The position numbers and the translations under genes are program-made. A stretch of 64,000 bases of DNA from IMG/VR virus record IMGVR_UViG_3300031555_001748, positions 11,376 through 75,375 of that record; one strand, written 5' to 3'. How positions within the stretch are numbered: the first letter of the stretch is position 1; the number at the start of each line of letters is the position of its first letter. A model generated the notes under the pieces. The model did no database searches, was not told where the DNA came from, and saw only the letters and a program-made list of their open reading frames with translations. This document shows, piece after piece, positions 1-64,000 of the stretch. This DNA is from a virus (Duplodnaviria; Caudoviricetes).

Positions 1-84
1 GATTCTATGGGATGAATTAGAGCGTCTTAATAAAGAATTTAAAGAACTGTAAGTATAAAAGAGACATTTTAAGCGGAGGAAATT

Positions 85-351
85 ATGGAAGAAAAAAGAA
101 TTGCAACAGATTGTAGAGATGTTCGTGGAACCTTGATTTACACAGGAGATTACATTTGTCTTGATGATGATGTTAAGAGGATATTTGATGTAGAAGATGG
201 CATTGTTCATTTTGTTCGTGGGATGTTTGTAGTGGGCGATGGCGGTTATCGTCATTCATTTGATGCTCTTGCCAGTTGGGATTATGTTATGCGTGGAGAA
301 GTCATTGGAAATATCTATGATAACCCAGAAATTTTAGAATATAAAAGATAA
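85..351 (+). CDS. YopX-family phage protein
   Basis: D..G.LIYTGD motif and C-terminal EVIGNIYDNPEIL. Confidence 0.75.
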   Translation: MEEKRIATDCRDVRGTLIYTGDYICLDDDVKRIFDVEDGIVHFVRGMFVVGDGGYRHSFDALASWDYVMRGEVIGNIYDNPEILEYKR

Positions 352-1346
352 ATTTTAAGTGGTGATTGTATGGATAAAGTTAATGCAGATGCAAAGGTAC
401 GAACTCTTTTGTATGGTTTTGAAAGAGAGAATGGTATTCGTCCCAATAGAATTATTATGGGATGTGATTTAGTGGATGAGCTGGCAAACCAATTCTATTA
501 TAACACTATTCCAATTAAAACCTTGGAAGAGATGGCAGAGATGCGAAAGCTTGGAGTAATATGTGAATATGAAGGAGTTCCAGTTAAAGTTGATTATGAT
601 AATCCCAATAACTTAGAGGTTGGATACATGGTCAAGTGGTTAGAAGCTAAGAAAGGTTGAACGGAAAATATGAAGAAGAAAATTATTCAATGGGCTATTG
701 GTTTTGCATATTCCGTTATGGGTGCTGGTAGCATTTTCTTTGTGGTTGCGTTAGTTGTAAACTTTATGGCAATGATGGAATCTACTGGCGGAGAATTCGT
801 TAAGTATTTTATTTCTTTTGTATTATGGCTACTTGCTTTTATATTCTATCCATACATAGTGTTTCATGAAACTAAAGACGGTGTTCGAGATAAATTTAAG
901 TAACAATTAAAAGACAGATTTTAAGAGGTAATAAATATGGAATTTAGTAAAGAAATTATTAATGTATTGGATTATTTATGCGGAAAGTTTGGCATTGTAA
1001 TTGATTGGACTTCGGACAATGTAATGCCGTATTTGGAAGATTTGTGTGGTCGATATATTAATTATGAGGTATATACAAGCATTGCTTGGTGCGTGGTTAT
1101 TGCAGCAATTGTCGTTGTGGCAGGATTGATTTGGGCAATCGGAAGTATTGCTAATAGATTCAGTCGCTCAAGGAATGATATCCCAGAGGTATTTAGTGTT
1201 ATTTTCTTTGCGTTTCTTGCAATTGGTTTTATTGTATGGACAGTTCAGGCATTTGATATTATCGAATGTTATACAATTCCCGAAAAGACAATCTTGGAAT
1301 ATTTAAAGCAGTTGATGAATAGTGCATCAAATAGATGATGTTTTGT

Positions 1347-1387
1347 AAAAGTTGCACAAAAACAAGTAAAGATTTTGTGCAACTTTT
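1347..1387. terminator. Intrinsic terminator-like 15-bp inverted repeat
   Basis: AAAAGTTGCACAAAA-N11-TTTTGTGCAACTTTT between the ORF ending at 1338 and the next promoter. Confidence 0.75.
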
Positions 1388-1412
1388 ATTATCAGAATAT
1401 TCAAATAGCTAC

Positions 1413-1441
1413 TTGACAAATGGAAATTATTGTGATATAAT
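1413..1441 (+). promoter_or_regulatory. Consensus sigma-A promoter
   Basis: TTGACA-17-TATAAT upstream of ORF 1472. Confidence 0.9.
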
Positions 1442-1751
1442 ATTCATAGGAAAACAAAGGAGGACACAATAATGACCTTAGTTGAACTGTTAGCAATGCC
1501 CAAGGGAATGAACCCCATAGAATACGAAAAGCTCTTAAAAGACAAACAGAAGTTGGAGAATCAGATTAGGAAAGCAAGCAATACTATCTTTGACGAGGAA
1601 GAAAGTTTGGATATTCTTGCAGATGAAGTTGGTAGCGAACGATATAATAAGCACTTGGCAAATAAGCAAAAGGCGGAAGCCAAAAGAGAAAAGGCTCAAG
1701 AAAAACTAGAACAGATTGAAAAGAAGTTAAATACATAAAGGAGAATTAATT

Positions 1752-2396
1752 ATGAATGTTATTGGCATGGCTCTGGAAGAACTGTATAGAATTTTTAACA
1801 TCCTGAATCGTGATAAGTTTGATGGAAGCCTGTCCGAACCTGTTATCACTATTCAGAAGACTAAGGGTAGAACGCTTGGGCATTTTACTCTGGATAGAAC
1901 TTGGCGTGATAAGAACAACGAAGAGTCGGAAGAAACCTCCTACTATGAAATCAATGTTGACCCTAGATGGTTTAACAGTCGCACTCCTGCCGAAGTTGCG
2001 GAAACTCTTCTGCATGAAATGGTTCATTACTACAATAAGGCAAATGACATTAAGGATTGTAGCGGTAACGTACATAATAAGAAGTTTAAGAATGCTGCGG
2101 AAAAAGTTGGTCTGATTGTTGAAAAGGGCAAGGGCGTTGGGTTTGGTTATACATCTATGTCTGAGGCTCTGAAAGCCTATATGGACGAAGTTGTCAAGCC
2201 TAATGAAGTAGCATTTGAATACTTTAGAACTGCTCCTATGAAGCTGTCTGGGGCTGGCGGAACAAGAAAGAAGAGCGTATTCAAGTACACTTGTCCTGAT
2301 TGTGGAGCGGAAGTAAAGGGCAAGAGAGATATGGTTATTAAGTGCGGTCTTTGTGATGTAGTTATGAAGATGGAAGATGTTGAATCGGAAGGTTAA
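1752..2396 (+). CDS. SprT-like zinc metalloprotease with C-terminal zinc ribbon
   Basis: ETLLHEMVH (HExxH), YH..KFK..A segment, CPDC...CGLC. Confidence 0.8.
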   Translation: MNVIGMALEELYRIFNILNRDKFDGSLSEPVITIQKTKGRTLGHFTLDRTWRDKNNEESEETSYYEINVDPRWFNSRTPAEVAETLLHEMVHYYNKANDIKDCSGNVHNKKFKNAAEKVGLIVEKGKGVGFGYTSMSEALKAYMDEVVKPNEVAFEYFRTAPMKLSGAGGTRKKSVFKYTCPDCGAEVKGKRDMVIKCGLCDVVMKMEDVESEG

Positions 2397-5300
2397 GAGG
2401 TAATGTTATATGGAAAATGCTACAATCGGAACAATTTATGCACTAAAGAATGGCGACAAATCGTTTGATGAAGTTGTTGCAGAATACTGGTCTAAGTATA
2501 CTGGCACTTCAATTGAAGCTTATGACGAAAGAACTTTGATGCGTATTTTACAAAATGTATTTCTGGATTATATCAGTACAGCAGATAATCCTAGATATGA
2601 AGTGTGGAGTTTGTTTGACAATATGTGGTTTGACTGTGACAGACTTTGTGAATCGAAAGACAGTTTTGATAAGAGAATTAGAAATGCTATCTATACAACT
2701 CTTATTCTCACAGATGTAAGAGATGGGAATGGATTTGTAAACGGGTTCAGAGAGATTTAAGAGGTAATAATGTATGGTAGAAAGATATTACAATGAGAAT
2801 GATGAACTTGGTGTGCTGATTAGCTATGATTATGGTGCTGGTTGGAGTACATGGAACGATAAAGAATTGGCATATGACAAGAGAATCGTAGAGAAGTGGC
2901 TTGAGGGAGTGTCTTCTTCTGAAATGTGCAACTTTGTTGAAAGTCTAGGATATAAGCGTCCTTATATGGGTGGTTATAAAAATTTACATTTAGAGTTTGT
3001 TCCTCGTGGCACATTGTTCATAATTGATGAATATGACGGATATGAGTCTATTGAAACAATTGAAGATATGGATATGATTGTAGCATAATGGAGGCAATAT
3101 TATATGAGAAGTTTTGAAGTATCGCAGCTTATTTCTGATTATGAAAGAGTACAGGAGAGCAGAAAGTGGATGAAAGAAATTCCTGCACTTCACTTTGAAA
3201 AAGAATGGGATGTCAGAATTATTCCTCCGTTTGGCGGAGCGGTAATTCGATTCTGGATTTGGCATAATGGTAAGAAGGTTTCTGTTTACTTCGACGCATA
3301 TTCCGAATTGGGATATATGTATGATGAAGATGATAATCCGATTCCTTACTTTGAATGTTACGATGGCGAAGATTGTCGCAGATACTACATGGATGAATCC
3401 GAGCAGATGATGGAAGATATTAAGAACTTCCTCAATAGTTAAGGTTATAAAAGTAAAGTTTTAAGTGGTGGAATATATGAGTAAAAAGAAAGCAGTTATT
3501 TGTACGATTATTTTTGCAATTATGGTTGTTGGCATTGGCATTGCATTTATGTTTGTAAAACCGTATGAAAGCGAAATGAGTTTGTTCCACGCTTTTTGTC
3601 CTTTCATTGTAGGACAATGGCTTAGTGAACGAATTGGCAAGTTTTATGATTGGCTAAGGAAGAACGATTAAAAGCAGAGTTTTAAGAGGTGGTACAAATG
3701 GTATATTTTGTAGAGTCGCTTCCGACAAGTTGTTTCTTTTGTGATTGCTGTCATACAAGAGAGTATGATAGTAGATACAAGATTGACGGAGAAAAGTTTT
3801 GTGGAATTGAAAACATGGAAGTGGGCGACTACTATGACCACAACAAGCATGACAGCTCTGGAAGACCGAAGTGGTGTCCTCTGAGAGAGATTATAGATGA
3901 AGCGCACTATCCGTCTTATAATAAAGGTTGGAATGATTGTTTGAATAAAATGATTAGTTTGTTAAGAACAGAGTTTTAAAAGGGTGAAAGATATGAAACC
4001 AGAAAATCATATAGCACATGAATCTGATGGATGTTATTGGACTGAAGTTGAAACAGCATTGGCAAACAATAGATATATTGGTGTAAAGATATCCAAAAGA
4101 GACATCGGACATTTGTTACAAGGAGAACATATCACATTATTGTTTTTGAACGATGATTATGAAGATAAAGGTATGATAGATATTAAACTATCAGATGACG
4201 AAACTGTGTTTGAAGTATCAGAAGAACTTAATCAGATGATGATAAATACATAAAAGAAGATTTTTAAGGAGAATTTATATGGCAAAAATTCATAAGGTAG
4301 AATTGTATTTGCTAGATGTCAATGAAGATTTTGATAGTTTGGATGATGCTCTAGTATACATGACTAATAGAAAATATGCCCCAGATGTACATGTGATTAA
4401 CTCTGAAAGCAAGGAATTTGAATGGGATGACGATGTAATTATCAATATGGTTAATTGCTCTACTGAGCAGTATAATAATTTCTTTGAAGAAATTTAAGTT
4501 TTGAATTTAAGGAGTATGATTATGACAGTTGAACAGATTGCAATTAGACAAGAAGTTAGACAGATGCTTAATGAAGCTGGCATTAATAAAAATACTTTGA
4601 AGGACATGGTTAAAGATGTTCTAAATGAAGAGCTTGAAAGAGCGGTTAAGCAAGCACTTAACGAAACAAATATAAGTGATAAAGTTAGCCGTTGCTTTCA
4701 CGATACTTTTAAGACCGTAATGAAAGAGGAAGTTCGTAGCAGAATTGTAAGTCCGTTTAATAGGATGCAGATTTCTGTAGATATTACAGACGAACACGGA
4801 ACAAGTTCGTTGGGCTAATAAAATTCTTGATTTAAGTGGTGAATGTATATGATGGGCAGATTTAACTACGGTACAATTGTTGACCGCAAGGCAGGAGAAA
4901 ATATTAAGAATAATGACATCTATATCTTAGACCCAGAAACAAGAGAGATTCGTAAGGCAAGGAATTGCGATGAATGGTTGACTTGCCAATTGGTTTATGT
5001 AAACAATATGCGTCTTGACAATGTTATTGATTTCGATATTAACAAAGGAGAGATGTGTCGTTGTTGGATTGGATATTTGTTGATTTAAGAGGTAAATGCA
5101 TATGAGATGGTTGATTAATTATTTTCGCTCTTGCTTCTGTAAACATGATTGGGAATTATTAAACAAAGCCAACATGTTTGGTGAAAGTACAACAATGCCA
5201 ATTGGAATGAAGTGGACTTATAGATGTAAAAAATGTGGATGGCATAAGATTATAAAGAATTATTGAATAATAAAATTCTCATTTTAAAAGAGGTAAATGT

Positions 5301-5774
5301 ATATGAATTGTTCTATTGAAATGCATCAGATTAAAGACATGGATGTAAAAATTAAAGTCCCTTGTGAGCATTGCTATAACAAAGGTATTGTAGATAAGAG
5401 ATGCAATAGATGTGGTGGCAATGGCACACACAATAAGACTATCAAGGTATGGAAGGTAATGCCTAGAACTGTAAAGGTTGATAAGATTGATAGAAGTTCC
5501 GAGAATAGTTTTTATTGTGGTGTTCAGACTGCTTATGTTGGTGGATTAAGATATTGGACTGGTGCTTCGGAATATTTTAATGAAGAAAGTAAGTTGTTGC
5601 ATTTTAGCAGTAAAGATGCACAAGCAGAATGCGATAGAAGAAATGCTGAGGTTGCAGATATTTTATTTATCAATAATTATAATGCAGTTATTAAAAAGAA
5701 AGAAGACGAAGAAGCAGATTGGCTTAACAATCTTTGATAACAGTTAAAATAGGATTTTTAAGAGGTAATTATAT

Positions 5775-6359
5775 ATGAAGAAAATTTTATCATTATTAAT
5801 TGTAATTATGATAATTGTCAATCTGTCGGCTTGTGGAAATGTAGCGAATACAGAAATCAACACTAAGACAGGTCGTGTTTATAAATGTGATTATAAGTCG
5901 TTAAACATAAACACGAAGATTACAACAATTCTTGACGGAGAAGAAATCAGTATATCTGGCAACATATTTAGATTGCTAACAGACCCTTTAACTGTAAAAG
6001 ATTCAAATGGGAACATTTTAGGTTATGCTGGCGATGTTTACGGCTTCATTTCACAGGATGACCATGGCATTTATATTGGAGAAGAGTTTGATGTTAATAT
6101 GTGTGGCAATATCGACCTATTTGGTGAGAGCTACGAATTAAAAAACTCAGATGGTGAAACTGTTGCTACTGTTGAATTTAATATGTCAAATACAGGTGGA
6201 AGCATTAGAGATACAAAGGGAAATTTGATTGCCGCATATTCGTCTTCTTATTTTATGAACGATTACACTGTAACGATTTATGATAATGACATTTGTTCTG
6301 ATATGTCAATCCTTATGATTGTAGCGTCATATGTATCAGATTATATGGCAGACAGATAA
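5775..6359 (+). CDS. Lipoprotein, LURP-one/tubby-C-like beta-rich domain
   Basis: Signal peptide with lipobox LSA-C; repeated 'V.DS.G..LG' / 'LKNSDGETVA' / 'IRDTKGNLIA' strands; C-terminal helix MSILMIVASYV. Confidence 0.6.
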   Translation: MKKILSLLIVIMIIVNLSACGNVANTEINTKTGRVYKCDYKSLNINTKITTILDGEEISISGNIFRLLTDPLTVKDSNGNILGYAGDVYGFISQDDHGIYIGEEFDVNMCGNIDLFGESYELKNSDGETVATVEFNMSNTGGSIRDTKGNLIAAYSSSYFMNDYTVTIYDNDICSDMSILMIVASYVSDYMADR

Positions 6360-7067
6360 AACAATATTTTTAAGAGGAAAAATATAAATGAGTTTAATAG
6401 GCTTAATTGGATTTATAATGACAATAACAGGAGATATATCGCCAGAACTTTTTACGGATGATGTGATGACTCAGTGGGCATTGTTTTCCATTGCAGATGC
6501 GCTGTGGATTAGGCTATTAAAGAAATAAAATAAGGTTTTTAAAGCTTAAGGGAGAAAAATTATGGTTAGAGGGATTTTGTTTACAGACAAAAGATTTGAT
6601 ACTAATAATCAAAATAATCAGCTAGACTTTCTTTCAGAAAACACTATCATCTTGTGCAACAACTATGATTTAATGGATACTCTTGCGGAAGAAATTATTA
6701 ATACTATTAATGGCAATGCAGAATATAACGATTATTGTTGTGACGAAGAGGATGTAGGCAAAGCAAAATATGAAATGTACTTTGGTCTACAGAGAGTAAT
6801 CGATATTAACGGACAGAAGATTATCTTGTGTCTTGAGCCAGCAATGATTTACAGAGCGAAGAAGATTGAGGAGATTTGGTTTTGCGACTGGATTGGTAAA
6901 GGCAAGTCTTATAAGGAGTCTATTTATCCTATGACCGTGTTTGTTGGCAGCGATGAAGTGTGGAATGATGGACTAGATAAAGTGTATAAGATGATTGTTA
7001 ATGGAAGATATGGATGTTATGACGGTAAATGGACTAAATTAGGAGAAGATTAAAAGAAAGGTTTTAA

Positions 7068-7424
7068 GTGGTTGGTATGAAGCTATGGATTGACGATGTT
7101 AGACCTGCACCAGAGGGTTATGTATGGTGCAAAAGTGTTAATGAAGCCAAAGAAGCAATTACCAGTGCTCAATCTAAATTTGTTAGGCTCTGGAAACAGG
7201 GTATTAATGACGAGTCTTTGCATATAGACTTGATTGATATCGACCATGATGCAGGTGACTATGTGAGCGATGGCGGAGACTACATCAAATTACTTGATTG
7301 GTTGGAATGGTTATACGATGGCAAAGGTACTTATACCAAGTTCCGTATCCATAGTATGAATCCTGTTGGTGTAGAAAATATGCGTAGGATTATTCAGAAG
7401 AATGGTTGGACTGAGGTAAGATAA
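7068..7424 (+). CDS. Cyclic-phosphate-processing receiver-like domain protein (likely start 7077)
   Basis: KLWIDDVRPAP, IDIDHDAG and IHSMNPVG motifs. Confidence 0.7.
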   Translation: MVGMKLWIDDVRPAPEGYVWCKSVNEAKEAITSAQSKFVRLWKQGINDESLHIDLIDIDHDAGDYVSDGGDYIKLLDWLEWLYDGKGTYTKFRIHSMNPVGVENMRRIIQKNGWTEVR

Positions 7425-9858
7425 ATGGAAGAATTGGAAGCTTTGATTGATGAATTGGGCAATATGTACGACGAGCTTGTTGCCAGAACATTGTCTCATA
7501 ATGTTATTATCGAAGATTATCACAAGTTTAGCTATAGCGAATTGTGCAATAAGATGATTGATACAATTAACGAAATTAGAAAGGGATAAACTATGAAGAA
7601 AGTTAGCGGCTATATCGATGTAAGGGCATTGGGATGCTATGACTTTGAGTTCTATGTAGATGATAATACTACGGAAGAAGAAATCAAAAAGAAGGTAGAT
7701 GAAGTGTGTGACTACAGCATTAGCTATGATGTGGAAGCTGGTTATGAAGAGTACACGGAAGTTCGCTATCGCAAGAAGCAGAACGATTGGTGGAACTATG
7801 AATAAAGGAATGACTAGGTGATTGATATGAAGCCTATATTTAAATGTGATTACTGTTCTAAGATGGGAACAGAAGAAGAAATTAGAGAGCACGAACCTAT
7901 CTGTACAGACAATTATGACAGAAAAAGTTGTTATACATGTGTACATAAAAAAACTAGATGTAAAGACAATATATCTGAAAAGAAAGTAACATGGATATAC
8001 GAATGTAAAGCTGGCAATGAAATTCCAGAAGGAAAAATTTTTGAATTTTGTCCGCAGTATGAAAGAAGAGAAAAGCCTTATACTTTGGGCGAAGCCATAT
8101 TCGATAATTTGTTCGATTTTGGATTATAAAAGAAGGATTTTAAGTTATGGAAATTATCTATGATTACAAAGCAGGAGAATACCATATTATCCTAAAGGAA
8201 GAAACTGAATTTTGTTTTAATACTGACAACATTTTTCAAACAAGAGAATGGTTTATTGAACAGATGACCAGAATGTTCGATGATACAGTTGGAGTTAAAT
8301 TTAAGAAAGAAATTTAATCGAGGTATATATGGAAGAGCGCAAGCGTGTATGCTGCAATTGTGGAAACAATATTCGTATTAGAGATGACAAAGACAATTTT
8401 GTTCGTTGTGAATGTGCTATTGACGGACATTATATTGGCTATATCGAATGCTTTGAACACTGGTGTAGACGATGGAAGAAAGATAGAAAATGGGATTAAA
8501 ATCAAGCTTTTATGAGGTAAAGTTATATGAAAGACATTTTAGATATTTTGGCAGAACCGATATATAAAACTGTAGCAAATGACTTGTCTGTTAATGGCGA
8601 GAATGATTTTGTTAGGGATGCGTATGCGTATGATATGACCACATTGGAAATCCTTAATTGGTATCGAAACCTTTATTATAAAGAAGGGATTGAAACAGAA
8701 AGAGGACTAATGGCTATGACTATCAATGATTTATTTACAAAATATAAAATTGAACCTCGATGAATTGTTTACAATTTATTCATAATGTGTTCATAATTGG
8801 ATTTTATAATAATAGTAGAAAATAAAACTAAGTCTTGCGAGGTAATATCATGATTGGAGAATCTTTCTGTGTATCAAAAGAACTGTTCCGCTGCGTTTAT
8901 ATTACGAAAGATAATGTGGAAGAATTCGTAGACAAATATGGCATAAGAGATGAATACGAAATATTTTATTCTGAATATTACGCCCATGTTGAATACAAGA
9001 AAGCAAAAATGAGATGGAATATTAGATTAAATGCTTTTATGGTTGATTATGGTTGGGATGGCGGATGGACAAGTTACACAAAAAAAGAATTTAATGAGTA
9101 TTTTGAAATAAAAAATTAAAATCGAGATTTTATGAGGTAAAAATATGGAAGTATTAATTATTATATTGGCACAGGTTTTTGCAATTTGCGTACACGCATA
9201 TTTGCTTTGGTGCGAAAAGAAATATTGTGGTCATTGTGACTGGTGGTGGGATACTGGCGCAATTATAAATCTTGTAATTAGTTTTGTCCCAATCTTGGGT
9301 TTGTTCGTTTCGATTGCAGGATGTGCTGATTATATGAGAAATGTTACGGAGGAATTAACCAAAGGTAGCAAATAAAAAGAATATTTTAAGAGGTAAAGTT
9401 ATAAGAAAGCGAGTAATGTAAAATGAAAGAAATATCTTTTAATGATTTTAGAGAAATGCTTTTATATAAAAGCGTTGTCGAATGGAACAAAAAAGAAAAC
9501 TATATAGTGCTTGACAATGGAATGAGAATCACTATTAAAATGACAGAAAGTGATTGTTGTGCTTATGCAAGTGGCGAATTTGAAGATGTAAAGTTGGAAG
9601 CTGTGATTACAGATGTTACCGAACCAAAGTATTCACCTTGGGAGGATTACGATACATATGGATGTTCCGCTGTTGTAAAAATGTTACACAATCAAAACTT
9701 AATTTGTAAGGTAAATGCAGATGCAGATGCAGGTAATGGTGGATATTATTTCTCTATTGCAAGTTTTATTGTAACATATAATGATTCTGAATTTTCTGTA
9801 TACCTTGTTGGCAGCGATGATGAAGCAAACTAACACTTAAAAAGTTTATTTTAAAGCA

Positions 9859-9891
9859 AACCTCCACAAAACCATATCTATTGTGGAGGTT
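9859..9891. terminator. Hairpin, possible terminator
   Basis: AACCTCCACAA-N11-TTGTGGAGGTT. Confidence 0.55.
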
Positions 9892-10970
9892 CAGTAAAAC
9901 AAATTAATATGGAGGAAACAGTTATGATGCTTGAAGCTGTATGGCTTAAGAACGGCAAGGAAGTTTACAAGGTTAGTCCAGTAGAAAATGTTGTGTGCTA
10001 TAAAGATATGGAAATTTCAGATATTGAAGTTGAAAGCACATACAGATGGCACGAATATAGCGATGTTGTTGGCGGAGCTGATGACTTTGTAATTAGAATT
10101 AAGAGGGATTGACAAATGACTGTATTTGATAGTGCTAAATCTAAGAATATTGATGAGCTTGTTGAATGGTTAGACAAGAATGGAGCATATGATTATACGC
10201 CTTGGGACAAATGGTTCGACAGAACTTATTGTAAGAAATGTGAAGCGGTAAAAGATTATGTGGATTACCTGCATGGAGAACATGAATTCTGTTGGTGTGA
10301 ACTACATAACAAATGCAGATTCTTTCAGGATATGGATAGAACTCCTAATAGAAAGCAAGTGATTAAACTTTGGTTGGAAAGCGAGGCAGAATAATATGAA
10401 TCAGTTTATTTCAGATATTAAGCATCATGTCCAGAGTTGGTTTGAATGGAAAGACATTTTGTCTTGGGCAAAAATTGTCCATCCTAGTTGGTATGAACTT
10501 GCAACACAGAGAAAGAGACCTGAAATTAGAGAGACATATCGCAAGAAGATTCTAAGAGAATATTATGAAAGATAAAAGGGGAGCAAATTATGGATATGTA
10601 TACCGCCACAGAACAGGCTTATAAGAATGGTTATGCAAAGGGATATGAGTGTGGTAGAGCCGAATATGAAAAGCTTGAAAAGAAAGTAAAGGCTCTTGAA
10701 AAGAGTAATCGAAATTGGAGAAGAAAGGTTCAGAAGCTTAGAAATAATTCTAAGAAAAATAATGATTTACAGAATTGAAATTCGACAATATCTTTCTTTG
10801 GTTGAAGTATGCGAAGCAGACGACATTCAGGAAATATTAGCATGGTACAGATGGAATTGGTATTCTGCATATGAAAATGGGTTATGCGTATTCCATGTAT
10901 ATAGATATGGGATAGAACTAACATTTGATGAATTGCATGAGTTCGGATTCTATACATAAGGAGGGCAACA

Positions 10971-11771
10971 ATGTCTAATCGTGGTGTAAAACCTTCAAAG
11001 ACTGACTTGCGAGATTATACTATTAAAGCTGGGAAGGTAAATACTAGAAGTTTTAACTTAAATAATTTACCTAAAGTTAAAAATCAATATATGGTAAATA
11101 GTTGTGCGGCTCATTCTGCAAGTTCTGTATTGGAATGGTTTAATCAAAAAGAAACAGGAGTATATCGTGAACTTTCTACTGGATTTATATATGGTATGCA
11201 GGGTGTGGAATTTAATCGCTTGAGTACCCACATGTATCTTAGAGATGTTTGTAAGATTATCCAGAAGTATGGCGATTGTTTGCATGATACTGTGTCGTTC
11301 AATGTGGAAATGCCTGAATGTTACAACAGATTAAAGAAAGTCTTAAATGAAGATGTGTATAATGAAGCGGCAATATGCAAGATTAAATCTTATGTTAGAT
11401 GCACAACTGATAATGCCATTAAGTATGCACTTATGAAATACAGTCCAGTGATTATGGCTGTTAAATGGCATGATAAATATGAAATATCTAACGATGGAGT
11501 TATTTGCTTTGATACTAATTCAAAGAATGGTTATCATGCAGTAATGGTATACGGATTCAATGAAAAGGGCTGGCTATGTCAAAATAGCTTTGGAAAGAAT
11601 TGGGGCAATGGCGGTAGATTTATTTTGCCATATGATTATGGGTTTGTGGAAGCTTGGAGCTTCGTAGATGACAAGAATTCTGGCGTACATAAACCGAAGC
11701 AGAACAAGATATTAAACGCAGCATATAAGACGGCCGGATTTGTTATTGATTTAATTAAGAACAATAGGTGA
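10971..11771 (+). CDS. Papain-like (C1) cysteine peptidase
   Basis: Q...NSC (oxyanion Gln and catalytic Cys), GYHAVMVYG (His), QNSFGKNWG..G (Asn). Confidence 0.85.
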   Translation: MSNRGVKPSKTDLRDYTIKAGKVNTRSFNLNNLPKVKNQYMVNSCAAHSASSVLEWFNQKETGVYRELSTGFIYGMQGVEFNRLSTHMYLRDVCKIIQKYGDCLHDTVSFNVEMPECYNRLKKVLNEDVYNEAAICKIKSYVRCTTDNAIKYALMKYSPVIMAVKWHDKYEISNDGVICFDTNSKNGYHAVMVYGFNEKGWLCQNSFGKNWGNGGRFILPYDYGFVEAWSFVDDKNSGVHKPKQNKILNAAYKTAGFVIDLIKNNR

Positions 11772-13124
11772 TTAAAAAACATATTTTAAGAGGTAGAGTA
11801 TGGATTATGAAGAATATAAGAAGGCTGGTTTACTTAAGAAATTAAAATATAGTAAATCAGACAGAAAGAAGTATAGAATTAATCCTGTTTTTAGATTTGA
11901 AGTGGATAAGGATAATTATTTATTTTCTTTCTTGCCGACTGTAATCTGGTGTCCTTGGATTTACAGATATAAAGGTTTTTATGTTGTTGATATTTGGTGG
12001 CTGCATTTTCATATTGCATTTGGCAAATGGGAAGAGCTTTCTTGTAGGAATTGCAAACACCAAGAAGAATGCATAAAGTCTAAGAGAGTTAATTGGTATG
12101 GCGATAATGTGTTTGAACAGGGAGAAAAGTGTTCTGACTTTGAATCAAAATATTAAGAGGTGTGCATATGAGATTTGTATTAAATGGTTGTGATATATCA
12201 TTTTTGGCAGAAGCACCAGAAGATATTACGCTTAAGCAGTTGCTAAAACAGTGTGATAAAATCAAGCCTGATTGGTGTGCTTGCGGCATCTGCTCTTATG
12301 AGAAAGCTGGATTTAACGAAAACCACGAACCAGAAATTATCATTGACTATGACAACATAAGAAAAGCAGACGATAGTGTTAGTTGTAGAATTGTAGAAAA
12401 TAACAGTTAAAAAGCGTATTTTAAGAGGTAAGTTTATATGAATAGAACAGATGTTTTAACTGGTCGCATTGTACAAAGAGTTATTGACGCAAAGACAAAA
12501 GACTGTGCAACTGTAAGAGTTGTTCATGGAGTAGATTATACTCGTGATATTAAAAGACTTGTAAACAACCTTTATAAATTCTTTCCTAATAGTTCGATTG
12601 AATTGAGAAAATTAAACTTCGGATATCATTTATCTATTACTGTTTATTATGAATAAAAGTACGTTTTAAAAGGTGGATAACTAATGGCATGTTGGGAATT
12701 TAAAGATATATATTATTTCGGCAAGCTTATTGGACATGCATGGTATTGCTCTAATTGCGAATATATTGGAATGAGTTATTCCCACATGATTCAGGAGTTC
12801 AGATGTGGAGTGCCATTTAGCAGACCTGTCTATAAGCATTGTCCAGAATGCGGTGAAGAAATGTTGACTGAATGATGAGGTGTATTATGAAAATTACTAA
12901 GACTATGCAAAAGGTTGCAGCGGATATCCTTATGGAGTTCATGTTTGCTCGTGATATGGATGAAGTAATTGAAACATACCAGAGAGTATTTGAGCGATAT
13001 GGTTTGTGTAGCGACCCATTTACAAGTTGTCCATGTACGCCAGACGAATGGTGTGATAGTCAGTTAGAGTATGAGAGACAGACAATGATTGAAAGATATG
13101 GTCATTGTGATGGATTAGAGTAAA

Positions 13125-13703
13125 ATGAAGGGGATATTATGTATGTTTAGAGCTAAGAAAGAAACAACTAGAGAAGATAATAATAGTGTCAATACTTATG
13201 AACTGCAAGTTGAGAATGAAAAGCTGAAGATTAAAGCAGAAACTTTACAGTTTAAGCTCGACCAAGCAAATGAAAAGTATTCTATTATTGAAAAGCAGCT
13301 TAAAGAGATTAAGGGTACAGATATTGAAAAAACCAAGGAAGAGAATGCTTCTTTGAAGAAAGAGCTTGCTGATTTAAAGTTTAAAATGGTAAACGATACC
13401 AAGAGCATTGAATTGGAAACAGAAAATAAGAAGTTGAAGTCACAGATTGATGTTCAGCAGTCAGAAAATGAACATTTAACAAAGTTACTTGATACATATA
13501 GAGCAATGCCAGATGTAAGGAACATGATTGATAACATGTCTAGTTTGGCAGTTCCTCATATGGACGAACTGAAAGAGTTTGCTAAAATGCTTTCAGATTC
13601 AAAGGTTGCAAAACTGTGCGATGAATTATCTAAGACGAATAATGTGATGAGAGAGACAAATGACTATCTTAATTATCAATTTAGAAGAGGAATGAATTTT
13701 TAA
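13125..13703 (+). CDS. Coiled-coil hypothetical protein
   Basis: Extended E/K/L heptads. Confidence 0.6.
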   Translation: MKGILCMFRAKKETTREDNNSVNTYELQVENEKLKIKAETLQFKLDQANEKYSIIEKQLKEIKGTDIEKTKEENASLKKELADLKFKMVNDTKSIELETENKKLKSQIDVQQSENEHLTKLLDTYRAMPDVRNMIDNMSSLAVPHMDELKEFAKMLSDSKVAKLCDELSKTNNVMRETNDYLNYQFRRGMNF

Positions 13704-13724
13704 AATACGAATTTTATAGCTTGT

Positions 13725-14816
13725 TTGAGAGGAAATATTATGTATTACGATTATGAAGATTATTATGAGCCGTCTGTAATGGATGAAATTCTTGAAGAGT
13801 TTCAGCAGAAATGCAGAGAGGTTCTATTGGACGATATTAATTCAACAATTGGTTCTATCAAACAAACGAATGAATATCTGAAAAAAGAAAATGATGATTT
13901 GAAAAAGGCTCTTTCTCAAGCAGAAAGAAATTTGAGAGAGTCGAATAAAAACATGGAAAAGTTTTCTTTAATGGAGACTTTGACTAACGGTATTAAGAAT
14001 ACGGTTGAAAATGCCGAAAGCAAAAATCAGAAGATTTACGACTTTTTAAATTTAGTATTTACCAAGGACTACAACGAAGATGTGTATGACGCTCCGCTAT
14101 GGATTGGAGCAATGACACAATTTTATTCTAATAGAGAAAAGGTACTTGAAATACTTAAACTGTTTGATATTAAATTGCCGAAGAATGTTGAGAATTTTAG
14201 ATTACCTATTGATTGGAATGAAGAAGAGTTGGATATTTTCTTTGATACAATGCACAATCATTATAATTGCAACGGTTGCTTTTATCAGACAAACTTAAGA
14301 TTTTGGTCTAGTAATGCCCTAGATGATGTTAAAACTCAATGCAATAGGAATTACAGTGAAATTCCGTGGCAGTATGTATTAAAGAATCCTTTGTTAAAAA
14401 AGAAAAAGTATTTAACAAAGATTGGGAAGAACGCATATGGTTCTAATGGCTATTCTGGACATTGGGATAATTTCTATAGAATTGATAATTATCTTAACCT
14501 ATCAAGTGAAGAAATTAAAACCATTTTAAACAATATTAATGAAGCGAAATTAAAGAAGAATGATGAAATTGCAAAGTTTGTATTAAGAAACATTAAGCAT
14601 ATTGAAAATGATAAGCTTCTTAATAAAGTTTATTCGCTATTCCACGATTCTTATGATTTCAATTACGGAAAGAAAATTTTAGAAATGCCATATACATATA
14701 TGTTGCAGTGGGTGAGTGACCATCAAAATATTGCAACTAAATTTATTGAAGAAAACAGCAAGCATTTTACAGATGAGCAGCGAAAAGAGCTTCTGATGAA
14801 AGCTCTTGGATTGTAA
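13725..14816 (+). CDS. Hypothetical protein with N-terminal coiled coil
   Basis: 363-aa ORF with SD; no recognisable family. Confidence 0.7.
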   Translation: MRGNIMYYDYEDYYEPSVMDEILEEFQQKCREVLLDDINSTIGSIKQTNEYLKKENDDLKKALSQAERNLRESNKNMEKFSLMETLTNGIKNTVENAESKNQKIYDFLNLVFTKDYNEDVYDAPLWIGAMTQFYSNREKVLEILKLFDIKLPKNVENFRLPIDWNEEELDIFFDTMHNHYNCNGCFYQTNLRFWSSNALDDVKTQCNRNYSEIPWQYVLKNPLLKKKKYLTKIGKNAYGSNGYSGHWDNFYRIDNYLNLSSEEIKTILNNINEAKLKKNDEIAKFVLRNIKHIENDKLLNKVYSLFHDSYDFNYGKKILEMPYTYMLQWVSDHQNIATKFIEENSKHFTDEQRKELLMKALGL

Positions 14817-17800
14817 CTTAAAAACAAACTTTTAAGAGGTGGGTCATATGCAAAAGATTACGCAAAAAATTGAAAAACAGACAGTAGAAGATGTAGCTGT
14901 TATAACAAAGTATTGTAATATGTTGGCTGACAAAGTAAATGAACTAAATGAAGAGCTGCAAGAAACAAAAGAGGAACTTGAAAGGTGTCGTAAAAGGATG
15001 CATAGTCATATATTTGACATATAAAAATAAAATTTTAAATGGTGATAAGTATGAATGTGATGAATGTGAGATGTGATAAGTGCGATGGTTTCGGATATAT
15101 AAGTCGATGGATTATTCCAGACGACAATGCTCATATTGCTAGTAGAAGCACAGAAATTTGTGATGAGTGTAATGGCAAAGGATATACTGAACATGCTGTA
15201 TTTTCTGTTGAAGAAGCAAAAGCAATTCTTAAATATTGTGGTTTAAGTACAGAAAGTTAACAAATAAAAATAGAGTTTTAAGAGGTAGATTATGGCAGAT
15301 AAAACATTTAATATTGAAGTAACGATGAATGAAAGATGGGTGGATGATTTCTGTTCAATGCTGAAATGGATGGAAAGCTGTGGTAATCTTGGTCATTCAT
15401 CTGTCGTAGGATTCTATTCAGATGGTGATGGTGATTTTCGTCCAAAGTTTAAGATTGATACAGGATTTAATAAGGTGAATGGATATAGAAAGAAAGACAC
15501 TCCTTTGCCTTTACCAAAGTTAGAAGTAATTTTTGATGCTGGTTGACACATAAAAATGAAGTTTTAAGTGGTGAGATTATGTTGAGATTTACAAGTGGGT
15601 TTTCTTTTGATGGAGATGGCAGTAAATTATTTTTGGTAAACACAAAATATTATCATATTGAAGATGATACTGCTTGTTTTAAGTTGAGTAGTAGTTTTCA
15701 CAATATGAAAAATGCGACAATTGAAAGCAACTATAAAATTATGAAAGCAGATATTAAGGATAAACACGGTAACGGTTGGGATGTCTGGATTGATTTTAAC
15801 GATAATGGCAAAGAAGAGTTTAGAGCATATAAAGTGATAGAAACAAACTAATAAAAATATACTTTTAAGAGGTAATTATGAAATTTCGTGAATTTACATT
15901 TGTTCCAGAAGACAAAGATAAGCCTATTAAAGTGGTCTATGAAGATGATTTCAAAGTAATTCAAACAAATGATTGCACTATTGAAATTGTAAAAAGGTTA
16001 ACTCCTATGGAATCAGAAAAGCTTCTCAATGATATGTTTGGTACTACTGATGTTGGCATTCTTGATTGTAGTGACATGACAGATGAAGAAATTGATAGGA
16101 TTGTAGAAGAGTTTAACAATATTCCAGAAGTATATCCTGTCACCAACAAAGAGTTGCAAAAAATCTTAGAGAGGTTAGAAAATGAATCAAACTAATCATG
16201 TGTCGATAGAAGAACTTGAACATTACAAGAAGTATTTTGATAAACAAGAAGGAAGAAGGTATCCTTGTAGCAATCAGATAGTTCTTTGTGGAATTATAAC
16301 CAAAAACAGAGACAAAGCCATAGACTTCATGAAAGACAAGAATATTGTTGACAAAAGAGAACGAAAAAATGAAATCTTATGGTTTCTAGATAATGGCGAG
16401 AGATGGATGTGGCGTAACTGGAATGTAGACCATAGAGGATATAGGTTTTATAAGATTGCAGTTGATAAATCCATAGATACTGATTTGTTTAGGCTATTAG
16501 TAGTTCCTAAATGCAGCTTATATTGTTGTTCATTTGAGATTATATGAGGTGAGATTATGGCGCATTGGATTATTGAAGACAAAGGATTTGGCGGAGTTGT
16601 ATATAGATGTTCCAATTGCAGAGAAGCATGGGATGACTATTATTGTAAATTCCCAAAAGACTTTTGTGCTTGGTGCGGAGAAGACATTGATGAAGATGCC
16701 AATGAATATGTTGAAGAAGTAAAGAAGACTGGAATCATAGGCAAATGGGAAGGCGTTCCTGTTATAGAAATTCCTGCTTTAATCTCTTGGTTGAATGACC
16801 AAAAGTATACCAGTGTAGATGAAGCCAGTGATGATATGACAGAAGAGTTTGAAAGAGAACATCAGTGGGAATTAAGCAGAAATAGTTTTATAAACAATAT
16901 GATAAAGAAACTTAAAGAATTGAAGTAAGCAAATAAAAATTATATTTTAAGAGGTAAGATTATATGAAGATTTCAGATATGATTAGAAACTTATATGAAT
17001 TCATGAAAGAAAACGGAGACCTCGAATGTTGGTATGCAGTAGATGACGAGGGAAATGGGTATCGTGAAGTTCATTTCCCTCCTAGTTTATATTATGCAAA
17101 TGAAGATGATGAAGTTTATCAGTCTTTGCAGGACTTCGATTTTGATGAAGAGTATGTAGATAATATTCGGCAGATTTGTATTATTAATTAAGGAGCGAAA
17201 TTGTATGATTTTGAGTAAAAAGTTTGAATGTACTACAGACGATTTAGATTCTGTTGTTGTTTCACTGGCAAAAGAAATTGAAGACGGCTGGCACATTGGA
17301 AAGATTGAAATGCATGATTTTCATATGTGCTATATGACAAAGAAAAATGAGCCTGATTTTTCTATTGAACTTGTGAGAAAGGATAGATATTAATAAGGAG
17401 CGGATTATATGACAAGAGAGTTGCTTGTACAAAATATTAAAGACTGCGGTCAGTCGTTAATTGATAATGCAGAAAAAATTGCAAATTATTATGATTTTAT
17501 GATTGGATTGAATATTAGTTGCTATGTAGACGAAGAAGACCGTAGTCCGTATATTAGCGTTAATACTGATTTTGTTCCAGAGAGTTTTGTTAAGAGAACA
17601 ACTTAAAAACTTAATTTTAAGAGGTAAAAAATATGGGTAATATTCAAATTGGTCAAGGCAATGTTATTAAAAACTCCGTTATTTCTAGTGGAGTTGTTGT
17701 CATTGGCAATGAAGTTACAATTAACGGTGTTAAAATGCCGCCTTGTCCAGTTAAGGGGTATAACTCAACCATTATCAATAACAAAGTGTACTTAAATGGT

Positions 17801-18531
17801 TATGAGTTAGTTAATGGAAAATGGAAGAAGACATTGAGAGCCTTGTGGCATAAGTGGTTTTAATATTGAGAGGTAAGATATGAGTAGAACTTATTCATTG
17901 GTAAAGAGTTCAGATGAACTAAAGAAGTTAATTGCTGAAAATCCAGACTTGCCGATTGCGGTATTGGCAGGAGAAGATGCGAATGACGGTTATTGGGGAT
18001 GGATGTATTGCAGCAGTATTTCTTTTGGTATCAGTGAAATTCTGGACTGTGATTTTTATGACATAGATGACAGCGTGTTTGTAGACAGAGATAGATTAGA
18101 AGAGAAGATTGCAGACGACATTTATGACGAGAATGAAGAAGCGTCTGATGAGTATTGCGAAGAACTTATTAAGCGTAGGTTAGAAGAGCTTGAGCCTTAT
18201 TGGAAAAAGGTAATTGCCATCTATGCCGACAATTGACCACTTAAAAACATAGTTTTATCGGATAGAAAGTTGGTGATGTAATTGGCTTTATATTATCGAG
18301 GCAAGAAATTTACTCATCTTTTTAATAAAGGAAAAAAATATCGTATAACAATTGATAAAACAAAAGAAAAACCAATTGTTGTCTTAAAACCATCAAACCC
18401 AAATACTGAAAAAGAAGAATCTAATTGCTAAATATATACAGCTATAAGCGCATAAGTCTATATTGTTGATTGGTTTATCGAGAAGTGGTATTATAAAAGA
18501 AAAGAATATAATACGAAAGAAGGAATAAACT

Positions 18532-19479
18532 GTGAACAATGTAGAGCGATTTATGGAATCAGTTCAAGTACCGAACACAGCTAAAGTGATTAGATTCGTA
18601 CTTAAAAATGCTGAAGCCAATATCGAAGATTATAGTTTAATGGAGCTTGAACAGTTTATACTCGACAGAAAACCAAGTAGTCAGAAAGAAATTACAACAA
18701 CTTGCTATGTATTAGGGATGTATGCTAAGTGGTTACAAGAAGAAGGCGTTGTTGATAATGATAATCTATATCAGATGGTTAATTCTTTAGACAAAAAATT
18801 ATTATGGAAGAAAGCAAAACCAAACGCAAAAAAGAAATTTATAAACAATGAAGAGTATCAAAGAGTAACTAAAGATATCGCAACATATGAAGAATATAAT
18901 GCATTGTATTATGAATTGCTTTTTAGCTGTATATGGAATGGAATATACAATGATGACTTAAGTGTTATTAAAAATCTAAGAACCTCCAACATAGGTGATA
19001 ATGGAACGGTGATATTAGAAGAAGATAATGGACATACCTATAAACTTAAAATACCAGAAAAATTAGCATCCGATTTAAAACAACTCGCAAGTATTAGCAG
19101 TTGGCAACGCCCAAACAGGTACGGCATTTGTAATGTAGATATGCGTGGTGCTTATCCAGATAGTGTATTCAAAATTGAAAATAGGTCTACCGCATCAAAT
19201 GAGTCTTTTAGATTCACATACTATGCAAAACTGCGTAAGATAGCAAAAGAATATCTCGACCATAGTTTACTTCCTCTTCAATTATATACATCAGGGATAA
19301 TGTATCGTATTAAAGTTGAATTAGATAAAAATGATATTCCTTTAGAAGAAGCGTTTGCTCAAAATAGTCGTAATAAAATGGCTCATTTAATTATTCAAAA
19401 AGAGCTAATTCGTTGCAATAGCTCTATTGAAGTAGGTAATTTTCGTGAGTTGGTCAAAGGGCATTTAGATGCTTTCTAA
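18532..19479 (+). CDS. Tyrosine-recombinase-fold protein lacking catalytic residues; MrpR/YopR-like phage repressor candidate
   Basis: SAM-like N-terminus. Box I reads LFSCIWNGIYNDDLSVIKNLRTSNI (Arg replaced). Box II reads LPLQLYTSG instead of HxLRH. No C-terminal catalytic Tyr. Size is similar to SPbeta MrpR. Confidence 0.6.
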   Translation: MNNVERFMESVQVPNTAKVIRFVLKNAEANIEDYSLMELEQFILDRKPSSQKEITTTCYVLGMYAKWLQEEGVVDNDNLYQMVNSLDKKLLWKKAKPNAKKKFINNEEYQRVTKDIATYEEYNALYYELLFSCIWNGIYNDDLSVIKNLRTSNIGDNGTVILEEDNGHTYKLKIPEKLASDLKQLASISSWQRPNRYGICNVDMRGAYPDSVFKIENRSTASNESFRFTYYAKLRKIAKEYLDHSLLPLQLYTSGIMYRIKVELDKNDIPLEEAFAQNSRNKMAHLIIQKELIRCNSSIEVGNFRELVKGHLDAF

Positions 19480-20009
19480 TTAGATAAAATTGCCATCAAA
19501 CAAATGTTCGATAGGGTATTGTAATATTCTAAAAATTATTGTAATATAATTTCAGGGAGTAGAGCCACAGAGTAAAAATATATGCTCTGTGGCGAAGCAC
19601 CACTATATATAGTTAGGAAGGAATAAGGTATGATTACTGAAAAGACTTTGATGAAATTTGGGCTTATTAAAGATGAAAATAATTTTCAATTAAAAGAAGT
19701 TTTTAAAAATAATTTAAAGTTAAAAGAAATACATATAGATATTTATCCAGAAAATCCCCTCATATCTTCTTCTGCGCCCTTCATGCTTTTATTGAGAACT
19801 ATCGAAAAAAATGTAATGGCTTCGAATGATGAAAACAGACTTATTTTAATGAGAAATGATGGATATGAAACTTACTTTATGAACGTGTTATTTGCCGAAA
19901 TTAAAGAGTGTTATTATAAAGACACTTATGTTTCTTCTGAATTTATCCTAAATATTCAGAATATATGGTATCGTATAACTGTTTTAAACTGAGAAAATTA
20001 TAAGAAAAG

Positions 20010-20549
20010 GTGAAATATGTGCAAACAAAATTAAAGTTTGCTTTATGTATAGTTAATATACTAATAAATGTGACGGTAATTAGTGGATGCATATATGAAA
20101 AACAACAATATAAAACAACAATACATAAGTTAAATGAAACAAAACAACAACATAATGAAACAAAACAACAAATAGAAGGTAATCCGAAAGAAGTAGAGAA
20201 AGAGACCAATAAGGAGGTAGATACTCAGGCTATTATGCCTGTTAGCTTGGGTGAATTTAAGTTGACGGCATATTGCTCGTGTGAAAAATGTTGTGGCATA
20301 TGGGCTTATAACAGACCGAACGGTGTTGTTTACGGAGCTATTGGAGAAGAGTTAAAAGAGGGCTATAGCATAGCAGTAGACCCAGATGTTATTCCTTATG
20401 GAACTGAGGTTATTATAAATGGACATATATATAAAGCCCAAGATTGTGGTGGCGGAATTAAAGGAAATGAAATAGACATTTATTTCGAAAACCATGACGA
20501 AGCTTTAAATTTTGGAGTACAATATGCAGAAATATTTTTGGTGAATTAA
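20010..20549 (+). CDS. 3D-domain (MltA-like) cell-wall protein with N-terminal membrane anchor
   Basis: LTAY...IAVDPDVIPYGT...AQDCGGGIKGNEIDIYF; 21-bp-period duplication at 20133-20171. Confidence 0.85.
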   Translation: MKYVQTKLKFALCIVNILINVTVISGCIYEKQQYKTTIHKLNETKQQHNETKQQIEGNPKEVEKETNKEVDTQAIMPVSLGEFKLTAYCSCEKCCGIWAYNRPNGVVYGAIGEELKEGYSIAVDPDVIPYGTEVIINGHIYKAQDCGGGIKGNEIDIYFENHDEALNFGVQYAEIFLVN

Positions 20550-20709
20550 TATGAAGATATATATTTATTATTACGAAGTGCCTAATAGTGTGAGAGTTAT
20601 CTTTGATTATTATCCGATGCAAAATGGGCAAAAGATACATAAAGAAAAAGAATTATGGGTTAGATATATCTTATAAGTTTTTAAAATATAAAGTTATATA
20701 AAATAAGTA

Positions 20710-20738
20710 TTGACAAATTATGTAATTGGTAGTATAAT
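20710..20738 (+). promoter_or_regulatory. Consensus sigma-A promoter flanked by two TAAC-N7-GTTA-type boxes
   Basis: TTGACA-17-TATAAT; boxes at 20682-20700 and 20753-20771. Confidence 0.9.
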
Positions 20739-20761
20739 ATCTTTGTAACAGGTAACAAGCA

Positions 20762-21301
20762 ATGTTATATAAAAACAAAACAAATAAGAAAGGGATAAAA
20801 ATGAATACTGTATTAAGATTTGACAGAGTGATTCTAACTAAGGAGTTGAATGAAAAGTTTAAGCAGGTAGGTGATGTGTTTGAAATTGCCAACATCCTAG
20901 AAGATTCTTTTCTTTTAAGAAGCGCTAAAACCAAGGTCGCTCTGGGTGTAATTAGTTTTGAAGATTTTGAAAAGCATTTTGTTCATGAGAACAATTTTAA
21001 GGGGTGGACACCTTGGATGCCGATTGTAGGATTTGATGGTCAGACAGACGCTCTTTATCGTACAAATCGAAAGAAGACTCAAGTGAAGTTTTTAACTAAT
21101 AAGGTTAGAGCCGAGTCTTGTTGTTCTAAGGTTGACGACTTTAATCTTTCTTTTGGTATTCAGATTGCATATCTACGCTGTCTGAATAAGGCAATGTTAA
21201 AGCAGAAGATTGAGCTTGAGGAGAAGATTAAGACCATTAATAGTGAGATTGCAGAGAACGAATCTATTATGAAGAAGATGGTTAACTCTTTAGATATTTA
21301 A
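20762..21301 (+). CDS. Conserved phage hypothetical protein (likely start 20801)
   Basis: ORF with SD; ESCCSKVDDFNLSFGIQIAYLRC segment and C-terminal coiled coil. Confidence 0.6.
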   Translation: MLYKNKTNKKGIKMNTVLRFDRVILTKELNEKFKQVGDVFEIANILEDSFLLRSAKTKVALGVISFEDFEKHFVHENNFKGWTPWMPIVGFDGQTDALYRTNRKKTQVKFLTNKVRAESCCSKVDDFNLSFGIQIAYLRCLNKAMLKQKIELEEKIKTINSEIAENESIMKKMVNSLDI

Positions 21302-21526
21302 TGTGGAGGTAACAAATGATATTTTTTAGATTCATTAGGGTGTGTAAAAAGTACAGGTTTGCATATGCACTTAGCACAGTTTCTGAGCTGACATTGATTC
21401 TTCGTCCTAGTGGTAATTTTGATAATATTGAAATCAATCAAGGATTTTATAACTGGAATTATAGCAAGCTGTTTTCAGACGCAATAAAAGAAATGAAGGC
21501 TTACAGAAAAGAAAGAGGTTATTAAT

Positions 21527-22678
21527 TTGATTTATCTCGATTCTGCTGCAACAGCTAAATATAGAAATATTGATGATATTATTGTAAACACGATTATAAC
21601 CGCAATGAGAGATAGTTGGCAAAATCCATCCAGTCTTTATGCAGTCAATGTAAAAGATAAAATCAATAAATGCAGAGCAAATATTGCAGAGTTTATTGGG
21701 GCAGAACCTAATGAAATTTATTTTACAAGCGGAGCTTCTGAAAGTAATAACTGGGCTATTAGAGGTTGGGTTGACGAAACGTGGCTAGATATATATAAAA
21801 CACCAAATGTTATTACAACAAAAATAGAACATAAATCCATTCTAGAACTTCTTGATAATAGTGATTTAGATGCCATTATAAGTTATTGCAATGTAGACGA
21901 GTTTGGATTTGTTGATATTGAATCATTGAAACAAATGTTAATAATGCGAGAAGGCAAGCCTGTTTTGGTAAGTGTTCATATAGCCAACAATGAAATTGGC
22001 ACGATTCAGCCTATCAAGCAGATTTCTGAGTTGGTTCATAGTTATGGCGGTATTATACATGTAGATGCTACACAAGCGCTAGGTCATATTCATGTTGATG
22101 TAGAAGAGCTTGGAATTGATATGATGAGTGCGAGTGGTCATAAGATTTCTCCTGTGCTCAGAGGTATTGGCTTCTTATATAAGAAAAATAACATAAATAT
22201 TCAACCGCTTATCTATGGAGCGCAAGAAAATGGGCTGCGTGGAGGCACCGAGAACACTTACGGAATCATTGGGTTAAACAAAGCAATTGAAATGTGTAAT
22301 TTCAGCCAAGATGAAATTAATGAAATGTACAGCAAGAGAGATTATTTTATCTGCTCACTTGAAAATAAATTTGGCTGCAAATTAAACGGAGATAGATGGA
22401 TGCGATTGCCAAATAATATCAATGTAACATTTCCTCAAAACATAACTGGTGAAAGCTTGCTGTATATGCTTGACATGAGCAATATAAAAATTTCAACAGG
22501 CTCAGCTTGTAACAGTCATATAATTTCTCCTAGTCATGTATTAAAGGCTGTGGGCATGAGTGACGAAGATGCAATGAGAAGCGTTCGGTTTACATTGCCA
22601 GAAGATATTACATATGAAGAAATTAATTATGTTGTCAAGGAAATTGATAACGCAATTAAACTTATTGAAATAAATTAA
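21527..22678 (+). CDS. iscS: Cysteine desulfurase (IscS/NifS family)
   Basis: IYLDSAAT, FTSGASESNN, NNEIGTIQP, HVDATQ, SGHK (PLP Lys), RGGTEN, STGSAC (catalytic Cys). Confidence 0.95.
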   Translation: MIYLDSAATAKYRNIDDIIVNTIITAMRDSWQNPSSLYAVNVKDKINKCRANIAEFIGAEPNEIYFTSGASESNNWAIRGWVDETWLDIYKTPNVITTKIEHKSILELLDNSDLDAIISYCNVDEFGFVDIESLKQMLIMREGKPVLVSVHIANNEIGTIQPIKQISELVHSYGGIIHVDATQALGHIHVDVEELGIDMMSASGHKISPVLRGIGFLYKKNNINIQPLIYGAQENGLRGGTENTYGIIGLNKAIEMCNFSQDEINEMYSKRDYFICSLENKFGCKLNGDRWMRLPNNINVTFPQNITGESLLYMLDMSNIKISTGSACNSHIISPSHVLKAVGMSDEDAMRSVRFTLPEDITYEEINYVVKEIDNAIKLIEIN

Positions 22679-22969
22679 ATGGAGATTGACGATATGGACA
22701 AGTATATTATTGGTGAAAGCAGTAGTGGAAAGACTCGTAGAATGCTAGAAGAAGCCAAGAAAAACGATGATGTTGTTGTTTGTAAGAATGTCTCAGCTAT
22801 GAGAAGAAAAGCAGATAATTATGGTATTTTCGATGTTGAGTTTATTGGTTATGAGGAGTTGAACATGGACATTGTTAATGGCAATAAGATTGCAATCGAT
22901 GAGCTTGGCGATTTTTTCAGGTATCGTTTTGGAGTAGAACTCGATGCTTTTACTATGACTGTTGACTGA
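22679..22969 (+). CDS. Small P-loop-like protein
   Basis: IIGESSSGKT Walker-A-like motif; IAIDE Walker-B-like motif. Confidence 0.5.
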   Translation: MEIDDMDKYIIGESSSGKTRRMLEEAKKNDDVVVCKNVSAMRRKADNYGIFDVEFIGYEELNMDIVNGNKIAIDELGDFFRYRFGVELDAFTMTVD

Positions 22970-22984
22970 AAAGAGGTGAGTTAG

Positions 22985-23380
22985 TTGGCGTATAGAGTTT
23001 ATGATAAAAAGAAGAAGCGATTTATTAATGACAATATTTATTTAACTCCAGATGGTGAACTTATTGAATCTAAGAAGTCATTGTTCGGCAATAAGCTAAC
23101 TTTTGTAGACCAAAATAGATATGTGTATCAGAAATCTATTGACCTAAACGACAAGAGCGGTATTTTAATTCATGTTGGCGACTATGTTAAGGCGCAGGTA
23201 GCAGATGACAGAGAGATTACTGGTCTTGTTACATATGCTGAGGAATTAGCAGCTTATATTATTTTGTGCTTTGATACAGACGAATACTTCGTTCTTAGCA
23301 GTCAGGTCTGTGATAGAATTCAGATTGTTGGTAATGTGTTCGATGAGAAAAAGGGTAAGAAAAATGGAGAACCAAACTAA
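22985..23380 (+). CDS. YopX-family protein
   Basis: DLNDKSGILIHVGD; IQIVGNVFD. Confidence 0.7.
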   Translation: MAYRVYDKKKKRFINDNIYLTPDGELIESKKSLFGNKLTFVDQNRYVYQKSIDLNDKSGILIHVGDYVKAQVADDREITGLVTYAEELAAYIILCFDTDEYFVLSSQVCDRIQIVGNVFDEKKGKKNGEPN

Positions 23381-24006
23381 CCATTATAAGTACAAAAGAT
23401 ATAGAAGAGAAAAGTTTATCAATGAGCATATTGGCAATGACGGTTTTATTATTGATGGGTTTATAGTTGACAAAGGTCATCCTAATGGCGTCGAAGTTCA
23501 CTCTATAACGGACAACGCAATTATTATTGTACATAATTATCGTACTGGAAAACTAGTGACAAAACTTTTGGCAAGACCACAACAGATAAAAAGATATTAT
23601 GAATCTACTGGCAGAAAACATCCGTCAGAATATGATGATATTTTAAGGTTAGCATTGCAACATCAAATCTTAGGATACAATGGTATGTAAGGGCAATGTG
23701 TCGTTATGAATGAGGTACTGAATTTTATACAAAAGAGATTTAAAAGTGATTGCAATTGGATTAATGGTAATTGTTATTATTTTTCTATCATACTAAAAGA
23801 TAGATTCCCAGAAGGCAAAATATATTATGATGTGATATGTGGTCATTTTGTTTTTAAGTATCATGATGAGTTCTATGATTGGACTGGCATTATAAAACCA
23901 AATGGATATCTGGTAGAGTGGGATAAATTTGACGAGTATGATTGTTTGCAGAAAAAGATAATTGTAAGAGATTGTATTTTGTGATTATATTATTTGGAGG
24001 TAAAAC

Positions 24007-24432
24007 ATGGAAACAGTAAAGATTTATTTGTCTGGTTCGATGTCTGGCGTTTCATTCGAAGAGCAGTCTAAATGGAGACAGAGAGTTATGGACGCTATTA
24101 AGCATGGATATGAACATGAAAAGAAAGCAACTTTCTTTAACCCAGTTGATTTCTATAACTTCACAGAACGACAGCACAAGACCGAGAAGGAAATCATGGA
24201 GTTTGACTTGTACAATTTAAGAAATTCAAATTTAGTGATTGTAAATTTCAATAACATTTGGTCAATAGGCACTGCGATGGAGCTGATGCTGGCTAAGGAA
24301 ATGCATATTCCCGTTATTGGTTGGAACTCAAGCGGCGAAGAGTTACATCCGTGGCTGGCAGAATGTACAACTCGTTTGTGTGACAATTTAAGAGAAACTG
24401 TAGAGCATGTTGTTGAATTTTATTTGAGTTAA
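24007..24432 (+). CDS. Nucleoside 2-deoxyribosyltransferase / dNMP N-glycosidase-like protein
   Basis: IYLSGSM, FFNP, FDLYNL..S.LVIV, SIGTAMEL. Confidence 0.8.
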   Translation: METVKIYLSGSMSGVSFEEQSKWRQRVMDAIKHGYEHEKKATFFNPVDFYNFTERQHKTEKEIMEFDLYNLRNSNLVIVNFNNIWSIGTAMELMLAKEMHIPVIGWNSSGEELHPWLAECTTRLCDNLRETVEHVVEFYLS

Positions 24433-24483
24433 ATTGAACAAATTAGACAAATATAAAGATATAAATTTATATAATATTACATA

Positions 24484-24512
24484 TTGAAAAACATTGGTAA
24501 GTTTTGTATAAT
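24484..24512 (+). promoter_or_regulatory. Sigma-A promoter of the replication operon with downstream TAAC-N7-GTTA box
   Basis: TTGAAA-17-TATAAT; box at 24520-24538. Confidence 0.8.
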
Positions 24513-24578
24513 GTATATGTAACTAATAATGTTATATAATTATAAAGAATAATAAATAATTGAAAGGAATTAAAAATT

Positions 24579-25730
24579 ATGGTTGAAAAGATTGTTAAAA
24601 ATGATTGGGTATCTAATTTCAATTTAATTGGTGTGCCGAAGGTTAACGACTACACATTTAAGACAGATGAACGCAGTGAAAAGTCTAATTGGATTTATAA
24701 TGCATTGAATCTAGGTATTGATTGTGGCGAAGCTCATGGCGTGATTTTCGTCGAACTTATGGGAGGCTACAGCGAAGAAAACGAGAACAAGATTTTTGCA
24801 CACGGCAAAAAGGATGACGGCTCTGATAATTTTGACGCACCTATTGTTGTTGATTGGGAAGACCGTTTTAATGATGATGTTCTTGAAGAAATTGGTGATT
24901 TGTCTTTTATCACTGTCGGCTTAGAGAAGACCGATAAGGATAAAACTTATTACAAAAAGTTCTTATCTGCCTATGATGCTATTGCTTATATTAAAGAACA
25001 TCTGACTGAAAACATGGTCGTCAATGTCCGTGGTAATCTGAAGTATTCTACATATAATGATGTAGTACAGGTTCGAAAGAATATCACAAGTATTGCACTT
25101 AGCAAGGTAGATGACCCTTCTAAATATAAGGCAACTTTCACTCAGTCTATTCTGATTGATAAAGACTCTGCAAATCTAAAGAATATTGATAAGGATAAGG
25201 GCGTTATGTATGTTGATGCCAGAGTTCTTGATTATGTAAAGGAGGTAAACGGCATCGAAGTTAAGGGACAGTACCCTTATAATAAGCAGTTTGAATTTAT
25301 GATGGATTTCACTAATCAGGCTCAGTGTAAGAAAATTATGGATAAGCTATTCAAGGTTAAGAAGGGTATTAATCAGATTAACTTCGATGGTGAATTTATT
25401 GAAGGTGGAGCTGTTGTGACTGCAACTTGGGATGACATTCCTGACGACATCAAGGATTTAGTTGAAATGGGCGTATACAGCAAGGAAGAAGCGCTGGCTA
25501 AATGTACTTCTAATGGCAGTCGTGAGCGTCGTATGGTGCTTAAGAAGCCAGCCATTCGTCTGATTGGTGAAGACAAGATTCCTATGGTACAGAAGTTTGA
25601 GGAACGATATGCCGAAGATGACCTTGTGTTGGATTGTATTTTTAATAAGTCTAATGATGAGCCTTCTTCTGATGTCGAGGAAAATGAAGATAGCGTAGAT
25701 AACTCAATGGACTGGCTTAATAGCCTGTAA
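24579..25730 (+). CDS. Probable single-stranded DNA-binding protein (SPbeta YorF-like position)
   Basis: Beta-rich sequence, acidic tail ending DNSMDWLNSL, first gene of the replication operon. The call rests on position and composition. Confidence 0.5.
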   Translation: MVEKIVKNDWVSNFNLIGVPKVNDYTFKTDERSEKSNWIYNALNLGIDCGEAHGVIFVELMGGYSEENENKIFAHGKKDDGSDNFDAPIVVDWEDRFNDDVLEEIGDLSFITVGLEKTDKDKTYYKKFLSAYDAIAYIKEHLTENMVVNVRGNLKYSTYNDVVQVRKNITSIALSKVDDPSKYKATFTQSILIDKDSANLKNIDKDKGVMYVDARVLDYVKEVNGIEVKGQYPYNKQFEFMMDFTNQAQCKKIMDKLFKVKKGINQINFDGEFIEGGAVVTATWDDIPDDIKDLVEMGVYSKEEALAKCTSNGSRERRMVLKKPAIRLIGEDKIPMVQKFEERYAEDDLVLDCIFNKSNDEPSSDVEENEDSVDNSMDWLNSL

Positions 25731-25825
25731 TATTAATGTATAAGATATAAAGTTATATAAATAGAGAGGGGTATATAAATACCCCTCCCACCTCAAAAAT
25801 AAATCAATTGGAGGAATAGTGCAAA

Positions 25826-26974
25826 ATGAAAATGAAATATGGTAGAAAAAATGAAGTAAATCTTAATCCGCTTGCATATAACCTTGCTCTGATTGGTGAG
25901 TCTGGCATTGGCAAGACTACCGTTATTAAAGAATATTGTGAAAAGCTTGCTGGCTCCGATGGTTACATATTCCTTGAAATCGGAAAAGAAGATGGAGCTG
26001 ATGCAATTACAGGAATCAATTATATTAACTGCCCTGAATGGGACATGGAGTATGATGAAGACACAAATAGCATTGGTTTTAATACTTTTGTAGAAGATGT
26101 TTGTGAAAATCGTAGTACTGATTGGTCTGATTTAAAAGTTGTCATTGTAGACACATACGATGAATTGTTTGCTATTGCAGAACCAGAAGTAATCAATATG
26201 CATAACAAAGAAAACCCTGCAAAGCGTGTCAAGAGTATTAAAGCAGCTTTTGGTGGATTCCAAGCGGGAGAAGATAAAACAATTGAAATTGTTCTTGATA
26301 GACTTTGGGCTTTAAAGAAGGTCGGTGTGTCTTTTATTGTTATTGGTCATACCAAAACTAGAAATGTTACTGACCCTGTGACTGGCGAAGATTACATGCA
26401 GTTGACTACTAATATGCCACAGAAATATTTCAATGCAATCAAGACAAAGGTTCACTTCCTCGGTGTCGCAGCCATTGACCGTGAAATTGTAAAAGAGAAG
26501 ACTGGTAAAAAGAATGTTGTAACTGGACAAGATATCAAGAAAGGTGTTGTCAAGGGCGAAACAAGAAAGATTACTTTTCGTGATGATAATTTTGTGATTG
26601 ACAGCAAATCTCGATTCTGCGATATCGTAGAAAGCATCCCTTTGGATGCAGATGCTTTAATTAAGGCAATTACTGATGCAATTGCTGTTGAGCAGAAAAA
26701 GTCTGGTAAGCCTGTCGAAGAAACTAAGAAGGAACAGGCGATGGCAGAAAAGGAAAAGATGAAGCGTATTGCAGAGGCTGAAGAAGCTGCTCGTGCAGAA
26801 AAGAAGTTAGACGAAATCAAATCTGAAATCATTGAGTTTTTTACTGCAAATAAGACTAATATGAGTGTGATTAAGCCTGTACTTGAATTGTGTCGTGAGA
26901 ATGGATTCAGTAATCCTAACGAGATTGACAATGTTGATATAGCAAAGAAGGTACTTACTGCTTGTAATAAGTAA
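25826..26974 (+). CDS. AAA/RecA-fold ATPase (Sak4/AAA_24-like annealase)
   Basis: IGESGIGKTT, VVIVDT, IGH.K motifs. Confidence 0.8.
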   Translation: MKMKYGRKNEVNLNPLAYNLALIGESGIGKTTVIKEYCEKLAGSDGYIFLEIGKEDGADAITGINYINCPEWDMEYDEDTNSIGFNTFVEDVCENRSTDWSDLKVVIVDTYDELFAIAEPEVINMHNKENPAKRVKSIKAAFGGFQAGEDKTIEIVLDRLWALKKVGVSFIVIGHTKTRNVTDPVTGEDYMQLTTNMPQKYFNAIKTKVHFLGVAAIDREIVKEKTGKKNVVTGQDIKKGVVKGETRKITFRDDNFVIDSKSRFCDIVESIPLDADALIKAITDAIAVEQKKSGKPVEETKKEQAMAEKEKMKRIAEAEEAARAEKKLDEIKSEIIEFFTANKTNMSVIKPVLELCRENGFSNPNEIDNVDIAKKVLTACNK

Positions 26975-27050
26975 TAGTTAAAGTTATATAATAATATACC
27001 GCTTATACCCCTTTAGCATTCCGCTTTAGGGGTATAATGCAAATTTAGAT

Positions 27051-27530
27051 TTGAAATGGAGTGAGAATATGGCTAGAAAGAAAATGACCGAAAAAGAAAA
27101 GCAAGATTGGGAATCACTTTATTATTATGTGAAAAATTTAATGGGGTATGATGAAAACCAGTCTTTATCTAATGCGATGGTTCTTAGACTTAAAGGTTTG
27201 TTGACTAATAAATTCATAGAGAACAAGAACATTGATTCTACAGCCAATTATTCTTATGGAACTATATTAAATACTTTTAAGTATTCATCTATTGATATTC
27301 AAAGAGCGTTAAAAACAAATAAATTCTCAGATGAAATGCATCGTTTTAATTATATTTTGAAAATCGTAGAAAGAAATATTAACACTGTATATATGAAAAC
27401 TAGGGGCATAAAAAAGTCAGAAGAAAAAATTGACGATGTTGATACTACGATTGCTAATTATACTGGCGTTAAATATCAGGTAAAGAAAGATACAAAAAAT
27501 AGAGAAGATAAATTTTCAGACTTATGGTAA
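27051..27530 (+). CDS. Replication protein upstream of the helicase (YorH-like; possible loader; likely start 27069)
   Basis: Position between the ATPase and DnaB; SD present. Confidence 0.45.
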   Translation: MKWSENMARKKMTEKEKQDWESLYYYVKNLMGYDENQSLSNAMVLRLKGLLTNKFIENKNIDSTANYSYGTILNTFKYSSIDIQRALKTNKFSDEMHRFNYILKIVERNINTVYMKTRGIKKSEEKIDDVDTTIANYTGVKYQVKKDTKNREDKFSDLW

Positions 27531-27545
27531 GCATGGAGGTAAACA

Positions 27546-29030
27546 ATGGCTGAAAAAAACACAAAATTATCTCCATTTGAAAAAGAACAAGCAGAAGCAG
27601 CAAAACAAATTCTTGAATATAAGCTAGGTTCAGAAGCCTCTATTGTAGCAATGATATATAAAAATCCAGATTTACTCAGAGAGACTAATTTGGATTTAAA
27701 TAGTTTTCATCATAATGTATGGAAGGTGTACTTCGAGATTGCGAGAAGCCTAATTATCGACGAGAAAAAAGTCACATTATCAGAAGTTGATGTTGGACTA
27801 TATCTCGAACGACATCCTAAGTTAAGGGCAAAATACGATGATTATGGCGGATTCCAGACTATCGAAAATGCAGGGGCATATATTAAGGAAGAGAACTTTG
27901 ATGGCTATGTAAGAGATTTAAGAAAATGGAATACAATCGCCAAATTGGTCAAACAGGGTTTCCCCGTTAAAAATAGACTTAGTGAATTTTGCGATATGTC
28001 TGCTGAAGAAATTTATCAAGAATATGAAGGTTATATAAATCACATTTTTTCCAATATAGACCATGAAATCAAATCTTATAATGCACTAGAAGGATTGCAC
28101 GAATTGGTAGATGACCTTAATGCAGGAGACAATATAGGACTTCCTATTTGCGCAGATTTGTTAAACAAAGAAATAGGCGGGTTAAAAAGAGGGAATATTT
28201 ATTCTTTAACAGCTCCGTCAGGTGCAGGTAAATCAACCATTCTTATCAACTATATTCTGCCTTCAATGTTACAACACAATGAAAGATGTTGTATGTTCAT
28301 CAATGAAGAAGATGTTAAAAAGGTAAAAAAGGAACTTTTGCTGTATTGTTGTACAAATATCTTAAAACATCCTATACAGAAAGTACAATTAAGAGATGGT
28401 CATTTTGATAAAGAAACCCTCGAAACACTCCATAAAGCTGCTGATTGGCTTGAGGAACAAGACAAAAACCACAATTTAATTGTAATACCATTAGAGCACT
28501 ATACAACAGATATCGTTATAAAATTGATAAAGAAGTACAAGAATTTATTCGATATTGACTATTTCATACTTGATACTTTTAAAGAATCGAGCGATTCAAA
28601 AGAAGAAGGGTATAGAGAAATGTTAAAGTCTTCTGTCAAGTTGTATGACCTTATTAAGCCAGCTTGTCTAAATGTTTGTTTGGTTATGAGTATGCAGACA
28701 TCAAAATCTTCTTTAAGAAACAGACATTTAACTAATATGGATATAGGACAGAGTAAGTCTGTTGTTGATGTTTTCTCTGTTTCATTGCTTTGTCGCAGAG
28801 TAGAACCAGATGAATACATGGATGAAAAGAATGAATTAAAATGTTTTAGAATAGAAGGTAAAACTAAGTTGCCTTTTACATTGGATAAAGAGAAGTATTA
28901 TATGTTGTTCTTTATAGCAAAGAATCGCTTTGGCAATACTGATGCATATTCTGTTGTGTCTGAAATAGACCTTTCAACAAACAGATTTAAGGATATTGGT
29001 TATTGTGTTGTTCCAGAAGATTGGAGATAA
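27546..29030 (+). CDS. dnaB: DnaB-like replicative helicase
   Basis: APSGAGKS Walker A, FINEE, YFILD, SMQ, KNRFG. Confidence 0.9.
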   Translation: MAEKNTKLSPFEKEQAEAAKQILEYKLGSEASIVAMIYKNPDLLRETNLDLNSFHHNVWKVYFEIARSLIIDEKKVTLSEVDVGLYLERHPKLRAKYDDYGGFQTIENAGAYIKEENFDGYVRDLRKWNTIAKLVKQGFPVKNRLSEFCDMSAEEIYQEYEGYINHIFSNIDHEIKSYNALEGLHELVDDLNAGDNIGLPICADLLNKEIGGLKRGNIYSLTAPSGAGKSTILINYILPSMLQHNERCCMFINEEDVKKVKKELLLYCCTNILKHPIQKVQLRDGHFDKETLETLHKAADWLEEQDKNHNLIVIPLEHYTTDIVIKLIKKYKNLFDIDYFILDTFKESSDSKEEGYREMLKSSVKLYDLIKPACLNVCLVMSMQTSKSSLRNRHLTNMDIGQSKSVVDVFSVSLLCRRVEPDEYMDEKNELKCFRIEGKTKLPFTLDKEKYYMLFFIAKNRFGNTDAYSVVSEIDLSTNRFKDIGYCVVPEDWR

Positions 29031-29821
29031 ATGATATGTCTAATGGTGAAATTAGTAAACTTGGAGAAGAAAATTTTAACAACAAAGGTTGTTTAATGAG
29101 GATTATTGAATTTAATAGTCGTTATGATATTGTTGTAGAATTTCAAGATAAATATAAGGGGCAAGTACACACAAATTATCAAGCATTCTCATGTGGACAA
29201 GTAAAAAATCCTTATTTGACCTCTGTTGTCGGAGTTGGAATTACTGGTAATAAATATCTAACCCATATCAATCGAAAGCCAGTTAAGGAATATGTGTCTT
29301 GGGTTCATATGTTGAAAAGATGCTATGATGAAAGATACAGAAATAAAAATCGTACATATAATGAATGTTGCGTCTGCGAAAAATGGTTGTTATTTGAAAA
29401 TTTCTATGAATGGTTGCATTCCCAAGAGAACTTTGATAAGTGGTTGAATGGAGTACAATGGAATGTAGACAAAGATATCATTATAAAAGGAAATAAAACT
29501 TATTCGCCAGAGACTTGTTGTTTAGTTTCAAACGAAGTAAATAGCTTATTTACTAAAGGCAATGCAAGAAGAGGTAATTTGCCTATTGGTGTTTCAAAGG
29601 TAAAAAATAGAAATGGATATTGTGCATCATGCCATAATCCATTTACAAACAAGCAAGAATATTTAGGTTATTATAGGACAATAAATGAAGCGTTTACTGT
29701 CTATAAGAGATGCAAAGAAGATATTATTAAACAAGTTGCTCAAACCGAATATTCTAATGGTAACATAACCAAAGAATGTTATGATGCTATGATGAAATAT
29801 GAAGTTGAAATTACAGACTAA
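29003..29821 (+). CDS. Free-standing HNH-type homing endonuclease with AP2-like C-terminus (likely start 29035)
   Basis: W..ML.RCY, WLLFENFYEW, VDKDII..GNK.YSPETC, LPIGV, YLGYY. Confidence 0.8.
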   Translation: MCCSRRLEINDMSNGEISKLGEENFNNKGCLMRIIEFNSRYDIVVEFQDKYKGQVHTNYQAFSCGQVKNPYLTSVVGVGITGNKYLTHINRKPVKEYVSWVHMLKRCYDERYRNKNRTYNECCVCEKWLLFENFYEWLHSQENFDKWLNGVQWNVDKDIIIKGNKTYSPETCCLVSNEVNSLFTKGNARRGNLPIGVSKVKNRNGYCASCHNPFTNKQEYLGYYRTINEAFTVYKRCKEDIIKQVAQTEYSNGNITKECYDAMMKYEVEITD

Positions 29822-29847
29822 TAAATAAATTTATAAGGTAAAAGGTT

Positions 29848-30924
29848 ATGACAATTAACGAATTGAAGGAATACATTTACAATGAGCGAAAAATTGAATA
29901 TGTATTAGAACAAATTGGCTGTCATAACATTAACTATAATAGCCAAAAAGAGTATTGGAGTGCGGCTCAGCCAGACGGCGACAATCCGCAAGGAGTTAAT
30001 ATTCGTAACAATGAGTACTTAAACTATCGTAGTTTTTCAAGAGGCGTTGATTACGAAGACAATAAAGACCTGATAAGCCTAGTAGAAGCTACGAAAAAAT
30101 TATCTTTCGTTGAAGCTTTGAAATATTTACATAAGATTCTTGATTTGCCATTTGAATTCAAGAAAAAAGAAGAAAAGCCGCAAAAGAAGTTTGACCCATT
30201 ATCTGTGTTTAAGAAAGTCTTAAGAAGTAGTAGAAGCACTATTAATGTAGATGATATTCATGTGTTAGATGACAAGCTGTTAGATGATTTTGTTCCAATG
30301 TTGCATATAGATTGGCTTCATGAAGGTATTATGCCTTGGACAAGAAAGAAGTTTAAGTTGGCTTATTCATATAAGCATAAAAGAGTCATTATTCCACTCC
30401 GTTATTGGGCGACAGGAGAACTCTTGGGATTCAATCAGAGAACAACAGTTGAGAATTATGAAGAGTTTGGAATCAAGAAATACTTCATAACTCCAACATA
30501 TCAAAAGGCATTAAATTTATATGGGTTATATGAGAATTATGATTCCATACAGAAAGCAGGATATGTGGTTGTTGCTGAAAGCGAAAAGTCGGTATTAAAA
30601 AGAGACTCGCTTGGTGATGGCACAGTTGTGGCATTGTCTGGAAAGAGTATATCCGATGAGCAAGTTCGTATTCTAATGGGATTAAATGTCGAAATTGTGA
30701 TTGGGTTAGATAAAGATGTTGATATAAGCGAAGTAAGACACATGTGTGAGAAGTTTAAGAATGTCAGAAAAGTGTCTTACATACATGACTTCATGGGAAT
30801 TCTAGGGAACAAAGACGCTCCTATGGATGCTAATAATAAGGATTATCATTTTTTACTTGAAAGCAGAATCGTTTACGATAGAAGCGAACAAAGGAAGTAT
30901 CAAGAAAGTTTAAGAAAGGAATAG
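29848..30924 (+). CDS. dnaG: DNA primase (TOPRIM)
   Basis: Downstream of the helicase; RVIIP...G.LLGF..R, VAESEKS, IVIGLDKD. Confidence 0.8.
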   Translation: MTINELKEYIYNERKIEYVLEQIGCHNINYNSQKEYWSAAQPDGDNPQGVNIRNNEYLNYRSFSRGVDYEDNKDLISLVEATKKLSFVEALKYLHKILDLPFEFKKKEEKPQKKFDPLSVFKKVLRSSRSTINVDDIHVLDDKLLDDFVPMLHIDWLHEGIMPWTRKKFKLAYSYKHKRVIIPLRYWATGELLGFNQRTTVENYEEFGIKKYFITPTYQKALNLYGLYENYDSIQKAGYVVVAESEKSVLKRDSLGDGTVVALSGKSISDEQVRILMGLNVEIVIGLDKDVDISEVRHMCEKFKNVRKVSYIHDFMGILGNKDAPMDANNKDYHFLLESRIVYDRSEQRKYQESLRKE

Positions 30925-30929
30925 TAAAA

Positions 30930-31157
30930 ATGAGCGAAAAGAAGACAAATAAAACAAAAGAGGTTTTAAAGCATCTACAAACCTATGGCTGCATTACAAG
31001 CATGGAAGCCATTGACAATTACAAGGCTACTCGTTTGGGAGATATTATTTATAGATTAAGAAAAAAGGGGTTTAATATAGATACAATAGAAATCCCGTTT
31101 GTTGACGCATATGGCACTAAGTCATCATATGGCAAATATGTGTTGAACGAATCTTGA
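30930..31157 (+). CDS. Small winged-HTH protein
   Basis: VLKHL...G.ITSMEA...Y..TRLG.II.RLRKKG..I. Confidence 0.75.
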   Translation: MSEKKTNKTKEVLKHLQTYGCITSMEAIDNYKATRLGDIIYRLRKKGFNIDTIEIPFVDAYGTKSSYGKYVLNES

Positions 31158-31231
31158 TTTTAAAATGGTGATTTTAAGCGAAAGGTTGATGCGAACTGGA
31201 TTATAAGATTGATAAAAAGACAAATATATAT

Positions 31232-31807
31232 ATGACTCTACTTACCCTGTATTGTGTGGCATTGGTCGTATCCAATATTATTTCAAACAGAACATTTGAA
31301 ATCGGACAATTTATGCTTCCGTCAGCAGTAATAGTGTTTCCAATCATCTATATTATCAACGATGTGTTAACTGAATGTTATGGATTCAAGATGGCTTCCA
31401 AGGCTATTTGGACTGCATTTGGTTTGAACTTAATGGCAGTAGTATTTTTTAATATTGCAGTAAATCTTCCCACAACAACAGATTATTCAAGTTATAATAT
31501 TGTTCTTGGAAACACGATAAAGCCATTAATTGCTTCTGTTCTTGCGTATTTGGTTGGCAGTTTTGTTAATGCAAAGGTAATGGATACACTTAGAAATCAT
31601 AAGAATTTGATGCTGAGATGTGTGCTTAGTACATTGTTTGGAGAAACAATTGACGCTACAATCTTCATTTCGATTATGTTTATTGGGATTATGGACTTTA
31701 AGGTTGTTTGTACAATGATAATTACACAAGCCGTTTTTAAAACGCTATATGAGATAATCGTATACCCAGTAACAAAGGCAGTAATTAATGGAATCAAATC
31801 AATTTGA
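31232..31807 (+). CDS. yhhQ: Queuosine-precursor (preQ0/preQ1) transporter, YhhQ/VUT family (start may be ~12 codons upstream, CTG at 31196)
   Basis: SNII, FP..YII.DVLTE.YG, ASVLAYLVG.F.NA.V, STL.GE..DA.IF; multiple TM helices. Confidence 0.9.
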   Translation: MTLLTLYCVALVVSNIISNRTFEIGQFMLPSAVIVFPIIYIINDVLTECYGFKMASKAIWTAFGLNLMAVVFFNIAVNLPTTTDYSSYNIVLGNTIKPLIASVLAYLVGSFVNAKVMDTLRNHKNLMLRCVLSTLFGETIDATIFISIMFIGIMDFKVVCTMIITQAVFKTLYEIIVYPVTKAVINGIKSI

Positions 31808-32574
31808 GTATGAATACTAAAATATTTTTGTCATCAATTGTCAATGTGAAAACTACTATTGTTCCGTATTTTGAACCATATTATATATTAGAGAGTTTTA
31901 TATATTTAAAGGCTAAAACAAAAAAGACGAAGGATTATATAAAATGGTGCTTGTCGGCAAAAGAGTTTTTGCTTGATAGCGGAGCATTTGTTTTCATTAA
32001 TAAATCAAAAAAGGCTTCTAAATTTTCTGATGAAGTATTAAAAAAATATATAGATGATTATATTGAATTTATAAATCAATATGATATAAAGCAGTTTTTT
32101 GAAATGGATATTGATTGTTTAGTAGGGTATGACAAAGTAAAAGAAATCAGACAATACATAGAAAACAAGACTGGCAAGAAGGTTATACCAGTTTGGCACA
32201 GAAGCAGAGGCATGGAAGACTTTCATGATATGTGTAAAGAGTATGAATATGTGGCGGTTGGTGGTATTGCTGCTGGCGAAATAAAACGGTCAGAATATGA
32301 TTTTTTATGCGAACTTTGCGATATAGCACATTCTTATGAATGTAAAATTCATGGACTTGGTTATTCACCATTATCAATTCTAAATGAAAGAAAATGTCCG
32401 TTCGACACAATAGACAGTACTACTTGGATAGGACATAAATTTGGCGACTATTTTAATTTTGATAACGGAAAGTTAGAAAAGATAAAAGACAAAGATAGAT
32501 ATTGGCGGTCACTAGACCAAGATTCATTTTCTTCTTGGGTCGAGTTTTCTAAGTTACCAGATGTATGTCAATAG
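31804..32574 (+). CDS. TGT-fold guanine transglycosylase (DpdA-like)
   Basis: LLDSGAF, FEMDID, IPVWH, VAVGG, IHGLG and DSTTW align with the TGT catalytic motifs; no C-terminal Zn/tRNA-binding domain. Confidence 0.7.
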   Translation: MSMNTKIFLSSIVNVKTTIVPYFEPYYILESFIYLKAKTKKTKDYIKWCLSAKEFLLDSGAFVFINKSKKASKFSDEVLKKYIDDYIEFINQYDIKQFFEMDIDCLVGYDKVKEIRQYIENKTGKKVIPVWHRSRGMEDFHDMCKEYEYVAVGGIAAGEIKRSEYDFLCELCDIAHSYECKIHGLGYSPLSILNERKCPFDTIDSTTWIGHKFGDYFNFDNGKLEKIKDKDRYWRSLDQDSFSSWVEFSKLPDVCQ

Positions 32575-32845
32575 CAAATTAATAATTAAAATTATAAAAT
32601 TACGATTTTAAGGCGAATTATGAAAGATAGAGAATGGTATAAGGAACAAATTGATAACTTGCAAGATTGGTTGTTAGACGAAAAAATAATTAAGTCTCAA
32701 AACGACATTGAAAAAGAAGCATATCAAACCGTTTTACATAAGGTTATAGATATGTTCGTAGGCGAAGATTTGGATGATGATTATTTAGATAATCTATTAG
32801 AAGTCTTTAGCGAGTTATAAAATTGCAGTTTTAAGAGGTGATTAA

Positions 32846-34030
32846 ATGGCTCGATTAAGCTATGAAGAGCTTGAAAAGATTAAAAAGAAACATGGTGTTA
32901 CACGACTATGGTCATGGTCAAAAGTAAATACTTACATGACCTCTAAGTTTGAATACCTTCTAAAATATATTCTTAAATCAAAAGAAGATAGATGCGACAG
33001 TTGTTACACGACACTTGGTACTATCTGTCACGATACACTAGAGAAGTTCTACGAAGGTAAGATTAAGTACGAAGGCATGATTGACGATTATAACGATGGT
33101 TTTACTACTGCAATTACAATCGCAGACCTAAAGTTTAATCGCTCTGATGCAGAAAAGAATAAGAGTATTGGTGAGAAGTATAACGAAAACTTAGTTCATT
33201 TCTTTAAGAATCATACTGTATATAAGCATAAGTTATTGGTAGAAAAGCCCATCATCTTTGTTATTGATGGCAATGTATTTGTAGGATATATCGACGGTCT
33301 TTATAAAGATGACGAAGATTTTGTATATCCATTAGACTTTAAGACTAGTAGCATTTATACTGGTAAAACTCTCGAAGAAAATTCTGGTCAGTTAATTGGT
33401 TATGCTATTGGCTTACATCAAATGGGCATTCCTCTTGAAAAGATTAAGCCGCATTTTAACTTCCTAAAGTATTGTACCATTAAATATGAGCAAAAGAATG
33501 GTGCAATTAAGTATAGAAATGTTGAGAGATGCAAGATTGGTGAAAATATGCAGAGCAATGCAAAGACTTGGTTGAAGCACTTTGGATATGATGTTGACAA
33601 GTACTTAAAAGAGCTGCTTGACACAAATAGCATTGACTGTCTGCCTGATAAAGTGAAGGCTAAGTATGAGATTACTGACTGTCATGTTCCAGTTGAATTA
33701 AATGAGAAGATTATAGAAAAGTGGACTAGTCACATTTCAACTACGATTCAAGATATTGAGTTACGAGAGAAAGATTATGAAGAGACCAAATCTCTTCAGT
33801 GCTTCTGGGATGACGAGGAAGATGTAAAGGCTCAAAGTTATTACTTTGCCAATCTATGTGCTTATAGTGCTTCTAAGCATTTGCCTTATAAGGCTTACTT
33901 AGAGAAGTTCGAAGCTGCTCAAAAGAGCAAAGATATGTTTGGTGGGTTGCTTGGCAATACTTCTTCAAGTAGTAACGTTATAGATAATAAGAGCAATGAA
34001 ATAGATTTGTCTTGGCTTGATAATATTTGA
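32846..34030 (+). CDS. PD-(D/E)XK exonuclease (AddB/Cas4-like)
   Basis: WSWSK, G..CH..LE, VEK, G.IDG, LDFKT, QL..YA. Confidence 0.85.
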   Translation: MARLSYEELEKIKKKHGVTRLWSWSKVNTYMTSKFEYLLKYILKSKEDRCDSCYTTLGTICHDTLEKFYEGKIKYEGMIDDYNDGFTTAITIADLKFNRSDAEKNKSIGEKYNENLVHFFKNHTVYKHKLLVEKPIIFVIDGNVFVGYIDGLYKDDEDFVYPLDFKTSSIYTGKTLEENSGQLIGYAIGLHQMGIPLEKIKPHFNFLKYCTIKYEQKNGAIKYRNVERCKIGENMQSNAKTWLKHFGYDVDKYLKELLDTNSIDCLPDKVKAKYEITDCHVPVELNEKIIEKWTSHISTTIQDIELREKDYEETKSLQCFWDDEEDVKAQSYYFANLCAYSASKHLPYKAYLEKFEAAQKSKDMFGGLLGNTSSSSNVIDNKSNEIDLSWLDNI

Positions 34031-36579
34031 GGTGATGTAAATGATTCGCATAGAGGGACATTGGGAAGCCGTTGCAAGCCTACGAGATATTTCTAAAATT
34101 ATTAGAGAATATTATAACCGTGAACTTGCAGATGAAATGGATAAGTTGATTGAAATACAAGAAAATGAAATTCGTGATTTACAGTTGGAATTATATAATG
34201 CGCCAATGTACGACAACGACGACGACGATTGGTATGATGACTGAAACGAGGTAAACAATATGAGTTTTTTGGTAACAAATAAAGACAATGGCGAGATGTA
34301 CGAAGTATATGATATTGTGTATAACAAGGCTGGATATCCGCACTTTTTAATTTACAAAAATGGTGAATGGCTTCGTCTAAGCGCAAAGCACTTTACACCG
34401 TTTTGTCCTCTTGATTACGAGAGTGACTTTTAAAAGTTTAATTTTATGAGGTAATAATATGAATCTTGAATGGAATGTGTTTCGTCATGATATAAATAAG
34501 AACAAAATAGTTACTTTTAATATCTTTGACCACTGGAAGTTCAGCGAAGATGTCCAAAAGTCCTTGAAGAAATTCAAGGACAAGGACGAATTCGCAGAGC
34601 ATCTAAGACGAGATTTGATGTATTATTTCTGGTCTAAGTTTGAGTACGAAGTAGTGATTACAACTTTTCCTCCTTACATTACTATGGACGAGTTAGATAG
34701 ATTGAATCATGAAAGATGGTCACATAAAGATAGATATGGTACAGACTATGTGCGAATTAATGTTAGTCCAGATACTGGAGTCAAGATTGATATTTATGAA
34801 CAAGTTATGAACAATTGGAACATTTTCTTAGATTATGTATGGAATAGTAAAATTCGTAGACCAAGAAAGAAGAAGGTGGATGTAGATGCTGACGGCTTGG
34901 GATGCTAAACAGAAGACTCAGGAATACGCAAGAGACTTTCGTGAAGAATGTTATGAAATAGAGGGGCTTATTGAAAAAGCAATTCTATCTGGTCATTTCT
35001 ATGTGGTTGAATCAGGATATATAAATCCAGCAATGAAAAGACATTTAGAAAATTTAGGATACATTGTTAAAACTGGAACCCAATATAATGAACCTTATTA
35101 TTCTATTAGTTGGAAATAACAATTAAAACTAACATTTTAAGAGGTAAAGTTATGAAGAAGTTTACAATAGAATTAGTTTGGCATAACTGTTTAGAATGTC
35201 CACCAGAAGAAGCGACAAACGATTATCTTATTGCGACAGATGGCGTTGATGTGTTCGAAGCGTTTTGGTATAGACCAGATGGTTTTATGATTCATGCAAA
35301 GCATGGATGGCATGGACTTTATGAAGATTTAAATAAATGGTACTGGGCAGATATTAGACAGACTGTGCGAGGAGACTACAGATTCAGAGGCTTGATTGTC
35401 GATGATGTTGTTGCCGTTTGTCAAGAATATCTAGGACAATTAAAACAGGGATTTTAATATGAGGTAAAAATATGAATGATGTAGAATTTGATATTGATGA
35501 ATTTGAAGTATTTGACGAATATGATGACTCATATGAAAACGAAATTATGAAATTCATTTGGGGTGTAAAGTCTTGGGACGATTTGTGCGAATCAGACGCT
35601 TGCTTGTACACAATGAATGATATCGAATTAGACTATCTCAAAGATACAAAAAAATATCTCTTAAGCATAGAAACCATTTTTATTTTTGATAAAGAAGAAC
35701 ATAAATTAAGTTATCTTAAGTATTGTTTAGACGAGTTTGAAAAATTCATGGTGGAAAACGGGTATAATACAGAAGTAAAGCCGCACTGGTGGAATGTATT
35801 TGGTGACGGTATGAATACACATTTTGATAGTATTGAAGAATGTTATGCAACGTTCAAGTTGCTTGTAAATGGCTATTGCAACTTTAAGAGGTAAGTATAT
35901 ATGGATGAAAAGAAATATGTAACATGGGAAATGTTTGAACAGTATCATAAGAAACTTATGGAATACATTGATATACACGATGACTTAATGCTAGATGGTT
36001 TCACTATTTGTCCTAAATGCGGTGAAATTATGACAAGTGACAAGTGTGAGAACTGTGCAAAAGAAGATTAAAACAAAGATTTTAAGGTGAGAATTATGAC
36101 AAATGAACAGATGGCAGAAAGACGAGTTGCTAGAGAAATTTTGAGCATCATTGAAACAATTTGTTTTAGCGAAGAGTATAAAGCATATAGAATTAATTAT
36201 GGAAGCAATGGTCAACGAGATTTAATTATATCCACTATTAAAGCCAAATATAATGTTGGCTGATAAAATAAAGGTTTTAAGAGGTAAATTTATGAACGCA
36301 GAAGAAAGACTGTTATACGCTGGATATGAGGACGTTAAGTATTTAGTAAATTATAGTTATGACGATGCCTTGATTGGAGTTACAGAAGACGGCAGAGCTG
36401 TTTATAACTATGAGCTTATGATTGAATGGCTTATGAATGAAGAGGGCTGGACTGACAATGAGGCTGTTGAATGGATTGAAACAAATACAATAAGAGCCTT
36501 GCCTTATATGGGCAATGACGCACCGATTATTGTGTATCCATTGCCATATTATTAAATAAAATAAATTTTGAATAATACC

Positions 36580-36608
36580 TTGACAGAGTTGTAAGATTAT
36601 GGTATAAT
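36580..36608 (+). promoter_or_regulatory. Consensus sigma-A promoter of dnaE with operator box and inverted repeat
   Basis: TTGACA-17-TATAAT; box at 36639-36657; inverted repeat 36585-36598/36632-36645. Confidence 0.9.
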
Positions 36609-36672
36609 ACTCATGTAAAAAATATCAATTAAATCTTACAACTCTTAAGGTTATATAGAAAGGTGTAGGTAG

Positions 36673-39600
36673 ATGAGATATAATAATTTTCATAAGCATA
36701 CTCATTATAGCAACATCAAGACACTTGATTGTATTTCTAAACCAGAAGATTACATCAAACGAGCTGTTGAATTAGGTCATATTACATATTTTACAACAGA
36801 ACATGGATTTCAAGGCAATATTTACGAAGCATACACTCTTTGCGAACAGTATGGACTTAAGTGCATTTATGGTGTAGAAGCATATTATGTAGACGATATG
36901 TACGATAAATCTTCAAGAAGTAATTATCACTTGATGCTTGTTGCAATGAACGATAATGGCAGAAAAGAAATTAACAAGATTATGTCTTTGGCGAATACAG
37001 ATGGTTTCTATTACAAACCAAGAATTGACCTGAAATGTTTACTGTCTCTTACACCTGCTGATGTTATTGTGACTACTGCTTGTGTTGCAAGCAGAATGTT
37101 TAAAGGCAAGATAAAAAAGAGAAATGAATTAATTGGTTATGAAAAAAAATCAACATATCTTGGTATGGATGAGAATGAATGTCCTATATACGAAGAATCT
37201 GAAGAAGACGATTTTGACAAACCAATCTATCAAGAGGTTGAATATGAAGACAAGGTAAGTTGGCTAAACGACTTCTTAATTCCTGTACATAATCATTTCG
37301 GTAGCAATTTTTACTTAGAAGTGCAAAATCATAATGAGTCAGTGCAGATTGAGCACAATAAAAAACTTCTTGCTGTCAGAAAAAAATATGGAATTCAGCT
37401 TATTCATGCAAACGATAGTCACTATATTTACCCAGAAGATGCAAAATATCGTGACTTGTTCTTAAATGCAAAAGGAATGCACTACGAAGATGAAAGTAAC
37501 TTTGTCCTTGATTATCCCGATGCAGACACTATCATTGAGAGATATCATGCTCAAGGTGTATTAAATGATGAGCAAATTAAAGAGGCGTTAGAAAATACAC
37601 TTATTTTTGATAACGCCGACAGTATTAAACTTGATAAAGAATTCAAGATACCTAAAATTACAGACGGCAATAGTGATATGGTATTGAGAAAAATCATTTC
37701 TGACGCTTGGAAAGAAGAAAAGAAAAGCATTCCAAAAGAAAGAATCAAAGAATACGAACAAGCAATTTATTATGAAATGGATATCATAAAGAATTGTGGA
37801 ATGGCAGATTACTTCATTCTTGACCATAAGATTATTAAGAAGGCTGTCAATGAATATAATGCGGTTTTGACAAGAAGCGGTAGAGGTAGTGCGGTTTCAT
37901 TTTATGTAAACCGCTTGTTGGGACTGACAGAGATTGACAGACTAAAATCTCCAATTACACTTTATCCTACAAGATTTATGAGCGCAGAGCGTATTCTTAG
38001 CTCTCGTTCTCTTCCAGATATTGACCTTAACTTTGCTGATGTAGAACCAGTAATTAAAGCTTCAAAAGACATTCTTGGCGAAGATGGTATTTATTATATG
38101 GTTGCATATAAGCCACTGCAAGAGTCTTCTGCTTTTAGACTATGGTGCAAGGCAAATGGATATCATATTGACGAGTATAATGAAATTGCAAAAGACCTAG
38201 AGAATCACTTGGAAGACAATAGATGGAAGCAAGTTATTGAAGACAGCAAGATTTTTAGAGGTGTAATTGAGAGTATTGCTCCCTCTCCGTGTTCATTCTT
38301 GTTGTTAGACAAACCTATTTCAGAAGAAGTTGGTTTGATAAGAGTTGGTAACGCAACTAACTATACAATGTGTTGCGCAATTGACGGCTATAACTGTGAT
38401 GTTTACAAATATTTGAAAAATGATTACTTGACGGTAAAAGTGTATGAAATTATTGATAAGGTGTATAAGCTAATTGGTAGACCAATAGACAACATTGACA
38501 CTTTGCTTGCCAATTGTGATGACAAAGTATGGGATGTATATGCAAATGCCTTAACAACAACCATCAACCAGTCTGATTCTGATTTTGGCAAACAGACATT
38601 AAAGAGATATAAGCCTACATCTTTGGCGGAAATGTCTGCATGGGTAGCTGCTATTAGACCCGGCTTTGCTTCTCTGTTGAACAATTTCTTAGATAGATTG
38701 CCTTACACGACTGGTGTTAAAGAGTTGGATGATATACTAGAAGACTCTTTCCATTACTTGACATATCAGGAATCTATTATGAAGTATCTTGTTTGGTTGG
38801 GAATCGAAGAGAAGGGTACATATGACATCATTAAAAAGATTGCTAAAAAGAAGTTTAAGGAAAAGGAACTAGAAGAACTTAAGGCACAACTTTTACAAGG
38901 TTGGGTGAAAAATGTTGGCACAGAAGATGGTTTTGCTGAAACATGGCAGGTCGTTGAAGATGCCGCTCATTATTCTTTCAATGCATCGCACTCACTGTCT
39001 GTTGCCATTGATAGTATTTATGGAGCTTATTTGAAATCTCATTATCCTCTTGAATACTTTACTGTTGTATTGACGTTGTATGCCGATGATATAGATAGAA
39101 CATCTAAGTTAATTGAAGAATTGCCTTATTTCGGTATTACGATTCAACCTGTAAAATTCGGCAAATCTGGCTCAGATTATACATTAGACAAAGAAAATAA
39201 TCAGATTTATAAGGGTGTTCAAAGCATAAAATACCTCAATGCTCAAATCGGAGAAGAGCTACTTGAATTATCAAAGAATAAATATGGTACTTTTATAGAA
39301 TTGTTAAAGGATATTAAAGAAAAGACTTCTATTAACTCTAAGCAATTAACCATTCTTATTGCTTTGAATTATTTCGAAGACTTTGGAGCGAATGATTATT
39401 TGTTAAAAATAATTGATATCTATGATAAGTTTGCAACTACTAAAATTATAGCAAAAAATAAAATGGAATCATTAGGTATAAACGAATATCTTATGACAAA
39501 GTATGCTGCCAAAGAAACAAAGTCTCAATATAGAGAACTTGATAATGATGGTTTAATCAAAGAACTTTGTAGCAAGGTTGAAAACAAACCTTTATCAATT

Positions 39601-39933
39601 ACTGAACAGATTAAATTTGAAATAGAATACTTGGGATATGCTGTTTATACCAACGAAAATATTGCCGATTATTATTATATTGTTACCGAGTTTGAGCAAT
39701 ATAAAGACGCATCTCGTCCATATTTTACATTGTATAATTTGAGAACTGGTGAAAGTATCAAGACAAAAATCAGACAAGGTAAAGTTTACAAAGAGAATCC
39801 TTTTGGGTTGTATTCCGTTTTGGATATTAGAGGATTCACTTATAAGAATAAGACAAAGTTAGTAGATGGCGAATGGACGAAGACAGAAGAACTCGAAGCT
39901 ATTGTTGAAACATATGAGGTTGTAAAGAAATGA
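36673..39933 (+). CDS. dnaE: DNA polymerase III alpha subunit (family C) with PHP domain
   Basis: HKHTHYS, TEHG, GVEAY, NDSHY (PHP); GRGSA, PDID, KNDYL, FNASH. Confidence 0.95.
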   Translation: MRYNNFHKHTHYSNIKTLDCISKPEDYIKRAVELGHITYFTTEHGFQGNIYEAYTLCEQYGLKCIYGVEAYYVDDMYDKSSRSNYHLMLVAMNDNGRKEINKIMSLANTDGFYYKPRIDLKCLLSLTPADVIVTTACVASRMFKGKIKKRNELIGYEKKSTYLGMDENECPIYEESEEDDFDKPIYQEVEYEDKVSWLNDFLIPVHNHFGSNFYLEVQNHNESVQIEHNKKLLAVRKKYGIQLIHANDSHYIYPEDAKYRDLFLNAKGMHYEDESNFVLDYPDADTIIERYHAQGVLNDEQIKEALENTLIFDNADSIKLDKEFKIPKITDGNSDMVLRKIISDAWKEEKKSIPKERIKEYEQAIYYEMDIIKNCGMADYFILDHKIIKKAVNEYNAVLTRSGRGSAVSFYVNRLLGLTEIDRLKSPITLYPTRFMSAERILSSRSLPDIDLNFADVEPVIKASKDILGEDGIYYMVAYKPLQESSAFRLWCKANGYHIDEYNEIAKDLENHLEDNRWKQVIEDSKIFRGVIESIAPSPCSFLLLDKPISEEVGLIRVGNATNYTMCCAIDGYNCDVYKYLKNDYLTVKVYEIIDKVYKLIGRPIDNIDTLLANCDDKVWDVYANALTTTINQSDSDFGKQTLKRYKPTSLAEMSAWVAAIRPGFASLLNNFLDRLPYTTGVKELDDILEDSFHYLTYQESIMKYLVWLGIEEKGTYDIIKKIAKKKFKEKELEELKAQLLQGWVKNVGTEDGFAETWQVVEDAAHYSFNASHSLSVAIDSIYGAYLKSHYPLEYFTVVLTLYADDIDRTSKLIEELPYFGITIQPVKFGKSGSDYTLDKENNQIYKGVQSIKYLNAQIGEELLELSKNKYGTFIELLKDIKEKTSINSKQLTILIALNYFEDFGANDYLLKIIDIYDKFATTKIIAKNKMESLGINEYLMTKYAAKETKSQYRELDNDGLIKELCSKVENKPLSITEQIKFEIEYLGYAVYTNENIADYYYIVTEFEQYKDASRPYFTLYNLRTGESIKTKIRQGKVYKENPFGLYSVLDIRGFTYKNKTKLVDGEWTKTEELEAIVETYEVVKK

Positions 39934-42188
39934 ACGAACAGAAGCAATATAAATTTAAGGGAGTAGTCATTAGGTGTACTTATAACACACCAGATTATAA
40001 GATATATGCTGTCGATGTAAGCAAAATTGACTATCCAGATATCAAACAGAACAAGTATAATAATGTCAGCATCTTGGGCGAGTTAGCCGACCTCACATTA
40101 GGCGTAGAATACGAAATTACAGCAGAAGAGCAGACTAATAAGTATGGCACTAGTTACAAAGTTATCAACCTAAGACGGGATATGCCAACTACCACAGAAG
40201 GCACATATTTGTTTCTTTCAGAGATTCTGACTGAGAATCAAGCTAAGGTCTTAGTGGAACACTATCCAGATATTATTCAAAAGGTAAAGAATAACAATTT
40301 GGACGACATTGACTTATCAAAGCTAAAGGGAATTGGTACAAAAACTTTTGAAAAAATAAAAGACAAAATTATAACTAATTTTGCTCTTATGGATTTAGTT
40401 ATTGAGTTTAAGAATGTTTTGTCGATGAGTATTATCAAGAAGATTTATGATGAATATTCTTCTATTGATAAGCTGAAAGAAAAATTGAAAGTGCAACCAT
40501 ATACAACATTAACCAGAATTAGTCGCATAGGATTCAAGACGGCAGACAGTATTATCTTACAGTTACAGAAAGAAAATATTATTGATTTTGGTTATGATGT
40601 AAAAACCTCACCAGATAGATGTTTGTCTTGTATGTTATATCTATTGGAAGAGAATGAAAATGATGGTCATACCAAGATGAACTTAGCCGACCTTAGACAG
40701 CAGTGCTTAAAAATGGTTCCATCTTGTGCAGAACATTTTGTTGATGTTATTAAGGACGATAACATTTACTATAACAAAGACAATATGGAAGTAGCCCTTC
40801 GTCAAACATACGAAACTGAAAAATATATTGCAGATACAATTTTATCTAATTTGCAAGGTGCAAATAATATATGGGAATTTGATACCTATAGGTACAAAAA
40901 GGTAGGAGAATTTGAACTGTCTGATGAGCAGATGCAGATTCTTGATGTAGTATGTAAGAACAATATTGCCATCTTGAACGGATTTGCAGGAGCTGGCAAG
41001 ACTGCATCTACACAAGGCATTATCAACATGCTAAAAGACAACAATAAATCTTTTAGATTGATGAGTCCTACTGGTCGTGCTGCAAAGGTTTTGCACGAAA
41101 ACACAAATGAGCCAGCATCTACAATCCATAGAGGTTTGGGTTATGTGCCACCTAATCAATGGACATATAACGAATGGCAAAAACTTCATGCAGATATTAT
41201 AATTGTCGATGAGTTTTCTATGGTTGATATTTGGTTGTTTAAGAAGCTACTTGATGCTATTGATTTTAGTTATACAAAGCTGTTATTGATTGGTGATAAT
41301 GCACAGTTACCTTCTGTATCTTGTGGCAACTTGCTTCACGATTTCATGGAGGCAAATATTATTCCTACCGTTACACTGAATAAAATCTTTAGATATTCTA
41401 GTGGTGGATTGATGAAGGTGGCGACAGATACAAGATGTTGTAAAGAGTATCTAACAAAAGATATGAAATCTAAGGCAACCACTTTCGGCAACAACCAAGA
41501 CTATATGTTTATTGATTTAGCATCCGAGTTAATTCCCAAAAACGTAGTGGCTTTGTATAAGAAGCTGTTAGACAATGGTAGTAGCATTGAGGATATTCAA
41601 GTTCTGACTGCAAAGAATGTTGGTGAATGCGGTTCTGTTGAATTAAATAATATGATTCAGAGAATTGCAAACCCAAACTACGGCAGTGAAGTTAATATGA
41701 AAGTTGGAGATACGACCTATTATGAAGGGGATTTGATTCTTCAGTGTGTAAATAACTATAATGCCGAATTAGTAAGGGATAAAAGTAATTCAAATTGGTC
41801 TTTGGATGACGAAGCAGAAACGGCTTTTGTTGCAAACGGTGAGACTGCTATTATTGAAGAGATTTATAACACTTATATAATCGCCAACTTTAATGGAATT
41901 CGTGTTAAGTATTATAGAAATGATATGAACATGGTTAAGCTGGGCTATGCGATAAGCATTCATAAATCGCAGGGCGGCGGTTTTAAAACGGTAATCTTGT
42001 GCAGTCCACAAAGCCATATTTTTATGTTGAATTCAAATCTTCTGTACGTTGGATTAACACGAATGAAAGAAAAGTTGTATCACTTAGGAAGTTTGCAGAG
42101 TGTAAACCAAGCAGTTAAAAAGAAAGCGAATTTAACCAGACATACTTTTATGCAAAATTTGTTAAAACCTATTGACAAACAAGAATAA
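39930..42188 (+). CDS. recD2: RecD2-like SF1B helicase
   Basis: GFAGAGKT, PTGRAA, TIHR, VDEFSM, IGD..QLPSV, YAISIHKSQG, LYVGLTR. Confidence 0.92.
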   Translation: MNEQKQYKFKGVVIRCTYNTPDYKIYAVDVSKIDYPDIKQNKYNNVSILGELADLTLGVEYEITAEEQTNKYGTSYKVINLRRDMPTTTEGTYLFLSEILTENQAKVLVEHYPDIIQKVKNNNLDDIDLSKLKGIGTKTFEKIKDKIITNFALMDLVIEFKNVLSMSIIKKIYDEYSSIDKLKEKLKVQPYTTLTRISRIGFKTADSIILQLQKENIIDFGYDVKTSPDRCLSCMLYLLEENENDGHTKMNLADLRQQCLKMVPSCAEHFVDVIKDDNIYYNKDNMEVALRQTYETEKYIADTILSNLQGANNIWEFDTYRYKKVGEFELSDEQMQILDVVCKNNIAILNGFAGAGKTASTQGIINMLKDNNKSFRLMSPTGRAAKVLHENTNEPASTIHRGLGYVPPNQWTYNEWQKLHADIIIVDEFSMVDIWLFKKLLDAIDFSYTKLLLIGDNAQLPSVSCGNLLHDFMEANIIPTVTLNKIFRYSSGGLMKVATDTRCCKEYLTKDMKSKATTFGNNQDYMFIDLASELIPKNVVALYKKLLDNGSSIEDIQVLTAKNVGECGSVELNNMIQRIANPNYGSEVNMKVGDTTYYEGDLILQCVNNYNAELVRDKSNSNWSLDDEAETAFVANGETAIIEEIYNTYIIANFNGIRVKYYRNDMNMVKLGYAISIHKSQGGGFKTVILCSPQSHIFMLNSNLLYVGLTRMKEKLYHLGSLQSVNQAVKKKANLTRHTFMQNLLKPIDKQE

Positions 42189-42200
42189 AAAGAGTATAAT
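42172..42200 (+). promoter_or_regulatory. Consensus sigma-A promoter upstream of the ligase/RNR operon
   Basis: TTGACA-17-TATAAT, then hairpin TAGGGCTTA-TTTT-TAAGCCCTA and box 42234-42252. Confidence 0.9.
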
Positions 42201-42471
42201 ATTAACAGTAATTTAGGGCTTATTTTTAAGCCCTAACTACTAAAGTTATATAAGGAAGGTGAAGAAATGAGCGACAGTAATCATAAGAAGAAGACTAAGA
42301 AGAATAAGAAATGTAAGATTAAGTGTGCAACTTGCGAGTTCTATGATGCACCAATTGACTATTGCTCACAGAAAAAAATTGAACAATGCACTATGCAAGC
42401 ACATATCAATTTCTCATCTTGTGATGAGTATCTTATTCGTGAAGACCTAGTAATGTTTTAAGGAGATACAT

Positions 42472-44448
42472 ATGAATTCGATTGAACTAGATATGATGAG
42501 AGGCATGGTTTCAATCCTTAATGAAGCGTCAAATGCATATTACAACACTGGTCATCCCATTATGACCGATGAACAGTTTGATGCTAGATTGGCAGACCTT
42601 AAACAACTCGAAGAAGAAACTGGTTTTGTTTTAGCAAATTCTCCTACACACAATGTTGGTGCAAAAGTTTTGACCGAGCTTAAAGAGGTAACACACTCTT
42701 ATCCTATGTTGAGCTTAGAGAAGTGCCATACTGTAGAGGAGCTAATTAAATTTGCCAATAATAAAGAATTAGTGGCTAGTATTAAGTTAGATGGTCTTAC
42801 TTGTAGACTAACCTATGAAGATGGGCTTCTCTCTCGTGCTGAAACTAGAGGCAACGGACATGTTGGTTCTGACATTACTGAACATGTTAAACAGTTTAAG
42901 AATGTTCCTTTGAAGATTAATAAGGAAGGAACTTATATTATTGATGGCGAGGCAATTATTACAGATGATGATTTTGCCGAAGTCAATAAGGATGGCGAAT
43001 ACAAGAATAGTAGAAATCTAGCTTCTGGCACTCTTGCTGTTTTGGATACATCTTTAGTAGCAAAGAGAAGATTGAGACTTCTTGGTTGGGATGTTATTGA
43101 AGGTGGTGGCAATAGCCTTTATGAAAACCTAAATGAAGCAAAAGAATTAGGCTTTGATGTCGTGCCTCATTGGTTTAATAATACTACCACTGGTTTAAAT
43201 CCTAAGAATTTAGAGGGCAATATTTATTATATCTTTGACTATACCAAGGAAGAGGGCTTGCCTTGCGATGGTATTGTATTTAAGTTTAATGATATTGCAT
43301 ATGGCAAGTCTCTAGGTGCTACTAGTCATCATTTCAGAAATGGTATTGCTTACAAGGCAAAAGATGAAGTGTATGAAACTGAGTTAATTGATGTTGAATT
43401 TACGATGGGAAAGACTGGAGTTCTTACTCCTACTGCCGTGTTTAAGCCAGTGGAAATTGACGGAACTACTGTTGAACGAGCATCCGTACATAATATGTCT
43501 ATTCTGTCCAAGCTAGATTTACATATTGGAGATACTATTGAAGTTGTAAAAGCCAATTCCATTATTCCTCAAGTTAAGAGAAACGTTTCTGCTGATGAGA
43601 GAATGGCACTGGGCAAGCCACGAGATTTCATTGCCTTCCCAGAACATTGTCCTGTTTGTGGTGGCACAACTAGACTAGTAACAGAGAATAGTTCTACTGT
43701 TCTTGTTTGCACAAATGAATTTTGTAAGGGTAAGTTGCTTGGTAAGTTGACTCATTTTGTTTCTAAGAACGCAATGAATGTAGATGGAATGAGCGAGGCA
43801 ACCTTAGAAAAGTTTATTGAGCTTGGTTGGCTGACTTGTTTTGAAGATGTTTATAGCTTAAAATACCACTTCTCTGAAATGATTAAGCTTGATGGCTTTG
43901 GTGAGAAGTCTGCAAAAAAGCTGTTGGATTCTATTGCGAAGTCAAAGAATACTACTCTTGATAGATTTATCTATGCACTTTCCATTCCTTTAATTGGTCG
44001 CTCTGCAAGTAAGACTATTAGCAAGTATTTTAATGGAGACTTTAATAAATTCTGCAAAGAATGCTGTCTGAATCAGTTTGACTTCACTGTACTTGATGAT
44101 TTTGGCGAAGCTATGAATGACTCTATTAATGATTATATCGAGAAGAATGTTGTTATGATTGGCAATCTTGCAAAGGAAATGTATTTTGAAAAGCCGCAGA
44201 TTGTTTCTGGCTCTAGCTTAGAGGGAAAGACTTTTGTAATTACTGGCAGTCTAAATCATTTTGCAAATAGAGATGAAGCCAAAGAAAAGATTGAAGCTGC
44301 TGGTGGCAAGGTGAGTGGTTCTGTTTCTGCAAAAACCTCTTACTTGGTAAACAATGATACAACATCTACGAGTGGCAAAAATAAGAAAGCAAAAGAATTA
44401 AACATTCCTATTATTTCTGAAGAAGAATTAATTAAGATGTTAAACTAA
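42472..44448 (+). CDS. ligA: NAD+-dependent DNA ligase
   Basis: YY, MLSL, KLDG, TRG.G..G.D.T, CDG.V.K, C4 zinc finger, HhH, BRCT (GKTFVITG). Confidence 0.97.
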   Translation: MNSIELDMMRGMVSILNEASNAYYNTGHPIMTDEQFDARLADLKQLEEETGFVLANSPTHNVGAKVLTELKEVTHSYPMLSLEKCHTVEELIKFANNKELVASIKLDGLTCRLTYEDGLLSRAETRGNGHVGSDITEHVKQFKNVPLKINKEGTYIIDGEAIITDDDFAEVNKDGEYKNSRNLASGTLAVLDTSLVAKRRLRLLGWDVIEGGGNSLYENLNEAKELGFDVVPHWFNNTTTGLNPKNLEGNIYYIFDYTKEEGLPCDGIVFKFNDIAYGKSLGATSHHFRNGIAYKAKDEVYETELIDVEFTMGKTGVLTPTAVFKPVEIDGTTVERASVHNMSILSKLDLHIGDTIEVVKANSIIPQVKRNVSADERMALGKPRDFIAFPEHCPVCGGTTRLVTENSSTVLVCTNEFCKGKLLGKLTHFVSKNAMNVDGMSEATLEKFIELGWLTCFEDVYSLKYHFSEMIKLDGFGEKSAKKLLDSIAKSKNTTLDRFIYALSIPLIGRSASKTISKYFNGDFNKFCKECCLNQFDFTVLDDFGEAMNDSINDYIEKNVVMIGNLAKEMYFEKPQIVSGSSLEGKTFVITGSLNHFANRDEAKEKIEAAGGKVSGSVSAKTSYLVNNDTTSTSGKNKKAKELNIPIISEEELIKMLN

Positions 44449-44481
44449 TAAATATATAAGAATGAAAATAAGAGGTGGCAT

Positions 44482-46722
44482 ATGACAACTGTTCAAGAAT
44501 GGTTAGGAAAAGACAATAAATTAGGAATTGATATTTGGACAAATAAATATCAGTTCGAAAATGAAACATTTAACGAATGGTTAGACAGAGTTTCTAATGG
44601 CAATGAAGATGTAAAAAGACTGATTCTTGAAAAGAAATTCTTATTTGGTGGTCGAATTCTGTCTAATCGTGGACTTTATAAGAAGGGTATTAAAACTACT
44701 CTTTCCAATTGCTATGTAATCGCACCACCTGAAGATAGTATTGAATCAATTTTTGAATGTGCCACTAAATTAGCACGAACCTATTCCTATGGTGGCGGTT
44801 GCGGCATTGACATTAGCAAGCTTGCTCCAAGAGGTGCAAAAGTCAGAAATACAGCAAAGGAAACTTCTGGTTCTGTATCCTTTATGGATTTGTATTCTCT
44901 GGTAACTGGTTTGATTGGTCAGAATGGTCGTAGAGGCGCTTTAATGATTTCTCTGGCTTGTGACCATCCAGATATCGAAGAATTCATTGAAATCAAGTCA
45001 GACCTCGAAAGAGTAACTAAGGCAAATATCTCTATCCGTATTACTGACAAGTTTATGGAAGCCGTAGAGAAGAACGAGGACTTTGTTTTATCTTTTACTA
45101 GAGAAGAGACCAATGATACTATTACAAAAACAATCAATGCAAGAGAGCTGTTTCATAAGATTTGTGAAATGAACTGGGACTACGCAGAGCCAGGAATGTT
45201 GTTCTGGGATAGAATTGAAAACTGGAATATGTTAAGCAATGATAGCAACTTTCATTATGCTGGCACTAATCCTTGTGCAGAAGAACCTCTTCCTGCTGGT
45301 GGTAGCTGTCTATTAGGAAGCATCAATCTTTCTGAGTTTGTAACCAAAGATAAAAACTTTGATTATAATAGTTTTGTTGAAGCTGTAGATATTGCAGTAA
45401 AGGCATTAAACGAAGTTCTTGATGAAGGTCTTGAGTTGCATCCTTTGCAAGAGCAAAGAGACTCAGTGAGAGATTGGAGACAGATTGGACTTGGCATCTT
45501 TGGCTTGGCTGATATGCTTATCAAGATGAATATTAAATATGGAAGCAAGGAATCTATTGCTCTGTGTGATAAGATTGGTTTCGCAATGGCAGACCAAGCA
45601 ATTTATACGTCTGCTGTTATAGCAAAAGACAACGGTGTATATCCAAAGTATAATTCTATTGCGGTTGAGACATCTCCTTATCTGAGAGAAAATGTCATTG
45701 ATGCAACTTATAGAAATGTGAAAATGTATGGTCTCCATAATTCTCAGTTGCTGACAATCGCTCCTACTGGCAGTCTATCCTCTATGCTTGGTGTATCTGG
45801 TGGCATCGAACCTATCTTTGCAAATTTCTATACAAGAAAGACAGAATCTCTTCTTGGTCATGATGAATATTATAAGGTTTATACTCCCATTGTCGAAAGG
45901 TATATGAAGGAACATAATATTACAGACGATGCTATGCTTCCCGACTTCTTTATCACTGCACAGGATTTAAATTATAAGGATAGAATCGCAATGCAAGCTG
46001 TTTGGCAGAAGCATATTGATGCATCTATTAGCTCTACTGTTAATGTTCCCAATAGCTTTACAGTGGAAGAAACCGAAGACCTGTATATGTCTGCTTGGAA
46101 GTCTGGTTTGAAGGGTGTTACTATTTTCCGTGATGGTTGCAAGAGAACTGGTATTTTGACCACTACCGAAACCACCACAGAGGAAGAATCCAATACGGAG
46201 TTAAAACGTGGTGAGATTATCGCTACAGATGATACTATCATCGGTCTGAAGCGTAAGCTTATGACTGGCTGCGGTTCTTTACATTGTCAAGCATTCTTTG
46301 ACCCTAGCAATGGTGAATTAAGAGAAATTTATCTCAGCAAGGGTTCTACTGGTGGTTGTAACAATTTTATGATTGGTCTATCCAGAATGATTTCTGCCGC
46401 TGCTAGAGCAGGTGTTTCTATTGATGATATTGTTGACCAGTTAATGTCTACTGGTGCTTGCCCTAGCTACGCTAAGCGAGGTAAGAGCAAGGGTTCTTGC
46501 TGTCCTATGGCAATTGGTTATGCATTAAAGGATATGCACAAGCAATTTAATGAGTGCTTTGTAAATAAATTGTCTGTCACTGAAGAACCAGAAAGTGTCG
46601 AAGTCGAACATCATACTGAGAAAAAGAGCAAGATTTTATGTCCTAACTGCGGAGAAGAATTAGTGTTTGAAGGTGGTTGCAATAGCTGTAAGGCATGTGG
46701 TTGGAGCAAGTGTGACTTATAA
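44482..46722 (+). CDS. nrdJ: Class II (B12-dependent) ribonucleotide reductase with TSCPD and Zn-ribbon C-terminus
   Basis: SNCY, GGGCG, RRGALM, TNPCAE, GSCLLGSINL, IAPTGS, KGVTIFRDG, GGC..C..CGWSKC; no nrdB/F in the window. Confidence 0.92.
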   Translation: MTTVQEWLGKDNKLGIDIWTNKYQFENETFNEWLDRVSNGNEDVKRLILEKKFLFGGRILSNRGLYKKGIKTTLSNCYVIAPPEDSIESIFECATKLARTYSYGGGCGIDISKLAPRGAKVRNTAKETSGSVSFMDLYSLVTGLIGQNGRRGALMISLACDHPDIEEFIEIKSDLERVTKANISIRITDKFMEAVEKNEDFVLSFTREETNDTITKTINARELFHKICEMNWDYAEPGMLFWDRIENWNMLSNDSNFHYAGTNPCAEEPLPAGGSCLLGSINLSEFVTKDKNFDYNSFVEAVDIAVKALNEVLDEGLELHPLQEQRDSVRDWRQIGLGIFGLADMLIKMNIKYGSKESIALCDKIGFAMADQAIYTSAVIAKDNGVYPKYNSIAVETSPYLRENVIDATYRNVKMYGLHNSQLLTIAPTGSLSSMLGVSGGIEPIFANFYTRKTESLLGHDEYYKVYTPIVERYMKEHNITDDAMLPDFFITAQDLNYKDRIAMQAVWQKHIDASISSTVNVPNSFTVEETEDLYMSAWKSGLKGVTIFRDGCKRTGILTTTETTTEEESNTELKRGEIIATDDTIIGLKRKLMTGCGSLHCQAFFDPSNGELREIYLSKGSTGGCNNFMIGLSRMISAAARAGVSIDDIVDQLMSTGACPSYAKRGKSKGSCCPMAIGYALKDMHKQFNECFVNKLSVTEEPESVEVEHHTEKKSKILCPNCGEELVFEGGCNSCKACGWSKCDL

Positions 46723-46742
46723 GGTTATAAGGAGAATAATGA

Positions 46743-47195
46743 ATGGGCAGAGTTAGAGGTTTTGAAGTAGTAATTGATGAAAAGAGAAAGACCGCTGGTG
46801 ATATCACATTACCGACCAGAGGTTCTAGCAAGGCTATGGCATATGACTTTTATGCTACAGATAATTATGTTGTAAGACCTAATAAGATTGCAAAGGTATG
46901 GACTGATGTAAAAGCATATATGCAAGATGATGAATGCTTAATTCTTAATGTTCGCAGTTCTATGGGTGGTAAGTTTATGCTTGCCAATACTCAAGGATGG
47001 ATTGACCAAGATTACTATTCCAATGAAGGTAATGATGGTAATATTGGCATCTTCTTAATGAATATCAGTGACGAAGACCAGTTGATTAGAAAGGGAGATA
47101 GAGTCGCTCAGGGCGCATTTTTTAAGTTCCTAATCGCAGACAATGGTAATACCGACAATATTAGAACTGGCGGATTTGGTAGTACAAATAAGTAA
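46743..47195 (+). CDS. dut: Trimeric dUTPase
   Basis: AYDF, RSS, G.IDQDY, GDRVAQG, RTGGFGST. Confidence 0.95.
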   Translation: MGRVRGFEVVIDEKRKTAGDITLPTRGSSKAMAYDFYATDNYVVRPNKIAKVWTDVKAYMQDDECLILNVRSSMGGKFMLANTQGWIDQDYYSNEGNDGNIGIFLMNISDEDQLIRKGDRVAQGAFFKFLIADNGNTDNIRTGGFGSTNK

Positions 47196-47201
47196 ATTTA
47201 G

Positions 47202-47248
47202 ACACAACATATAGTGGTCAAAACGAAATGAAACCACTATATGTTGTG
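47202..47248. promoter_or_regulatory. Tandem NrdR-box-like pair
   Basis: ACACAACATATAGTGG (47202) and ACCACTATATGTTGTG (47233), 31 bp apart. Confidence 0.65.
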
Positions 47249-47596
47249 GTCAATAACCACTTAAAATTCTAATTTTATAATGAGGTGTTTATATGAAGCT
47301 AAAAGAAGCTAGAAAGTCAGCTATTAAGTATTGTGAAGAAAACAATTGTAACTACACCTATATTTCACATGATAATGTTGAAGAATTTTATTTGACAGAC
47401 AAGGAGAACCAGCATACTGTATTTTTTGTAAATAAGAATGGCAGCTTAAATGCTTGTCGTACAACACAGTATGCAGTTGATTTCCATAAGGAATTGAAGA
47501 GGCGAAAGAAGAATCGAAGGAGCAATGGCAAGAAGAAGATTGCAGAAATGCTAAATCGTGATGACGAGGAAGCTGTAGGCTAATTGAGGTAAGGAA

Positions 47597-48193
47597 ATGA
47601 ACTATTATATTTCGGACATCCATTTTGGTTGTCAAAATAGTTATGACGGACGCACCTTAGAGCATGATAGAATTGTAAAAGAAAATTGGAATCGTGTTGT
47701 AACCAATGCAGACAATGTTTATATATTGGGTGACATAGGCAAGATTGGAAACAACCAAGACACCGAAAGACTCATTGAAATTATTGCTACTCTTAAAGGG
47801 CGTAAGACGCTTGTAGTGGGCAATCATGATGTGCTGAGAGACATCCGTCTAAAGCAGTTGTTTATTGAAGTTTGTGACTATAAAGAAATTGCAGATAACT
47901 ATAATGGAATGAACCATAAATTAGTGTTGTCTCACTATCCAATTTTATTTTGGAACGGACAACATAAAGGCTGGATTCATTTATATGGGCATGTTCATAT
48001 GTCTGAAGAATGGGAAGTATACAAGCAGTCTTTGAATTATGTAAACGAGTATTTTAAGGATAAGACTATGAAGGGTTATACTGACTGTCCGCCAGCGGTT
48101 GCATACAATGTTGGAGCAGCGCTGCCATATATGGATTGGACTCCAAGAACTTTGAAAGAAATTATTATTGAAAATTCTGAAAAAAGTTCTTGA
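47597..48193 (+). CDS. Calcineurin-like metallophosphoesterase
   Basis: SDIHFG, LGD, GNHD, HYP, GHVH. Confidence 0.92.
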   Translation: MNYYISDIHFGCQNSYDGRTLEHDRIVKENWNRVVTNADNVYILGDIGKIGNNQDTERLIEIIATLKGRKTLVVGNHDVLRDIRLKQLFIEVCDYKEIADNYNGMNHKLVLSHYPILFWNGQHKGWIHLYGHVHMSEEWEVYKQSLNYVNEYFKDKTMKGYTDCPPAVAYNVGAALPYMDWTPRTLKEIIIENSEKSS

Positions 48194-48427
48194 CAATTAA
48201 TTGAATATATAGTATAATACATACAGTCGATGAGCCGAATGAACTACTTGATAATGAAATAAAAAAATATCAGAAAATTCAAAAAAGTTCTTGACAAACG
48301 ATTCTTAATATGGTATAATACATACAGTCAGAAACGAAGCAAGTAATAATGTTTCAAAAGTTCTTAAAAAGAAATTTGAAAAAACTTCAAAAAAGTACTT
48401 GACAAATGCTTCTGAGTATGCTATAAT
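48190..48427 (+). promoter_or_regulatory. Three tandem consensus sigma-A promoters for the tRNA cluster
   Basis: TTGACA-17-TATAAT at 48190, 48291 and 48399. Each has an upstream A-tract and is followed by ACA(T/C)ACAGT. Confidence 0.92.
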
Positions 48428-48492
48428 ACACACAGTTAAGAGAAACAAAAACTTCTTGGCTATACAACTAATAAGGTTATATAGCCAAACAT

Positions 48493-48569
48493 GACGGTGT
48501 AGCTCAGTTGGTAGCAGCAATTGCCTTTTAAGCAATGGGTCGGGAGTTCGAACCTCCCCGCCGTCACCA
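48493..48569 (+). tRNA. tRNA-Lys(TTT)
   Basis: Cloverleaf; ATTGC-CTTTTAA-GCAAT; GTTCGA; encoded CCA. Confidence 0.92.
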
Positions 48570-48575
48570 AAACAT

Positions 48576-48651
48576 GCTCTTGTAGCTCAATCGGTTAGAG
48601 CCTGTGACTTATAATCGCAAGATGTGGGTTCAAGTCCCAACAGGAGCACCA
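48576..48651 (+). tRNA. tRNA-Ile(TAT)
   Basis: TGTGA-CTTATAA-TCGCA; GTTCAA; CCA. Confidence 0.88.
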
Positions 48652-48655
48652 ATAT

Positions 48656-48738
48656 GCTGGTGTGATGAAATGGTAGACATATGAGACTTAAAATCTCAGG
48701 CTTCGTGCGTGTGGGTTCGAGTCCCATCACCAGTACCA
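48656..48738 (+). tRNA. tRNA-Leu(TAA)
   Basis: TGAGA-CTTAAAA-TCTCA; variable arm; CCA. Confidence 0.92.
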
Positions 48739-48740
48739 AA

Positions 48741-48826
48741 GGGTATCCTCCAATGCCCTTCCTTTCGGTTGATACGTACATATGACAAATCGGAATAGTA
48801 CGGTTGACTGCTGGACAGACAGCAAC
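48741..48826 (+). ncRNA. Candidate structured small RNA between tRNA-Leu and tRNA-Pro
   Basis: GC-richer than its surroundings; three hairpins; first loop TCCTCCAA; not a cloverleaf. Confidence 0.45.
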
Positions 48827-48828
48827 AT

Positions 48829-48902
48829 AGAGGATGTAGTGTAATGGTAACACGCTTGCTTTGGGAGCATGAATAGGGGTTCGAGTCCCACATCTTCTAC
48901 CA
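48829..48902 (+). tRNA. tRNA-Pro(TGG)
   Basis: AGAGGAT/ATCTTCT acceptor stem; loop TTTGGGA; one anticodon-stem mismatch; CCA. Confidence 0.85.
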
Positions 48903-48945
48903 TAAAAATAAAATCAAATAAACAAAAAAAGAAAGGTACAACAAT

Positions 48946-49188
48946 ATGAGGCTTTCAAATATTTCTGAAGTTAACGATTTTTTGAGAACCGTAGACAGAT
49001 GTACTGGTGATGTATGGCTTGAATCTGCTGATGGCGACAAGATTAACCTTAAGTCTAAGCTGTCTCAGTACATTGCAATCAGCGCTTTAATCAATTGCGA
49101 AGGTGATAGCTTAGAGCTGTTTTGCTCTAACCCAGAAGATGAAATGAAGTTCTTTAAGTTCTTTTTTGATTATCCGAAGGTACTGTAA
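48946..49188 (+). CDS. HPr-like protein lacking His15
   Basis: F...VD.C.GDV.L....GD..NLKS.LS; NLKS matches the HPr Ser46 loop. Confidence 0.6.
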   Translation: MRLSNISEVNDFLRTVDRCTGDVWLESADGDKINLKSKLSQYIAISALINCEGDSLELFCSNPEDEMKFFKFFFDYPKVL

Positions 49189-49400
49189 ATGGCAAGAACA
49201 TCATCTAAAATTGTGAAATCAATTCCTGCCTCAGAAACAGGAAGCAGAGTAAGCTGTCTTAATGGTAAGTATGTTATTACTCAAAATCCCTTAAAAGAAC
49301 AGTTTACTCTTTGGGAGTCCGTTAAAGATGGGTTTGAAAGAATTAAAACATCTGATAATCCATTAGATTTCGACAAGGTGATTCCTTGGCAAAACAATAT

Positions 49401-49477
49401 GCAGGATTAGCTCAGTAGGATAGAGCAACTGCCTTCTAAGCAGTAGGTCATTGGTTCGAATCCAATATCCTGTGCCA
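49401..49477 (+). tRNA. tRNA-Arg(TCT)
   Basis: ACTGC-CTTCTAA-GCAGT; CCA. Confidence 0.93.
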
Positions 49478-49480
49478 TAT

Positions 49481-49563
49481 GCAGATATGGTGGAATTGGC
49501 AGACACGCATGATTTAGGCTCATGTGCTTCGGCATGAGGGTTCGACTCCCTCTATCTGCACCA
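49481..49563 (+). tRNA. tRNA-Leu(TAG)
   Basis: CATGA-TTTAGGC-TCATG; variable arm; CCA. Confidence 0.92.
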
Positions 49564-49568
49564 AATAT

Positions 49569-49644
49569 AGCGGCTTAGCCAAGCGGTAAGGCATCAGACT
49601 TTGACTCTGACATTTCACTGGTTCGAATCCAGTAGTCGCTGCCA
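49569..49644 (+). tRNA. tRNA-Gln(TTG)
   Basis: TCAGA-CTTTGAC-TCTGA; CCA. Confidence 0.92.
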
Positions 49645-49647
49645 AAT

Positions 49648-49722
49648 GGCGCATTGGTCAAGTGGTTAAGACACTGCCCTTTCACGGCGGTAACACGGGT
49701 TCGAATCCCGTATGCGTCACCA
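49648..49722 (+). tRNA. tRNA-Glu(TTC)
   Basis: CTGCC-CTTTCAC-GGCGG; CCA. Confidence 0.93.
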
Positions 49723-49727
49723 CATAT

Positions 49728-49803
49728 GCTGGTATAGCTCAGTCGGTAGAGCAACTGATTTGTAATCAGTAGGTCGGGGGTTCGAGTCCGTCTACCAGCT
49801 CCA
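49728..49803 (+). tRNA. tRNA-Thr(TGT)
   Basis: ACTGA-TTTGTAA-TCAGT; CCA. Confidence 0.93.
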
Positions 49804-49807
49804 ATAT

Positions 49808-49884
49808 GTTCTATTAGCTCAGCAGGTTAGAGCGCATGGTTTACACCCATGAGGTCATTGGTTCGAGTCCAATATGGAACACCA
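49808..49884 (+). tRNA. tRNA-Val(TAC)
   Basis: CATGG-TTTACAC-CCATG; CCA. Confidence 0.92.
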
Positions 49885-49887
49885 TAT

Positions 49888-49978
49888 GGAGAGTTGTCCG
49901 AGCGGTTTAAGGAGCCAGTCTTGAAAACTGGTGATGGATGAAAGTCCACCGTGGGTTCGAATCCCACACTCTCCGCCA
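49888..49978 (+). tRNA. tRNA-Ser(TGA)
   Basis: CCAGT-CTTGAAA-ACTGG; long variable arm; CCA. Confidence 0.93.
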
Positions 49979-50003
49979 AATATCGTAGAATTCCATAAAA
50001 TCC

Positions 50004-50057
50004 GTCCTGCCTCACAATCTGTACCTGTTGCCGCAGGTTGGCTAAAAAAGCAGATTG
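50004..50057 (+). ncRNA. Candidate pseudoknotted RNA between tRNA-Ser and tRNA-Leu
   Basis: GTCCTGC/GCAGGTT and CAATCTGT/GCAGATTG pair in crossed order. Confidence 0.4.
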
Positions 50058-50061
50058 ATAT

Positions 50062-50148
50062 GCCGATGTGATGGAATTGGTAGACGTAGTGGACTCAAAA
50101 TCCACCGCTAGTGATAGCGTAGGGGTTCGACTCCCCTCATCGGCACCA
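50062..50148 (+). tRNA. tRNA-Leu(CAA)
   Basis: GTGGA-CTCAAAA-TCCAC; variable arm; CCA. Confidence 0.93.
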
Positions 50149-50156
50149 AAATACAT

Positions 50157-50232
50157 GCGGTTGTAGCTCAATTGGTAGAGTCCTTGCCTTCCAAGCAAGT
50201 TGTTGCGAGTTCAAGTCTCGTCAGCCGCTCCA
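50157..50232 (+). tRNA. tRNA-Gly(TCC)
   Basis: CTTGC-CTTCCAA-GCAAG; CCA. Confidence 0.92.
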
Positions 50233-50275
50233 TGCTCACTCAAAGAGTGATAACAAAACAAAAGAAAGTGAGAAA

Positions 50276-50887
50276 ATGAATATGCATATTAATATTAACG
50301 ATAAGTTTGTTGCGGTAAAGAAGATGTGGTTTCTTGACGAAGGAACTGTAGTCAATATTACCAATGTGTCCGAAGATGGCATCATCTCATTTACCTTTGG
50401 TGAAAATAACACAAACAACGGCTATATGGATACCGCTACATTTGCAGAACATTTCAAGAAACTTGAGGATATGACTGCAAAAATTAAAGCGCCTACAATC
50501 ACAGATGAATACATTGCAGAAATCATGGAGAATTCTGAATTTGAAATTCATACTGTATTTGATAAGTGTACAGTTGTTTCTTGCCGTCTTCCCAATGGCT
50601 TCGTAATCACAGAATCTTCTTCTTGTGTAAGTCCTGAGAATTACGACGAAGATACGGGAGCAGAAATTTGCTTCGATAAGATTTCAGATAAGATTTGGGA
50701 ACTGGAAGCATACAGACTTCAGCAGTGGCTGTGGGAAGAGGAAGTATGCGATTGCGGTTGTGAGAACTGCGACGGCAGAGAGTGCATTTGCGAAGAAGAT
50801 GACGACGAGTTCGATGAATGTCTGGATACTGATTTAGACTGCGATGATTGCGACGATTATGACTGCCCTCATAATCCTAATTACTAA
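50276..50887 (+). CDS. N4 Gp49/Sf6 gp66-family domain protein with Cys/Asp-rich tail
   Basis: TVVSC.L.NGF.I..SS.CVSPENYD...G..IC...I..KIWELEAY.LQ. Confidence 0.8.
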   Translation: MNMHININDKFVAVKKMWFLDEGTVVNITNVSEDGIISFTFGENNTNNGYMDTATFAEHFKKLEDMTAKIKAPTITDEYIAEIMENSEFEIHTVFDKCTVVSCRLPNGFVITESSSCVSPENYDEDTGAEICFDKISDKIWELEAYRLQQWLWEEEVCDCGCENCDGRECICEEDDDEFDECLDTDLDCDDCDDYDCPHNPNY

Positions 50888-50913
50888 TATTATAACAAAT
50901 GAATAAAAACAAG

Positions 50914-50960
50914 GCACAATATGTAGTAGTAGGCAACAATTAAAAACACTATATGTTGTG
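50914..50960. promoter_or_regulatory. Tandem NrdR-box-like pair
   Basis: GCACAATATGTAGTAG (50914) and AACACTATATGTTGTG (50945), 31 bp apart. Confidence 0.55.
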
Positions 50961-52032
50961 TCTTGTTGCGTATAAAATATAGATTTTAAGGTGGTGGCGA
51001 GTATCTTTAACATAAATATGGGATACATTGGAGACATTTTTGAAATGCATGAAGTTATCTTTGAAGTTTATGTGGAAGACAAACTAACCAACAGGCAGCA
51101 AATGCAAGCTCCTAAACAAATGCTGATAGCTAATTTTATAGAAACTGCAAAGAGAATTAAAAACGACAAAAGACCAATTAAGATTAAAATGATTAAACCA
51201 GAAATTATTTGGGACACCTTTGAACAAAAGCAAAAGGTTCTAAATAATGAAATTGAATTAGGCAACAATGCAATGGTTGCTTGGGAAGAAAGTAAAAAAG
51301 AGGTGTAAGACCATGAAGGTATTAAAAGATAATTATAATAAGACCGTTGTTGATGAAGTAATTGAAATGTCAAAGCCATATCCTCGTAAGCATATTTGCG
51401 ATAGTTGTTTATCTGAGCTGGAGTATGAAGAATCTGACCTGTATATGGGTGCATATGGCTGTATGCATTTGGATTGTACGCTGTGTGGTGAAGACAATAT
51501 GCTTGACCCACATGAAAAGAATATTGTATTAACCAAAGACAACATTGAATTCCCCACACATTTCCATCATGTGTGCGTAGAAAACGGTGCTGTTGAGTGT
51601 TGTGAAGAGTATTTTAAGGAATATATCAATAAGGCTATTGATTATTTGAGAAAGCATAAGGGCGAAACGGACTGGGGCGGACATATTACTGGCAACTTTT
51701 ATATTAATGTTCACAAATGGAGCGGCGATAAACTGTATGATGTGACTGTTAGCAGAGATTTCTATACTATGGAAATCCCATTTGAAGAAGCAGATTATAA
51801 CGATGAAGATTGGTTTGATTGATTTATGATATACCATGAAAACGGATGTGTAGATTGTGGCTTGCCGTGTTTACTTACATCATGTCCTCATTACAAAGTA
51901 ATGCATTCTAAGTGTGATTTTTGTCACGACATAGATATAAAATTATATCATTACAATGGTTATGAAATATGTGAAGAATGCCTTCTTAAAGAATTTGAAG
52001 TGGTTGATGGAACCGATGATTGGTGTTGATAA

Positions 52033-52076
52033 TTAGGGAACTTTGGTATGCAAAATTTCATATTAAAGTTCCCTAA
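52033..52076. terminator. Long hairpin (terminator or processing site)
   Basis: TTAGGGAACTTT-N20-AAAGTTCCCTAA. Confidence 0.55.
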
Positions 52077-52099
52077 AACTTAATAAAGGAGATAATTTA

Positions 52100-52795
52100 A
52101 TGAGCAGTCATTATCTTATGAAGTATAAGGGCACTTATAGGGTGTTGCCTGTATTGGACGAGGTTTATCACGATTTGCCCAGAGACACAAGTGGGAATAT
52201 CGTTCACGAAGAAGTAGAGTTATATATTGCTTGTCAATATGGAAATAAGATTACTGAATGGGGCAAAGATGCTAGTAACAGAATGTTGCTACGAGCATAC
52301 ATCCCTTCTATTAGCAGAGGCAGAAATATTAAAAAGGCTATGGACGCAAAGGGTATTCCATATACCAATTATCGAGAGACAGACGAAGAAGTTGAATTCC
52401 GTTTTAAGGCAATAGACATTAGCCCAATTGCTGAGTTGATGAAAGTGAAGACAGGTGGCGCTAATATTAGTCCGTTTAGCGTCAAAAATCTTCCTAAATC
52501 AGATGTTGAAATACCCTCAGAAGAAATCGAACTATACAAGTCTGTAGTGGCAGATGTGCAGAAAGACGACTTACTAATTATCCACAGGATTACAACCGAT
52601 TTTCTATTCAATTTTCTTGAAAAAAAGTATAAGAAATTAGAGGACAAGAAGTTTGATGTTAGCGTAGACATGAAGAAAATGAAGATGGGAAGAATGGCTA
52701 AAGAGTACATTTGGAGCAAGGGTCTATGGGATGAATACTTAGATTTCTTACAGAAGAAAATTGAAAAGTTTTATAAAGAGAAAAATAACTCTTAA
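52100..52795 (+). CDS. Conserved phage hypothetical protein
   Basis: 231-aa ORF with strong SD. Confidence 0.7.
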   Translation: MSSHYLMKYKGTYRVLPVLDEVYHDLPRDTSGNIVHEEVELYIACQYGNKITEWGKDASNRMLLRAYIPSISRGRNIKKAMDAKGIPYTNYRETDEEVEFRFKAIDISPIAELMKVKTGGANISPFSVKNLPKSDVEIPSEEIELYKSVVADVQKDDLLIIHRITTDFLFNFLEKKYKKLEDKKFDVSVDMKKMKMGRMAKEYIWSKGLWDEYLDFLQKKIEKFYKEKNNS

Positions 52796-52808
52796 GGTTA
52801 TATAAGGA

Positions 52809-53681
52809 GTGCATAATATGAACAAGGCAGACAATTATATCAAGGAGCAGATTGAAAGAATCTTAGCATATGGTTACAAAGACGAGAATCCTCGTCCTAA
52901 ATATGCAGACGGTTCTCCTGCATTTACATATTCTATCAATGGCAATTTTAGAAGCTATGATTTATCTAAGGGTGAGTTCCCAATTACAACACTCAGACCT
53001 ATTGCATGGAAGAGTGCAATTAAGGAAGTCCTCTGGATTTATCAAGACCAAAGTAATGATTTAAATATGCTCAGAGATAAGTACGGTGTTAACTATTGGA
53101 ATGAATGGGAGTCCAAAGACATCCCTAACACAATTGGAGTTCGTTATGGAGAAATTGTTCGTAGACATAAACTGATGGACAGACTGCTTGATGGTCTAAT
53201 TAACGACCCATTTGGTCGCAGACATATTATTGACCTATACCAGTACACAGATATGAACGAATCCGATGGTTTGAATCCCTGTGCCTTTTGTACGATTTGG
53301 AATGTAAGAGATGGCGTGGATGGCAAGTATCTAGACTTGTCTTTGATTCAGAGAAGCGGAGACCTAATGGCAGCTTCTTGTTCTGGCGTTAATGAAGTGC
53401 AGTATGCGGCATTACTTATGATGGTGGCTAGACATTGCGGTTATAAGGCTGGAGTACTTTATCACTATGTTGCTAACGAGCAAATTTATACAAAGCATGA
53501 AGAGTCAGCGAAAGAATTGTTAAATAGATATTTAATTCTTGAGAACAAAGAATGTCCATCTAAACCAATGCTAGTTATTAATTCTGACAAAACTAATTTC
53601 TATGATTTTGCCATAGATGATTTTACAATGGAAAATTACGAACCAATGAAACCGCAAATCAAATTTGAATTGGGCATATAA
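52809..53681 (+). CDS. thyA: Thymidylate synthase (likely start 52818)
   Basis: FP..TLR, E..WI, RRHI, LNPC (catalytic Cys), QRSGD, GVN (dUMP-specificity Asn retained), IY..H. Confidence 0.95.
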   Translation: MHNMNKADNYIKEQIERILAYGYKDENPRPKYADGSPAFTYSINGNFRSYDLSKGEFPITTLRPIAWKSAIKEVLWIYQDQSNDLNMLRDKYGVNYWNEWESKDIPNTIGVRYGEIVRRHKLMDRLLDGLINDPFGRRHIIDLYQYTDMNESDGLNPCAFCTIWNVRDGVDGKYLDLSLIQRSGDLMAASCSGVNEVQYAALLMMVARHCGYKAGVLYHYVANEQIYTKHEESAKELLNRYLILENKECPSKPMLVINSDKTNFYDFAIDDFTMENYEPMKPQIKFELGI

Positions 53682-53683
53682 AT

Positions 53684-54418
53684 ATGGGTAGACAAAAAGT
53701 TAATTTAATTGGTAAAACATTTACACGTTTGAATGTAATAGATGTTGACGAAATTAAAACAACTCAGAAAAAGAGAACCTACTATTTCTGTCAATGCGAA
53801 TGCGGTAACACAGTATCCGTCATGTCATCGCAACTACTTAATGGTCACACAAAATCTTGTGGTTGCTTACAAAAAGAAAGCGTCAGAAAACTAAATCAAA
53901 ATAAAAAGAAATATAACCAATATGATTTGACATCGCAACAATTCGGAATTTGTTATGCAAGTAACACTAAAGAAGAAATTCTGTTTGATAAAGAAGATTA
54001 CGAACTTATAAAAGACTATTGTTGGAGAATTGACGCTTATGGATATGTAGTCACCAGCGTTAAAAATGAATCAAGTGGCAAATATAATAAAATTATTAAA
54101 TTGCATCAACTATTATCACCATGTTTGAATAATTATGTTATAGACCATAAAAATGGAAATAAACTTGACAATCAAAAACATAACCTAAGAATATGCCTTC
54201 AAAGTGATAATACAAAAAATCATATAACGTACAAAACAAGTACAACAGATGTTAGTGGTGTTACTTGGAATAAAGAAAAACAAAATTGGAGAGTTCGAAT
54301 AGGGAAAGATATAAGTGTAGGCTCTTTTGTTAATTTTGACGACGCTGTAAATGCAAGAAAGAAAGCGGAAGAAAAATACTTTGGAGAATACAGTTATGAT
54401 AATAGTAGGCAAGATTGA
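53684..54418 (+). CDS. Free-standing HNH homing endonuclease with AP2-like C-terminus
   Basis: YFCQCECG...L.NG.TKSCGC; IDHKNGNKLDNQKHNLR; GV.W......W...I. Confidence 0.9.
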   Translation: MGRQKVNLIGKTFTRLNVIDVDEIKTTQKKRTYYFCQCECGNTVSVMSSQLLNGHTKSCGCLQKESVRKLNQNKKKYNQYDLTSQQFGICYASNTKEEILFDKEDYELIKDYCWRIDAYGYVVTSVKNESSGKYNKIIKLHQLLSPCLNNYVIDHKNGNKLDNQKHNLRICLQSDNTKNHITYKTSTTDVSGVTWNKEKQNWRVRIGKDISVGSFVNFDDAVNARKKAEEKYFGEYSYDNSRQD

Positions 54419-54644
54419 GAGGGTGGCTAAGATGGCTATTTTAATGACTGTAAAAGAACTAATGTCACGCATTGAAGACAATGATTCTAAATGGGTGACT
54501 TTGGTTACGGCATGTTCTGGACATGAAGTATATAATAATTGGTATTTTAATTGTCCGTATGAAATGAAGGAATGTGATGTAACCTCTATTAAGATTGAAG
54601 AGAAAGACCATATTGTTTTATATGTTTTATAAGAGGTGTAAATT

Positions 54645-55178
54645 ATGATTGTATTGGTGGGAGAATCGGCATCTGGTAAATCCAGCATTGAAAAGTATCT
54701 TGTAGATAATTACGGATACAATAAAGTTGTGTCATATACGACTAGAAGCCCAAGACCAAATGAAGTTGATGGTGTAGATTATCATTTTATTAGTGTAGAA
54801 GAATTTAAATCTTTAAAAGAGCAAGGCTTCTTTGCTGAGACAGCAATATATAATGAATGGAATTATGGCACTGCAAAAGAAGATTGTACAGATGACAAAG
54901 TTGCAGTTCTTACTCCACATGGACTTCGACAGATTTCTAAGATTAACGGTATTAATGTAATTTCATTTTATATCAATGTTCCTCGAAGAGATAGACTTAT
55001 TAAAATCCTTCAGCGTGGAGACAATATAGAGGAAGCTTATCGAAGAAGTCTATCCGATGTCGGTCAGTTCGATGGAATTGAAGATGAAGTTGATTATGTA
55101 ATTTATAATGATGGATATAAATATTCGGTTAAGCAAATGACCGAAACTGTTTACAACATAGTTAATCCAGCTTTTTAA
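54645..55178 (+). CDS. gmk: Guanylate kinase
   Basis: GESASGKS, SYTTR.PR..EVDGVDYHF, YGT. Confidence 0.92.
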   Translation: MIVLVGESASGKSSIEKYLVDNYGYNKVVSYTTRSPRPNEVDGVDYHFISVEEFKSLKEQGFFAETAIYNEWNYGTAKEDCTDDKVAVLTPHGLRQISKINGINVISFYINVPRRDRLIKILQRGDNIEEAYRRSLSDVGQFDGIEDEVDYVIYNDGYKYSVKQMTETVYNIVNPAF

Positions 55179-55996
55179 TTAAAAATAACTAATAATGTTA
55201 TACGGTTAATGTTTGTATTTATGGACATTAACACCGTTTTAGTCCATTTTATTGGACAGAATAAAACTGAGATTTTAAGAGGTGAAATAGATATGACAGT
55301 TTATAAATATGGATTATCAAATACAATAGAAGCAATTGAGGAAGCTTTGGAAAATGCTTTGAATACAAAAAATAAAAGCGAGAAAGCAAGATATATTGGC
55401 GAAGCATATGGAATGGTTAAAGCAATTGATTTTATCTTTGACGATAAAAGCGACGAAGAATCTGAAGAGACTTAAATTTTAAGAGGTAATTATGGGATAT
55501 TGTAAATACAAATTGCCATGTGGTAAATGCGAAAGATATGACAGGGATTGTGATGCTCCGAAATATAACGATTCAAAAGAATGCGAACACGACTGGGAGC
55601 CGATGGATTTTGAGTTTAATAAAGATGCTTTAAGTTTTCACTGCGTTTGTCGTAAGTGCAATACGACAGAAATATTGCCTATGGATTATTTCTTAAACAA
55701 AGTAAATAATGTTGCTGATATTACGAATGAAATATTTAGAACTTAAACTTTAAGTGGAGATTATATTATGGGTTATATTATAACATTTATGATTGGCTTT
55801 ATTGTTGGCGCTTCTGTTATGGCAGTCCTCGCAGTTAGTGGAGCTGCTGATAGGGAGCAAGAGGCGTATAATGCAGGATATAGCGAAGGATATAATAAGA
55901 GTATTAAAAAGGATAATGATGTCAATAACGCATAAAATTTTAAGTCGCTGGATACAATAATGTTAGACATCAGGACTGCTTGTACACCAACGTAAA

Positions 55997-56029
55997 AAAA
56001 GACCTTGTAGAAAAACTACAAGGTCTTTT
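55997..56029. terminator. Bidirectional intrinsic terminator ending the + strand arm
   Basis: AAAAGACCTTGTAG-AAAAA-CTACAAGGTCTTTT. Confidence 0.9.
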
Positions 56030-56099
56030 CCATTTGGAAGTTTTATTTACTGCAACTATTATTATACTAGCATAGCAACATGATAAAGAAAAGAAATTT

Positions 56100-56471
56100 T
56101 TAATCTTGTTTCTTAAATTCCTTTTCAAATTGCTCAAATGCTTTGTAGATGTCTTCTGCTGAGAACATACTGCCAATTTCATGACCAGAAGCACTTTCAA
56201 TTCTAATTCCTCTTGCTTTAAAATATTTATAAGTTTTTACAAACGCAATTTGTTTGCGACTAATTCTTGAAAAATTTGCAACTAATAAAACATCGCAAAG
56301 TTTAACATCTTCAATATATCTTGTGACATATACAACTTCGTATCCTCTGTCGGTAGCATATGCTCGACACTTCATTTCTTGCTCTGCTTCGTTTGCTCCA
56401 CGAACATAAATCGCAGCTCTTTCTGGTCTACCTCTTCTAATATAATGTGCGACTTTAATTTGGTCTTTCAT
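56100..56471 (-). CDS. Serine-recombinase catalytic-domain-only protein lacking the catalytic Ser
   Basis: AAIYVRG(A), EQ...CRAYA...GYEVV, DVLLV.NFSRISR, GIRIES; start MKDQ at 56471. Confidence 0.6.
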   Translation of the reverse strand: MKDQIKVAHYIRRGRPERAAIYVRGANEAEQEMKCRAYATDRGYEVVYVTRYIEDVKLCDVLLVANFSRISRKQIAFVKTYKYFKARGIRIESASGHEIGSMFSAEDIYKAFEQFEKEFKKQD

Positions 56472-56484
56472 GATGCTGCATCTC

Positions 56485-56727
56485 CTATTCAAGTGTTTTG
56501 ACAAACTCAAAATATTCTTTCATTGTCATTTCTTTGTACATCTTTTTATATTGTACAAATTTATCAGCATCATATCTCTTCTCCAAAAGAGTACTTAAAA
56601 TTTCTTCCATTGCCTCTTTAACTTCTTCAATCTCAAATTCTGTTGCAACTGTTTGAAACAGACTTTCTAAATGGGCATATCTTTTGGCAAGGTCAAACAA
56701 CTCTTTATCACTCTTCATGAATCTCAC
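56485..56727 (-). CDS. Small helical hypothetical protein in the integrase module
   Basis: ORF with SD (CAGGTAGGTGAG) upstream. Confidence 0.6.
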   Translation of the reverse strand: MRFMKSDKELFDLAKRYAHLESLFQTVATEFEIEEVKEAMEEILSTLLEKRYDADKFVQYKKMYKEMTMKEYFEFVKTLE

Positions 56728-56848
56728 CTACCTGAAAGTTTAATATGTTACAAAGTTACCACAAAGCATCGTGCCTTGTGATAACTTTGCCCAAAATATT
56801 TTCACTTCCTTTTACGCCTTGATGTGCTATAATCATTGTTAAACTAAA

Positions 56849-58492
56849 TCAATCTAGTCTGCCGTGAATATTCTTTTTACGAGGGAAAGTTCGTACAAGT
56901 TTGACGGTTGATAAGCGGTGTAGCACCCCAGTAAAATTCCCGTTATAACCTCTATCCATACGACTAAACGGCGTATGGATATGAACGGTCACTTTCTCTC
57001 TGCTCACATCAACCCTTTCTACAAAGGTGTTAATCATGATTCTTTTAAATTCATCATCAGCTTTGTCATAATCATTCTGAACATCTTCAACATATTGAAC
57101 AATGAACTCTTTAATATCTTCTGGCGTGATATCCTCAGCCTCGAAGATATTTTTTCTTTTTTCTAACTCGTCTTCAATCTGATATCTTCGTCTTGCTAAC
57201 TCTCCATTTTTCTCATCAAGTGATTCTTTTGTCATATTACCATCAACATATAAATCTCTTAGTCTTTCTTGTTTCTTGTCGATTTGAGCTAATTCTTTTT
57301 TGAGTTGTGCAGTGGTTACAACTGGCGTATTTCTCATTGCCATAATCTCTTCAAAAGCTACTTGGGCAATTTGCTCAATTTGTTTTTCATCCATGACAAC
57401 ATTTAAAACTGTTTGTAAAACTCTTGGCTCAACCCAATCTTTGTTAAGAGCTGGATTTTTACAGCCATTTTTTTGTTTTACTTTGCCGACACATTGATAA
57501 TAGTAATTTAATTTACCATTCTTATTTTTGTGTCCATTTGAACGCTTAGAACCATTTGCACAAATCTTGCTGCCACATTCTTCACAGTAAGTTCTGCCTG
57601 TTAGATAATAGAAGCGTTTTTGTGTTCGTTGTCTGGCTTGAGCCTTTTCACTGGCATCCTTACATAGCTCTTGTACTGTGTGCCAAAGTTGCTTATCAAT
57701 TGGAGGGTCTTTAATAATCCCATCAAGACGAACTGTTTCTTTTTTGTCTATTGTATAAACATAGTTGCCAATATACTTCTCATTTCTTAAAAGGTCGTAG
57801 AGTGTACGAGTATTAAATGGCTTACCACGCTGGTTGCGATATCCTTCTTTATTTAATCTTTCGCAAATCTCTGTTTTAGGATACCCTTGCACATACTCAT
57901 CGAAAATGCGTTTGACAATCTTGGCATTCTCATTCGGTACATAATATCCATCTTTGTCAAGAGAATATCCGAATAAAACTTGACCACCAGCATGTTTACC
58001 TTTTAATGCGTTTTCTCTAAGACCTTTCCTTACTTCGGCAGCAAGGTTGGCAGAGTAATATTGGTCAATGGTTTCAAGGAAACCTTCTAACAGTTCACCC
58101 TCTGGTGTATCATCAATCTTTTGAGATACAGAAACAACTTTAACATCTATATCTCTTAGTTTCTTCTTATACAACGCACTATCAAATTTATTCCTAGCAA
58201 AACGATTAAACTTATGAACCAAAACATAATCAGCTTGAATATGACCTTTCAATAACTTGTTAATCATATTCTGGAAATCTTCACGGTCATCTGTTTTACC
58301 ACTTTGCGCTTCATCTGTAAACTCTGCTACCAACTCAATATTCTCTCTTTCACAATACTCACGGATTGCCCTTAACTGAGCGTCAATACTTTCTTCACGC
58401 TGATTGTTAGAAGAGAAACGAGCATAAGCAACTGCAACTTTCCTTCGATTTTCCCTTACTATCGTTCTTGTCATACTTGCCATTGGATACAC
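56849..58492 (-). CDS. Large serine recombinase (integrase; likely start 58483)
   Basis: YARFSS, FNRFAR, recombinase domain (GG...FGY), Zn ribbon CEECG...YYQC...C, coiled coil, F.ERV.V. Confidence 0.95.
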   Translation of the reverse strand: MYPMASMTRTIVRENRRKVAVAYARFSSNNQREESIDAQLRAIREYCERENIELVAEFTDEAQSGKTDDREDFQNMINKLLKGHIQADYVLVHKFNRFARNKFDSALYKKKLRDIDVKVVSVSQKIDDTPEGELLEGFLETIDQYYSANLAAEVRKGLRENALKGKHAGGQVLFGYSLDKDGYYVPNENAKIVKRIFDEYVQGYPKTEICERLNKEGYRNQRGKPFNTRTLYDLLRNEKYIGNYVYTIDKKETVRLDGIIKDPPIDKQLWHTVQELCKDASEKAQARQRTQKRFYYLTGRTYCEECGSKICANGSKRSNGHKNKNGKLNYYYQCVGKVKQKNGCKNPALNKDWVEPRVLQTVLNVVMDEKQIEQIAQVAFEEIMAMRNTPVVTTAQLKKELAQIDKKQERLRDLYVDGNMTKESLDEKNGELARRRYQIEDELEKRKNIFEAEDITPEDIKEFIVQYVEDVQNDYDKADDEFKRIMINTFVERVDVSREKVTVHIHTPFSRMDRGYNGNFTGVLHRLSTVKLVRTFPRKKNIHGRLD

Positions 58493-58715
58493 TTCCTTAG
58501 ATGATTTATTTGGTATGGTGAAACAAATAGTTATACTCCATAAATCACCTCTTTTCTTATAACCTTTTTAATTATTGTCATAAGTTAACACCACCTCCTC
58601 TTAAATACATATTAACATAATATTAAGAATAAGTGAAATAAAATGATTCTATTTGCCTATTGACTTAAAAATATAGTCTTTCTCTTGACTATAAAATTGT
58701 TATTTTAATATACTA

Positions 58716-58910
58716 ATGGTAGAGGATGTAGGTTTACATAATTCCCAGATAACAAATAAAGTTATAAAAAATAAGAGAGGTAAACAAATGAGAAAAGAAC
58801 GGGAGATAACAATTAAAGTTATAGAAAATAACAAGATAAATAATAATAGATTGGCAGAGTTCTTTGCAAGAAAATATAGTGAAAAGATAAAGATAAATAA
58901 AAAATCGTAA
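58716..58910 (+). CDS. Small basic peptide divergent from the integrase (likely start 58788, MRKEREI...)
   Basis: SD GAGAGGT before ATG 58788; TTGACT-18-TATACT promoter at 58685. Confidence 0.5.
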   Translation: MVEDVGLHNSQITNKVIKNKRGKQMRKEREITIKVIENNKINNNRLAEFFARKYSEKIKINKKS

Positions 58911-58915
58911 AAAAA

Positions 58916-58939
58916 AGGGTGGTATAATTTAACCACCCT
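58916..58939. terminator. Bidirectional terminator between the integrase module and the tail genes
   Basis: GGGTGGT/ACCACCC stem with an A-tract before and a T-tract after. Confidence 0.8.
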
Positions 58940-58970
58940 AAATTTTTTATAATTCAAATAACCTTATGTC

Positions 58971-59567
58971 TTAAGACAGAGTTATTGTTCCATCCCAATA
59001 TATTCCAGTAGTATCGTTATTAACAACATTTGTAGTAACATCAAAAACAGCAGTAACTACAAATCCACTACTATTTAATACAACAGAATAACTCGTCGGT
59101 TTAACAAATGTACTTGCGGCAGAACCATGCGTATAGTTACCATCTTGTCTTAGCACAAAACCCTGACCGCTCGTAACAGTTACACTTGGAGAACCAATTA
59201 CAGGTTTAGGCACATGAATTGTAAATACGACATTTTTTCCGCTATTTGTTACATAGCCAGATGTTCTAACCGCAGCGTTCCCTGTAAAGTTAATAACATC
59301 ACCAGCTCTATAATATAGACGAAAATTTGCATCGGCAGAAGCAACATAATGAGCTATATCGTTGCCATATATATGTGTATTTCCATTTTTATTTTTATAT
59401 CCATCATAGCCAACGATTGTATTTCCGTAAGTGCTCATATGAATCATTCTTGTTACTTCACCAGTTTCAGGGTGAATACTCTGTACACCCTTTTCATTAG
59501 TTTTTAAAACTATCTCGCCAGCAATCTCTAAATTGCCATCAATTGTGCTATCTCTTAATTGAGCCAT
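58971..59567 (-). CDS. Tail-associated protein
   Basis: MAQLRDSTIDGNL start; TSGYVT...K...FTI..PK beta-rich C-terminus; tail context. Confidence 0.55.
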   Translation of the reverse strand: MAQLRDSTIDGNLEIAGEIVLKTNEKGVQSIHPETGEVTRMIHMSTYGNTIVGYDGYKNKNGNTHIYGNDIAHYVASADANFRLYYRAGDVINFTGNAAVRTSGYVTNSGKNVVFTIHVPKPVIGSPSVTVTSGQGFVLRQDGNYTHGSAASTFVKPTSYSVVLNSSGFVVTAVFDVTTNVVNNDTTGIYWDGTITLS

Positions 59568-59595
59568 TATGATTCACCCCTTCATTTTAAAACAT

Positions 59596-60387
59596 TTAAG
59601 ACCAAACCTTTGTAATGTTTGCAGAAGGATGATAGCCATGACCAGAAGTACCAACTGCAACAAATATAATGTAATATTCTCCAGTTAAAGAAGACACATC
59701 TAGTTCGACAGTCTTGGTGCCTACTGTTGCAACTACTTCACTTGCATCATTTTTAGCTACATTTGTCGTGCTACAAGCACTAAAATATACTGTACCAGCA
59801 GAAGTAACTTCCAAGTCCGCATAAATTTTAGATATATTATCAAGTTTGATTTTATTGACAGTGCCAACAATAGAAACATAGCTTATTTGACTTGTATTAT
59901 CCGAATAATCACCTGTAACCGTCATTTGAGTGTCAGATATAGTAGAAGCAACTATTGGGTCGCTGTAATGTGTCCAACCTTCATTCGTCCAACCACCAGT
60001 GATTCCAACACATTGGTCTCCATTATCAAAAAATACACCATTAAACCAATCAACCCACGCACCGTCTTGACAGCTCATTGATGCTTTCTCTACCCATGCA
60101 CCATCAATATATTGATATGTTTTTAATGGATAAACCCTAATACAATTCTTCTTTAAAATATTAAACGAAACATCGCTAGTAGTTCCTGTGAGAATCCAAA
60201 CCATACCCTCAACAGGCTCTTCTGGTTCTTCTGCCGACATAGCCCAACTAGTGATTGGCGTATCAGTAATAACTGCAATTGTATTTTCTTTTGAAATTTC
60301 TGGAACAGCGTCTTCAGAAGGGTAGGCAACAATTGAAAAATTAATACCAGCATTGCTACCGCAACCTGTAACCATATTAAAAATCAT
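59596..60387 (-). CDS. Tail fibre / receptor-binding-like protein
   Basis: P..P.EG.VW motif; C-terminal beta-domain paralogous to 62781-63377. Confidence 0.6.
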   Translation of the reverse strand: MIFNMVTGCGSNAGINFSIVAYPSEDAVPEISKENTIAVITDTPITSWAMSAEEPEEPVEGMVWILTGTTSDVSFNILKKNCIRVYPLKTYQYIDGAWVEKASMSCQDGAWVDWFNGVFFDNGDQCVGITGGWTNEGWTHYSDPIVASTISDTQMTVTGDYSDNTSQISYVSIVGTVNKIKLDNISKIYADLEVTSAGTVYFSACSTTNVAKNDASEVVATVGTKTVELDVSSLTGEYYIIFVAVGTSGHGYHPSANITKVWS

Positions 60388-60399
60388 ACATTCTCCCCC

Positions 60400-60837
60400 T
60401 TATGAAAGTACCGCCACATTGACAGTAAGTGTGATACTTGGAACTTCGCTACATAAGAAGGTTAAAATCCCTTCGTCTTGTGCGATGCAACGAACATTAC
60501 ATTCAGTATAAGATGAATAGTTATCTGTCTCAGAATCTGGGCTTATGATAACCATATTTTTGATATCATTTGCTGGCACAATACTTGCACTAACAATCTG
60601 CTGATTATCAGTCCATCCATCTGGAAGCAGTTGAACAGTCATGCTATCCATTGTTATGGCTCCAAGATTTATACGGGCTTCATTAGCTGTTGTCGCCCCT
60701 GTGCCACCATTTGCAACACCAAAAACAACATCTTCTTTATTTATTTGCTTTATAGCGTTGTTTTGATTTATGAAAAAAGATTCATTGCTATTTAATGAAT
60801 CTACAAAGTCAACGTCTGTTATTCTTTTATTTGCCAT
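60400..60837 (-). CDS. Tail fibre protein fragment
   Basis: VANGGTGATTA.EAR.NLG; W...QQ.V..; .AQ..G.LTF.C..VP...L.V. Confidence 0.65.
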   Translation of the reverse strand: MANKRITDVDFVDSLNSNESFFINQNNAIKQINKEDVVFGVANGGTGATTANEARINLGAITMDSMTVQLLPDGWTDNQQIVSASIVPANDIKNMVIISPDSETDNYSSYTECNVRCIAQDEGILTFLCSEVPSITLTVNVAVLS

Positions 60838-60850
60838 CTGTATACCTCCC

Positions 60851-62425
60851 TTAAATAATTGTAGTCAGACTATTTCCTGATTCATCTATTAGATATACAT
60901 CTGACTCATCTGTCAAATACGCAACAACACGCTCTAAAAATTCTGTGGCATAAAAAGCCGTGGAGTCTAAATATATTGATGGAGCACCTTCTATAAATTG
61001 AACATAATGAATAGTACCATCATTATTAAAACCAAAGTAGTCATCTTCTATAAACTCTCCAGCCTTACACTCACCATTGGCATACAGATAAATGCTAGTA
61101 GCATCCCAAATCGCATATAAAGTTACAGTTCCACCGTTTTTCATGCCAGTATAACCATCACCTGCACGATAGTTTGTACCACCAGAACCACTAGGCTGAG
61201 TACTCCAATATTTGAACACATATCCCCTTTTAGTGAGTGAACAGTCTGGGATTATTGCATCTATGCCCGTTGTTTTTGTAAAGTCCTCTGGCACATCACC
61301 AAAGCCGCCATTCACATCGAAAGTTACTGTATGACTCCAAGGAGTCCAAATAGCATATAAAACAATATCTTCATCTAATATATAGTTGCTTCCAGCAGAA
61401 TAGGAAACGGTTGTTGAGTCCGCAGATAGTCCCCAGCCAGCAAAAGTGTAGCCGTTCTTGACAGGGATTGTATCTCTCAATACAAGGGTTTCACCTTTGA
61501 TTTTTATCTGAGGTATAACTTCTGAACCACCATTGGTGTTATAAGAAACATCATATAGGTTTACAGAAACAGTCCTGCTCCAAACTGCATATAAGGTGAC
61601 AGCAGCATTTGCTGTATAACTTGCTCCAGCTTTATATTCAACTGCCGTAGAAGTAGAAGAAGTTGCCCATCCCTTAAATGTATATTCAGTTAAAGTGCCA
61701 TTGTCTTCAACGGATGTTCTTATTGGTATTGTGCTGCTTAATGTTAAAGTCTTGCCATATGTTTTTGTTTGTGATGATGGAGCGCCACTACCACCGTTAG
61801 CATTATATTTTATGGTGTAAGTAATGGCTTTCCATATCGCATAAAGCGTTATGCTTGCATTAGATGTATAATTTGCACCAGCAGCATAATCTACACTTGT
61901 GTCGCTTGCAGAAGTTCCCCAACCTTGGAATGTATAGCCAGTTCTAGTTGGTTTTGTAGTTGATAATTTTAATGTTTGGTCTTTCCATTTTGTTTGTGAA
62001 CTTGGAGCGCCGCTACCACCATTAGCGTTATACTTTACAGTATAGGAAGTCCATGCAGGAACGGTCACATTAAAACTTACAGTCTTAGTTGCAGACTCAG
62101 TGACATTTCCTTGCCAATCTTCTTCGTAGTTTTTAAATGTAACAGTAATCGATTTTGTTGCAGAACCATTGCCACTAATAGAATAAGTGCCAGTAAATGA
62201 ACCGCTGCCACTGCTAGACTTCGTTCCAAATGTGTTAAGATTTACACTGCTACCACCAGATGATGCAGTCATGCCATAATTTGTTTGTGCTCCAGAATAA
62301 TATGTTTCCCAAGACGCATTAATTTTTACAGTATATTGAGTAGCAGATTTTCTTGTTACTGTTCCGCCAGTTGCGGTGATATCTAATGCGACACCAAACG
62401 GAGTCCATTTTGATACGGTTGCCAT
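60851..62425 (-). CDS. Tail protein with four InlB B-repeat (Listeria-Bacteroides repeat) domains
   Basis: 4x Y...Y.ANGG...P...GYTF.GW...LYA.W. Confidence 0.88.
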   Translation of the reverse strand: MATVSKWTPFGVALDITATGGTVTRKSATQYTVKINASWETYYSGAQTNYGMTASSGGSSVNLNTFGTKSSSGSGSFTGTYSISGNGSATKSITVTFKNYEEDWQGNVTESATKTVSFNVTVPAWTSYTVKYNANGGSGAPSSQTKWKDQTLKLSTTKPTRTGYTFQGWGTSASDTSVDYAAGANYTSNASITLYAIWKAITYTIKYNANGGSGAPSSQTKTYGKTLTLSSTIPIRTSVEDNGTLTEYTFKGWATSSTSTAVEYKAGASYTANAAVTLYAVWSRTVSVNLYDVSYNTNGGSEVIPQIKIKGETLVLRDTIPVKNGYTFAGWGLSADSTTVSYSAGSNYILDEDIVLYAIWTPWSHTVTFDVNGGFGDVPEDFTKTTGIDAIIPDCSLTKRGYVFKYWSTQPSGSGGTNYRAGDGYTGMKNGGTVTLYAIWDATSIYLYANGECKAGEFIEDDYFGFNNDGTIHYVQFIEGAPSIYLDSTAFYATEFLERVVAYLTDESDVYLIDESGNSLTTII

Positions 62426-62437
62426 TATCTATCAACC

Positions 62438-62692
62438 TCAGCTTTCTTCTATCGTTTCTTCGTCTAAGAATACGATTTCAAGAGAATCTCCAGTGGGCAC
62501 CAATTTAACTTTGGAACCTATCATCAAAGAGCCAACATTCATGCTTCCAGAAAAATCCGCATTACCATTCATTGTCATTGTTCCACTACAAGCAGGGTCA
62601 ACCATTGGCACAAAAGTGTTTTTGTTATGCTCATGTAAAGCTGACAGTGATTCAACAGTGACAACTTTATCTTTGATTTCTGCCATTACCAA
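62438..62692 (-). CDS. Small tail-region protein
   Basis: ORF with SD in the tail operon. Confidence 0.55.
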   Translation of the reverse strand: MVMAEIKDKVVTVESLSALHEHNKNTFVPMVDPACSGTMTMNGNADFSGSMNVGSLMIGSKVKLVPTGDSLEIVFLDEETIEES

Positions 62693-62714
62693 TCACCCTT
62701 TCGTAAAAAAATAA

Positions 62715-62748
62715 TGCCGACGATAGCAGTTTATTACTATCGTCGGCA
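62715..62748 (-). terminator. Intrinsic terminator
   Basis: TGCCGACGATAG/CTATCGTCGGCA with a U-tract on the minus strand. Confidence 0.85.
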
Positions 62749-62780
62749 AATATAATTAAATCTTATTTTGTTTAATAAAT

Positions 62781-63377
62781 TTATTCAGTCCATACTTTTG
62801 TAATTTGTGCAGACGGAGTACGACCATAAACTGTATCACCTGCCGCAAAGATTACAATATAATAATCCCCACTAAGCGCAGACACATTTATTTCTAAAGT
62901 ATGTTCTCCAGTTGTGGCGGCACAATCACTAACGATATTTATGCTTTCTTGTGCGTTTTTTGTAGTTGTTACGCCCAAGTAAACGGTGCCGCCCTGAGTT
63001 ATGTTAATGTTTGCATAAATTTTGGAGTATCCGTCCATAGGGATTGCATTAACAGTACCTACAATAGAAGCTCTCGTTACGCCAGAACCAGTGGTGGTAG
63101 AATAACCACCAGTGACTTGCATATGTGTGGCGTAAACATTAGAAGTAAGCACAGTATTAACACCATATGTCCATCCAGTAGCCGTCCAACCACCAGTAGT
63201 TTCAGTATATTGGTCTCCTGCATCGTACAAAACTGCCAAGTCTCGAATCACTACATTTAAGTTATCAATTTCTACCACCATTTGTTCTGGCGTTAATGAA
63301 TCTGTTTTACCAGTCTTTCTACGAATTGCATCTGCGATGTTTATAAGGCTAGTATCTTGAATTAAATATTCAGCCAT
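62781..63377 (-). CDS. Tail fibre / receptor-binding-like protein (start MAEYLIQ at 63377)
   Basis: L..IADAIR.KTG.T..L...QM...I N-terminus; beta-domain paralogous to 59596-60387. Confidence 0.65.
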   Translation of the reverse strand: MAEYLIQDTSLINIADAIRRKTGKTDSLTPEQMVVEIDNLNVVIRDLAVLYDAGDQYTETTGGWTATGWTYGVNTVLTSNVYATHMQVTGGYSTTTGSGVTRASIVGTVNAIPMDGYSKIYANINITQGGTVYLGVTTTKNAQESINIVSDCAATTGEHTLEINVSALSGDYYIVIFAAGDTVYGRTPSAQITKVWTE

Positions 63378-63550
63378 TAGAAACTCGCCTCCTCTGCGTT
63401 GGGAACGGTAGATGCAGTCCAAGTACCATTTACAACACGAAGGAATTTACCATTATCAGAAGTAGTAACAGCAGGTGTGCCAATAGCTGACATTCTTGCG
63501 ATGATGTGATTCCAAAGATGCGCAAGTCCAGTTTCGTCTAAAAATGCCAT
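63377..63550 (-). CDS. 57-aa tail-region peptide (not in the ORF track)
   Basis: MAFLDETGLAHLW...DNGKFLRVVNGTW...; SD present; TAATG overlap with the next gene. Confidence 0.7.
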   Translation of the reverse strand: MAFLDETGLAHLWNHIIARMSAIGTPAVTTSDNGKFLRVVNGTWTASTVPNAEEASF

Positions 63551-63581
63551 CTAATTTCCTCCTTTTCAAATGTTTTTAAAA

Positions 63582-64000
63582 TTACTTAAAAGTAACGGTT
63601 CTGTTATCAGTAGCAAAGTCGTAAGTTCTCAGGACACTATTAGCTCCAGTAACCGTCAAAGGAGTAGAGGAGCTTGTGTAGAACATACCATCACTACCAG
63701 CCGCATGCATATTGTAGTCTTGTACAAAGTTAGCACCAACAGTAAGGTTGGTGATACCACTCTTACGAGCGAATCTATACAAGCCTTCACTAGTTGTGAT
63801 AGCTCTAGTGTCGAAGTTGCTGATATTAAGAGTAGTAAGATTGTCACAATGGTCGAACATTTCGGACATATCATCCACCTTGGATGTGTTCCAGTTGCTC
63901 ACATTGAGCGAAGTCAGGCTAGTACAATCCATGAACATTTGATTCATGTCATCAACAGAAGCGGTATTCCACCCGCTCAAATCCAAAGCATTCAAATCAC
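63582..64000 (-). CDS. BspA/DUF285-type leucine-rich-repeat protein, C-terminal part (runs off the window)
   Basis: LDLSGWNTASV..M..MF..C..L..LN.S.W/F.T repeats. Confidence 0.85.
   Translation of the reverse strand, partial: DLNALDLSGWNTASVDDMNQMFMDCTSLTSLNVSNWNTSKVDDMSEMFDHCDNLTTLNISNFDTRAITTSEGLYRFARKSGITNLTVGANFVQDYNMHAAGSDGMFYTSSSTPLTVTGANSVLRTYDFATDNRTVTFK

Follow-up and report, generated by a model that had tools for sequence, protein, structure and literature searches.

Ordered, position-specific TAAAA-N6-TTTTA cores as candidate recombination linkers in the accessory-gene arrays of an SPbeta-like phage of gut Clostridia

Introduction

SPbeta-like temperate phages carry genes for a large serine integrase, for a repressor with an integrase fold and, beside a ParB-like gene, for an orphan tyrosine recombinase, and between their small accessory genes, just after the stop codon, lies a short palindromic core, TAAAA-N6-TTTTA. 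The same features recur in the phage analysed here, an uncultured SPbeta-like temperate phage of gut Clostridia, although the identity of its proteins to those of SPbeta is marginal. Other differences are that the host lineage belongs to the Clostridia of animal guts, that the arrays are two to three times denser, that the Shine-Dalgarno (SD) sequence abuts the core instead of lying 15-30 nt away as in SPbeta, and that an array of ~20 kb separates the recombinase and ParB-like genes from the repressor gene. A search of the literature found no paper describing a TAAAA-N6-TTTTA junction linker of SPbeta-like phages. The SPBRE/MrpR (SroF) system of SPbeta is built on a repeated A/T-tract element bound by an integrase-fold repressor (PMC10516654; 10.1101/2025.11.27.690993), of which a predicted homologue is encoded here. 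SPBRE boxes are asymmetric, occur in ~10 promoter regions and are each read by a monomer, whereas the cores are palindromic, roughly five times more numerous and located away from promoters.

An initial annotation of this DNA knew of no description of such an arrangement in phages, a statement not supported in view of two published analogues. In T4-type phages, the hyperplastic regions of small non-essential genes contain short, conserved modules between genes, the promoter-early stem-loop (PeSL) cassettes, and recombination between these modules accounts for the genes inserted, deleted and replaced among relatives (Arbiol et al. 2010; PMC2839356). PeSLs consist of a sigma-70 promoter and a terminator hairpin and do not differ from copy to copy within a genome; in contrast, the cores show no excess of promoter-like matches over shuffles, their hairpin is unstable, and each copy has a unique, conserved and orthogonal spacer. 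The SAS/ESAS of Cluster K mycobacteriophages (PMC3203893), like Cluster A stoperators, resemble the cores in containing or abutting an SD, a few bases before non-structural start codons and in one orientation. SAS/ESAS are conserved before unrelated gene families, and ESAS add an inverted repeat with a spacer; their sequences are unrelated to the core, the spacer varies from 4 to 13 bp, and no position-specific spacer code has been reported.

Site-specific recombination offers a further set of comparisons. Integrons, like the arrays described here, hold promoter-less single-gene units in one orientation, with a recombination-type site between them and very high cassette diversity. The integron attC site belongs to and moves with its cassette, measures 57-141 bp and is recognised as a folded single strand; the site described here belongs to a position, spans 16-28 bp and does not fold. 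With Xer/dif and Cre/lox the cores share inverted arms around a 6-bp centre, A- or T-rich arm ends, and a tyrosine recombinase, catalytically complete by alignment, encoded nearby. The 11-6-11 Xer geometry and A/T-rich inner arms that the initial annotation had mentioned are indeed in the literature, where difH and difSL have inner arms GAAAA...TTTTC (PMC5357621). Xer acts at one site per genome, as against ~50 cores here, each with 5-6 invariant bp per arm and a right arm that is also an SD.

Results

The window, the whole stretch of 64,000 nucleotides that was analysed, contains 39 exact copies of TAAAA-N6-TTTTA where 1.0 is expected (shuffles: mean 1.00, sd 0.97, largest 4), and the whole 75-kb contig (G000) contains 47. 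This shuffled-control count confirms the earlier figure of at least 38 copies against about one expected, and the reported distribution was reproduced: 27 copies in 56-18257, 8 in 31161-36279 and singles at 47262, 50973 and 55262, with an additional copy at 58692 and the one claimed N5-spacer variant at 12654. Core genes had been said to lack the motif, in agreement with the absence of cores from 18258-31160 and 36280-47261, where DnaB-like, AAA_24, RecD2, LigA and RNR genes were confirmed. In MAG bins of 2-3.6 Mb, the motif with an SD is almost confined to the phage contig.

Each core carries its own hexamer, which we call a barcode. Array 1 (56..18257, + strand) has 27 cores among ~75 small + strand ORFs, with the barcodes, in order, GAGACA, GATAAA, GACAGA, GTAAAG, GCAGAG, GAAGAT, TTCTCA, TAGGAT, CAATAT, TAAGGT, GAAAGG, GAAGGA, TCAAGC, TCGAGA, AGAATA, AGTTTA, AACATA, AGCGTA, TACGAA, ACAAAC, ATAAAA, ATAGAG, ATGAAG, ATATAC, ATTATA, ACTTAA and ACATAG. 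The last of these (18242..18257, +) has a full left arm, ACCACT, and no SD on its right, and is kept in nearly all relatives, 130-290 bp 5' of a repressor-like gene. The 8 cores of array 2 (31161..36279, +; TGGTGA, TTACGA, TTGCAG, GTTTAA, CTAACA, CAGGGA, CAAAGA and TAAAGG) flank a Vut_1 transporter pair, a PD-(D/E)XK nuclease and small ORFs. Single cores on the + strand are TTCTAA (47262..47277), again with left arm ACCACT; TATAGA (50973..50988); and CTGAGA (55262..55277), which is followed by an SD and ATG and is also found in G003 and in a second contig of one MAG bin. The extra core TTGTTA (58692..58707, no strand assigned) is intergenic, upstream of a serine recombinase gene.

Cores lie between small accessory genes, after a stop codon and before the next ribosome-binding site (RBS), in a single orientation relative to the genes. 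In the window, an SD follows within 13 nt at 32/39 sites and a start codon 8-24 nt 3' of the core at 36/39, while the upstream frame is terminated by the core's own TAA at 17 sites and by a stop no more than 10 nt upstream at 14 others. A purine ends the spacer in 87% of sites. The arms had been described as extending symmetrically, a description that is correct in part: ACCACT-TAAAA is present at 18242 and 47262, as are TAACA.T-TAAAA variants, and the right-hand extension AAG(A/T)GGT is the SD of the downstream gene. The left flank mirrors it weakly (C at -4, 2.9x background; A at -6, 1.6x), C at -5 is not enriched, and the left and right arms show no covariation. Folded as RNA, the stem of 5 bp is not stable (+0.6 kcal/mol), which favours a site in duplex DNA, and random 28-mers fold better than this region. 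The invariant arms, at 5-6 bp each with a weak left outer arm, count against a linker, and an expression signal would likewise be consistent with how tightly the cores are phased with stop codon and SD.

The barcodes recur as identical hexamers in identical order in 11 related phage contigs, and those of array 1 are common to, and collinear with, the relatives. Over 12 genomes or contigs, 17/9,937 order comparisons were discordant, all 17 involving G005. G000 has 28-39 barcodes in common with each of G001, G003, G006, G007 and G008, and 18 with G005. Exact retention among relatives ranges from 44 to 94%. In 7 core genes nearby, identity at four-fold synonymous sites is 41-49% (saturated), a level at which 0.4-1.3% of hexamers evolving neutrally would be expected to remain unchanged. 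Barcodes within a genome also avoid one another: in G000, 3 pairs have one mismatch or none against 14.6 expected (P about 3e-4), and 6 other genomes show the same depletion. Pairs with exactly 2 mismatches are in excess, and adjacent barcodes are more alike than chance. The N6 is thus under constraint, site-specific and not free. It does differ at every site, as first noted, but its supposed freedom is at odds with its conservation across relatives; conservation and mutual orthogonality together argue that spacer identity matters, contrary to the suggested tolerance of non-matching spacers. SPbeta, phi3T and BUCT083 have 22, 16 and 20 cores, respectively, against 0.6 expected, and each pair shares 11 barcodes with 0 order conflicts and differing flanks.

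Outside the 16-bp core conservation falls sharply, and flanks at same-barcode sites reach random identity (~30%) leftwards from -2 and rightwards from about +30. The genes themselves turn over almost completely: 29 barcodes were present in 5 or more genomes, and the ORFs that come first after them, 194 instances in all, fall into 178 protein families. The slot from ATAGAG to ATGAAG (15265..15566, +) is occupied in G001, L138 and G006 by a two-ORF cassette that is 97% identical among the three and differs from that of G000. Its homology extends from the first T of core 1 (offset 0) to +22, 6-7 nt past core 2, with unrelated DNA on both sides; other shared segments begin at core offsets -2, -3 and -9. 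In the SPbeta family, 21/69 internal HSP ends fall at a core versus about 4% by chance. In both groups, these ends of shared cassettes support the proposal that variable accessory genes are delimited by cores at which recombination breakpoints fall. Among homologous cassettes >80% identical, 76% occupy the same slot, while homologous ORFs sit in different slots in 38% of pairs overall and in 76% of pairs below 40% identity. Integron-like shuffling, as originally envisaged, does not agree with a core that keeps its position and spacer while the ORFs on both sides change; we rejected integron behaviour because the core does not move along with its ORF.

Breaks also occur at gene boundaries that lack the motif. 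Within the arrays, motif-less boundaries showed 462 breaks and 26 continuities versus 330 and 11 at motif boundaries (OR 1.7, P 0.17), and adjacency was kept across 4/19 motif versus 27/55 motif-less boundaries (P 0.057), a marginally weaker linkage at the motif. At gene starts that lack the motif, some being half-sites with the right arm, a shared RBS is followed by a break precisely at the ATG, which points to ORF-precise exchange independent of the core and leaves room for short-homology recombination. In some cases the RBS is kept together with the barcode and not with the ORF that follows, and G001 has an extra ORF with a copy of the same 20-bp RBS segment on either side. The similar break frequency without the motif and the retention of the RBS by the barcode both count against a linker.

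An intact tyrosine recombinase had been proposed to lie elsewhere in the genome, and a search found a 265-aa protein encoded just upstream of the window (G000:9075-9872; PF00589 match 6e-19). Its R, HxxR, H and Y align with those of XerA, its best solved relative, so that it is judged catalytically intact, with a short N-terminal part of ~60-85 residues preceding the catalytic domain, unlike Xer. It is present in every clade genome covering its region. It is a candidate catalyst for the sites, and its distribution counts against this role: it is encoded in the array-poor relative G009 (58% identity, only 12 cores), and no copy was detected in G004 (87% complete), a genome that still has 12 cores carrying shared barcodes. 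The large serine recombinase (56849..58483, - strand; Resolvase, Recombinase and Zn_ribbon_recom) is probably the prophage integrase, which leaves the tyrosine recombinase without an integration role. Adjoining the latter is the gene for a GmrSD_N/DUF262 protein, presumably of ParB-like fold. The repressor-like integrase-fold protein (18532..19479, +; 315 aa) has no Pfam match; its AF2 model (pLDDT 75.6) finds as best Foldseek matches SroF-DNA (9rd5, E 6e-9) and MrpR (8a0a, E 1e-7), and hhalign against phi3T SroF gives 93% probability (E 2.5e-7). Judged by model and profile, it is related to the SPbeta-type repressors SroF/MrpR/YopR. A better candidate than the core for its operator is TAAC-N7-GTTATA, present at 20753..20769 (+) and at 24520, 42234, 52786, 55186, 58750 and 58807 (7 sites); those at 20753 and 24520 lie directly downstream of a consensus -35/-10 promoter.

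Discussion

We consider it probable that the cores are recombination linkers, ordered and mutually orthogonal, through which cassettes are exchanged in register, with the 265-aa recombinase as the favoured candidate catalyst. A competing account, which we consider unlikely although it deserves serious attention, keeps the in-register exchange and assigns it to a general or phage-encoded homologous or single-strand-annealing system, for which 16-25 bp of identity (core plus SD) would be the minimal homology and the palindrome would have another purpose or none. Short shared homology suffices in the explanation proposed for PeSL cassettes; the phage encodes a PD-(D/E)XK nuclease, an AAA_24 ATPase, whose SPbeta homologue is annotated Sak4-like, and RecD2; and the junctions at shared RBS-ATG stretches, the duplicated RBS segment in G001 and the like break frequencies with and without the motif all fit. 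Orthogonality is itself compatible with homologous recombination, as one mismatch would cut the longest perfect run below the typical minimal pairing length. Such exchange leaves the invariant inverted arms and strict 6-bp spacing unexplained, however, and the drop in conservation outside the core leaves it ~16-23 bp of identity, no more than the minimum that homologous pairing usually requires. Between phi3T and SPbeta, moreover, a homology block reaches no further than the left arm TAAAA (offset +4), beyond which the barcodes differ, leaving 5 bp shared, too little for homologous pairing.

Accounts in which exchange is a by-product fare less well. It is rather improbable that the cores are protein-binding regulatory sites silencing the accessory arrays in the lysogen, whether as roadblocks or operators for the SroF/MrpR-like repressor or as parS-like loading sites for a ParB/Srx-like DUF262 protein. 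Cores precede accessory genes and never core genes, the repressor homologue is encoded right after array 1, the DUF262 protein adjoins the recombinase as in the parallel SPbeta operon yopP-yopQ(ParB_N_Srx)-yopR (PMC8612738), array-poor relatives have ~12 cores, a count typical of operators, and MrpR binds its repeated element at ~10 places (PMC10516654); some SPbeta ATAAAA-N6-TTTTAT cores even lie just 5' of an SroF-box-like sequence (10.1101/2025.11.27.690993). Yet regulatory sites predict a free spacer instead of conserved, ordered and orthogonal ones, the 26-bp box bound by SroF is asymmetric and is occupied by a monomer, MrpR ChAP-seq reported ~9-10 peaks (PMC10516654) where we count roughly 27 SPbeta cores, and the classical operator position downstream of consensus promoters is taken by TAAC-N7-GTTATA. 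Highly improbable, in our judgement, is an action on mRNA, with the core as an SAS/ESAS-like translation or processing signal whose A/U-rich leader and SD boost or couple small-gene translation. Its fixed phase (a stop in or just before the left arm, an SD 1 nt after the core, ATG 9-16 nt later), its single orientation, the purine bias and the similarly placed Cluster K elements (PMC3203893) would suit such a signal; the unstable hairpin and the lack of arm covariation would not, the 15-30 nt from core to SD in SPbeta means that SD coupling is not conserved, and position-specific, orthogonal spacers are given no reason. We give almost no credence to an integron-like array whose cassettes excise as circles and re-insert at any site. 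Homologous ORFs do sometimes change slot, and the likeness of adjacent barcodes is expected if insertion duplicates the site, but barcodes belong to positions and not to ORFs, their order is almost perfectly conserved, near-identical barcodes are avoided, and no attC-like folded site is present.

In the linker model that we favour, related phages would swap the DNA between cores by crossover inside the 16-bp core. The catalyst may be the tyrosine recombinase, acting as Cre does on heterospecific lox sites, which the spacer-defined choice of partner recalls. Barcodes at least two mismatches apart within one genome would prevent deletions between different cores, and a right arm doubling as an SD would allow an incoming cassette to be translated without a signal of its own. 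With matching limited to cores of the same barcode, register and scaffold order would be kept while the gene content of each slot changes, and the cores would thus serve as fixed, position-specific junction linkers, together providing the ordered scaffold on which a hypervariable set of small accessory (early) genes is arrayed.

The core motif and its place between genes

The palindrome TAAAA-N6-TTTTA is present in 39 copies in the window, against 1.00 ± 0.97 in shuffled sequences, and in 47 copies in the whole 75-kb source contig (G000). The site coordinates reported in the initial annotation all hold, and one further copy lies at 58692. Among 5-N6-5 palindromes this is the most enriched in the phage genome and its relatives, and three MAG bins, 2.2-3.6 Mb in size, carry it on phage contigs only. 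We refer to the 16-bp sequence as the core, to its central hexamer as the barcode, to the DNA between two consecutive cores as a slot, to the ORF or ORFs filling a slot as a cassette, and to a run of cores and small ORFs as an array.

The 5-bp arms and the 6-bp spacing of the core are invariant, with W at positions -1 and +16. The upstream stop codon is the left-arm TAA itself at 17 sites and lies at most 10 nt upstream at 14 others. Of the 39 sites, 32 are followed within 13 nt by a Shine-Dalgarno (SD) sequence, and 36 have a start codon 8-24 nt beyond the core. The right-arm extension AAG(A/T)GGT, which had been read as part of a recombination arm, is indeed there, but this stop/SD/start geometry identifies it as the ribosome-binding site. 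The outer right arm is AGWGGT, which the outer left arm mirrors partly and weakly: relative to background, C at -4 is enriched 2.9-fold and A at -6 1.6-fold, and C at -5 shows no enrichment. Longer palindromes, of 9-11 bp, occur at a few sites (18242 and 47262 in the window, and 97817 in the related genome G009). The mean folding energy of the 5-bp A/T stem as RNA is +0.6 kcal/mol, which makes a self-folding hairpin unlikely; an RNA hairpin or extended stem was rejected on this ground, because the sites fold worse than random 28-mers, and because a search for pairwise covariation between left and right flanks found none. A sigma-70 promoter at each core was likewise rejected, since no conserved -35/-10 signal surrounds the cores; promoter-like matches number 84 versus 93 in shuffles, and terminator-like matches 7 versus 4.7. 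The whole contig of one relative, G005, is also enriched in AAAAA-N5/6/7-TTTTT (38-46 copies versus 4 expected), a second, A-tract/T-tract motif of which none was seen in G000.

The phage and its relatives

The source contig of 75,375 bp is classed as viral in IMG/VR, with an estimated completeness of 53%; the window spans its bases 11376-75375. The window encodes a DnaB-like helicase, an AAA_24 ATPase, RecD2, an NAD-dependent ligase and a class II-type ribonucleotide reductase, as well as a large serine recombinase (56849-58483, minus strand; Resolvase, Recombinase and Zn_ribbon_recom domains) that is 93% identical in the related genome G003 and is likely to be the integrase, as in SPbeta. 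The intergenic region upstream of its gene holds one core and two TAAC-N7-GTTATA sites, a second motif considered below. The serine integrase and the type of repressor lead us to infer an uncultured, temperate phage of SPbeta-like type; a 20 kb query compared by megablast with cultured phages gave no match. Related contigs of 100-160 kb come from MAG bins labelled Clostridia and Lachnospiraceae and from two odd bins, the sources being yak caecum and faeces. The clade is present in rumen, yak and faecal metagenomes.

Two genes of the replication region deserve mention. The window DnaE (36673-39933) is closest to the DnaE of Clostridium phage c-st, at 56% amino acid identity, and shares only 33-34% identity with the polymerase that G003 and G005, both close relatives, encode at this position, compared with 80-89% for the adjoining RecD2; what seems to have been replaced is the gene for the replicative polymerase itself. 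The conserved replication module also includes a class-V aminotransferase (21527-22678; cysteine desulfurase-like, PF00266, E 9e-57), which is 64-73% identical in relatives.

Barcodes are conserved, collinear and distinct

We compared 12 genomes and contigs, comprising IMG/VR contigs rich in the motif followed by an SD sequence, together with metagenome and MAG contigs. A hexamer of its own marks every site, and relatives repeat the hexamers in the same order. The impression that the spacer simply varies from site to site therefore gives way to a different one, in which it is not free: it is site-specific and conserved in relatives. The 134 distinct barcodes include 67 found in at least two genomes and 34 in at least five, and barcode order was discordant in 17 of 9,937 comparisons, all 17 of which involve G005. 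This conservation is set against ancient divergence, with protein identities of 63-75% for seven neighbouring core genes. Since four-fold synonymous sites are only 41-49% identical, an intact hexamer would be expected under neutrality in 0.4-1.3% of cases; exact retention of the G000 barcodes is 44-94%.

Barcodes within a genome also avoid near-identity. In G000, column shuffles give 14.6 pairs with at most one mismatch and the actual barcodes three (P about 3e-4). Six other genomes show this depletion too, and there is an excess of pairs at exactly two mismatches. It is this depletion that is significant; the lack of duplicate barcodes alone is not, about 1-1.5 being expected. Adjacent barcodes resemble each other above chance, which suggests that sites may be born by local duplication and then diverge until distinct. 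Taken together, conservation, collinearity and the avoidance of near-identity provide indirect indications that recombination partners may be chosen by barcode identity.

A more distant phage of 140 kb, G004, carries short runs of the same barcodes at 32020-35913 and 76524-77166, with AACATA, ACAAAC, ATAAAA and ATAGAG in one block and GTAAAG, GCAGAG and GAAGAT in the other. One block runs in the direction opposite to the other, which suggests a block inversion.

Cassette turnover and breakpoints

What lies between conserved barcodes is highly variable. The flanks of sites with the same barcode show only random ungapped identity (about 30%), to the left starting at -2 and to the right starting at about +30. 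The ORFs that come first after 29 barcodes, each found in five or more genomes, fall into 178 families among 194 instances. The slot GACAGA-GTAAAG measures 2,540, 532, 1,232 and 796 bp in four genomes. Homologous cassettes nevertheless tend to keep their slot, in 62% of cases overall and in 76% when more than 80% identical. Recognised products include a SprT-like protease, a papain-like peptidase and a Vut_1 family transporter (PF02592, E 2e-39); the last, with an adjacent 254-aa ORF lacking a Pfam match (together 31232-32574), forms a two-gene unit lying exactly between cores TGGTGA and TTACGA.

The proposal that the sites are boundaries at which cassettes recombine is supported by where homology ends. 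In slot ATAGAG-ATGAAG, a two-ORF cassette is common to three relatives (G001, L138 and G006), where its copies are 97% identical; homology runs from the first T of the first core to 6-7 nt past the second, and the DNA beyond is unrelated at both ends. The left outer arm goes with the upstream neighbour, and the right arm and ribosome-binding site with the downstream neighbour, placing both crossovers within the cores (16-19 bp). Offsets of -2, -3 and -9 relative to the core mark the start of other shared blocks, and the mapped breakpoints fall inside the core or at its edges.

Cores are not the only places where homology breaks. Inside slots it often stops exactly at the ATG after a shared ribosome-binding site, and some junctions are right-arm half-sites. 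Breaks within arrays are about as frequent at boundaries that carry the motif as at those that lack it (odds ratio 1.7, P 0.17, not significant); where the genes on both sides of a boundary have homologues elsewhere, they remain adjacent in 4 of 19 cases with the motif versus 27 of 55 without it, a marginal difference (P 0.057). Within the clade, about 35-40% of high-identity HSP ends lie at cores, which is not above expectation if all ends fall at gene boundaries. Two junctions illustrate breaks of this second kind. At window 2396-2420, the 22-nt junction after the SprT-like gene consists of stop, SD and ATG with no palindrome; it recurs in G001, G006 and G008, four unrelated ORFs stand behind it in the four genomes, and homology stops exactly at the ATG. 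Opposite window 5271-5306, G001 (8485-8942) has an extra ORF of ~420 bp between direct repeats of AAAGAGGTAAATGTATATGA, a 20-bp ribosome-binding-site segment, and the palindromic core is not duplicated; gain or loss of this ORF was ORF-precise, through the ribosome-binding site and not the core.

The same cores in SPbeta-like phages

SPbeta-like Bacillus phages carry exact cores as well: 22 in the 84-134 kb region of SPbeta, versus 0.6 expected, 16 in the corresponding region of phi3T and 20 in that of BUCT083. They lie between accessory genes, right after stop codons and 15-30 nt from an SD sequence. Each pair of these phages has 11 barcodes in common with zero order conflict, and at most of the shared-barcode sites one or both flanks are non-homologous. 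Internal HSP ends fall between -15 and +30 of a core in 21 of 69 cases, versus about 4% by chance, with typical offsets of -6, 0, +15 and +21. In the literature on SPbeta that we examined, including PMC10516654 and PMC8612738, the palindrome is not mentioned.

In one comparison, of SPbeta 87599 (position 3599 of L197, the SPbeta region) with position 15523 of L198, the phi3T region, the homology block stops after the left arm TAAAA, at offset +4; the barcodes that follow are TTGAAG in SPbeta and AGACTG in phi3T. AGACTG is the next SPbeta site, 801 bp downstream of TTGAAG, so that the joint falls where arm meets spacer and connects two sites that are not the same. At SPbeta 113664, 132747, 111029 and 116415 (L197), a sequence resembling the SroF box of phi3T (…GAATAAAAATAAAAT…) comes about 10 nt or less after cores of the form ATAAAA-N6-TTTTAT; some SPbeta cores thus abut the repressor's SPBRE.

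A candidate recombinase and its neighbours

The initial annotation had suggested a search of the rest of the genome for an intact RHRY recombinase, and one is encoded just upstream of the window (G000:9075-9872). This 265-aa tyrosine recombinase (PF00589, E 6e-19) has LRASDL, HSLR, NHS and LRY motifs that align with the catalytic residues of XerA (R, HxxR, H, Y). Since a serine recombinase is also present, it is left without an assigned role. Adjoining it is a GmrSD_N/DUF262 protein, a type with a ParB/Srx-type fold, and both genes are conserved in G001, G005, G006-G008 and L126. The recombinase is not a clean marker of arrays: the array-poor G009 has it with only 12 cores, at about 2 kb from the repressor-like gene, where G000 has 20 kb of array between the two, and a search of G004 (87% complete) found no homologue, 12 cores with familiar barcodes being kept.

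The repressor-like gene (18532-19479, plus strand) encodes a 315-aa protein with no Pfam match (AlphaFold pLDDT 75.6). In structure it most resembles the integrase-fold repressors SroF (9rd5, E 6e-9), MrpR (8a0a) and YopR, with XerA and Cre ranking behind them; a profile of 20 homologues matches phi3T SroF with 93% probability, and tblastn against cultured phages gave no match. The three genes parallel an SPbeta operon of yopP (XerC-like), yopQ (ParB_N_Srx) and yopR (MrpR) (PMC8612738), a gene order that we checked in phi3T. Within the trio only the repressor has clear sequence homology to its SPbeta-type counterparts: the tyrosine recombinase matches phi3T YopP at family level only (25% identity, E 0.001), and the DUF262 protein shows no significant sequence similarity to phi3T YopQ (E 0.18).

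Discussion

The reading best supported by these sequence comparisons is that related phages exchange cassettes in register, with crossovers inside matching cores. A more specific form of it, which we put forward tentatively as one possibility, is a natural recombinase-mediated cassette exchange in which a YopP-like tyrosine recombinase of the phage would act on about 50 heterospecific cores per genome to make in-register swaps. Orthogonal 6-bp overlap sequences would forbid intragenomic deletions, co-infecting or resident SPbeta-like phages would swap single accessory-gene cassettes in register, and the outcome would be an ordered, population-wide 'plug-board' of anti-host genes. A length threshold in homologous recombination could also produce this barcode pattern, and the breakage of motif-less RBS-ATG junctions speaks for short-homology recombination; the inverted arms, a spacer of strictly 6 bp, the sharp drop in conservation outside the 16 bp and the presence of an intact, orphan enzyme favour the recombinase. 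A sticky-end model, in which a nuclease cutting interrupted palindromes would act with the phage LigA, was set aside, its support amounting to the presence of LigA and a PD-(D/E)XK nuclease.

Regulatory readings have also to be weighed. A repressor homologue is encoded. The cores, which are palindromic, do not lie at promoters, and another motif does. TAAC-N7-GTTATA occurs seven times in the window, versus 0.23 expected, always on the plus strand (20753, 24520, 42234, 52786, 55186, 58750 and 58807), and in 11 forward and 7 reverse copies in G009. The copies at 20753 and 24520 stand directly downstream of consensus TTGACA/TTGAAA-17-TATAAT promoters, the classical position of an operator. SroF binds as a monomer, and its 26-bp box is asymmetric. 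MrpR binds roughly 10 SPBRE sites (PMC10516654), close to the seven copies of this second motif. Because the second motif fits in position and number and the SroF box is asymmetric, we consider the cores less likely to be repressor operators. They may be binding sites of the ParB-like protein. An ordered, orthogonal spacer code is left unexplained by every regulatory reading.

The proposed in-register exchange at the cores can be compared with known systems. The integron analogy drawn in the initial annotation is not supported: each site belongs to its position, and the spacers make up a code that is conserved, collinear and orthogonal. An integron attC moves with its ORF, whereas here one barcode precedes many ORF families and the flanks on its two sides are unrelated; attC is recombined as a single-stranded hairpin of 57-141 nt, in contrast to a 16-bp core with an unstable stem and flanks that do not covary. 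IntI, an integrase with a characteristic extra domain that is encoded beside attI and Pc, is longer than the 265-aa recombinase found here, which is known by its Pfam Phage_integrase match and its alignment with XerA. PeSL elements combine a strong sigma-70 early promoter with a terminator stem-loop, neither of which is found at the cores; as with PeSL, recombination between copies accounts for gene replacement among relatives, but the exchange is one between copies at the same position in different genomes. Xer/dif and lox sites have inverted arms of about 11-13 bp around a 6-8 bp centre, compared with 5-bp invariant arms and a 6-bp centre here, and, as in those systems, the element encodes a candidate cognate recombinase of the R..HxxR..H/W..Y type.

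The accessory regions of phages are where anti-defence and host-takeover genes gather, and they turn over rapidly without scrambling the genome. In this group of phages a scaffold of such turnover can be seen in dozens of 16-bp junctions whose middle 6 bp behaves as an address code, and the old 'linker' idea of modular phage evolution is thereby revived in a concrete, testable form. As SPbeta and phi3T are genetically tractable and carry the same cores, the hypothesis can be tested directly there. If a recombinase reads the code, this would be the first natural counterpart of engineered cassette exchange with heterospecific lox or FRT sites. The barcodes also provide a coordinate system with which hypervariable phage gene arrays can be compared and mined in metagenomes.
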